56,342 nt of DNA, filler included, from Catajapyx aquilonaris (GCA_000934665.2; 2 parts of 2 records of this genome joined end to end with filler, not necessarily neighbours in it); one strand, 5' to 3'. Shown: positions 1 to 56,342, numbered from the whole stretch's first letter. A program made the numbers and translations. The notes: generated from the letters alone by a model not told the origin.

Positions 1-3000
1 CTTACGAAATGGGCCCCCCTCCGAAATTCTTCTACCTACGCCCCTGTACAGGACATCATAAAGGGCGAGTCTTAATATCCCCTGTCTTGATAGGCCCTTC
101 TACCCTTGCTGCACATGTTTCTATTTTCGAATATGAACCCTGTGGTACCATATAAAATCTATATATTTTTATCCGGGGGGGGGGAGGTTCCGGACCTTCA
201 ATGGCCCAGGAAAGGTAAATACTGGACCTTGTCAGAAACTAGTTGAATACTTCTGCTCTATCACTTCGATTTGCACTTCTTCCGCATCAGAAAATGTCGC
301 AAGCAGTACGACGCGATTAATGTCCAACGCTGTACAAACATCCGGACTGTAGTTAGGAGGGCACACGAAAAGTGTGTCATTATCTGCAACAAAATCATGA
401 GAGTTGGATCGCAAAATAATCAAGAATCTAACTGCAGCAGTGTAAAAAACTGATGTCAAATGTCCTAGCACCACTCACTATTAGTACCCTAGAATATTGG
501 CATCCTTGCCCTCAGCTGCAAAATTAATGAATGCATAAATTCTGATTTCAATATTGGAACACTTCAGGTGATTCAATTATCTTCGACACACTTCGCGTGA
601 AAGGACCGCAGCTCCATGAACTGCATGATTGGCTGATTGAACAGCCCTGTAGGCAAATGGCAAGGTTCCCTACCGAATTCCTATTGAATACCCCTCAGGA
701 GTCTAAATATGTAAGAAAGCCCTCAAGGCTTCTAAAAGTTATTTTAGAATCCATTTATTTCCCATTTTCTCCCCAGTCTGGCTTCAAGTTCTTTTTTTGT
801 GATGAACGTGGGGTTGTCGGGCTGGGAGAGAGAAAAAAAGCCCGTTCTGGGTGAAACTACTAACGTATGTATTCATTTTGGCTTTTCTATGCAAGATTAT
901 GGCCTTTTAGACCCGCCATAAATATGGATCGTTCCAGAACGGCGATGAAAGGGTTATAGACTACCAAAAGTCAAATTTGGAAATTGAGCCGACACTATTA
1001 CGCTTTTATGGTGTCCATAAAGGAAAACAGATGGACTGATAATTGTGGCGACGCATGGTTGGCATAAAAAATATATAGGACTATACCTTAAACAGCTCGC
1101 CATAATCGAGCTGGAATGGATTTCACCCATCTTCATCTAATGGTTCAGGCTAAATAATTCAGAATTCAATACTGGAACCACCTATGTAATATCTAACGTA
1201 AGTTCAAACTGGATTCTGCTCAACCTTAGCTATACGAATGCCATCAAATACACAACCATAGCTCCTCATGGCGCTCCTCGCACTTTGGACCCACTTTAAC
1301 CTAGAGGTTAATAATAATTTAGCTTGATATTAGCAAGCCCAAAAAAACTCGGCCCAGAACTTTTCCTCCACATTGTTCCTGGAATTGGTTCTAATTACCC
1401 AGTCTGCTTCAGTGCTGTGCCGGAGACAAAACCGACACGTCTCCTCGTGTCCGAAACTCCCGCACAACCGTTTCAGAACCTTGGGCCTGGAGATGAAGCT
1501 GAGTTACGCGCATAATAAACGCCACCGTGCGAGACCTAGTCTAGTACAGACTATCTCAGCAAGAAAAAAAAGAAAACGGGGTAGAGGAAAGGGGGAGTAC
1601 TAAATTAGCCCCGAGTGGCATGGAGCCTCCTAGTAGTGTATGCCATCCCCTTCCTCACCCATACATTCACAGCACTGCGGGCTTCCAAAGTCACTCAGAT
1701 AAACGACCTCTCTTACGCAGAACATCACGCCATTTTCCTTTGTCTTTGAAGTTTCTCTCCTCCCCTTCTTCTTCCGCGCGTTAAAGTAGTTCTCAAGGAC
1801 CTGGGTATGAGATGTGGGAAGGTACACTTTACTCAGGTGTCAGTTACAGACGGAGAGGACGCGTCTGTAGAACTATTTGTGAGCATATCTACTTGAACAA
1901 AGATGGCGCGTGTAGTAGTTTCAAGATGGCGTCGCTGGGCTGGAGGAAATTTCCTTCCTCTGGGTCAAATGGGATCTGTGAGACATTTGCAGCCAGGCCT
2001 TTTCGCTTATCGGTCTGCACCCAGATTTATGATCCATGCCCCGCGGTAAGGAAAAAATAGGTGAAAGGAATAAGGAGCAGAAGTGGATGGGGCTATGACG
2101 AAAACAGGCCCGGATTTACGGCGGCAAGGATGTCAAAAAACTGCGTGGGGGACGGAGGAGGAAAGAGAAGAGCTTCCATTACGGGGACTGCTCAACCCTG
2201 TCAATGGAAGAGCAAAATAGACCAGGGGGATGAATTAGGATACGCTCGGTAAGCAGGCCTACCAGTATGCTGATGAGTAAGGAGGGATGCTGCGATCATG
2301 GTCCGTAGTTCGATCCCCAGCAGAGGATTTCCATGTGGGAAGACTTTGGGATGGGTTCGCTGCTGTGAGGAAGCTTCCTTCCACATGAAAAATCCATCAA
2401 CAATGGGGATGAAAAGGAAATGGATTTTCAAAATCCCTCCAGGGTTCTCATAATCCTATCATATACCGCCGTTCTCTTAGGCAAGTGAGAAACACTTCAA
2501 TTGCAAAATATTTTCGTCGAATGCTTGCCAGAAATGCGGATTATGAACCTAAGCCCATTACTCGCTCCTTTCAGTTATTCACGACACAGGTTGAATATTT
2601 GTGGAAGCAAAGAGCCTTGTGGACCCTACAGCTTAATTCTGTGCAAGATCTGGTGACGCCAAACTTCAATTAGTCAGGTTCCAGAATTGTTTGTGATCAG
2701 CGTGACGCCCAAGACACTCGACGACGCGATGTGTCCGGAAAAGTCTTGTTTTCCAGAGTCTGAAAAGGACAGCTTCATTACCAGAGGGACGAGAGGCTAT
2801 AAATCTATTATACGGAAAACCTTTCCTTTTGCTAAGTAGCAGCGCATCAAGGGGTCTTGCCTATTGCCTTAATACAGATAGGACCCCTGTGATATAGACC
2901 AACAGTGGAGGAAAAAATAAAACAAAATTGTACTGGTATGTGGCTTTGTGGCTGTAAGTTTTCGATCGGATGATACTCATCTCATGTCAATATTGGAGTG

Positions 3001-6000
3001 CATTATTAGCTGCCTGGATGTTGCGATTTTATTCCCAAATAGGTATGGCACAAGTTCGAACAATTGCGCTGCTTAATGAGGTAACCAATACGTGGCAAGC
3101 ATTTTTAAGCTCCCATATCAATTTATGGATCATTAGAACCTATGGCTATAGTTTATGCGCCACACTCTGATCTGTGCTGCACATAACGGTCGGTACACTG
3201 TCGGGTCGTCATATTTCTCGCACAACCAAAAATATTGCCGCTTGAAAAGTGTAAAATGGCCTTCGCGATTGACGGGCTTTGGAGATAACGTGAGACATTT
3301 TGTCATCAGGAGTGATGCACTCGGTCGGAAATCCCCAGTTATGGCCGCCATTCGATTTTATACGGACGCTAGCCCGTAGTCGAGTCAAACCTACTTTCAT
3401 GGGCGTAGCCAAGCTTCTCACATGTACGTCTGCACCAAAACGAGATTGTGAATTTTTACATATCCTCCCCACCATCACAAAAGTCCAGAATATCTTCAGA
3501 AATAATCAAAAGTAGCTCCCCACCACGCATGTGCTCGTCAACCTGAGAGGCAGAAACTCCCTTCCGTCAACCATCATCTTGGCTAGGCTGCATATCCAGT
3601 TATCTCTCAGCCGTACATACACAAAGAGGCAAAGTTCGCGCGACTGCAAGCCATCCATTGGAGGAATTTTGGACCCTGCGAAATGCCGCACCTCTCTTCA
3701 GGCGGCGGCACACACTCCGGAGAGCCTTGATAATGAGGCTGATCAGTGTTCCGCTTGCTTTACGAGGCCGCTGCAAGCCCCAAACAGCCGGCACTGGCCA
3801 ATCCGTGCCTGACTCTCCCCCTGACTCATTGCGCCAATGCGTCCATAAACAGCCAGGGCTACCAGGATCCCCGTCGCTTTTACACCAACCCACCACCCCA
3901 CCCCTGGCCCTTACAACCATCCCACATATATACACCCCCCCCCCCACGCCCTTCTCTCTTGCCACTCTAGGGACCTGCCCCTCTTTTTGGATAACAGACA
4001 TGTAAAGAGCTTATTATTTCTTATTAAGCCAGTTTTACTAGCGCCATACAGCAAGGGAAGGTAGGGACTGGTGCGGCCATTAGCTCCAAACAAGCTCGTT
4101 ATACTCAGCTTGGGCGTCCGCTGGATAATCAAGAGCTTCTGGATATTGCAATGGATCTCACCACCATTTTTTAACACACCCTCCACCACGCCCTCAAACT
4201 GTTCTCGAGGCAATAGATATTCTTCCGGGCTGAGACCCCCCTTTTAAGCACGATTTCACTCCCGCCCCAAAGCAGACTCAGGGGCGGGCCTTTTCCAGAA
4301 GGACGTTATCATTGTTATATGCTGCGTATAAGAGTCTAGTAGAAACTTGGACTGAAGGGCATGTACCCGTGCTTCACTTTCACTATAACCTGGGGCTGAA
4401 GCACTTCTGCTCGAAACTTTCTTGGCAAGTAACGTTGGAGGAAAGTGCGGTGCATGCAAGTAGCCTATTTTATAGGACAGCGGTATGACCGGGTATTACA
4501 CGGTGTATATCATGGTGGATATTACGTGACATGTACATGGAGTGGTGGGCGTTTTGAATGGCTTGTGTTCCTTTGATGGGAGTGAACAGGAGTTACTTTG
4601 GATGGTCGGTTAGGCAGAACCTGCAGCATCGATACCCGTATAGTAGAGGACCAGGTTTCTGACAGTTGCTCACTCTAACGAATAGCCTAACTCTATACAG
4701 TCTATATAGTATATAGAGTAACCATATTAGCTACACCCGAACCGTCAGTCCCCCGCATGTGTCAGAACAGCGCACCCATATTCTACAGTTGCGCATACCA
4801 GTTTGTATGGCTCCTTTTAAGGGCCAAATGCTTTGATCACGAACCATGGGCCAAAGGTCCGCAGCGGGTAATACCCGGCATATTATGTAAATGACACCAT
4901 GTGCAAAAATCTCCGTGACCGAAATTACCCTCCATTGTGCCGAACACTTAGTCCTGTCGGAACTTTGCTCCATGTGGGGTGAGACATAATCTCCCGTCCC
5001 CATTCTTCTGCAGCCACACTTGCACGATTCATTAGAACAACATAAAAGGAGTCCACAGAAGCCATTAATGCGTAGAGATTGCGGGGCCCTGCAACCGCTC
5101 TGCCCAACCCAATTACATCCAGTGGACATCATCTCTGGTCTGCCATCCATAATTCAGGAGGCGATGAGTAGGAAGCGAGTGGACAGGATGTCCGGGACGA
5201 ATGCCCCCACCCCGATGCAACCGGTCAGAAGATAAGAAAGGACTAGCTGAAGATGAGGTAAAGGAGCCATCCCCCCACCCCTCTCTCCTTATGGCCGATC
5301 AATTATACGGCCGCTGCAGATGACAGGCGCAAGAGACGGCCCGGAGTGCCTCCATGACCCGGATCCATCCGTCATATAGCTAAACTTTCCAGGCCTCACA
5401 CACAGCGACTCAGAATTATAGCCTCCTCCTCCCTATATTAAGGGGAGGTCGCGGAAAAGTCATTATGGGTAAGTGCTAAATATCATGTCGATGGCACAGG
5501 TGCATTCTGGAATCGATAGGCTGGATGCTAGGAGCAGTCATCGGGGGTAATGAATTGCCTTCTCAGGACCTTGGCTGGGTTCAAGGTAGCTGAGGATATA
5601 TGGGGGAGTAATGGTCTCAAGTGGAGGTGTTGGAAGAAGAGGACAACTTGCCAATTTATTGGCGTGTAAGGCTCTTTTGTGGTTTGGGTCAAGTGTAGGG
5701 TTCATATAGGGTGAAATGAATGGTATGCGAGTAATTTCAAAAATACATTGTTAGAAAATCTAGAAGGTTTCAACCATGGCTGCTATAGTAGCGGCCTTGT
5801 GTAAACGGGCCTTTGGGCTACCTGTGTGCGTTGGTGGTGAGGGTGAGGGCGAAGGCGGAAGAGATAATATTCGTAAAATGGGTTGGGCGTAACAAGAAGT
5901 CCTGTTTTATAAAGACTTTACCCTACCTAACCTCCCTCGACGTGCTATAAACTAATCTTATCACGAAAATTTGACAATAGACTCAATGTATATAGCCGAC

Positions 6001-6851
6001 CATCCCTGCCTCTATGCCCTATCATCCAACTAGACCGCGAGGGATTCCACGCGCACTGACTGAAAACTAGGGGGACCAATCCTGGGGGAGGGGATATGAT
6101 CAAAAAGAGTCAAGTATATTGTTTCCATATGAGTCATACATATGCAACATTATTTATTTCTCCAGATACCCAAATCATACTAAAGCTGCTGCCTATAACC
6201 TTCGACAAAAATATTCGACAATATGAGCTTTTTTGGGGGAGGGGGCGATGACTCGTCAAGAACTAATAAAGACTTGTGACCTTGGATTGTAAATGTGGTA
6301 TGCATTGATGTTTGACCCGGTTTATTACAGTCATACAACCATCGCGTAAAAATTCAACAATGTAATAAAATTACTTAACACTCACCGGGCAAAAGCTTTC
6401 TGGTAAGGCTCGATCTTCTCCCGTCTGTTGTGATCACGGTTGAGAGTCTACTCATCGACTGATAAAAAGGTCGGGATCAAGACAGTCAAATAGCGCAGGG
6501 CACAACGAGAGAGGAAGACCTACAGTATAGTAAAAAAGGTTGTAAGTGACAAAAATGCGAAAATGGAGATATCCAGTAAAAACAGAAGTAAATGCCAAGG
6601 GCAATATTGTAAAATAGGCATCAAGTGCCAGAAGCAACCCGTAGTACGTAGTTTTTCTTGCAGTCAATAGAATGTTATTTCATGTCACCCCATAATGATG
6701 CCAGGAGAAAAACATTATTTTCTCCATTCTCCCAAAATGGCACTTGCAACCTTTTTTACTATAGGTCTTCGAGGATCCATACCGCAAATTAAATAGGGCC
6801 AAATTTTCATAATATACTATACACATATCTACAGCCATGTTGAGTGGCACA

Positions 6852-7236
6852 CAGGGTGTATACGAATAATTCTATGCCAAAAGGATACGGGTGGTAGGGG
6901 AAGCACATGGATGAAGCATGGCATGGCATGGGTCAGAAAGGCCGTCGACGACGTCTATCATGACAATAAATTATGGGTACTCCTGCACATGCGTCCATTG
7001 CTGGTTGCCGGGGTCAGGACGGTTGAGAAATGGTCTAGGAATGCGAGCGCCTGACCCCGGCAACCAGCGTTGCAGGCATGTACGGGGGTATCCACACTTG
7101 TCAGGATACGCATCGTCGATGTAAAGGGTCGACATCTCCAAAACGGATCATCGCCGGCCTTTCAGACCCATGCCATTCCTCTTCCATACCTTACCGTATC
7201 CGTATCAAACTGGCAGATTTATTCGTATACACCCTG
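6852..7236. mobile_element. Foldback MITE with Tc1/mariner-type CAGGGTG termini
   Basis: Starts CAGGGTGTATACGAATAA and ends TTATTCGTATACACCCTG. Internal arms are also complementary (GCTGGTTGCCGGGGTCAGG / CCTGACCCCGGCAACCAGC). Flanking TA not preserved. Confidence 0.75.
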
Positions 7237-10200
7237 ATATACTGATTCCTAAACAGCATGGGCCTGCTACTAAATTACATAAACAGTGTTACAACTATAA
7301 AAAATCAATGTATCATACCATAGTACACGGGTGTTGCAATATATTGGATGTCGGTATTGGTGGCAATTATTTTTAGCATGAACTGCTTATTTTTGAGATA
7401 GGCTGCGCTACTTTGGATGATAAGTTCTCCGGTAATATTAGATCGAATTAAGTGAACTATCCAAGCTCCGAATTGCAATTTTCCGATTGGATATTAATCA
7501 ATGCAGCTTAATGTTAGCAGCTAATACTTTCAATATCAATTAAAATGGTGGTGTAAAGGTTATCGCCTTATTCCACTCCTACAGTGTAATTTGAAGGACT
7601 TTTAAAGTCCTACCTGCCCATGAGGTTATCCCAGCGAGTGAAACTGAATAATATTCATGAACTGAATGTATTTTATAGAACTGTAATGAGCCGATTAGTG
7701 CCATAAGTTGGCCAAATGCTATATCGCAGTTTCATGCATATGTTCTATGATAAATCATGCAGCCTCTGCAGGTTAAATTATTTACATGGCTACTTACTGC
7801 ATGTCTTCGTACAGAGGACTGCTGCAGTCTGGTGCTAATCCATTATGATTATACATGGTTTGTTCAAACTGTACTCGGTTTCAACGGACTAGTTTCTCGA
7901 TACTCTGTCTCCGAATAGCAGATCAAATGAGCCATAGCTGCTAGCTTTTGATTGGATGGAATCCCGAGTAGTACAACATGACAAACTATTCTGCCGGAGC
8001 AACTACTACCTTCCGGATAGATTTAGAATTGAAAGGCAGTGTAGGTTGTCGTTGCAGAGTTAGTGAAGGCTGGTCTGCTGGCAGGCATTCCGTTCATTGG
8101 TTGAGCATGGTGGTGGAGTAGGGCCTGGATTCCCCGGGCAGCACTTTCGCCGGAGTTCCCGCATCTTTCGGGCCGGCAGCAAAGGAAACAAACCGAGCGG
8201 AGCTGGCACGAGCCGTTATTAATTGGGGCGATTCTTCTTCCCAAATGAAGACGGACAGATTTCCCACGGGCTGTTTGTCAAAGGGGCCGACGGGAAAGGC
8301 GCTCCAGAGGATTTTGCTCTTTACGCTAACGCCGCTTGCAGGATTTTCTGCCAGATAAGGTTAGGGTAGGTCAGAAAAGAAAGATGCTGCTGCCTTGGGT
8401 GCAAGTCAACCGCACGCTGTCCACATAACCGAATGAGCCAGCTGCCATTTTGAAACGCCCGGAAGTTGCTGTAAAAGAGCAGTCGTCATGGCGGTGTGTC
8501 CAACCGTGCTAATGGCATTTGACCCAATCGCATAATATCATGATTTTTTTTCCTGCCGGATCCCTGTATACGACGAGCAGTTAGGTTATATTCCCATCTT
8601 TCACGAGAGTCGAATTAGCAAAACTCGTTACAGGCAATTGTTCGACAAACATAAAAAAGGAATGAGCAACAAAGGGATGGATTAACTTTGAACGTATGTA
8701 CGCCTTATGGACAATAAAATCTTGGCCGCTTTCTGCATCCGCGCGGTTCCAAAATTCCCAAATCATCAAACTGTAAACCTAAAGCTGTAAATGGAGTGAG
8801 TACTTTGTCATCTCGTTTATGGAGGATCGTGTTTAGTGGGGCCTCAAACTCTATTCGAAATGAGGGATCAAATAAATGTTCCGTAAGGAATAACGTGGAT
8901 CAATTAAATGCTCGACTGCGAATCGGACTTAATGCAAACATCCGCAGGCCTCATTTGGAGGAAACAAAAGCAAGATCGCATTCTGGCCAAAAATATATAT
9001 TTCATCCTACAAAATAGGTGCGCCATCACACTGACCCCTGGCCCAGATTGTCAGATCCACACCGGTTAAATCATAGCTTATTTTGAAGTCCCTTTCCTGC
9101 GGTCCAAGTGTTTTCTACCTCTGTGGTGATGCCTGGGAGCACATGTCCCCCCCACCCTCTGAAATTACGTTTGACAACCACGTATAATTAGTAATTAGGG
9201 CACTTGCGTCGGATTAGTCCGCATCTGCATCCCGAATGTATAATTGCGTCACATTGAACCGACTCAATAGTCAATAACGAACTGCTACGTATAGCCTGCA
9301 TCGGAAGCAAAACCCTCCCCCTGAAATCAACACCGCCTGCATCTCATTGCCTCCAGAGCTGCCAGAGAGATTAATATTCCAAAGTGAGGAGTTTCGCTAG
9401 AAGATCCACAACAGATAGACGCACTCTAGATTCTCTCTCCCCCTCCCTTTACTAATGGACCTGAACCCAATCGGCAAATTGTAACTAATATCTAACTCTC
9501 CCAAAACATTCACCTTATAGCCTTAATGGACGCTGACGACGTGAAAAGATGCGGTTCTAATGGAGGACCGAGGGAGCCTAGAGGGGGCAAGATGCCTCAA
9601 GTTGGCATCGCGTTTCTAACATGGATTGACGTCTGGTTTATTCATGTTGAGTACTTGCAGCGGATCACGTTGGCTTTTCTGGGCTAGTGGGAAGGCAAAT
9701 CGCGAAAGTTTAGGTAAGAGAGGGGGGAGATGGTGGTGGTGGAGGCTGGAGGATGAAATGGACCGAGGGCATACTTGAGAACGTCTCTAGCTTTTGAACG
9801 CTGTTTACAAGGCTTGCAAAATTGTGAAACTTTCTGGCGGGGACGTGGCCTCCTCCTCCTCCTCCTCCTCCTCTACCTCCCCTATACACTTTACTCCCTC
9901 GGCTTCCCAACTTATGCGGGCGGGCTTTACAGGCTGAGAATGGAGAAATCGGTGTCTTTAAGGAATGGCAGCCGGCAATTTGCAGCCGGAATTATAGGCT
10001 CCAGTTTGGGGAGAAGGGGTGGAAGTGTCACCTCAGCACAATGGAAACTTAAACTGTGGGCGCTTTCCAAGCCAGGACTGTCAAGTCACATTTCACACCT
10101 CGGCCAGATGGGTTTCCCCCAAAGCGGCAAGGATCTTCCGCAAATTCTCCGCCCACTTTTCCGGAGAGGGTTGCAGCAGGCAGACTTTACGGGTTTCAGG

Positions 10201-11308
10201 CGTCAAAGGCATTCTTCGGCATTTTTGTTCCCTGCCAGACACTGTGTACATTTCGGTTCCAAAAGGGCTCGTTTCGACTCTATTTCCCTCCGACTTGACT
10301 GCAAAGGAAAGAAAGACGAAATAGCCCCTATCTCTCCCCTTTAAAAAAAAAGAATGGGAGGGGAAATCATTCCCCAGACCAGTTGCCAATTCGCCGGAGT
10401 AGAAAGGTCAACGCCGATCAGGACACGGAGGAAATGACCAATTCTGACCCTCGCGGAAAAAGGTAAATAACGTCACAAAAGAAAACACAAGAGTCGGACT
10501 CCAGGCCTGTGCAATTCGGACTTTATTAGACCAAGTTGTGTGTTTAGCGGAATATATAGAGGGTCCCCTAAACCGGAGGCCGTCAAGTCCCCTCCTGTAT
10601 AGGCGACAACAAATTACATGGCAGGCTTCGATTGAGGTGTGCTACCTCATTAACTGTACGATCATTTTTGCTTCGATTGGTTTAAGCGCATCCAATGTGA
10701 GCAATTGCTTGATAGCGGGAAAACGTGCCATTAGTAATCCACTTAATGTTCGGGATAATAATTGACAGCGAATCATTGCACATGATGCTAAATCTACTTA
10801 TCAACTCCAAACGCGTGTCATTTCCCAAATGAGTCTCTCCCCTGAGATGGTTCTGCCCTCCAATTACGCATTTAGATACTTGCCTATTCAATCTTACTTA
10901 ATAGGCCAGACTCGAGTCATCATTACGACTATTTGCACTAGGCTCACCTTGTAAATACCACCTTGCACTGTTCAAAGCCTGTCAAGCGTGGTATGACTTA
11001 TTATCATCTATAAAACCGACAAATCTTGTTCTCATGGAGAACATCACTCTTGTAAATGCTGTAATTGCGCCATATACCGGAAACCGAATCATTTATAATT
11101 AGTAATAAATATCGATCAAGCTAGTAACTTGTTTCATTTAACTTCTTGATTTACTTTGCCACATCTTACACAGTGACACTTAACTTAATATTGTCCCCAC
11201 GAAGTATTTTTTAAAAGACTTGTGTCCTATTGCTCAGATGCTCCACGTTCTCTATAATGACCACGGTCCAGTCGGATTACTATGCGTAGTGAACACCTAA
11301 TTTTCTCG

Positions 11309-11855
11309 CAGTAAAACTTCTATAAGTCGAATCTTCATGGGACCGGAAAAAACTTCGAGTTATAGAAGATTCGAGTTAGAGAAGTTTGCCTTTTTTAAAG
11401 CACAGAACTCTCTAAGGAAGCCTATACCTTTATATCCAGCGACAAAAGGTGTTCAAAACTTACAAATAACTGTCACTATCACACTTACAATGTTCCTCGT
11501 TGTTTTGGTGTAAAAAAAACTCCGTTATGGACATTTGCCTACTCCTAATGTTTAGATTCAAGGATTCAATTGTCACAATCGAGTCAAACACTTCTTTCGG
11601 TACGTCTGGTAGACGGAGATCAGGAAATTGAGCCTTTCCGTACATGTGGTCTACTCTCGACCCTTCGGCTGGGAAATGAGAAAATTTTCCGTACTAGCCA
11701 ACATGAACTTCGACTTATGGAGACTGATAATGCATTGATATACCATCATAAGGCCCTGCCAGCACTTCGAGTTATTCCTATTCTTTTACATTGTGACCAA
11801 CCAAGCTCGTAATTTTCTTCGACTTAGGGAAGTTCGATTTATAGAAGTTTTACTG
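11309..11855 (-). mobile_element. Internally deleted pogo/Tigger-like DNA transposon
   Basis: TIRs CAGTAAAACTTCTATAAGTCGAA / TTCGATTTATAGAAGTTTTACTG, followed by TA on the right. A minus-strand remnant ends ...RSRQMSITEFF, the PIP-box-like C-terminus typical of pogo transposases. Confidence 0.8.
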
Positions 11856-13090
11856 TATTAGGATATATAATGTGTCATGTGAAATGGCATACAGTTTTGT
11901 ATCATTTGACACAACGTCTTGACGCGATTTCCTGGCATTTTTGTGTCATATGACACCTAATTGTGTGTCGAAAGTGTGCAACCGTTTTGTGTGATAAGCA
12001 GGTAATAGAGAAGTGTTTACGAGTATCTACCTTCTACGGGTAGTATGAGGTTTTTGTTGTGATGTGTGGGAAGTTCTGAGCCTCTCTGAAGGCGTTTGTT
12101 GGAGACTGTGAAGTCATTGTTTGCAAAGAGTAAAGCTTGTGTTGAAACCAGCGGAGTCTGTGTGACTGGTTTAGCGGTAGTGTTTGGGTTAATCAAGGTT
12201 GTTACTGTATGTCTCTTGGTAGTTTACGTTTTAGCCCGTGCATGTATATAAGAGAAGCCTTGAGAAAAGCTAGGATTGATGGTGCGGGTGTCATACAGTT
12301 GGTAATAAGGTGGTTGTTATTGATATTTTGCTTTGTGCATGACATTTATACTGACCTTCCGGCAATATGTGAGGCTGATGGATTGTTTATATTGCCCAGG
12401 CTAGATAAAGTGTGTGATAATAAGAGGGGTATAAGAATTGATGTAGATAAGACTAGTGTTGTCGTGTTCGAGAGAAAAGAGCAGGTTTCTCTATTAATTT
12501 TGTACATCGCAATCTTGAAACAAGGAGTTATCTACTGCCTGCGACTCTGCGAGTCATCCGTGTATTCCCACGTTATTTCCCCCCAATCACGTACTGTACA
12601 GTACAGTAGTGGAAGATGAGTTTGGTCAGATAGGTATAGCTTACTGTAAAAGCAGGGTGTTGACTATGGCTCTCAGGGCTACATGTAGTGTGACTAAGGA
12701 GATGAGATTAAGAATAAGGAGACTTTGCAGAAGTGTGCTGGTATTAGGTGTGCAGCTCGAGTATAGAGTGGTTTGGTCATGTGTAGAGGATAAAGAGAGA
12801 AGGTATTGTGAAGAAGGTGCACTCTGCTGCAGTAATTGGTAAGATAAATAAGCCACAAAGACATGGCTAGACCAGGTGCTTGGATATCTTCAGTGCAGGT
12901 GTGTCTAGTCTAAAACCTCGAAGTGCACTGTCAACAGGACCTAAACATAGCTAAGCGTGTAAAGTTGTTTGCTTAGACAGGTGTAAGTGACAATTAGTGC
13001 AAAAAATAGCTAACAACTAGTGTACCAACATTTCAATTGGACGCCATATGTATTTATTACTTTTATTGCATTGAATGTGTGCCACTTTTT

Positions 13091-13365
13091 TGTAATACCT
13101 CGTGATAGGGCATTGGGCCCTCTTCGGGGTGGGGGGAGGGGAGGTTCCCATAGGATGGCGCTCTTAATTTGTTTCTAGTCAGTTCTGACCCTCATACCAA
13201 ACCTTTTCTCTTGGCCTTGGGGAGAGAAGGGAGTGCAATTCTGCCCGGGTGTCGGGTGAACACGGAAAAATACCCGACCAAGCGAAGGTGACTGGGACGG
13301 GATTTGAACCCCGGACCTCCTTCTTGGCTGGCCAGTAGCATAGCCACTAGACCACCATGCCCCCC
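13091..13365 (-). mobile_element. tRNA-derived SINE
   Basis: Minus strand has A-box TGGTCTAGTGG and B-box GGTTCAAATCC. 18-bp TSD GAATGTGTG(C/T)CACTTTTT at 13073-13090 and 13366-13383. Confidence 0.85.
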
Positions 13366-15795
13366 GAATGTGTGTCACTTTTTATATCACACAGTTGCAG
13401 TTGTGGTAAACCTGCGCCTCTTTCATCACTAATGGCTGCCCTTTACAGGGCAATATCGTCATTTATAATAACACTAATAACGCTCTCTATTACGGAGCCT
13501 TTTTTCACATCAGCTGGCAAATGCAATAATCTGCAACACTTGAAAGCATCAGATAATATCGAGAAATATATGCACGTGGCCTAAATATCGCACCGTAAAC
13601 GATTTTCAATATGCAGCGTAAGCGAGCGGAACGTCCTCCTTTAGCCTAGAAATCCGTCTAACGTGAGCAGCAAAAAAATAGAAAGAGAGAGAGATCAATT
13701 TCCCAGCGCATCCAATTTTTCCCATTTTCAATAGCTACCATTATTATCTCTATTTCCAAATCTCCAATCCCCCTTCTAAAAAAAAACGAAGGGCTGATCT
13801 CTTCCGTCAGTCCGTCACACATTTGATTCGCGTCACTATCGCATAGATCCGGAGACATTCGTAGGTTTGTGACGACTCCACCCTGATTGAAAAGCCGCTC
13901 TATACCCAGAGAGAAAGGGAGGATGCGGGAAAAATCTTTTGTCACGGACTAAATCACCCATCGCACAATCCCAGCTTTCATCGAGCTCGGGCACAGAAAG
14001 GCAACAATCGTCCCCAAAGAGCAATTGTGGGGGTCATTGATTCGTGGCTCCCATTCTACGGCGTGGTCTGTGATTAGACCGCACCACGGAGCAAAATAAT
14101 CCGCGGGGGATAGCCAACAATTTAATGCATGAATGTTTACATGCAGTGATATTCAGCCTGTCCAATCTGTTTTGTCAGGCCCGCTGCGGGATGGCATAAA
14201 CCCTGGTGTGTGTTGCATAACTGGCTCCCAAAGTACACAAAGCCACACTGGTTTACACTATATTATTTTCGTGCTGGTACAAGTCATTCGGGTCATATTT
14301 GACGCAATTGGGTGTAACTTGCATCCAGTCCGGCTTCATCTAATGTGCCGGATGTGACGCACGCGTGTGGAAGGGACCTGCACAGCCTGCACATTACAGG
14401 ACAATATCACACGGATGTGTAGTTCCCTTTGCTTACTCCAAATGCCGGAATTAATGTGGAAAATTAGGATGAAAGGCTGATATGGTCGGGTACAACAGAA
14501 CATTTAAATGGCGATTTCAATATTCATATTATGTGACAGGTAGTTTATTGGAGATTATACGGGCTGGTTCGTGTATACTAGGTAGTGAAATACGTCATGT
14601 CTGGTTCAAAAGATTCATAAGGAGCCAGCAAGCTTGATTGCATGTGTGTGTGTGTGTATTTACTAGCCGCATGTACTTTGGATTATCTTGACACTGGTAT
14701 TTTGGACCAGTGTATGCCGATCATTAATGAGGTGTAGAAGGCTAAACGACATCATCATCGACCAGAAATTTAATCTACTTCCAGACGATTACTTACTTAT
14801 ACCTTGTCCAGTCCAACAAAGGAAAGAGTGAAAAGCCGTCTTTCCCACTTCAACCCTTTTTAGTCCACGAATAAAGCCAATATCGTTCCTGAGCGGCCCA
14901 CCCAGCAGCCAATCATTTGTCAAAAATAAACCTCAATTTGAACATAAATCCGCGCTTAAACAGGCAGAACCACATCATCCCAAGCACAATTAAACGTGAC
15001 ACTCATGTCCACTCCGAATTCCCTAACCCAAATAATAATTCTTCACCCTTGACCACCATTTTCCTCCCCCCTCCCCCGCCCCCACAAACTTTCTCCCAGC
15101 ATGCAAAAATATGGCGGCTCCTTGTCATAATCGCCGTCCATTTCCATTCCCAATAAGGACGCTGGGAATTTGTTATCCGAGTGTATAGCGTCTGCAGCGT
15201 CGTATACGGCTGTCCAAAACTATCCATCAGGCTGGAGTTGACGCCGTTCACCATTCCATTGTGAACCTAAACTGCTTCCCCCTCCCCACCTCTCAGCTGT
15301 AATAATATTCAAAGTGGGCAAGAGCGGACGTCGAGTGTAGCGCGTAATGCCCGATCCCTTCCAATATTCACAAGGGGAAAAGGAAGGGGGTGATTTATTC
15401 TTCCCTCTCCCCACCACATATCTCCTTTTAGGACACGCACAAAAAAATGCCAGTTGTCTACTCTATCTCTGGTCCCCCCCCCCCCCNCCCCCCCCCAAGA
15501 AAATTACACATTTGCTCAAAACGGTGAAATGGGACGACAAATTTATAGGTTGCAGTTCGGACCCGCCCTTGGCATGCGAGGGTGTTACGCTGTTTTTTTA
15601 GCGGTAAATTAAGACTCTGATTCCGGTCAACACGCCACTTCTCTGGTAGGATCAGCTTTTCACAAGGGTCAACGCCTTGTTCTACTCCACTTGGCTTTGA
15701 TCATATCTGACACTGTGCTCATTTTTAGTGTACGGCTCCAGTGAGTTGCTAATCTAATTTCCGAGGCTTAGAATGTGCCTCAGGTACGCATATAA

Positions 15796-15920
15796 GGGCC
15801 GGTTTCACCGAGCTCAGTATATGATAAAACCAGGGTATTTCTCAAAATCCCTATCTATTTGTATGGATTTTCCTAAAGAAACCTGGTTTTATCATATACC
15901 AAGCTCGGTGAAACCGGCCC
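15796..15920. mobile_element. PIF/Harbinger-type MITE
   Basis: TIRs GGGCCGGTTTCACCGAGCT / AGCTCGGTGAAACCGGCCC, flanked by a TAA TSD on both sides. Confidence 0.9.
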
Positions 15921-15961
15921 TAAGTAGTGGTATGTGAGATTTTATGTACTATGACCCAAAC

Positions 15962-16137
15962 AAGGATTGTCGCGCCAGTCGCGGGTTATCCTGGCTTGGA
16001 CGCAACCCATTGCACAAGTGTGCATTGTGTGTGTCCACAGACATCTAAGGATGCTCCGATGCCGAGCAAAGCAGAGTGAGATAAACAACATACATCTATG
16101 CAATGGGTTGTATCCAAGCCAGGATGCGACAATCCTT
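15962..16137. repeat. Degenerate foldback/MITE
   Basis: AAGGATTGTCGC..ATCCTGGCTTGGACGCAACCCATTGCA is the near reverse complement of TGCAATGGGTTGTATCCAAGCCAGGATGCGACAATCCTT. Confidence 0.7.
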
Positions 16138-18047
16138 CTTTAGGCAATATACAAGTTGGCGCAAAATTCGCATATTTTCTTAGGCTCGGTTGTGAGTACC
16201 TTATGCCAAATTAATTTTAGGAAAATCCTGCATGATTACGTATTAATAAAAAATTGACATTGTAATGGACCTGAAATTGTATCACTACAGACCTTGCGTC
16301 CGAAATCCGCACCTTTTTGTATCGCCTTGTACTTGAAATCTAATAAGGCCATAATCTTGACCTCAGAAACTGGAAGGGATTATCTCATCAGTTTTGATGG
16401 CTTTCACGTAGTCGGAACAGTGTGCTTACTGTACAGTTGCCGGATTCCCCCAGCAGTCCTCCTTGTACATGCAGACTATTCAATCAAGTAAGGCGAAGGT
16501 AAACCTAGGAAAAAGAAGCCTGGGGGAAGTTTTCCGGGAGGAAAGAGATTGGCGCTAGGCTAATCAGATTACCGCTTGATTGAGTACCACCGATCCTGGC
16601 CCAAGGTGTATAAAGCCATTCGACTTTAGCCCATCCAATTTGGCGACACCAAAAAAGAGACAAGGCGAGTAAACTCAATCTTTCGCATTTTCTGACACAG
16701 CTATAACCCCACCCCCTCTCCGTCTACTTGAAAATAACGGGGCCACAATTTTGGGTCGATATGACCCCCCCTGTTCTCCTCCTTCCTTTTCTGTACAAAC
16801 CACATGTCACTTGATTGGAAACGAGCTCTCGTTTCCCCCCCCCCCTTTTCAACTAGAAGAAATACTCAGTAGCTACCGACAAAGTTATAAATGCAATTTA
16901 TACGTCGTAATTCCCGGCCGCTGCTTCTTGGGCCGAGTTTTGCTTTGAAAGTGAGCAGGGCTTCTAAATTTTCCCGATAAAGAAAATATTTTCTCTCGAA
17001 GAAAAGTTGCAGTGTCGGATCAGCCCCTATATTATTCACCCACTGTAACACACAAAAAGTTTTGCATCAGAATGAGCTACAAGAGTAGCGACCAGTGCTT
17101 CAGGTGAGTCAAAAAAAGTGTATGCATTTTGGAAAGTTTATAATTCCTAAACAAAGTCATATACAGAAATGTCGTTGGCGCCACATGAAAGAGAAACTAC
17201 GAAAAAAAAAAGTTTGAATCGGTTTGTTTAGAAGTCACATGCACGTCCTGTACAGGCTGTTTGTTCCACTTTGCAAATAATTATGGCAATCTAGGTTAGG
17301 AAGGCTCCATCGACCTAGGTGTGCGGCTTTTCTTACGAACAATTTATTCAATTTACGTCTCATCTGTACAAATCTAATGAAATGTACTAGTCAATTTGGT
17401 ACTTTTACAGGGTAAATGCATTCAGATTTTTAGTACCGGTAATTACATTGTTTCCCTTACAACGACACCCCACGTCAGTCACTGTCTCGGTAGGTCATAC
17501 CCAGCTACTAAAAGTACGTCAGGCTGTGCTGTAGGCTTTTCCCTCCAAATCAATTTTTGTGGGATTACAGCAAGTACAGTTGTTTTAATACGAATTAAGA
17601 GCTTGACGTAACGTTGTCATGAACTTCCACTGCCCATTACAAGCCTGACGTACTGCATGACAAAAAAGTTTCGGACAAACATATCATGAACCGTCAGTTC
17701 TTTGGAAGGATAAAGGGTTAGAGAGTAAAAACAACTTCACCTAGCCAGTGCTGATACCCTTGCCGAGTTGTCTAGCGCCAGGATGTGTCTGAAACTTTGA
17801 ATTCGTATCAATTGTATGGATACTGTGAAATCCATCCATTAATGTCACTGATGTAGAGGCATACCATTCTGCATCGTGGAATATTTGCATACCATATTCG
17901 TAGTAGAGTTCAAGTAGTCTCAAATAAATAACTCGACATCAATGTTGATAATCAGAAATTGTTGCACCTTGGTCATGAGCGAACAAATTAAGGAGAAAGT
18001 GGAAGGCGTAACTTGGAGGCTGTCTGGGCTTCCACTGCATTCTTTAC

Positions 18048-18800
18048 TTGTGAAAGGCCACTGCTTCTCGCCTGCTGCAGATTTCTACGTAGAGCGGCTC
18101 CAATTCCAGAAATTGAGCGCTGTCAATGCTGAGGACACGCGCTGTCGACGACAAATGAACCTTATCTTACAACGAAAGTTGGAAAGTTTTTTTGTTAAGA
18201 AAGGAGAGAGAAAAAAAACCTTGCAGAAGAGAGAAGGAGAGGGAGAAAGACAGAAAAGGGGTCGTAGAGTTGAGAAAACCGCATCAAACTTGCTGGGGCC
18301 ATGAACATCAAAAGAGCTTCAGAAAGTATGGCAATGCTTCGCTCGCTATTCCTCTTGTTCTGCTCTGCCAAACTCTGCCTACTGCACTCCTTCACCAGAC
18401 CTAAGGCCCAAGTGACAGGCCGTCCAAAATCTTGCAAGGCAGAGGGACGAAAAGTAAATAGGTTTCGTCACACAGTCAAAACGACAGCCCGACTTGAGTT
18501 TTCTAAGAGCACAACTAGAGAGCAGCATACCTTCTCCAGTCACCTTGATGACATGCTTAGGTCTGATGTTCTTTGATGTAATTAGTCGTCGCTGAGGTAA
18601 GTTTGAAAATTAATTGCTCATCCTTATGTGCATTTTTGGTGTACTCTTTTTTTGTATGAAGAGAAGCAGAAGCCCTCGCTGGCAGGTGAAATTATCACTG
18701 CGCCAGCGGGCCTTTTCAGCATCAAAGGCTCCTTGGAGGCCACAGTGCATCTTGAGGTCTCTCTCAAGTGATGGGATTGGAGCCCCTTGCGCTGGCCCCA
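18048..18800 (-). pseudogene. Possible decayed multi-exon gene of unknown family
   Basis: Putative exons 18591-18531, 18430-~18295 and 18165-18048 join in compatible phases. One clean GT-AG intron (18530-18431). The second donor is degenerate. Confidence 0.35.
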
Positions 18801-19237
18801 ATGAGATTGTGGGTTTGTTAACAGAAGAACAAAAAATGGGTTGTTTTACATGGCTACGTGGATGTCAAAGGCAAAGGAACACTTGCCAAATGTTGTACTA
18901 TAAATTTCAATCGCTGGCAACGTTTAGCTGTGTAACTATCAAATCATTTTTGCTGATCGACATGACAAAAGTAAACAATTAATATTACTGAACTTACGAA
19001 GTTTTTTTCTTGCATTATGCTCATTTTTTGAAACTGTGCATTTGTTTTGTACAAAAGGTTGCTCATCAATATGCCTGTAAGTTACATCTCTTTGTTATTT
19101 TACATGCCGTATCTAAAATTTATGTTTGGTGGTTAAATCATAGATAATTAGATATCAGAGAAGACGTCATTCTTCCCTGCATTGTGTTTTTTAGGTTGTT
19201 GACTAATGTAAACGCTTCTACCCGAGTGTCGACATCA

Positions 19238-19738
19238 TTGGCTCACGATTGGAGACTATAGACTTACAACTCGTAGACTTGGCGCATGGTTCGAGACTAT
19301 ATAGACTAAGGTTGAGTCACTTGGTTCACCGGGTGTGAAGAGCAATAGGCGGCTTAATGATAAAATTTAGTAGTTTCTGATCAACCAATGACTGTTACAC
19401 GCCTTCCATTTACTGCTGTAATATCCAGACCGCAATTCCTTAATTACCGTATACTCATGTAGTAACAAATTCCCCCTTCAAACCATACAGGGTGTTTCTC
19501 AACTCGCGTCCAAAACTTCTAGGGTGAACTCCTGAGCACCAGTGAATCGCTTCACCTGCTCTATGTAAAGTGATCCACTGGTGCACACGAGTTCAACCTC
19601 AAAGTTTTGGACACGAGTTTTGAAACACCTTGTACCGGTATAATTCCCCGTGAACCAAGTCGCTCACCTTAGTCTATAGTCTCGAACCATGCGCCAAGTC
19701 TACGAGTTGTAAGTCTATAGTCTCCAATCGTGAGCCAA
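19238..19738. repeat. Foldback element with ~95-bp inverted arms
   Basis: 19238-19333 (TTGGCTCACGATTGGAGACTATAGACTTACAACTCGTAGACTTGGCGCATGGTTCGAGACTATA...) is reverse-complementary to 19647-19738. Confidence 0.8.
19488..19632. mobile_element. Tc1/mariner-type MITE nested in the foldback
   Basis: CAGGGTGTTTC...GAAACACCTTG, near-palindromic throughout, with a TA TSD on both sides. Confidence 0.85.
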
Positions 19739-22700
19739 GTAACTTGACTTAATCTATAGTCTCACAAAGAGGCTTGGTGTCCACCCATGATCTCACAACT
19801 TTTTTTAGGAGGAGTGGCTAAGGACTTGGCGGGTTTTTTACGAGTCCGTTTTTAATTAGATCGTGTTTAAATCACTTGGTTACTGATTTCCAGAGATTTT
19901 GTAATGACAGAATGAACGTAAAGCAAGGTAGCTTTATTAGCAATATTCAATGCTGCCAGCTTGCTGAACGAGCTGGTGTGAATATGGTAACAGTTGCACC
20001 CCTCTATCACAATATTATTAGTTCACATAATAGGTTTTAGGTTTTAGAAACGCATTAATAATTTCGTCATTATAAGGCAATGCAAGTATTATTTTCATCA
20101 ATATTGTTGTATTAGAGTGATAAATACATAAATTAGTGAACACTGCACTATTTATTTGAATTTTACCGCAGCCTACAATATTATAGCGTGAATTTGTTTC
20201 TGTAAAACATGCCAGAATTAAAATATCCCATTATTATTTCTGTAAAAGAAAACCACATTTTTGTCATAACACCAAAATTCCGACATCATCACTGTTCTTA
20301 ATATGTCATCTGGAAAAACTCCGACCCATTTCCAATATTGCTTTTAGACTGAAGTGCGCCGTTAGAAAACAGTTAAAAGTGAACCCCCGCATCTTCCTCT
20401 TCCATGGAAATATTTTCCTGCGCCCAACCTAATTCACTGCAGCCAACATCCCTAAATGAAAGTACTTGTCCCTAACAAGGGGAAAAGTCGGAAAAAGCAA
20501 TGACTGCCATACAGTAAACGAGTGGCCAGGACGATTTTCCATGGCGCGGGCTTGTCAAGGGCCATTTTGGGCGACTCCGACCCCCCTGTTCCTCCCATGG
20601 GCCACACTAGGGAGCAGCCTCATCAAAATAATGAAGCGGGCAAGGCACTCCTTTTCAGCACCTGCCTTCATTTTCCTTCATAATGGAACGCCCACCATTT
20701 CGATCCCTTTTGGAATAGCTAAAGCAAGCTCACTCTCTCTACGGGCAAACATTGCCAGGACCATCTGCCTACACATTTTTTCCCTCCCCAATTTTTGTAT
20801 GGGTGGGGAAAGGGTGGAGGTCGCATATGGAGAGGGTCCTTGGATGCAGAGATGGGGACTCAAAAGCATTGTGTGTTCTGGCCAATTGTAGCCTGGCACC
20901 GAGATGAAAGCGGTGGAGATAACGTGGCGCACTTATATACCGCTGCAAGCGAGGTGGTTTAGCATCAGAAAAGATTAGGCCTTTTCATATAGCGTTATTG
21001 TTTACAATATGTCCAATTAGGCAATGTTATGAAAATAACGTGAATTAATTAACCACATGTCATTTGCCAGCCGCAGCATTTTACCAGGTGCCATAAACAT
21101 TCAGCTACACTGACACCCCGCAGATAAATACGGGCACACAATCTTGTAAACAACTCCGGGCGGCGAGAAACACAGTTGTTAATCCCACATGCAATGGCCA
21201 TTGCAATATTTCGCCGTCTGTGTAACCTATTGCCCCCGCGCCGCAAAACCCTCTCTTCTTTCCTAGTTGAGCAACCTTATCCTGGGTGTAAGTAGCGCAT
21301 TATGTTATAAAACCTGAAGGCAAAGCGTTCTTTAGTAGTAATTTACCTTCCTTGACACGTAATCTATAAGGAAGGCCTTTTGTTTCATCTTGCGAGTCGC
21401 CCCGGCCTCCATTCCCCACTACATAACCATTATCTCCCGGAGAAAATTTTGATGAAGGGGGAGAAAAAGGAGGTACGGGTGCTTGCTATGAGAAGGAAGT
21501 GAATCAGAATAAGGCTCCCCCTAAGCTCCGACGATGATAAGCCATTCTATAGCCTCCCCCACACTACTAACTAACACTTTGAGACGTGTGGATCTCTTCG
21601 GGGGATTGGCAACCCTTGGTAGAAAAACCGTTGAAAAACCGTTGAAAAAAACCGTTGAAAAATTAGAAGTGTTGCTCGTCCCAATTACGATTCTGCAGGT
21701 TTTTAGTGAGCTTGACAAACGAGATTTCGATTTCGTGGCTGCTTCTCTGACGTCTTCCTTTTTTATCCCGCTGCTAGCCCCCCCACTCCCACCATCCCAC
21801 TCCAGCAGCCTAGACAGGGAGCGCAGACTCGCGTTTATTTAGCAGAGATTAATGCTCGAGTCTATCCTCAAGGAACGCTAAAATTCCCTCATTAAAACTT
21901 TGGCAAGGTGGATTTAAGCCGAGGCAGGAGTTTGCTTATTTTCAAAGACAAGACGCCACTTCTGCTTTCCTCTTCCACACCATCCAGAAATGCATTAGGA
22001 CCTTAACTCATTAAGAACTTATTGCCTCCAAATTGGAGTTTCATTACGGGAACAATTGATGGATTCAGGGTTTACCCCAAATTTTGTGACCAATTGGACA
22101 TGGGAGAAACCCACTGCGTACAACCCTTTCCAGACACAGCCTTAGAACTCATCTGCGAAAATGGGAAAAGCTAGCTTTAAAAAGTCAACCCGGGCGTAAC
22201 ACAAGAGGCAGTATTTCAGTGCCTACCATTAGACCGAATTTGTCCAACTAAATCAAGACCATTAGGTCATTGTTTCCCTTTGTCTCGTCTCCCCCCGCGA
22301 ACTCCGGGGTTTCCATGTCAGCCCGGCAACTGGGAGGGAACAAAACCAAATTTATAGGTCCCGTTTGAGTCACGGGGCCAAGCGTTGACTCATAAAAAAA
22401 CCATGCCTCTGACAGGAGAAATGATCCTAATGTGGTCAATAAGTCACCAAGCGGGTTCTATACACGGAAGGAGGAAACCGGATTAGTCAATTAATGGAAG
22501 CATCATCATGGGATATGTTCCAATTGCTTATTGATTCCGCTCCAGGGGAACAATTCTGAACATCATGTCAACTCCGCAGATATTTATCTTTATACTTGTA
22601 GCTGGTGTTAAGTGTTAACCCATCGAGTTAATCAAATAATATACATTAATATTGAGTAATATCACCACGATTTGGATGAATTTAATATTTTAGGAAAAAT

Positions 22701-24136
22701 TTACGCCAAAAGTAACATTAGCACCGTCATCTTGATATATTTTCTGATTGTTTCGTCAGGATTTGATTGTCGAAAATTTTTGATATTAGAGTTCAATAAA
22801 ATATTAAAAGACAATGACACATGCGTTCATGATGAATTCGTCACTCTGTTGATTTTATATGGCTATTTCTAGCCAACCACCATGTTTTCACAAGGTTATT
22901 CGTGATATCATGGGTCCGGATATGATTCGTGCATCCCGCGTTTTCCTCGCGTGGAATTGAGTTGTGCAGGACAGGGTAAAGCACGTCACTAGCAAGATGG
23001 GGGCGGGGGAGAGAATACAGGCTTTGTCGTAGGCCATGGTAATGAAGTCATTCGATTCTGCCTCCCCAGCTTTCATTCCATCTTGGCATGAAGCAAGCGT
23101 ATGACTCAGAACCACCCCAGCCAAGCCCACGCAAAATTGAACTGGTGTCTGCAAGTGACTCAAAACATTTCCCCCCCCCCTCCCCCTCTCTTTTTCCTCG
23201 CCTTATAACATGGAGAGAATGTTTTCGATTTTTTTTTTGCACCGGCAGTACTACTACCTTTGCGCAGTACTTTCTCGCAAAAAAAATTGTACAAATGTAT
23301 CCTTATGCTGTGCAACCATCAACACTCATAAGATACATAATGTATGAAAATTGTCATATATTAGGTCCCCTTTTACAGGAGTGCGAGTGGCGTAAATGCT
23401 TCTCATTGATGACAGTGTTAGAATGTCGAAATAGATTACGGATGTGTTATGGGCGCCATGCATGGAACCAGTAAACGTGTAAAACTAAGCTGGCAACCAC
23501 GAAATTAACGCTGCTGATTTGCCTTCGAGGATTGCTCTTGATGTGCGCATCAATGCCAAAACATACAGATTCCTGTTTTTATCTCACACTTCACAGGAAA
23601 TTACAGGGTTCACCCTTTATTGTGCACAAATATGCATTGATAAACATGGAGTTACATTAATGACACCGACATTTATAGGCTAAAATTCCTGGTTACTAGA
23701 TCGTGTTATGTAGAGATGTCATTTGGTCGATGCAGCCTCGTTACTGCGATAATTAGTGTTGAATATGTAGTATGGCATATACGGGAACGTTTGCAACTAT
23801 ATCTGGCATGAAATGATTATAAAAACTCCGGTTTCTTTTTGAGTATAAATTGTGAGATCTGCGAAAAAGTGAAATGTCATTACCATTGTGTTCTGCAGAA
23901 AAATAATTTTCTCCACTGTTTTGCTCTCGGATGCACATGTTCTTTTTATCTTTATTCATATAATCTACATTTTGTATTCAGTAAGCCCCAGTTGGGGTGG
24001 TCGATTTGTTAGGGCTTGTTCGCATTATGTTGCTTATTATTAAGAAGTTACTTTCGAATCCCTACATTAAGAAAATATTTGCGAATATATTGGATGGAAT
24101 AGATTCATCTTTTCAAAACATAGTGGGAGAATATTC

Positions 24137-24139
24137 CAT

Positions 24140-24175
<36 letters not shown>

Positions 24176-24714
24176 TTACCCCGATTGCCCTTTCGGGCTT
24201 CGGGGGGGGACGCTCCGGGATACATACACAGATCAATCCATTAGAGCATTGCGTCTTATAACATTATCTACAAAGTTATATACATGAGATACAAAGACCG
24301 GCGAAGGGTCAAAAAAGGAAGTACATCTTATCGCTGGGTACTGTGTTTAAGCTGTCAGATATGTAACGTCTGGGGGGGGGGGGTGTCATATAAAGGGCAA
24401 CAGTAAAAAATATGTTCCAAAGTTTGCATGTCGTTAGTGTTACAGTTAGGGCATACGATTTCAGAGTTAAAAGTCGGAGAGCCAGATTTGGTGCGAAGTC
24501 TTGGGTTTGATTTCTCAAATTAACTAGCAATCTCGTTAAGTGAAGGGGCATATTCGACGAGAAATACAGTTCCTGCGTAAAGTTGTTTTTAATTTTTTTC
24601 ATATTTACTATATACCTTGATCGAATGGAACCAGGCTTGTTTCAACAGACTGTTATCTTTTGCGCTGTGATCAGTTTGATAGTAAATTTAATTATCTTCT
24701 TATAGAGCGCAATT
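24137..24714 (-). mobile_element. 5'-truncated non-LTR retrotransposon (LINE 3' end)
   Basis: (TAAA)n tail on the minus strand. 16-bp TSD TAGTGGGAGAATATTC at 24121-24136 and 24715-24730. Degenerate C-terminal zinc-knuckle peptide LEHIFYCCPLYD. Confidence 0.8.
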
Positions 24715-26471
24715 TAGTGGGAGAATATTCAGTTTAACCTACACGATAATTTAACAAAATAATAGATTAAACAATCGAACTTAGATTCCAGTTGAACAAA
24801 ACGGATAATAACAATATATTAAGCACATTAGTTCATTGGAATTCAGGGCATAAATGAATGCTTATACTAATTATAATATACCGTAACTCTTGTCCTAAAT
24901 ATTGTAATAAGCAGTTGGAAAGTAACCACGAGTAACAGACACAAAACATTTAAACTCTGAAACTAACACCTCCATTGGAACACTAGCCTATTTTTTGCTG
25001 AATTCAAGATCTGTATAATTTGTTCTGATTTTCTTGCGTTTGAGCTTTATAACACTTGTTCTGACACAGTGACACAGCAAAGCCATTGTCGCTCTTGTGC
25101 CATCGAACCCCAATCAATCTGTTTAATACCATCCACTTCAACATAATTTAGAAACAAGACAAAAAACTACTCAATGATTGTTTGAAAGCACCCTACATAT
25201 TGGTAATAAAGGGTAAAAATACTGATTCCATATCTCACAGTTTTCAATACCTGGGACCGCATAACGGTATCCAATGCGCTTCAGCCATAACAATGACTGT
25301 TAATATCCCACAATAAGCTTGGGAAAAATAGAAAGCATTGCGGGTGGGAAGCCCTCAAAAATGAGCACAGCCTAAGGCAATGGGACTCAGCCTCTTGAGT
25401 AGTAAAAAGGAAAAGGAATACGCTCTATACTTGGAGAAGGGGGAAAAAAGAGGCCTGTTTATGACAAGGCGCAGAAGCCGATTGGGGAGTGGTTGAGGCT
25501 CCGCATGAAAAGTCCCACTGATGAAACCGAGGAATATAAAGTTATTCCGACAGGCTTGCCTTGACATTTCTGTGCCGGGCAATTTCTTTCTGCAAAAAAA
25601 CCCAATTGGCAAACGAGCCATTATCCCAGCTTATATACATAACCTCGATGCGGATCCTCAACTATTATCTCTTTTTTTTCCCTCCCTCTGACAATAAACC
25701 ATAAACATATACAGTGAGCTGCATCGGTATGGAAATACTTATTTGCCATTCTATTTGAGAACTATGTCAGCCTTGGACGCCCCAAAAAGGCAGTCATAAA
25801 GACCAAATGAAATCGCGAGTCAGATGATGGAGTGCATTTTCAGAAACCAATAGGGAGAAAGATCTTGACACCCCCTTTTCCCCGAATTATGTTCAGGCCC
25901 GGTTGAGCTGATCGAAATTCTTTATCTCTGTTTCGTTTCGGCGGATCCACGGTCAGTGTACAGCCGCCGGCACAGTGCGGGCACCAGACCTGAATCAAGT
26001 TTATCCTGAAGGATAGGCCACGAGGCGATAGCGGGTATTTCCAAGCCTGTTCGCCTGTTTGGCTTCGCTCAGGTGAGCTATCGTTCAGAATAAACCCGAT
26101 CCAGGTCCTCATAGTAGGTCGTAGGGAATATAGGTGAAAATAATAAGGCTAGAGGGCCTATGCCTATCTGCTCCCTCCTAGGCAACCGAGAGAAGCGGAG
26201 CGGCCATGTTGGGAAAGGATAAGCGTGCAATTTCACATATTCCCACCTTGTGCAAGGAGCACAAAAATGCAAAATCCCGACTAACTGCGTTGCATACAAC
26301 TATGCCAATGTGCGTGCTAAAAAGGATTGTGGATATACTTTTCATAAATCAGTACCATTTTTGCTACTCTATGAGGAGTTTTAAAGTCCATTCCATGTTT
26401 TAATGCACGTACAGTACATAAGCCTGACCTGTCCGGGAAAACGGCTTTAAAATTGTTTTAAAGCTCTAGGC

Positions 26472-27038
26472 CAGTGGTTCCCAACTTTTATTTTTGCTCG
26501 AGGCACCCCTACGCCACCTACGCACACCGAAAATTCTGAAGTCACTCCTAACTTTACACTTACAGTCAGTATGGGCCTAATACTGCTTGCGAATAGTCAT
26601 ATGCAATATTTCATTATGACAAGTGAAATAATAAATAGACTTGCATTACATTTCAACCAGTATTATGACACTTATTAAACATGGTGACTACGTAAAGTTA
26701 GGATACATAGGTAATTGGATTGTATTGTTGGTTTCCAGTTGTGCCAACTAGCAGATTGTTGACAGTCAGTAAAGGATGAGTTGGCATAGTTGCCACTTGG
26801 GAGTTGGCACAACTGGCAATCAACAATTCAATCCAATTACCTAGGCCTATGTATAATGGCTTTAGAGTCACCCTGTATAAAGTTATATACCGGTACACCA
26901 TTTTCAAATTAAATAACTTACACAAAACACAATATTATAAAGTAACTTACATATGATATTCATTCTTTTCGCGGCACCCCTCAATGATGATTTCCGCGGT
27001 ACCCCCAGGATGCCGTGGCACACCGTTGTGGACCACTG
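26472..27038. mobile_element. Non-autonomous hAT (Charlie-like) element
   Basis: Termini CAGTGGTTCCCAAC / GTTGTGGACCACTG. 8-bp flanks CTCTAGGC / CTGTATGC (6/8 match). Confidence 0.75.
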
Positions 27039-28117
27039 CTGTATGCCTGTATATATAATTTCGACCACTGATTTGGATTTAGATTCCCGAAAAATGAGGA
27101 GCAGCGAAAAAAAATGTGTCCAATCTGCGCTGTCAGTCGGAGCAATTGCCAATTGGGCACAAACAAAAGACTTCAAGCTTTCCAGTGTGAGAGGATTACA
27201 TCACAACACGTCATGATCTGTATAGCTGTATAGCGTTATCGTCCTATTCTTACCGACATCTGCCCGAGTACCGTTGTGGTCGACCTTGACCTTTTTCTTT
27301 TTCTTCCCCGCACTAAAACCTGGTTCCCATTTCACGGTGCTCAATCCTTCAATGAATGCTCAACTCGAACCCCTTCTCTTTGTTCCCATTACACCGTTTA
27401 CCTGTGCATCCCTTACGTCATTATCATACTTGCTTTTCTCCCAGGATACTTTGCACCGAGTTGTCCGGCCGAGGGTCTACAGCTCTACACCTCGGCCGTC
27501 AACCTAACCCCACCTTGATATCCTTATTACCCCACAACAAAGTGACGATTAAAAGCTGTCTTGGACAACCCCACGTTTCTTAATTGACCCTGCCCAGGTC
27601 ACACCAGCAATAAATTGTGTAAATGGCAGGAATGCACCTCATAATGGTAGGCCTCATAAATGTGTCCGATTTTCTCGCGATTCCTTCCACCATGATGCAA
27701 AAGGAATTTTCGGCGCCGGCTTTTCCCTCTCACTTCAACTCCTCGCCGGGGATTGGTAGCTGAAAGGGCAGCATGGTGGCAGCACGGTCGACGGAAATTC
27801 GGCGTAAAAAAAGTTGCAAAATCATTCGCCGACGGAATTTCCGTCGCGGAAATTCCATCTAGTGTGGTCGGGCCCTAAAGGTCATTTCTAGGCCTAAAAT
27901 TGAAAAAAAGATGAACTCTGCTCCCGATAATTTACTTTTTTTCGGTGCAATTTTTGTGACGATTGAATCTATCAGTGTCGAATCTCCTTATGCTGCCCAT
28001 GCATAAGAGAGCTGCAGCCAGCCCCTAGACACTTCTATCCCAGCGCAATAGAAAAGGCTGATCCGTTATTCCTTCCCGCAGCGGCGCTAGTAAAAACAAT
28101 TAGTGGAAGCGGTACAA

Positions 28118-28217
28118 NNNNNNNNNNNNNNNNNNNNNNNNNNNNNNNNNNNNNNNNNNNNTTAATTAATTAANNNNNNNNNNNNNNNNNNNNNNNNNNN
28201 NNNNNNNNNNNNNNNNN
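28118..28217. other. Assembly gap with artificial six-frame stop linker
   Basis: 100-bp N block with TTAATTAATTAA at 28162-28173. Confidence 0.95.
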
Positions 28218-28317
28218 ACTCAGATTTTTTACCTGTTAAAAGGATCGCCCAACACAACTTTTTTTCACTAGCGAACTACAACTTTCGAAAAAAAGTGTTT
28301 TTCGAGCCGCCCTACTG
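28218..28317. mobile_element. One end of a TA-targeting Tc1/mariner-type element interrupting the Harbinger gene
   Basis: Ends CGAGCCGCCCTACTG followed by TA. The Harbinger ORF diverges here from its second copy at 54.7 kb. Confidence 0.55.
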
Positions 28318-29320
28318 TACATTTATGGACATGTAGCCCTTCCTGTTGATGTACATTTGCGCAAATGGACCACCAGGGCTTTTAATTTTGATGTGGGTAC
28401 CATCCATGATACCCACGACTCCTGGGAAGCGCCCAATGGCGTAAAACTTCTCCATTTTCAGTTGCGCCGCTTGTCCTGTTGGGAAAACCACAAAACGGTC
28501 CCTTTTCGTGGCCAAAGCTTGTGCAACTGTCTTGATCACTCGGCTAACCGTGGGCTGCGAAATCCGTGTAGGTCGCCGATGTCCTCCTGCTTCCCATTCC
28601 TTGCGAAAAAACGCAGGGCAATTAGCACCTGCATTTCCTGGGACACAGGCAGCCCACGGTTAGTGTTGTGCTCCGGAAGGTCTTCTCTGCAGATGTCAGT
28701 GATCAACAGGGCATTGTCCTTGGAAAACCGATACCGACGCCTGAATTCACGCTCCGTATAAGTTGTATACGGGTCCAGGCGGGGACGATAAATCCGAAGG
28801 CGCGGTAGGGGGTTGGCCACATGCCGCACTCTCCTCACACGCCGAATGTTGTGCCGGAGCCTCCCTAACCTGTCTGCCATTTCCTCCTGTGCCTACTATA
28901 GTACTATTCTATGCCTGCTAGACTGTTTCATGCTGCTATGCTATTGTCCTACCGGATTCCATTTGAAACTCCCCTTTTAAAAATCGCGCCTCTCGGCTGA
29001 TGGCGCTCCGACCCCGTCTTTTTTAAGGTAAATTATTTTACTTCGTGAAGCTCCATGAAGGTAGCCACTGCCCAAACCGGGCTACGCGTAGTTGTCCTGC
29101 TCCGTAAATATGTATGCCGGGACCGCACTGCCTCACATACGGCTGGATTAGCGGAGTTGAGTCCGGCCGCCATTGTTCGTGCAGGGTGAGTGCGACGCAA
29201 AAGAAGGGGGTCCCCTTCACTAAGTTTTGCCTTAGTGCACCGCTTTAGCAGGATCGCACTAGGCCCGAACTAGGCCGAAAGCGCGACTCTGTATGCGACT
29301 TTCCTTAGTGAACTGGGTCA
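28318..29320 (-). mobile_element. PIF/Harbinger transposon 5' part with frameshifted HARBI1-like nuclease
   Basis: Peptides EFRRRYRFSK, QVLIALRFFA and GRFPGVVGIMDGTHIKI..YINRKGYMSINVQ. Harbinger-like terminus (GACCCAGTTCACTAAG on minus strand) near 29303-29319. Confidence 0.88.
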
Positions 29321-29326
29321 CGTGGT

Positions 29327-30018
29327 TTAAAGCACTGCACTTAACTCTTGTTGTTGACTCTGAATACGGCCCAGTAACTTTTTGACCACACCAAGGCACA
29401 CACAGTGTAAGTAATCTATGGCAGTGGAATGAATAATGTCCTCAACATACAGTGCAAGTCTGGAAATACCTTTAATCCCATACACAGGTACTCCCTCCCT
29501 TTCTGCCTCTGCAACATGCCTCATTGTTTCATCATGAGTTCTTTTCGGCATGTCAATATCCGCAGAAAATGGATACACATGGACTTTACTTCTCAAACCC
29601 ATAAAATGTGTCTCCCCCAGCTGCAAGCAACGTGGGCACCCATATTTCGCATTAAATTGCTCCATGTTTAAACATGCACATTTAGCAAGTAAGTCACATG
29701 TACCCCACAGCAAAGACCCCTTGATTTTAGTGACAACATCATTCACAATTACATTGATGCCAGTTTGCATTTTCTTCAAGAAACCATCACAACATGAAAA
29801 AATATATATGAGGCTTGTGGCGGCCCACCCACAAACCAATCAGAAGATTTTCTTTTTTTAAACGCATTGCAAAGGGCAGTTCATTTATACTTAAAAATAA
29901 AGGCCAGATGCTTACATTTGAAGATTTGAACAAGGGTGCTCCATCAGTGTACCACATGAAAGTTAAGTTGGTTGTTGGAAAATTTGAAGTGTCTAAGGTT
30001 GCTGCATGTTTCTTGTAA
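29327..30018 (-). pseudogene. CACTA/EnSpm (Tnp2-like) transposase fragment
   Basis: Minus strand WYTDGAPLFKSSNVSIWPL, then TCDLLAK..NMEQFNAKYGCPRC and IDYLHCVCLGVVKKLL. Frameshifted and truncated. Confidence 0.85.
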
Positions 30019-30353
30019 AAAAAACAATCATATATATCAGATATTAGATGCGTATTGGTCGGCGTTTTTGGGTCACGTAAGAAGCCAGGTTATTATGAAT
30101 TGCGCCGTTGTTTACTATCCGCGCGCCACCTAACAAGTAAATGGTCCGCTCGCTAGTGCCGACCGACTGACGTGTCTGAGTGCGCCTGTTCTACTTCTAT
30201 GGAGTATGGACCCCCTCTAGATTGCTTTCCGGACACAGGTTCCCATGGGAAAAATGTTTGTCTTGGTCCCCTCTATGACCTCTAGAAGTTTGTCCGTTGA
30301 ATTCATTTATTCCCTGTATGTGTAGTATGCTGACATTTCTGATATGCCTGCAG

Positions 30354-32102
30354 GTTGTGCAGAGTGAAGATGGGACGGAAATTCCCAGTGCCCGCATTCT
30401 GGCAGCTTATGCTCAAAGAGCTGCAGAACCCTTGGTACTCATGATAGTGCCTGTGGGCGGGACATGGTTGCCACTAAATGCCACAAGTGACAAGTCTTCC
30501 AGGACCTTATGTGATGAATGTAAACTTATTGTACATATTTTGGTGGCTGGTTGAAGTTTTCTCCATGTGAAACTGATGATTTCCTTTCCAGTAGCAGGAA
30601 GTTCCTCTGATCAAGTCGGTCAATCTCCAAGTGTGGCAGGCAATAATGCGTCCAAGACTGGCCCACGACATCAATTGGAAGGAGGTTGTGCCAGTTGACT
30701 TCCAAAATGATAATAAAAACTCTATTGCAAGTGAGTTGCAATTCATCAAGGGAGTGGCAGATTACCTGAAATTTCAGCGCCACGACTTCAGTCGTAAGAC
30801 AGCCATGTCCATGGCTCAGGAAATGGTCAAGAGGTACCCAAAACCATTCGAAATGGTCACATGGGATGTAAAAGATGATAAAACTCAGATATACTCCGAT
30901 GGCGTGTGCGCTCTAGGCGCTCGACTGTACGAGCGCCTGAAATAAATAAAGCCAAGCGGTTTGAAGCGCAAGAGAACAAACAGCCGCCAAGGTAGTGATG
31001 AAGAGGAGGAACAACTGTCCAGGTACGGGAATGAGCTGGATTCCCATGGGTGCGTGGCATGGGAACCACTGCTTCCGGGATCAGAATCCCAAGAATCCCA
31101 AGCCAAAAAAAAAAGGACAAGCTTGCTGCTGACTACAGCATTGGAGAGCTGAGTAGGAGGGAAGTGGTTGGTCTTCTGGCTGACACCTATCCGTCCCAAA
31201 GGCTCGTTATTAATAAAAGAGAAAGAAAACTGGCGGACATCCTGCAGCAATGGCCACATCTACAGGACACGGACCATTTCCTGCACTTTGGTCGGAAAGA
31301 ACGTCAGGGAAACATGGAATGATAACCTCACGAGGAAGGCGAAGGGGATATTTACATATTTTTCATCCCATGCCGAGAAGAAACGTGGCAAGATGCAGGG
31401 CAGCACAGCTAGGACGGAGGTAGATGTTGCAATGCAGGCATGCATAACTCTCATAAGTGAGGTGCCAAGAGTGCTGGCCATGTTTCCGTTGCTGGCCTTG
31501 TACTTTGAAGAGGAGGCAATATTCACCATGACTAAGTGCTGCCTGTCCAGCAGTTTTCATATTCAGCAAATGACAGTATTTCACATGCTTTTCCTTCCAC
31601 AGGATGCTGCTGCCGGTGAGGGCTTCGTACAGGATGCCGTCGGCAAGTCAGAGAGGCCAGTCCTGATCATCAAAGGTAAATTCAGTAGACTATATTTGAA
31701 GTAGTTATTAGTGAAACAATGTTTATAAAATGAGTACACTCACATTCTTCCTATTGCTTCTAGGCATGTCCTTATATGATGAGGGAAGCACCTGCGTGAT
31801 GGGCTGCGATCACCAGGTCATGTTTTCTGGCAACGGTGTGCAAGATGCCATACTACTTTATTTCATGGCATATTATGTCTATGGCTACAGCTACCCACCA
31901 CAGCAGGCACACACTCTCGAGTTCATTCAAAGGTAGGAGTAGGATTAAGGCCTATCTCGACCACCGAGACTCATTGATGACGGTGCAGAAATTGATCAGT
32001 TCACGTTGAATTTATTGCCTCAATCACAGTGTTCTTCATCGCTATCGATGCCAAGTACAGCAGAGAGGAAACCTGAAGAGCAGTGCACAGGGTGTCAAAA
32101 AG
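30354..32102 (+). pseudogene. Intron-containing SAMD3-like (CACTA-associated accessory) gene, disrupted
   Basis: Peptides MAQEMVKRYPKPF, DSHGCVAWEP, DTYPSQRLVIN, QWPHL and MAYYVYGYSYP..TLEFIQR followed by a GT donor. Several frameshifts. Confidence 0.7.
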
Positions 32103-32219
32103 GTATGAGACAATTTTGCACTTCTGCTTTCGCTTTAGCCTACTAACTGAAACTACCATGCCTCTTCTGCACCAGTCCTTAATCATCGCAGATCAAAGCG
32201 TAATGGTATCCCACATTTC

Positions 32220-32262
32220 TTAACCCATAAGTAGTGTCATGGGGTCTTTTTTTGACCCCAGG
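32220..32262. mobile_element. Possible piggyBac-type terminus
   Basis: TTAA followed by CCC..., then a GGGGTC(T)nGACCCC subterminal palindrome. No partner end seen. Confidence 0.45.
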
Positions 32263-32938
32263 TGGTTATTTAATTATATTTAATCTCCATTTCGTGTGAT
32301 TAAATTTTGAATGTCATTAAAAATAAGTTCACATAAATCTTAATGCGTAAATAATAAAACAGACTGATAAAAAATGTGATTGAGTATTTAAAACTGCAAA
32401 CACAATTCAATGAGTATAATATATTATAGATAGCTCATCAACAACCTGCAGCGTTAAAAATTCCTAAATACACATACTATGTAGACGGTCTCAAATGGAG
32501 AACATACTCCCTACCGGTCTTCATTAATTCAAATTCTCTTACAGCCATCCGTCTTCTGGAAGAGGCGAAGGAAGAAAGGCACTTGCAAACGGATTTGTTG
32601 AAGATGGTATTAGAATCGAGGAGAGAGGAACCCGCCACCTCTCCTGATCCCAAGAAGCTTCCCGCCAGTGGGCGCCAGACGCAGCCAGAGGCTCCAGTTT
32701 GCGTATTTCTGTGGGATGGGCTCAATAAAAAGATCGCTCAGTCTTGAATCTTGGAGGAGTCTATATTTTCATTTTTATTTTATTTACTAGCAGCGGAGCC
32801 TCACACAATATTATAGTCGTTGGTTGCGTATGCGTTGTGTGAAAGTTATAGGCGTATGAAATTACTGCATGCCTATATGGTGCTTTTGTCGGGATTCCCA
32901 TAAAACCCTGCGATTGGCAGTGGTTTCAGGCAAAGAGT

Positions 32939-33066
32939 ATGTATGATGCGGTCTGTGAAATCTCACAATCGACTTCAGATGTAGGGTTGAAGCCCGAAGC
33001 TCACTGTCTAGCTGAGAAGCTGTTAGATTTTAAGTTTTTGGCCTCACTTGGTACCTGGTATGATAT
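32939..33066 (+). pseudogene. hAT transposase internal fragment
   Basis: EAHCLAEKLLDFKFLASLGTWYDI resembles a conserved block in ZMYM1-like hAT transposases. Confidence 0.65.
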
Positions 33067-33404
33067 TGTGACGGTACTAGTTTACCCCATCGAACTATGT
33101 AACACCACCCAGGGTTTTTTCATATATCCTTGGAACCTTGGGTTGTACTATCTGTCTGTTTTCCCATCATCCCCTGGGGTTCCAGGACTATAAGGTGAAG
33201 CGGGGACTTTCTCGAGGTCTTTCGGTGTGTCCCTTGTGGACACACCCTCCTCCGATGTAATCCATCCTTGCTCGTGCACGTATGGCATAGTCGGAGGGGG
33301 CAGACTGGCGCTCATTTGGCGCCACACACAAGCGTTTGCCCCTCCATTTTTTGGTGACACCGAGTGCCTGGCACTACCTGTCCATACCTTGTGCAATAGT
33401 GACA
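33067..33404. mobile_element. Solo LTR
   Basis: TGTGAC...GTGACA termini with a 4-bp ATAT TSD (33063-33066, 33405-33408). Interrupts the hAT fragment. Confidence 0.75.
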
Positions 33405-33722
33405 ATATCTGGTGCGCGGAATTTGCTGTGATTTTTTTTTGTCCATGTTGCCTGATTTCATGTGTAGGCTACTTTAATTTTTTGCGTAAGATGTATCATT
33501 CTGAAAATTTTGAAATAAATCTACAAGTGATCCCAACACTGTTTACAAGCGTAATACGTGGAATTATTAATTGAAAATTAAAAAATTAAAAATCGTAAAA
33601 TGCAGAAGTTGGTACCTCTGCACTTCCGTGCAGCACCATGGTGCTAGAGTGTATTGTGAGTGAAAATTGCCTTTCGGTTCGGTATCCTACATTCCTGCTA
33701 GTATCTAACGTTGCTGGTCACA

Positions 33723-34481
33723 ATGGCTGACCGCAGTGGTCGAAAAAAGAGAGCAAGTGGGTTTCAATACAGAAAAAATAAAATTGACAGAGAAGCTAAA
33801 CACGAGGAGCTTCTCGCAAAAATTCCGAAAATTGGCGTTTTTTTCTCTCTCTCTGCAAGCAGCCAAGCTGTGACTCCATCAAGCAGTGCCACTCACTGCG
33901 AGGACTCCTCAAACAGTCCCGAAGCAGGGAAAGCAGCTGAGACAAAAAGTGATGAGACCGCGCCGATCACAGAATTGAAGGGTGCAACTGCCCCAATGCA
34001 GAGCAGCAAGACTAATGTTGGTGATGACATAGTGAAGAATATACAGCAGGAAACTCTACTGTACGGAGGCAGTGGAGAGAATCTGAGCGACATGACGGAC
34101 ATCGCAGGCGTGGCTGACATCTTAAGTAAAGATCCAGCAGATTGGAAAATTTATGAAGAGACGCGAGATTGGGTTGCCGTGAATGGGGAGTGTCAAAATG
34201 CTGACGAGGACTTTAAAAACACAAAAAGGCAGTACACTGATCGCACACGATATTTGTCTAAGGATCTTTTCAAACGGACATTGAAAAATGGGGAAGTGAA
34301 GGTTAGGTCGTGGCTGGTGTATTCCCCCAAGAGAGGAGACATTGTCTGTGCACCGTGCACGTTTTTTTGGGCATAAGACATCTTCATTTACCACAGGTTT
34401 CAGTGATTGGAAGAACGGAAAAGCACGTGTCGAACAGCATGAAAATTCCCCTGAGCACAAGACATCCGTAGCTGACCTTAA
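33723..34481 (+). pseudogene. hAT (ZMYM1-like, TTF zinc finger) transposase, 5' half
   Basis: SGFQYRK N-terminus, RSWLVYSP..CAPCTFF, and GFSDWKN..HENSPEH after a frameshift. Continues in frame at 42313. Confidence 0.85.
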
Positions 34482-34742
34482 AGGGACACTCCACTCAAAA
34501 TACAAGTTGGCCCCCAAAAATCGGGCAAAAAATCCTGATTCCGAATGTGCAATAGGTTTTTTGCTACGCCCAACGGTAACACGGAATATCATATATCTAC
34601 ACACGTCGTCTGCTAAGAAGGGCGATACAACAGCATCTAGGCAAGCCGGAGAAGTAGAGGAGGTGATCAACAAGCAACTACCGCGCGAGGCGCGCTAGGC
34701 AACACAAGCGCGCCAGCTTCGAGCGCTTTCGAGCCGAACCTG

Positions 34743-35540
34743 ATGAGAAGGATGGCGGACCACAGAAAGGTCGGGTGTGTAAGTGCACCCGATGTTTCGG
34801 AGGCCGGCACAGGGAGAGTCCATCCCGGCGCCCTCGCACCTCCCCTGCGGCCCTACCAGTGCGAGCCGTATGACGACGACGGGGTGGCCACATATGAGGC
34901 AGAGGCACTTGCAGCACGTCATGTGTACACTGCAACTTACCACGACGACGACGACGAGGAGGAGGAGGAGGAGGAGGCGGAGGGGGAAGTAGAGCAAGAA
35001 GTGGGCAATGCCGAAGCTGCCACAACAGCAGGTCCACAATCCCATCCCCGACGACCTGTTGAGGAATGGTGCCAGTGTGGCAATTATGCTGCAATGAAGA
35101 GGCAGGAGGAGGAAGTCAATAACAGGTACACCCATATACATGTACTTCTTGAAATGCTAAAATGCACCCTAACTTCCAGATACATGTATGGCATATCACC
35201 CCGAGTTTCTCAGCCTCTGTCTGGACAAAACTGCTATCCAGATGGCAAGTATGACAGACAGAAAATTTCGGAAACTCCAACCTTTGCGCATAACTTCAGA
35301 TGAGAAGTGAGTAAGAATTACATGTATGCCTAACTAATGTATTGCATTGTGACAAATTCACACAGGTGTGCAATGTTTCATTTAGGGAATGCCGACATTA
35401 TGCATACCGCCAGTTCACCACCTGGCGGCATGACTACCTCGGGAAAGGGGAAAGGCGGGTCATACCCTAGGGAGCACTTCCCAGACCCCAGGAATGTTTA
35501 CACCGGGTTCAAGAGGGCCAGAGAGGAAGACAATATATGA
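34743..35540 (+). pseudogene. P2X7 C-terminal ('ballast'/Zcd)-like Kolobok accessory gene (KolX-like)
   Basis: Exon 1: LRPYQCEP, an acidic tract, then EEWCQCGNYAAM. Last exon after the AG at 35384-35385: YAYRQFTTWRHDYLGKGERRVIP [frameshifting deletion] REHFPDPRNVYTGFK. Confidence 0.8.
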
Positions 35541-35709
35541 TAACAAGAACCCCCAAAAATATTCCATTACACACAATACACACTATACACAACTTGTATG
35601 TGATGCAATGCAATACACAGATATGCAGTTATCGACACGCAAAGTGGATGCTGGAATCACCAAAGAAGGCCAACAGGGGTATGAACATGTGAAAGTAACA
35701 TTAAAATTG

Positions 35710-35893
35710 CTACCTCTGAAAGCGACTGTACCTAGTCTTCATGACCTCCTCGAGGGATGGCTTTGGAACAGGGGCAATATTACAGGGAATGTCGGGGAAT
35801 GAAGGGTGGGGATATTCTGGATCGTGATGAATGATTTCTTCAACGAGATCACTCCTGAACTTCTTTGATATTGGCTCATAAACAGCTTTCGCC
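35710..35893 (-). pseudogene. Kolobok transposase C-terminal remnant
   Basis: ...IPCNIAPVPKPSLEEVMKTRYSRFQR*, convergent with the P2X7-like gene inside the TIRs. Confidence 0.6.
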
Positions 35894-36505
35894 GTACCTG
35901 GGCATACTTTTCTGCCCCCCGATAGGGCATTTGGGGTGATTGAGAAATCCATAAGGAAAATGGAATCAATCGTGTCACCGGAAGAGTACAACAACATCGC
36001 ATCTGCAACGAGCACTGTCCACAAGCTGAAAGAGGATCCCGGTGATGACGAAGGTGCGTGGTGTATACATGATAGGAAGGGCGTAGCTGACAAAGTAGCA
36101 AAGAAACCTTTGCCATGGAAAATCACCCACTGCAAGAGATTTTTTATTGAACGCAGTTCAGGATGCAAAGGAGTGCTCATCGGTGCGGAGGAAAATTACA
36201 GGAGCATGCTGTCTAACAGGAGGTCATCCATACTTCGGAAAGGGTATAGGTGGGACAGGATAGATGCTCCTGGGAAAAAACTTTCCAACATGTTGAGCAG
36301 ACAGAAGAAGGCAGACATTGACATGCTCCTAGGCAAGCATTTTGGTGCCTCTTGGAGAGACATGGAATCTCTAAGCTACTACAAGAAAGCCCTGAATGGT
36401 CAGGATTCAGAGAAAATGGACGAGACTACTGGCGTACATGAGGAAGACTTGGACGAGACTTATGGATGTGGTTGCATCATCGATCGTACATCCCAAGTGG
36501 TATAA
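35894..36505 (+). pseudogene. Sola1-like transposase C-terminal fragment
   Basis: PGHTFLPPDRAFGVIEKSIRKMESIVSPEEY ... KKADIDMLLGKHFGASW. Confidence 0.65.
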
Positions 36506-37240
36506 AGGTTTCTTTGCTAATGCCTCATGGTTTTTGTGTGTATGTATGCAGAAGTAAAGGCTTTTTTCCATGTCAGAAAACTGTATGTAAAGTTGGAAAT
36601 AAATCAATGTATATTGCCTATTCATGTCTTACATATTGCAGTTATCATTATGGGGACAATAACATAGCCTTATAGTTGCATTATCAAACATGGCTATCTT
36701 CAATGTGTTTTATTTAATTATCACTGTAAAAGTCAACTGTGATCGAAATCCTTCTTGGTGGTCTTTGTGACGGTTATCTTGATTACCTAGGAATTTTTGT
36801 AGGTGTGGAATATGGTTCCTGCAATGATTAGAGAAAAATGGCTCTACTGAAAAGTTGAGCCTGTTGAAGATAGCCATGTTTGAAACGCCACGACTCAAAT
36901 GCAAGAGGAAATCTTCACATGCAGATCAGAACAAGTCGGGCAATAAGAAGACCAAGGAACAAAAGAACAGCACAGACAGGACGAAGCTGAACAAAACCCA
37001 ACCAACGGCGATTCAAGTTGACCTAAATGAAGAGAGAAGAACACTGACAAGGGAAGTGTCTGTAGGGCCATCGGCCAATCGGCCCGAAAATGACACTAGG
37101 GGTAAATCGCAGGCCAGAAATTCATTGGTGAAAGTAAAAAGTTGCATTAGCCAAGCGTTTTCGAGATATGGGCGACTATAGGTGCCCGGCAAACCTGCTC
37201 GGTGACAATAGGGCGCATTCGGCAGAAGAAATTATAAACA

Positions 37241-37323
37241 GTCTTCGTGGCTCAGTCGGTAGCGCGTCCGCCTCATGATCCGAAGTCTCCACGTTCAAGT
37301 CCGCGGGAAGCGACTTTTTTTTT
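37241..37323 (+). ncRNA. tRNA-like (Pol III A/B box) unit in the left foldback arm
   Basis: GTGGCTCAGTCGGTAGCGCG..CTCATGA..GTTCAAGTCC followed by a T9 run. Acceptor stem imperfect. Confidence 0.55.
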
Positions 37324-38019
37324 CCCTCTCCCTCTCTCGTCTCGGAGCATCGTTTTCTTTTTCTTTCTTCCCCAACACAGTTTATCACCGCATATCTTCC
37401 CTTTTGCAATCAACAGGAATAAATAAACAGCTTGCTGGGAAGTGCATTACTTTTTTTTTCTCCTTCTTCTACCGAGCCGATGCTTACCGACTTCCGCGCA
37501 CCCCAAAATCCCCCACCGCCACCCCACCCCCTCGAAAATGCCCCACTCAAATGCATTTTCAAGGGGGGTGGGGTGGCGTTGGGGGATTTTGGGGTGTTGG
37601 GAAAAACCCACCAGCTCTCTTTTAGCTTCTGGTCAGACAATACTTTCGAACTGTTCCTTTTCTGCAGGAGAGGAACAGAAGAGCAGGATATTCGACCACC
37701 TGGGACTCGATATTCGATATTTTCGACCACTTGCATACAAGGCATACACCTGCACCAAGGCGTTTTTTTTTTTTACTACAGGCTCTGTCACCAAATGTAA
37801 ATCGAAAAAAATCCGTCACTCCGACAGTTGGCTCTCAACGCGGCCCTTACGAGGAAGTCGGTAAGCATCGGCTCGGTAGAAGAAGAAGAAAAAAAAGTAA
37901 TGCACTTCCCAGCAAGCTGTTTATTTATTCCTGTTGATTGCAAAAGGGAAGATATGCGGTGATAAACGGTGTCGGGGAAGAAAGAAAAAGAAAACGATGC
38001 TCCGAGACGAGAGAGGGGG

Positions 38020-38101
38020 AAAAAAAAGTCGCTTCCCACGGACTTGAACGTGGAGACTTCGGATCACGAGGCGGACGCGCTACCGACTGAGCCACGAAGA
38101 C
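38020..38101 (-). ncRNA. tRNA-like unit in the right foldback arm
   Basis: Reverse-complement copy of the left unit. The anticodon-loop position reads CGT instead of CAT. Confidence 0.5.
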
Positions 38102-38854
38102 TGTTTATAATTTCTTCTGCCGAATGCGCCCCATTGTCACCGAGCAGGTTTGCCGGGCACCTATAGTCGCCCATATCTCGAAAACGCTTGGCTAATGCAA
38201 CTTTTTACTTTCACCAATGAATTTCTGGCCTGCGATTTACCCCTAGTGTCATTTTCGGGCCGATTGGCCGATGGCCCTACAGACACTTCCCTTGTGAGTG
38301 CCATGCTGAATAGGTGGATTAAAGAACAACCTTTCCTTAAAGATGTATCTGCAGCATGCACCAAGAAAGGAACAAAGGGATTGTTTGAGGTAGAAGTATC
38401 TCCAGGCACCTCCCCAGGCACAGGGAAGATTACAGAAGATGGTGTTCAGACGAGAGTTCAGAATTGCACAGCAAATGTAAGCTGTTTCTGTTCCGCCAAA
38501 CTCAAGCTAACTAAAAAGAATGATGGAAATTGGATAACGTCGAATTACACTATGTAACACACTTTTTGTGTTTGGCAAGTGAGTGTTATGTCCTGCTTTC
38601 TTATGCCTAAAAACTTGAGATAATGGCCATTATACCTGCCAAAGTTTGCCTTTGTGCTCAGGAGAATGACTTATATATTTTGCATATCCCCATATACGTA
38701 CTTGGGTAACAAATTTCAATTTTTATAAACAGACAACATCTAGATCAAAAGTAATGTTTATTTCTACTTCAAAACAAAGACAATATTTAGAAATGTGTGG
38801 TTTTTCTAGATTTACGATTGTACTGCAATCACTTTCCCGAATTAGTCCCCATAT

Positions 38855-39748
38855 CCTCCTGAGACCTGTCGACATATGTCGACATCAGCAAAAGATTTGT
38901 TTGGCGCCAACCAGCGATGCCAACAGAACTTTAATCTGTTGGTATCCCATCGTTACAATCTGGCCTCAATAGCTGTAGCCACCTAGCGTCGAATATCTGG
39001 CTTGGACCGCGAAAATTAAATCGCGGACAAAATGGCGGATTCCGCTGCTGAAGCTAGGCTCTCATCCGATCAGTTTTATTTTTTTTACTCATATTTAGAA
39101 TGCGATTTTCGAAATGCAGTGAATGTCCTGGGATTCGCAAGGGATGTGTCTTAGGAACTGCGAAAAGATTATTCTGTGACAATCTTTGTTGCTGTAGAGA
39201 ACTGGTCATTTTATTTTCTTCCTGAGACCAAATGCCCATTTAAATGGACATCCGAAAAATGGAATTTTTAGCTGAATGGGTGTGACTTTTCTTGAAGTGC
39301 CTGTACCTATACACCCATAAGGAAGTGGGCTTTTCACTATGCAGTTCAGTTTTAAAATCTAGAATAGCAAGGTACCACTTTAGCGGGTAAGAAGGGAAGG
39401 AGCAAGCCCCATCCCTGGAGTGGAGGCGTTCAAAAATAATTTCATTTATCTTTAATTGTCTTCTGAGAGGAATTGCTACCACTAATTCCACAAATGAATT
39501 TTAAAAACATTGTTTGGAGGATAGAGCACTATGTGAGTGATCCATTAAGTGGTATTTCAATTTTCAGCTTTCATCCGTTCTGCTTTTGTAGCACCAATTA
39601 GGTCCTAATATTCTCATTGGTTGTTTGTCGCCATTTTTGTCGATATTTTAAAACTAAATTTTTTTTCTCGTTTCTTATTGGGAACATGTTCAGAAAATGC
39701 AATAGGAACTGACATCGCGTTAAAAAATTCTTCTCAGGTCTCAGGAGG
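38855..39748. mobile_element. Non-autonomous TIR element with ATAT TSD
   Basis: 14-bp TIRs CCTCCTGAGACCTG / CAGGTCTCAGGAGG. ATAT at 38851-38854 and 39749-39752. Confidence 0.75.
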
Positions 39749-40439
39749 ATATGTAATCTCCCATCATGCTATCATTGTACTGTCCTTGGTATACATATGA
39801 TTGTCCTGGTCACAAAAGCAAACTTTTTACACCATAATTGCCATTTTCTGTACTTTCTAGACACGGGGAAACTGAAACACACAATAAATGCCCAAACACA
39901 AACATAAAGTTAAAATTTGTTACATAGTGTTATTTTCGTCACATGAAAAGCTGTCACTCCAATCGGGCTCCCAACAACGGACCCAACCTTGGACCCAACA
40001 AATGTAGATCTTTCCACCCTAACGTGTCAGATATTTTCCAGCGATGTGCAACTGGCCGAGCAACTGGGACTCCAGAAGACACTGCAGATCAAGCTCCAGA
40101 TCTCATGGCACATTCATCCTCGCATTCATCTTCCCAGAATTCTTCAACCATTTCATCTGCGGAGTCAACCATCAGGCGAGAAATGTACAGTCCAAGACGC
40201 GGTCCAAGATACAGCCTAGATCTTGGTGTAGATTCAGATGGCTCAGAAGGAATCGCCTCAGGACGAAATGAAGGTGGCTCTTCCCCAGAGACCATTAATC
40301 CCTCGATTAATCCAGCAAAAAAGCGAAAGGTTGTGCCACGATTATTTTATTCAGATGAAGAATCCGAGGACGCAGCCCTTGATGAGACGCAAGATCTTTA
40401 GCAAGGTGATGAACATAATGATGCAGATGTGGATTTTTC

Positions 40440-41869
40440 ATGCGCGGGACTGACAGATCCGACAGATCAAATAGCACCGCTCTCTGTCAGTCTCGCGAAA
40501 GGTTGTCCAAAATATGTGTAAGCAGCGGGGTGAAAAAAAGTCAGAGCGAAAGTTCTTCCACACCTACAACTACAGAAATGAGAGTAACAGTGAATAACAA
40601 TTTCGGCGATGACAAAAGTAAGTGGAAAACGAAGAAGTACAGCCGCAGTGAAAGAAAAAAACGCACGTTGTTGCGTAGTGCAAAAGGTTGCACGACAATC
40701 ACAGCGTACTTTCCATTGCTAAACGAAATGGAAAGACTAATGAAACAAAACAGGGAACTGCAAGAAACCCTGGAGTCCGTGATGAGGACGCATGATAACA
40801 CACAGCACGCTGACAGTCCAAAAACTTCCACATTCCTTTCTCAATTAACTTCTCATGCATTAAAAAATACCCAGAAAGGAACAGGGGCACGGTACGAAAG
40901 GGCCGTAACGTTATTTGCGACTTATTTATTTCTACTTGGAGGAAGAATGCTGTACGACACTCTGTATGCGAACTTATACCTGCGTCTTTACCCAGAACAC
41001 GTACCGTACTAAGGAACTTAAGTATCAGCAAGGACCACACCCACACAGTATGTGAAGGTATGTACAGACTGAAAGAGTTGCACACCTTTCTTACTGAGAG
41101 AGGACTTCCAATGCTTGTGTGCGTGAGTGAGGACGCAACCCGCATATCTGGACGTGTACAGTACGATTCATCTTCAAATCAACTGGTAGGATTTGTTCTG
41201 CCATTAGATGACAATGGCAACCCAGTTCCTCGTAGCTTTACTGCTAATTCAGCCAGTGACATTGAGAGGATGTTCATGACAGAGTCAGTTTCATCATTAG
41301 CGTACGCAATCATGGCAAAACCGTTACAAAATGGGGCTCCGTCATTTTGCCTAAATCTATTTGGAAGTGACAACAAATTTACGGCGGAGCAGGTTGAAAA
41401 AAGATGGCAGCAATTGGAGAGAGCAGCACTAACATTTGGAATAAGAATAATGTGCTTTTCCTCAGATGGAGATCCTCGGCTACTCAAGACAATGCGAGGG
41501 AAGGCAAGATTAGTTCCATCAAGAGTTCCATCAACCAGTGATTCACAGCAGGATTCGTCGCAGGTACTACAACCCGAGCTACAACCGCAGCCACAACTTG
41601 TACCTGAACTCTGGCAGGGATGGTATTTTATTCCTCGTGACCCTGGCGCGGTGTACCCACAGGAGCGAGAACATGAGCCTTCATGCATACAGGATTCGGT
41701 GCACATTGGTACCAAACTAAGGGCGAGACTGCTAAAACCTTCCATTTTGCTCCCTATAGGACACTGCGTAATTAGTGTCACTCATCTGAAAATGTTGAGG
41801 GAGAAAGTACCGAAGACACTGCATTGTCTTACGGAAAGTGATCTTCAGCCAAAAGACAAAATGAACTGA
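40440..41869 (+). pseudogene. Divergent P-element-superfamily-like transposase, 3'-truncated; probable 5' exons at 36884-37041 and 38301-38555
   Basis: YLFLLGGRMLYDTLYANL, VSEDATRISGRVQYD..NQLVGFVLPLD, FSSDGDPRLL and QDSVHIGTKLRARLL (D..D..DxxH pattern). Confidence 0.7.
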
Positions 41870-42312
41870 TGTGACCGGATGTGACTGAGATTGGCAGGGT
41901 TTGCATCGGTTTGCATACAATGGGTACTGCTGATTGGAATCTAGACTTGCCTTTGTTATTTTCGATAATTTAGAGGATTTCTCAGTCACCGTCAGTCACC
42001 GACAGTCACCATTTCATCAGTCAGGTGTACACTTTTTCGGCCAGTGTCTAACCCCTTGGTTCGAATACGTTCAGGTTTGAATTCGCGGGCAGAGCCATGC
42101 GTCTCCTCCATTTCCCATTCCTGCCGCCAGGCGGCGAGGGTGTCGTGAACAGTAGCATACGGTTGCAACCGTATCGCCAAAATACGCATAATTAACCGGT
42201 TCCCCTGGGCTCATAGTTCATCGGAAAAAATAATCATCGGTGTCGTTGGAATCGTATTTTTTTGCCCGATTTTTGGGGGCCAACTTGTATTTTGAGTGGA
42301 GTGTCCCTTTAA

Positions 42313-42591
42313 GGTCAGGGGCTCTTCCTAAGGGCGTGTTGATGCTCAGCTAGTGGAGCAGTTACAGGAAGAAATTGAATACTGGCGGCAGGTTTTGAAG
42401 CGGGTGGAAGTAACAGTGAAGTTTCTGGCAATTAGAGGACAGCCTTCTCGTGGTACAGACGAAAGGTTCGGTAGTATCCACAATGGGAATTACATAGGAA
42501 TGTTGGAATTTCTTGCTCAGTTTGACCCCTTCCTTGCGGACCACCTGCAACGGTATGGAAGGGTAGGGAGTGGAAATACTTCTTATATGTC
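42313..42591 (+). pseudogene. hAT transposase continuation (DUF4371-like)
   Basis: EIEYWRQVLKRV..KFLAIRGQPSRG..HNGNYIGMLEFLAQFDPFLADHL..TSYMS. In frame with 34477 once the Kolobok is removed (one internal stop). Confidence 0.85.
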
Positions 42592-43845
42592 TGTAACGAA
42601 AGAGAATCAGCTAGAATATAGTCCGAAATTGTCAACGGAAACTATGTCAAAGATGGTGTCCGAACCAACCCTGTGCATAATTGTAAGGACAGAGGTTGGA
42701 AAAGGAGAGAAGGAGAGAAGGGTATTGAGGGTCATAAAATAAGGAAAAAGGTTAGGAGGGTCGGCACCAGAGGGCGCCAGTGCCTTGACATGGAGGGAAG
42801 TACTCATACACACACCAGAGAGGTCACCGGTGTCTGAAACTACCGTTATTCGTCTTTTCCGATTTTTCCAGCGTTAACCTGGTTTTGAAGCAATAAAACA
42901 GTATACCTGCTTGAACTATGGATGGCGGTCGAGTAAGGATCAATTGTCAAAGCAAGTGCATCAATGTCTAGGTAAGCGATGCGGCGCAATTGTACGTATC
43001 TTTTAAGGAACAGCCAGGAAGGGCTATAAGAAGGGGTCAAGTCGGCTGAATAAATAGGGAATGCAGAGGCTGAGATGGAAGCTTCTAGCGGAAGTCGAAG
43101 TCGACGCAGAGGAGTGGAAAAGACTACTTTGTTTTATTGACCCCTCTCCAGCCTCTCCCCCCTCCCCCCTAAGTGCCTCTGGGCAGCTGGGTACCACACA
43201 TGACGACAGGTATCAGAGTCTAAACCTCTTGATATATCGACAAATTGTTTTCGGATTCGGATTCAGAGAACCCTAAATAGGTTTCATGGTCGACTTATGA
43301 TGTCTGGTCACTTCCGGTGTGTCGGATTTACTCTATCCTCCACGGTCACGTCTATATGTGGGTGACCTTGGGTTCCTCGGCAACTACAAATGAGACTGAC
43401 AAAAAATTCCATGCCATTGTCGTCCAATTTGAATTCTTGGCCATGAGAAAAAGTCTACTCGCGTGATTGACCAATCTTGTTTTTTCTTCTTCTAATAATT
43501 TATTGATTTCAGTTTTAATGGCAGCATACATCAAAGTTTTGCATCTAAAATTACAGGTCAATTAAGTGGCTACAGAATGATGTGGACTTCCCTGCGAGTC
43601 AAATAAAACATCCGTGCCCCAAGACATGTTGTTGCATCTTTGCTGAAACAACTCAACCCAAGTGGCACAGCGGCAAGATTGCGACGGTGGTTGCATCGTC
43701 GCACATACAATGCTCCAGGCCCTGACCATTGTTGGCATATGGACGGCTCTGATAAGTTAAAGCCATATGGTTTTCCCATCCACGGATGTGTAGATGGTTA
43801 TTCAAGGCGCGTCATGTGGCTATGTGTTGGCTATACTAACAATGA

Positions 43846-44180
43846 AGGGAGACTGAGTGGCGCCGCGGTAACGCGCGCGCCCACGGAAGTTAAGGTCCCG
43901 GGTTCGATCCCCACCCGGGGTTCCCACCTTCTTTCGTGCAGAGTTGGGCCATCTCTGGCTTCGTTTCGGGTGGCAATTTCCGATAGACTAAGCCACCCGG
44001 GGGAGTTCACAAAATGACCAATTAACGACAGCGCACATGCACTTTGCACATCCCCTCCTAACGACCCGTGAAACACACTAAATACTTTCAGTATACTAGT
44101 TTCACCCCAGATGGTGGTAGCCCACCCCCCTAAACGAGCCTCAGGCTCGAGCACGGGGTATCAATAAATAAATAAATAAA
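43846..44180 (+). mobile_element. Full-length tRNA-derived SINE
   Basis: A-box TGGCGCCGCGG, B-box GGTTCGATCCC and (TAAA)n tail. Perfect 14-bp TSD TATACTAACAATGA at 43832-43845 and 44181-44194. Confidence 0.92.
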
Positions 44181-44464
44181 TATACTAACAATGATCCACA
44201 GGTAATTGCCACGCACTACACAGAGTGTGTAAAAGCCATGAAAGGGTGCCCGACAATGTTAAGATCGGACTGTGGCACGGAAAATGTATTTTGTGCAGCT
44301 ATTCAGAACACCGGGAGTGGGCATGTCTACGGCACCTCCCCAAGCAACCAGAGGATCGAGAGTTACTGGTCATTTTTCAGGAAATTCCGTTCGCAGTGGT
44401 GGATAGATATGTTTGAAGACCTGGCTAATTATGGAATAATCAATTGCAGCAGTGAGAGACAGAC

Positions 44465-44747
44465 TGTAATGGAAATCCATTTGGACTTGTTTGACACACC
44501 CGTTTCTTTTGTGGTACTGATAAATATACGAAGGCCACTGAGGTGAGAGTTTGTAAAGAAATAGCGACCTACCACCTTGGGGAGCAGTGGTGCTTCCGCT
44601 CGCTCCTGAAGCTGTCTTTTGCCACTTACCTGACCATTACACTGTGTGTTTTCAAGGACAATATATATACTTTCCAAACCATCGTTTTGGGACGTTATTC
44701 GGGGTGCACCTTTTTGACCATCGTCTATTTGGGGGTACCTCGTTACA
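44465..44747. mobile_element. Solo LTR
   Basis: TGTAA...TTACA termini with a 5-bp TSD CAGAC (44460-44464, 44748-44752). Confidence 0.8.
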
Positions 44748-45121
44748 CAGACCGTTTGTGCCTCCAATTTTCTTTTATGCCTGCTCTTCAGAAAGAACTA
44801 AATGACCTGTGAGATATCTGGAATTCTCACCGAATTAGGCCATCGAGAGGTGCAGTGTGTCCTGGTGGCATTCCAGATCAATTGTATTTTGTGCCGGAGT
44901 TTTCAGGTGGCTGCAATTGCTTACATTCAGTGGCACTTAATTTCGAGGAGGAATTGCAGTTGGCTACATCAAACATCACTCAGAGGTCATCCAATGCTGC
45001 ATATGATGATTATCTCACATACCTTTGTAACAGCAGCGGTTTGTGTTCAAATCCAGTTACTGTGAGAGAATCATTACAATTGCAAAAGGGACGAGAAAAA
45101 TTGCTTCGTGTCACTGGTTGT

Positions 45122-46822
45122 GGATGACATGAAAATTAAGCAGCAGGTGGAGTTTGATGGGAAAAAAGTTGTGAGATATATAGATCATGGCACAGGCATT
45201 GTGGATGATGACAGCTTCCCTGAAGCTACCAGTGTCTGTGTGTTAGTGTGAGATTTCAGGTGCCCATTGGCTATTTTCTAATTAACAGTTTAACAAGTTC
45301 AGAGAGAGCTGCTTTGGTAAAAACTGCCCTGACTAAACTGCATGAGAGTGGTGTGGAGGTATTGTCCTTAGTGTTCGATGGGACATCTAGCAATGTTGCT
45401 ACCGCTAATGTTTTGGGCCAACATCACCGGTGAAATTGACAAGCTTCGAACATTGTTTTGTCATCCGGTTGACGAAGCTAAGAAGGTGCATGTCATGTTG
45501 GATGTGTGCCATATGCTAAAGCTGGTCAGAAATGCGGTTGCTGAAAAGGGTCATTTGAAAGACAGCAATGGGTCAGATATTTCATGGGAGCATAACAAAG
45601 CTCTCCATAAATTGCAGGGAGATGAGGGCTTACACCTGGCAAATAAGTCGCGAAAATGTCACATGGAGTGGGAGAAGCTTTAGATGAACAGTTTATTTGA
45701 CCTCTTGAATTCCAGACATAGGCTACTTTCGGGAAGAACTTCAAAGTACCTATTAAGTGTGAAAATGAGTCATTATGGAGTCCATTTTTTAGGAAGGCTG
45801 AAGCGTATTTGAGGAATTTAATAGTCAGTGGGACAGGACAACATGTGTGTGAATCTCGTAGGAAGACAGGGTTTTTGAGATTGATTGTTGCTATGCGTAG
45901 TTTGGAGTCAATCTTCAGAAATGTGATGTTGCCAAGCAATACATCTCTGAAATACTTATTGACATACAAGTTGTCGCAGGATCACCTTGAAATATTCTTT
46001 GGCTGCATCAGGGCAAGAGGAGGCTGGAACAATAATCCCACAGTCCGCCAGTTTCAAGGTTCTTACAAGCGATTGCTGGTCAAAAATGAAGTCCAAATGT
46101 CAAGGGCAGGGAACTGCTTGCAGTTTGATGACGTGAGAATTTTACATGTTCCAAGCAGCCTGACTAGCAATAGGGCAAGGGATGATTATGATCCCATGGA
46201 TCTGGCAAAAGCCTTACAGGACCATGATTATGACCTTTATCATGACATTTCATCCCTGAGCCATTATGCCCAGACAGTTGTGCCATATATAGCAGGGTTT
46301 GTAGTGAAAAAGGTGTGTGGTATTGTTGTTAGATGCAGTGATTGTGCCAAAGCAATCATTGCAAACCAGTATGATCTAGGCACACAATCATTATCAGGTG
46401 ATCAGATTCCCATAAGTGTGGACAGGTCAAGTTACAACGTCTCTCTCATTGAAAAGAAAAACCAGGGTGGTTTGGTGTTTCCGTCTGCTGATGCCATCTC
46501 AGTGTGCAAGCTCACAGAACTGTACTTGAGGGCAGAGCTCAATAAGACGGATCCAAATTTGGCCACATTTGCAAGGTTAGCATTTCAAATCAGCACAAAA
46601 GTTTTGCACCACGTTTTATCCTTCAATTTGTTTGCCTGTTTGACTGATCATGTAGAAACCCTGGGTCCAGAGGAAAATCATGTGGCCTTGTTAACCAAGC
46701 TCTTGGTGGTCAAGTATGTGCGAGTTCGTATCCATCATGTGGTGAAGCATAAGAATTCATCATTCTCACGAAAGAGTTCTAGGTCGCAATTGAACCGACT
46801 TATTATTAACCAAAATTTGTGA
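45122..46822 (+). pseudogene. P-element/THAP9-like transposase, 5'-truncated and frameshifted
   Basis: DDMKIKQQVEFDG, VPIGYFLI, VFDGTSSN, LDVCHMLKLVRN, GLHLANK and YLLTYKLSQDHLEIFFGCIRARGGWNNNPT. Confidence 0.92.
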
Positions 46823-48021
46823 GGAATAAAATCATTCCCTTCAAATTATTGATTATTATTGATCAATAATTTGAAGGGAATAATTTTAAGGAGTGACAAC
46901 AGAGAACTAGGTCTCTGTTGTCACTCCACTGGATGAAAAAATCGTTTGTGTGTGATCTAGTTCTCAGGCTATTATATTGGGACCCGACTGAAGCATCAAG
47001 GGCTACATGTATGATTCTCAATAATATTATGTTGTTTTCTTGCCATAATAAATCATGTCTCTGAAAAATCCGTGGAAATACATTCCCTTCTTGTTGTCTC
47101 CAACACCTTCATTTTAGGCATTTCAGTGTTCGATCATTGCCTGAGGACCAGTTTCTCCCCATGTTTGTAATAAGACTATACTGGAGCCTGGAAATGGGGA
47201 TGCGGTCTGATCTAACCTTTTAAAGTCCTATACAGCCCATTTCTTGCCATTTATTCAAATTAAACGAATATCCACATACATATAAAGCCAACTGGAGCCT
47301 ACACTGGAGACTGAGTGTCATGTTACTTGACCAGCTTGACCACCAGGAGCTGCCAAGTACACTAATAAGTTATCATGAATTAGATGTGCTGACAAGGCAA
47401 GCAGAAGGCAGTTTCATCGTTTCATTCCTCTCCCAATATGGCCGCCAGCGGGGCCTAACGCCGGCGTCATGCGTTTGCATTGCAGGGGTACCTCAGGGCC
47501 CCTCCAGATTCTTCAACCTCCTTGCTGGTTGCTAGCTGGGGAATTGTGAAAGGTATTGCTGCGCCATCTTTCGTCCTACTAGTGAACACTATGGTCTTGT
47601 AATCTGGCACAGAAGCACATGCTGTTTCGCACTGCCTACTCCTGATGTGAGATACCTGCCAGCAACATCTGAGCGAGTTTTTCCGGTAAGTTTCCATCAC
47701 CCAGTGTCCCTACTACACAGTTGTGGTGGCATTCAACAGTATTATATGTATGTGCAGTATGAGTGATGGAAGTGGGTAATCATTGAATATGTGGCGGGGG
47801 CGGGTATGCACTTCCCCCCGGAAAATGTGCGGCTGGGGCAAGTGCACCTCTGCTGCTTGGGGTAAGTGCACTCATGATGTGCTCTTACCCCACATAATAA
47901 TTGAGTTCATTTTCTGTGTGAATGTTACATTTTACACTTACACTACATTTACTTGACATATTACACTCACTGGCACTAGCTTACTCTGAGCCTTCTGTGT
48001 TCCAAAGCAGCAAATGTCGAA

Positions 48022-48182
48022 ATGGGGGAGGACTTACACAAGAACATCACTACGAGGGACCAGCTGCACGACTGAAGCCCTTCAAAAGGCAGTGCAGGAA
48101 ATTCGAGCTGGCGTATTGACTGCTCCTAGAGCTGCCTTAATCTTCAACATTCCATTGAGCACCATACGAGACCATGTGAACC
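48022..48182 (+). pseudogene. pogo/Tigger N-terminal psq-type HTH fragment
   Basis: RTYTR..EALQKAVQEIRAGVLTAPRAALIFNIPLSTIRDHV (frame not in the ORF track; +1 G after the ATG). Confidence 0.7.
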
Positions 48183-48201
48183 TGCATTATTAGGTGATGA
48201 T

Positions 48202-50670
48202 ATGCAGGGTCTTATTGTGCCTATTGCTCCTGCTATGGTGGCCACTGTCATACAGGGTGATCCCATGTTTCACGACCCTCCTGTTCCCAGGGCTACACCC
48301 CATTCGGCCACACCTCAACCTACTATACATGCTACACCTCATGTCCCTACTCCAACTACTGCACAAGCTAGCGGTTTATTTTTATTGGATAGGGTAACTA
48401 CAGCCCTTACTAGTAAAAGGTTTTTGGGCATATTTGCTGATTTGAAGCCAACCGCACGCAAATGGAGCATTTTGATCGATGCCAGAGATGACGAGTTACG
48501 TGAGGTATGTCGACTTTGTGAAACGCAAAATCTCATCCCGCCTAGGGTTTCGGTGATGTTTCTGCATCTAACGGCATTATGGCCACGCCTACTTGAGCTG
48601 TTTCGTAATGATCACGGGGTACAACTGTTTGCAGAGCATGATAGGTTTCATACAGAGTCTAATTTTGCGTTCCTGTCAAAAGCCGGGGTAAATACTTGGC
48701 CTAAAGTGTCTACCAGTAATGGGGAGCATTCCAATGATAGGACTTGGGGTCACGTGGCGCAATACAAAAATAAGAAGAAGGGCAAAGGAAAAAATTGTTA
48801 AGTTGGGAAAGTGCGAGTACATTTACTTCAGTTGTGAATTACATTCATGATTTAAAAGAACAGTTTGGTTTTGTCTTGCAAGCTTTAAGGATCCCTAACC
48901 TAACAGAGGTGTTAAAGATGGTCCAAGGTAAGGGGGATACAGTATTGAGCTTGCAACCTACACGCTGGTTCCGAGTACAGGTGAGCTGTACAGCTAATCT
49001 ATCATCTACTGTCATTTCACCACAAGTTTTTAGTTTGTTACAAAAAGGGAGTAATTTTTTACCCCCCGCCTATCTTACCACAGAAAATTTTCAAGTATGT
49101 TTGTCACATCTAGAACATAATGTAGCCCTTGATTTAGATCGTTTGTATGGTCCTTTGGCTGGACCTCGATCTTTTAATCCTGGTTATGGATAATAAGGCA
49201 ATATTTGCAAATATGGGTGTCAGTTCAGCTGCACAGAAGGTGCCCTGTCATTATCCCGAGTATGAAGCATTTCAGGGTTTAAAGCAGTTTGTAAGACAAT
49301 ATGCAGCTAATCCTACTAAACATAAAAGATCCCTGCATAGGCAACTTTCACACAATGATCAGGAAGCGTTGCAGTGGCTACGTACAGAGAACACACTGAT
49401 CTTAAAACGTGCGGATAAAGGGTTTGGTTTCTGCTTCATGCCTAAGGAATTGTACATTAGCAAGATGCTACAACATTTAAGTGGCCCAAATTATTTTTAT
49501 GTTGGTTTTCTGGGCGATTTGGATCAAGACCTGTTGACATTCACAAAAGTCTGTTATGATAACATGCTTGAGCTGTTGCCTTTCTTACGCTCACACATTT
49601 TGAAAAACTTCTTATTGGTAAACAGATTTTTGGAAACTGATCATTATCAGATTCCTTTAATTTATGGTATTCCCAAATTGCATAAATTGGCAACTAACTT
49701 ACCTGAAGACATTGTTTTAAGGCCTATTATCCAAGGAATGCATTCGGTTGTGAGTCATGTTAGTGCAGTTCTGGTATTCATACTTCGGCCACTTATGCAT
49801 TTTGTAGACTACCAATTATTTAATCCAGATGATCTTATTTTAATTTGCAGGCAGGATTATGCAGTTCCTTCCCATTACATACTTAGCACATTGGATGTGT
49901 GTAACATGTATCCAACAATTGATTTAATGTTACTGCGCAAGGTTCTAAGAAATTTCTTTATTACGTTTAAACACTTTTCAAATGTTAGCAATTCCGTCCC
50001 CACATGGGTTTTCATGGAACTGTTAGAATTAGTCCTTGCAGCTAGCTTATTTCGCTTTGGTGAAAAGGTGCATGTGTGACCTTTGTTTTTTTCATGTACA
50101 TATCAACTTCATGTTTGCATCATCCTTCATTCTCCTCTACACCTCTTGTGAAGTAGTCCTATCCAACCCACAGTGCTTTGCGGCTTCCCCTACCTATATA
50201 AGTCCGTTACACCTTCCATTCGAGGCCTTTTCTCTTTGGGAGAGTATCCCTAGAGAACTGGCCGCCCCACCTCAACCTCTCACCTCACCTTTTTCGCATC
50301 ATCAATATTACTGAATGTATATATTCCATCGGTCATTAAAAGAGGTATAGAACGAACCCCTGGTGTTTTGTGTCATTCCCTGTCGATGACGATTCGGGTG
50401 ACACATGCACAACAACAAGGTGTACCTATGGGTAACGCGTTATTCCCCAGGCTTGCCATTATCTTCATGAATTCTTTTGAAATTGAGTTTGTGCGACTAC
50501 ATAGACAGGATATTTATCATTACCAGAGATATATTGATGGTGTTTTTCTCGTTGCCTCGCCTGAAATTGTGGCGTCTTATGTAACACAAGTTCCACTTGG
50601 CACAGGATTGCAAATAGTTGTACAAAAGCAAGGCGATACAGTTAATTTTTTAGATTACCATTTCTTTCTG
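48202..50670 (+). mobile_element. Penelope-like retroelement RT, copy A (disrupted)
   Basis: NLSS..LLQKGSNFLP, KRADKG, IYGIPKLHK, LRPII, TLDVCNMYPTID, QQQGVPMGN and RYIDG. Confidence 0.85.
50075..50403. mobile_element. Solo LTR in the Penelope RT
   Basis: TGTGAC...GTGACA with a CATG TSD (50071-50074, 50404-50407). Removal restores EKVHAQQQGVPMG. Confidence 0.85.
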
Positions 50671-51337
50671 GGGGGGGCTAGGAGGCCAAACGCCTGGAAT
50701 CGGCCGGGCTCCTCAACTCGTTTGAGGCTGATACGCTCATTCCAATGCCCAACCTGGGCTTGGTACAAATAATTTACGGGTTACCCAAAACACAAGTCAG
50801 ACCTTCGCCCAGGGAATTCGCTATCAGACCCATAGTCACCGGGTTTGCCAGCCCCAAAGCCGGCATCAACCGACTGTTGACCTACCTCCTCTCCCCTCTG
50901 GTTCCGAGGATCAGTGAACGTCTATTTAACCCTGACCACCTCGCCTACTTACTCGGCCAGAAGGATGGGGTCCCTCCGGAGTATCGGATCCATACTCTTG
51001 ATGTAGAGTCCATGTACCCTTCTATGGATCATACCATACTCCGCGATACTGTCTTATCTTTCTACCGTGAATTTCACCAAACCCAGCCGCAAACAGCCCG
51101 TTTTCCGGCGGATGTGGTGGCCGAACTCCTAGATATATTCTTCTCCGCTGGGTTTTTCTGGTTCGGCAACCGCCTGTACCGGCAGGTGCAAGGGGTGGAG
51201 ATGGGTTCCAGTTGCAGTCCTCTGTTAGCCGACATCTTCCTATACGACCTGGACCGCTCATTTCGAGCTGACATGGGCCCAAAGGTCCACACCTTCATAC
51301 GCTATTTGGACGACGTCCTCTTGATCTGTGAGCCTGG
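50671..51337 (+). mobile_element. Penelope-like RT core, copy B (different family)
   Basis: IYGLPK, IRPIV, TLDVESMYPS, YRQVQGVEMGSSCSPLLADIFL and RYLDDVL. Confidence 0.85.
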
Positions 51338-52365
51338 CACAGTGCAAGTTTTTGAAGCCCCGTCCTGTACCGTTCGGGTTGAAGCCGTTAGTGGACGTTG
51401 AGCTGGATCGGATGGTGGAGGATGGCTCTATCACCCCAGTGACACACACTGACTGGGCCACTCCTGTAGTGGTGGTCAGGAAACCGGGTGGGAAAATCCG
51501 CCTTTGTGGGCATTACCGGGTGACTGTCAACCCTGCATGTGTTCCAGACACACACCCTCTTCCGACCACGCGCGAGCTTCTTGCCAACATCTCAGGGGGT
51601 ACGGTGTTTGCCAAGCTGGACATGGCGTCGGCGTATCGCCAGCTGGAGGTTGATGAGGCATCAGCTGTTGTGCAGACTATCACCACGCACCGGGGCCTGT
51701 TTCGAGTAAATCGTTTGGCGTATGGCGTCACATCCGCTCCGGGCATCTTCCAGAGGTTTATGGAAACATTGCTAGTCGGCATTCCCGGCTTGGGGATTTA
51801 CCAAGATGATGTGATCGTGGCTGCTGGACAGACGTGTGCACATGGTACTACAGCGCCTGAATGAGTCGGGTTTGCGCCTGCAAGGACAGAAGTGCCAGTT
51901 TCGCCTGCCTCAAGTGACCTTCCTTGGGTACACCGTGGATGCGGAAGGAGTGCACCCAACCATGGACAAGGTGTTAGCAGTTAAAATGCCCCAGCTCCCA
52001 CCAACAAACTGGAATTACAATCCTTCCTTGGTCTCCTGAACTTTTATGCCATTTTCCTGCCTAACCGTTCCACAGTCCTGGAGCCCCTCCATGAACTGCT
52101 CCGCTCTGGTACGCCTTGGGTATGGGGTGACCGTCAGGCACGTGCTTTCCTGGCGGCTAAGGATTTCCTGCAGTCGGACCAGTTGTTGGTCCATTACAGC
52201 CGGGACCTGCCATTGGTTCTGAGCTGTGATGCCTCTCCGTATGGCTTGGGGTATGTGCTGTCCCATGTCATCGCCGGGAAGGAGCAACCCATTGCTTATG
52301 GTTCACGTACGCTGACTGCACCAGAGAAGAATTTGTCGCAGTTGGATAAGGAGGGTTTGGCCATT
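51338..52365 (+). mobile_element. Gypsy (Mag-like) LTR retrotransposon RT-RNase H fragment
   Basis: PRPVPF, WATPVVVVRK, AKLDMASAY, LAYGVTSAPGIFQ, YQDDVIV and CDASPYGLG..IAYGSRTL..SQLDKEGLAI. Frameshifted. Confidence 0.92.
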
Positions 52366-52479
52366 TTCTCTGGTGCAGTCAGCGTACGTGAACCATAAGC
52401 AATGGGTTGCTCCTTCCCGGCGATGACATGGGACAGCACATACCCCAAGCCATACGGAGAGGCATCACAGCTCAGAACC
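52215..52479. repeat. 114-bp inverted duplication of Gypsy RNase H sequence
   Basis: 52366-52479 is the reverse complement of 52215-52328, with a 37-bp loop. Confidence 0.9.
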
Positions 52480-53870
52480 CCTGTCAGAAATTATTGCATC
52501 ACCTGTACATTTTGCACATTTTCCCTTGTAACTTTTGAATTTCCCACTTATTCCCAACTCTGAGTGATAGTATCGATTACGTGGATTATGAGGATCATTT
52601 TAAGCAGGTATCGGTCGCGGTAATTTTTAAAGGGATAGTGGGTCATAGTATTGTATGTCGGTGTGCACCTGTTGACCCAGCCACTACCATCAGCACCATG
52701 GGGAAAACGGCGGAATTTTCGCCCAGAAAGAAGGGAATAATTATTGCTTTGCACAAAGAAGGTTTCAGTGGAAGAAAGATTGCTTCAAGGGTGGGGTGCA
52801 ACCAAAGTTCTGTGTGCCGGTTGCTAAAACGGTTCCAAGAAAGTGGTTCAGTGGAGAGGGTGCCTTGTCGTGGAAGAAAGAAGACGACAACATCAAAAGA
52901 ATACAGAATTTTGAAGAGAATCTGTTTGGGAAATAGGAGGAAATCTTCACGGGACATCACTTCCGACTTTTTCGACCAAACCAGCATCAAACTGGGCACC
53001 AGCACCGTGAGACACCGCCTCATCAACATGGGCCTTCCAGCACGCCGGGCACAGAAGAAGCCGTTGCTGACTGCGCCGAAGTCGCCTGAGGTGGGCCAAG
53101 ATGCCCCGCAACTGGACTGAGGAACAGTGGAAGCAAGTGATCTTCTCTGACGAGGCACGCTTCAGCTTGAATGGGCCGGACGGGGTGCAGGACGTCAGGC
53201 GTCGCTCATCTGAGAAGTTTCACCGTGACTGCATGGCCCTGACTGTGAAGCACTCGCAGTCAGTCATGATTTGGGGGTGCATAACTGGAAGAGGAGTTGG
53301 CCGGCTACATATTTGCACCGGCATGATGAATCATGTCCAGTATTTGGAGGTGCTGGAGAAGAAAATGATCCCAACAATGAAGGATCACTTTGGGGGAGTT
53401 CGGGACGCAATCTTCCAAGATGATTCTGCCCCATGTCATCGTGCAAAGAAGGTGTGTTATTGCTCAAATTCAACCGTTATTTCGTTCTGAACATAACAAA
53501 ACAGAATTGTAGGTCATGTTTACGCTTCTTTGGGTTCAGGTGAAGGATTTCCTTGCACGAAAAAGGATCAAGACCTTGCCGTGGCCTGGAAACAGCCCGG
53601 ATTTGAATCCCATAGAAAATGTGTGGAGCCAACTGGGGAAGTATGTTATGAAGAAGCCACCGAAGAACCCTTTGCAGTTGAAGGAGAGGATTGTCCGTGC
53701 CTGGTTTCATGAAGTACACAATCTTTTGGTGGATAAACTTATTTCTTCCATGCCACGACGTTGCCTTGCAGTTATTCGTGCAAGAGGTGGCAATACCAAA
53801 TATTAGTTAGCAAGACATTGTTGGCACAAATATATGCTACCTAAAAAACACAGAGTAGTTATTTAATAAA
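52480..53870 (+). mobile_element. Tc1 (DD34E) transposon with an intron-containing transposase (ATG 52698, stop 53806), one frameshift
   Basis: Paired-like HTH, KKPLL, FSDE, FQDDSAPCH and WPGNSPDLNPIENVW. GT-AG intron 53452-53539; splicing gives 34 residues between D and E. Partial TIR-like CCTGTCAGAAATTATTGCATCACC. Confidence 0.9.
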
Positions 53871-54488
53871 TATAGTTTAAATATCTAAGCAGACGTCAAT
53901 GTCAACGGTGAGTGTTTCAGCAATAGTCGTTAATTATATTTCATTTTTATAAATATACTAGAGCCAGAGACACTCGAGAAACTGGAAGACTCGCCACTCG
54001 AGGGGCTCGGGGACTCATCACTAGAGGCCTCGAGCCGGAGGCACTGACACGGTTACGGTTGTGGTGGTGTACGTGTGATTGTACCTGCTGTGCTGAGGAC
54101 AGAATTAAAGGACCATTCAGAAAGCAACCTCCCTTCTCTGATAGTTATTGCTCGGAGAGTGCCCCCCCCCCCCCNCCCCCCCCCCCCCCCCGACCCGTTG
54201 TGGCACGGGCACCTTACCTACGTCTCCGCGACCAACCCTGTCCAACCACCCCCTATCCCAACCATCCCCAACCTTATCCCACCTTCCCCCCATTTGTCAC
54301 GTTACATATGCTGACCCAGACCACGACCGAAAGAGCCGCCCTTCTAGCCCACCTTCCGGGTGATCAAGGGTCCGTGCAGAAATGGACCGCTACCGCCGTG
54401 ACACAGCCGGGCGGTATGTTGAGAACCAGAGGGGACATGACCCGGGCAAGCAGTCTAAATGCCGCTTCCCAAAACGCCACAACCGAGC

Positions 54489-54700
54489 AAGCTTAGGCCA
54501 GGAAAAGGGACAGTTTTGTAGTTTTCCCAACGGGACAAGCGGTGAAACTCGAAATGGAGCAGTTTTACACCATTGGGCGCTTCCCAGGAGTCGTGGGTAT
54601 CATGGATGGGACCCACATCAAAATTAAAAGCCCTGGTGGTCCATTTGCCCAGATGTACATCAACAGGAAGGGCTGCATGTCCTTAAATGTACAGGTATTT
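54489..54700 (+). pseudogene. Second fragment of the same Harbinger nuclease family as at 28.3 kb
   Basis: Near-identical nucleotide stretch encoding GRFPGVVGIMDGTHIKIKSPGGPFAQMYINRKG. Confidence 0.9.
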
Positions 54701-55047
54701 AATCTGCAGTGAAGTGTATCAGTTGCCAGACATAACCAGCAACTGACATGTCAGAACTACTTTCATGCATGTGCAGGATTACTTTGCTGAATTTCTGGAA
54801 TAAAACAGAATGTTGGGATGCAAACCGTTGACAAATGAAGCTCCCCTGGCACATTCTTTTCACAGAACTCCGCCCGGGTCGGCCGAGGGACCGATCCGTG
54901 GCACCGCCATTAGCCCACAAGAGCCCTGCCTCTGCAGGTATACGCCCACAGACACTCAGCCGGGGCTTTACCTCGGGAGCCAGTCCTGGTAGTCAACCGG
55001 CTTGTCTGAAATAAACCTAACCTTCTGGGTGGAATATCCAATAGACA

Positions 55048-55115
55048 CATCCACCCGGGGAAGTTCTCAAAATGACCTGCACTTTGCACATCCCCTCCTG
55101 TCATCCCGCCCGTGG
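55048..55115 (+). repeat. Fragment related to the SINE body at ~43990-44070
   Basis: CCACCCGGGGAAGTTCTCAAAATGACC..TGCACTTTGCACATCCCCTCCT shared with the SINE. Confidence 0.65.
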
Positions 55116-55659
55116 GCCCGGGCGTTTCGTAAAATGGTTTCAAAAATGTAACAACTTGAATACAGGACTCGTCCCCCTATGCCGGTCAATGACCTCCTCT
55201 ACCACCTTCCCCCTCCTAGTTGGCCACTTCCTGTTTCTCCCCCCTTCTAACTCCCCTTGCTTTGCTTCTTGTGCCCTTGTCCCAACCGATGACCCCTGCT
55301 GTGGAGACCCTATATAATGAGGGGGAAGATGGAGAGCAGGGTCTTCGCTGGACTTCCTCTTCACCACACTGACCTCTCTACCTTCCCCCTTTCTTTGCCT
55401 CTGTTGTATCTTTGTTTGTGTTAATACAGAAGTTAGTATAGACTCGGTGGTACATTATTCCCCCTACTCCCTACGTACCGCCATACCCCAAGACTTGAAA
55501 GAATTGCGCATGCGTTTCCCAGGCATAAAGGCTGTGCTGATGCCCGCAAGGGCACTAACCCACAATGATTTAAAAAAACAAAAAACTGACGGTACCGTTC
55601 GATAGGGCTTACAATGTACCGCCACCTAATTGGAATAATTGAAAAAGAACCCAGTGACA

Positions 55660-56342
55660 ACGAAGAAGTGATCGTCTAGCTGATGCTCTCAGAAGCACCA
55701 GACGACATATGGCATGGTGTACAATGTGTTAGGCCCAGCACCCAAGAAAAAGAAGCGCGATGTTTACGGCTGCCTTCAGTGGCACCCTAGATCATTGTCA
55801 TCCGAGATCACTGATCTTCAATATGAAATGAAGGAGGAGTTGAAGATAGTGTTTTCAAATGGGAATGGGGATGCGAATGTCCTGGATGTAATGCAGAAGA
55901 CCTTTGACATCCAGCGAAAGGAAATCACAGCAGGCATGGCCATACCCCTACTTAAGAACGAATGGCCATACCTCTTTAAAGCGAAGTACATGCAGCAACA
56001 CTTCGAAAGCATGTTGGGGTTCAATCCTCCGGATCATTTTAACAGAGAGCTGCTTGCACAAGGCCCTCTGATATCAAAAGTTTTGCAAGCTTCAGGAAAT
56101 GAAAATGCTGAACCACACCTTATGAGTTGCATATCCCTGGCTTCAAAATACTTCAACGAAGACCTTGCTAACATATGCTGCATGCATGGGGTTTGTACTG
56201 GAAGTGTTTTATGTTGATATGTAGTATTAATGACAGCATTATTTTGAAACAGGGACCTGTGAGTACATCGAAAGAAAAGAGGGAGCTCATCCTTGTTGAT
56301 TGGTGCCGGTAGTTTAATAATTATTATGTCAATCCCCCCCAC
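55660..56342 (+). pseudogene. Second SAMD3-like (CACTA-associated) gene fragment
   Basis: DVYGCLQWHP, QKTFDIQRKEI, EWPYLF..HFESMLG, paralogous to 30.9-31.3 kb. Runs off the window edge. Confidence 0.7.

Follow-up and report, generated by a model that had tools for sequence, protein, structure and literature searches.

Analysis of the window, a stretch of 56,342 nucleotides of Catajapyx aquilonaris (GCA_000934665.2), revealed that the region from 30.6 to 56.3 kb is closely packed with broken genes of unrelated mobile elements, with a bias to the + strand (Table 1). All supported coding and SINE remnants in this region lie on the + strand, and the listed fragments cover about 57% of 26,143 bases. 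Ten of these fragments are firm (two copies of an unnamed protein family, an integrase core, a tRNA-type SINE, a P/THAP9-like transposase, a pogo-type HTH, two related reverse transcriptases, a Gypsy RT-RNase H piece and a Tc1 transposase), and they are drawn from at least eight unrelated families. The region is densely built of nested, shortened transposon remnants, with the SINE lying inside the integrase and a TIR-bounded insert inside a hAT-like copy. As an earlier description made from the sequence (hereafter the preliminary description) had claimed, none of the elements is intact; the second P-like transposase is broken into four frame pieces and the Tc1 transposase into three.

Table 1. 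Features of the array and of its left flank, with positions counted from the first base of the window.
Feature	Position	Strand	Basis or remark
Harbinger-like transposase piece (weak)	28315..28892	-	DDE_Tnp_4 E 0.014, below cut-off
Two consecutive ORFs, 100 and 170 aa	29327..30089	-	Pfam: no match
Unnamed-family copy 1, decayed	30670..31933	+	tblastn 7e-38
hAT-like (ZMYM1-like) transposase, N-terminal part	33702..34486	+	ORFs; tentative label
7.85-kb insert with inverted terminal repeats, adjoining TTAA	34472..42318	.	Splits hAT-like copy
P2RX7_C-like fragment (weak)	34641..35467	+	Two colinear weak Pfam matches
207-aa ORF, probably the earlier 'KolX-like' (lead)	35882..36502	+	Atlas 0.95
Foldback-type repeat, inverted arms of about 457 nt	37042..38300	.	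Arms 97-98% complementary
P/THAP9-like transposase 1, 351-aa ORF (lead)	40814..41866	+	Atlas 0.94
hAT-like copy, continuation past insert	42332..42739	+	ORF; tentative label
Integrase-core (rva_4) transposase fragment	43607..44543	+	Pfam; split by SINE
tRNA-type SINE, B-box-like head, (AATA)n tail	43845..44185	+	Sequence reading
P/THAP9-like transposase 2, four frame pieces	45066..46819	+	Pfam TNP-like
pogo-type HTH_psq fragment	47990..48190	+	Pfam 6.6e-7
Reverse transcriptase (RT) fragment A	49138..50769	+	Likeness to RT B; RVT_1 weak, 0.12
RT fragment B, adjoining A and Gypsy	50682..51345	+	RVT_1 1.1e-7 (50682-51398)
Gypsy-type RT and RNase H internal fragment	51345..52395	+	Pfam
122-nt palindrome (98%) at broken end of Gypsy piece	52207..52487	.	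Arms 52207-52328 and 52366-52487
Tc1-type transposase, three frame pieces	52539..53803	+	Pfam
Harbinger-type DDE start (weak)	54440..54709	+	DDE_Tnp_4 7.9e-4 (54497-54709), below Pfam cut-off
SINE-body-related piece, oriented as full SINE	55027..55099	+	Two direct matches to 43993-44059
Unnamed-family copy 2, decayed	55735..56166	+	tblastn 1.6e-10

Using the first copy of the unnamed family as a query, 11 phmmer matches were obtained (best 5.4e-7), and 10 of the 11 (P0002 dropped) were used for the tblastn search back to the window. No family-defining Pfam domain was found among these relatives, and their only source name is 'hypothetical protein'. The family had been labelled 'SAMD3-like' and given two copies; the family is real and two copies were mapped, but neither a SAM domain nor such a name was found.

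The two hAT-like pieces, whose hAT (ZMYM1-like) label is tentative and taken from motifs, gave no match in Pfam and PDB searches. They lie on either side of the insert, whose terminal repeats (34472-34532 against 42318-42258) are identical over 61 nt and agree at 94% over 71 nt. Beyond the insert the frame of the hAT-like copy picks up again, and the two pieces are probably one split copy rather than the two hAT elements counted before. Inside the insert there are three + fragments, which may be non-independent. The P2RX7_C-like fragment gave Pfam values of 0.037 (profile 53-100) and 0.0032 (profile 143-170). The 207-aa ORF scored against DUF7869-bearing Atlas clusters, with recognition below the guide value of the tool, and Pfam, PDB and word-index HMMER searches with it were negative, so that its 'KolX-like' label is left with the Atlas lead. 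Similarly, the first P-like ORF shared 208 features with TNP-like_RNaseH_N clusters in the Atlas and was modelled by AF2 at pLDDT 33, while Pfam and PDB searches gave no match. The foldback repeat has a summed contig depth in the thousands. A Sola fragment reported earlier was not located.

Of the element previously called IS3EU the integrase core was found, in two parts (43607-44014, 1.6e-10, profile 2-46; 44172-44543, 6.7e-8, profile 43-142), and the profile runs on exactly across the SINE, which splits the integrase cleanly. ARAGORN and Rfam made no call for this SINE, whose summed contig depth is about 79,000 compared with about 34 in ordinary bins. The second P-like transposase shows RNaseH_N (45066-45248, 2.5e-10; 45224-45430, 1.1e-18), GBD (45372-45680, 3.3e-14) and RNaseH_C (45722-46819, 9.1e-22) matches of the TNP-like type, and it was recovered as described, as were the pogo (HTH_psq), Gypsy and Tc1 fragments. 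The Gypsy piece consists of RVT_1 (51325-51861, 4e-11; 51815-52036, 3.1e-4) and RT_RNaseH_2 (51985-52395, 7.7e-23) and has no LTR, gag or integrase. In the Tc1 transposase, HTH_23 (1.8e-9) and HTH_Tnp_Tc3_2 (4.4e-9) were matched at 52539-53117 and DDE_3 at 53513-53803 (1.2e-7), with a weaker DDE_3 match (0.03) in the middle piece. The Harbinger piece was seen on the + strand as claimed, with a match too weak to pass the cut-off.

The two fragments formerly named Penelope A and B proved to be related reverse transcriptases; the ORF at 49138-50076 of fragment A has 33% identity (E-value = 2e-25) to the RVT_1-bearing ORF of fragment B, and its Penelope label is presumed from motifs. Direct abutment of elements also holds, with A and B overlapping at 50682-50769 and B meeting Gypsy at about 51345. 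Such composite blocks raise the question of whether the orientations reflect few real events, since the 7.85-kb insert and the tandem RT copies would offer fewer independent orientation choices than there are fragments: the perfect 61-nt TIRs enclose three + fragments, A and B are homologous and adjacent, and the hAT-like pieces probably count once. We consider this explanation improbable, because at least nine firm independent fragments of unrelated families still lie outside the insert when it is counted once, no nucleotide-level repeats link the fragments, and A and B share only a third of their residues (33%).

All ten firm fragments are on the + strand (P-value = 0.002, binomial test), and so are all six weaker ones, which are weak matches, leads or tentative labels (16/16 together, P-value = 3e-5). 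The strand-biased mosaic of unrelated broken elements in the preliminary description is thus borne out, and its binomial test of orientation comes out positive against a 50:50 null only. A Pfam scan that treated the two strands of 30.2-56.3 kb alike and took in all 349 stop-to-stop ORFs of at least 40 aa gave transposon-family matches for 14 of the 161 + ORFs and 1 of the 188 - ORFs (P-value = 2e-4, Fisher test). The sole minus-strand match, RT_RNaseH_2 at 52299-52490 (3.7e-9), is the inverted arm of the palindrome and a copy of the + Gypsy piece. Of the 18 minus-strand ORFs of at least 100 aa in the region, 15 overlap annotated + fragments and were read as shadows.

A neutral transposon graveyard, that is, a pile of old insertions in a region of low recombination, whose one-way layout arose by chance and was bound to turn up among many windows, is an unlikely explanation, though one with several points in its favour. 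The locus was picked from many windows (316 of this genome, some 250,000 overall), and the P-value of 0.002 for only ten firm fragments precedes this selection and is therefore not strong. Moreover, the fragments are old and mostly of ordinary depth, and the strand proposed for the precursor is no poorer in polyadenylation hexamers than the other (38 on -, 36 on +). Against chance stand the uniform orientation once the weaker fragments are included and the ORF-level test, which does not depend on the grouping of fragments.

To the left, the array ends sharply. None of the 258 ORFs in 1-30.2 kb has a transposon-family Pfam match or a convincing exon-like one, and short exons would escape such a search; the only two matches in this half, Chol_subst-bind and PLDc_2, are sub-threshold. 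One or two minus-strand pieces lie directly on the left flank. The Harbinger-like piece there, weakly supported at 28315-28659, is a 92% inverted nucleotide copy of 54488-54694, with 74-86% amino acid identity to the + copy, and two 44-N runs (28118-28217) stand just left of it. The two consecutive minus ORFs may be transposase-like, to judge from motifs, and are possibly what had been described as a minus-strand Kolobok transposase tail; no such tail was found within the array, these candidates falling just left of it.

Another explanation is selection by a host transcript unrelated to piRNAs. If the array lay in a long minus-strand intron, UTR or lncRNA, sense elements with splice or termination signals could have been purged and the antisense (+) copies left. 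We regard this as quite unlikely. The left-half ORFs contain no exon-like match beyond the two sub-threshold ones, in a search that short exons would escape. Intronic antisense bias is usually moderate, and at a 70:30 bias 10/10 has a probability of 0.03 and 16/16 one of 0.003. The bias itself is an established feature of mammalian introns, above all among LINEs and LTR elements, but in the parts of the source drawn on here DNA transposons were left out of the analysis (PMC3088655), and DNA-transposon pieces dominate the array.

Contigs put together from the reads, separately from the genome assembly, were compared over 36343-56342 (20 kb) at a likeness of at least 95%. Ordinary-depth contigs cover 39905-42087 (spanning the first P-like ORF), 47989-51430 and 51401-51961; the second of these, 3.4 kb long, bridges the RT A, RT B and Gypsy junctions. 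High-depth repeats break the contigs at 37.0-40.3, 41.7-42.3, 43.7-44.3 and 55.0-55.7 kb, the N runs at 28118-28217 are present, and a single sample, probably that used for the assembly, was the source of all four DNA runs. With key junctions bridged, and with the integrase profile continuous across the SINE and the hAT-like frame resuming past the insert as expected of true nested insertions, an assembly chimera of repeats is highly improbable. Most protein fragments, including the first P-like ORF and the RT A-to-Gypsy block, lie in ordinary-depth contigs (about 34 in X1), with higher depth at the Tc1 bins (83-280) and part of the second P-like transposase (about 116). For this reason, piRNAs may have few close relatives to act on, bearing in mind that depth is not copy number.

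Taken as a whole, the layout suggests that the stretch starting near 30.6 kb and reaching the window end or beyond is a store of old transposon remnants selected for their orientation, most likely a candidate one-strand piRNA source locus, a reading that we favour tentatively and at somewhat less than even probability. Unrelated elements inserted by ordinary means, as seen in the SINE with its tail, the TIR-bounded insert at TTAA and the nested insertions, and were then cut down by deletions, leaving remnants of which every orientable one points the same way. A long minus-strand transcript, with its 5' side past the right-hand end of the window (base 56342), would run antisense to every one of these remnants, and its processing could yield piRNAs against DNA transposons, RT elements and the SINE. 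Oppositely oriented insertions would be useless or harmful and hence not kept.

Among known systems, intronic antisense-biased transposons (Zhang et al., 2011, PMC3088655) share the orientation bias, which there stems from selection against sense-strand signals and, in the sections concerned, is described for LINEs and LTR elements with DNA transposons left out, while the array has no recognised host exons. Uni-strand piRNA clusters are common in mosquitoes, and their core clusters, as far as the excerpted account goes, depend on transcription that reads through from a gene upstream (bioRxiv 10.1101/2022.08.22.504762). Like the array, they have a uni-strand layout in a non-Drosophila arthropod, and their antisense cargo is non-retroviral endogenous viral elements; the mosquito clusters are defined by small-RNA data and the gene just upstream, whereas the array is known from DNA sequence and the upstream side of its candidate precursor lies outside the window (bioRxiv 10.1101/2022.08.22.504762). 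In Drosophila, flam-like clusters were discovered de novo via strand-biased transposon coverage and, in the portions of the study used here, have as their defining feature an excess of antisense Gypsy-family ERVs, over lengths of at least 100 kb (van Lopik et al., 2023, PMC10643416). The array, of which 26 kb is visible, shows no such enrichment, because DNA transposons and RT fragments take the place of Gypsy ERVs in its cargo: a single Gypsy RT-RNase H fragment occurs among at least 16, while pieces of DNA transposases and of RTs, together with a SINE, make up most of the cargo, which argues against flam-like membership and agrees with the contrast to flamenco drawn in the preliminary description. 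Two general marks of unistrand piRNA clusters are found in the array, which has in common with flamenco and the flam-like clusters (PMC10643416, in the same portions) dense nested shortened remnants and near-total co-orientation.

All stop-to-stop ORFs on both strands were listed and scanned against Pfam ORF by ORF (at least 40 aa in 30.2-56.3 kb, n = 349, 161 on the plus and 188 on the minus strand; at least 50 aa in 1-30.2 kb, n = 258), and 39 chosen ORFs were re-run with E up to 1. The scan revealed an unbroken run of transposon protein pieces in 43.6-54.7 kb, on the plus strand throughout, and almost no matches in 30-43 kb. Within the array (30.6-56.3 kb), all ten firmly supported fragments (two copies of an unnamed protein family, the integrase, the SINE, the P/THAP9-like transposase, the psq piece, the reverse transcriptase fragments RT A and RT B, Gypsy and Tc1) are on the plus strand (P-value = 0.002, binomial test against 50:50; 0.008 for the eight without the unnamed family). 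The six weaker fragments (P2RX7_C-like, DUF7869-like, the first P-like ORF, Harbinger, the SINE-related piece and the hAT-like copy) are all on the plus strand as well (P-value = 3e-5 for 16 of 16). At the ORF level, where no grouping is involved, transposon-family matches were found in 14 of 161 plus-strand ORFs vs. 1 of 188 minus-strand ORFs (P-value = 2e-4, Fisher test).

The preliminary description had nearly all fragments on the plus strand, which is borne out, with a Kolobok tail as the exception, which was not found within the array. The array's sole minus-strand Pfam match, RT_RNaseH_2 at 52299-52490, forms the second arm of a palindrome (98%) and represents a fold-back duplication rather than an insertion of its own; the palindrome resembles a scar of fold-back (hairpin) repair. 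Fifteen of the 18 minus-strand ORFs of at least 100 aa overlap plus-strand fragments and are thus read as antisense shadows. Searches beyond Pfam covered plus-strand ORFs, so minus-strand members of non-Pfam families could escape, but the ORF lengths argue against many such hidden members. We regard the layout as real. Chance alone is an unlikely source of it given these counts, although the choice of this stretch from many windows weakens the argument.

Features of the array and of its left edge
Feature	Position	Strand	Evidence and remarks
N runs	28118-28161, 28174-28217		Two of 44 N, immediately left of the array
Harbinger-like piece	28315-28659	-	Directly right of the N runs; 92% identical, inverted, to 54440-54694 (+)
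Unnamed family, two decayed copies	30670-31933, 55735-56166	+	Search with relatives
7.85-kb block	34472-42318		Between the hAT-like pieces; perfect 61-nt inverted terminal repeats, TTAA adjoining on both sides
P2RX7_C-like	34641-35467	+	Pfam, two colinear weak matches
Foldback-type element	37042-38300		Inside the block; ~457-nt arms, 97% complementary, smaller inner palindromes
Integrase core (rva_4), two halves	within 43.6-54.7 kb	+	Pfam
tRNA-type SINE	43845-44185	+	B-box-like head, (AATA)n tail
P/THAP9-like transposase	45066-46819	+	Pfam; four frame pieces: RNaseH_N, GTP-binding insertion, RNaseH_C
pogo-type HTH_psq	within 43.6-54.7 kb	+	Pfam
RT B reverse transcriptase	50682-51345	+	Pfam
Gypsy-type RT, then RT_RNaseH_2	51345-52395	+	Pfam
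Palindrome	52207-52487		122 nt, 98%, spacer of 37 nt; located precisely where the Gypsy RNase H fragment is truncated
Tc1 transposase	within 43.6-54.7 kb	+	Pfam; two HTH domains, then DDE_3
Harbinger DDE start, weak	within 43.6-54.7 kb	+	Pfam
Short SINE-related piece	55027-55099	as SINE	Sequence match

Word-index homologue searches with the ORFs at 31153-31701, 49138-50076 and 35882-36502 returned no relatives. A phmmer search with the ORF at 31153-31701 among 1.84 billion representatives yielded 11 weak relatives (best 5.4e-7). When ten of these (P0002 was dropped beforehand) were searched back against the window, two plus-strand copies were recovered (7e-38 and 1.6e-10), so that the two pieces previously called SAMD3-like are real copies of one family, while the name found no support. 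No Pfam domain defines this family, and its relatives are few (139-387 aa); among six looked up, the sole name was 'hypothetical protein' of a parasitoid wasp, the remainder being read-assembly proteins. Because the relatives are named 'hypothetical protein' at most, neither the SAMD3 name nor a transposon nature is established; the copies may stem from a transposon gene or from a multigene family of the host.

RT A (49138-50769) has an ORF, 49138-50076, with no Pfam match, yet with 33% identity to RT B (E 2e-25), which makes the two related, diverged reverse transcriptase fragments lying head to tail. Their N-terminal motifs are presumably Penelope-like, and no GIY-YIG domain was found with either. 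The two integrase halves cover successive profile positions (2-46 and 43-142), and reading of the sequence between them revealed a 340-bp plus-strand element, which is a clean SINE insertion. Its summed read-contig depth is ~79,000 vs. ~34 in ordinary bins. The Rfam gathering scan and ARAGORN made no calls, despite this tRNA-type SINE being visible by eye.

In 30-43 kb, two pieces had been labelled hAT. Pfam and PDB gave the label no support, it agrees with motifs in both pieces that we take to be hAT-like, and the most plausible reading of the pieces is a single copy interrupted by nested insertion of the 7.85-kb block. The block contains the foldback repeat, further high-depth repeats and the P2RX7_C-like, DUF7869-like and first P-like pieces; both of its ends are copies from a high-depth repeat family, and its interior near the P-like ORF has ordinary depth. 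The block may have arisen from a MITE that grew by subsequent insertions, or it may be a composite transposon. Composite insertions would make the fragments non-independent of one another, an account of the array that we consider quite improbable. Inside the block, the first P-like ORF (40814-41866) resembles TNP-like_RNaseH_N clusters (ESM Atlas score 0.94) and the ORF at 35882-36502 resembles DUF7869 clusters (0.95, low recognition); these identities are candidates, to be taken as leads only. Neither was supported by Pfam or PDB, the word-index search gave none for 35882-36502, alignment-free AlphaFold2 of 40814-41866 reached a mean pLDDT of 33, and comparison inside the window detected no similarity between the first P-like ORF and the P/THAP9-like transposase. 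PDB sequence searches with both ORFs, the hAT-like pieces and the PLDc_2 region gave nothing significant.

The left 30 kb had no transposon-family match in 258 ORFs. Its two Pfam matches, Chol_subst-bind (0.0029) and PLDc_2 at 247-450 (E 0.0016, no PDB support), were sub-threshold and treated as noise. Small MITE-like, self-complementary palindromes are dispersed over this otherwise featureless half (6945-7119, 15795-15921, 19486-19634 and 26675-26880). Owing to the N runs at 28118-28217, it is not joined to the array by continuous sequence. Minus-strand ORFs at 29327-30089, transposase-like by motifs as we assume, may be the Kolobok tail of the preliminary description. With minus-strand pieces at 28.3-30.1 kb and plus-strand pieces from 30.6 kb, the orientation changes at ~30.1-30.6 kb. 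The two Harbinger-like pieces, 26 kb apart and inverted, enclose most of the array, which continues past the window end on the right.

The sequencing runs listed for the stretch were four DNA runs of one sample and one more run of unstated kind that shares next to none of its sequence words; no RNA run was among them, a result that does not bear on expression. Logan contigs came from three DNA runs of one sample, probably the assembled one, and are not independent of the assembly; those of ordinary depth span 39905-42087, 47989-51430 and 51401-51961, bridging the RT A, RT B and Gypsy junctions, and contigs end at high-depth repeats. Mis-assembly as the source of the layout is very improbable in our judgement.

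Retro-capture of transposon mRNAs was rejected as the main route to co-orientation, since no A-runs were found after fragment ends and at least three elements carry ordinary insertion marks (a tail on the SINE, TIRs next to TTAA, host frames that are split cleanly). PolyA hexamers showed no strand asymmetry (36 on plus, 38 on minus). According to PMC3088655, intronic LINEs and LTR elements show antisense bias in mammals; selection by another host transcript is somewhat less probable here than chance. The best single explanation, which we hold tentatively and at not quite an even chance, is that the array is a candidate one-strand piRNA source locus. As a rule of thumb, targeting by piRNAs calls for copies with about 90% identity or higher.

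A bolder possibility, toward which we are more doubtful, is that a non-dipteran arthropod would have several master loci in the style of flamenco, with this array among them, and that this one would be specialised in cut-and-paste DNA transposons, Penelope-kind RT elements and SINEs in place of Gypsy retroviruses. The switch from minus (28.3-30.1 kb) to plus (30.6 kb on) would then be the precursor 3' end, and one-strand clusters selected for orientation would be ancient in arthropods instead of having arisen in Drosophila as a response to ERVs. If confirmed by small RNAs, the candidate piRNA source locus would be a unistrand cluster that was predicted from sequence in an animal other than Drosophila and mosquitoes and that carries mainly DNA transposon cargo, would back strand bias alone for finding such loci in poorly studied arthropods, and would bear on the age of orientation-selected clusters.

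Co-oriented arrays rich in TEs are a known kind, as are piRNA clusters of mixed cargo. In Drosophila, flam-like clusters were discovered de novo through strand-biased transposon coverage (PMC10643416), and uni-strand clusters are described as common in mosquitoes, often relying on upstream-gene readthrough, in bioRxiv 10.1101/2022.08.22.504762; the portion consulted of bioRxiv 10.1101/185694, on arthropod somatic piRNAs, holds no passage on clusters. Lacking Gypsy enrichment, the array is not classed as a flam-like cluster, and we place it as a candidate in the broader, known category of unistrand piRNA clusters.
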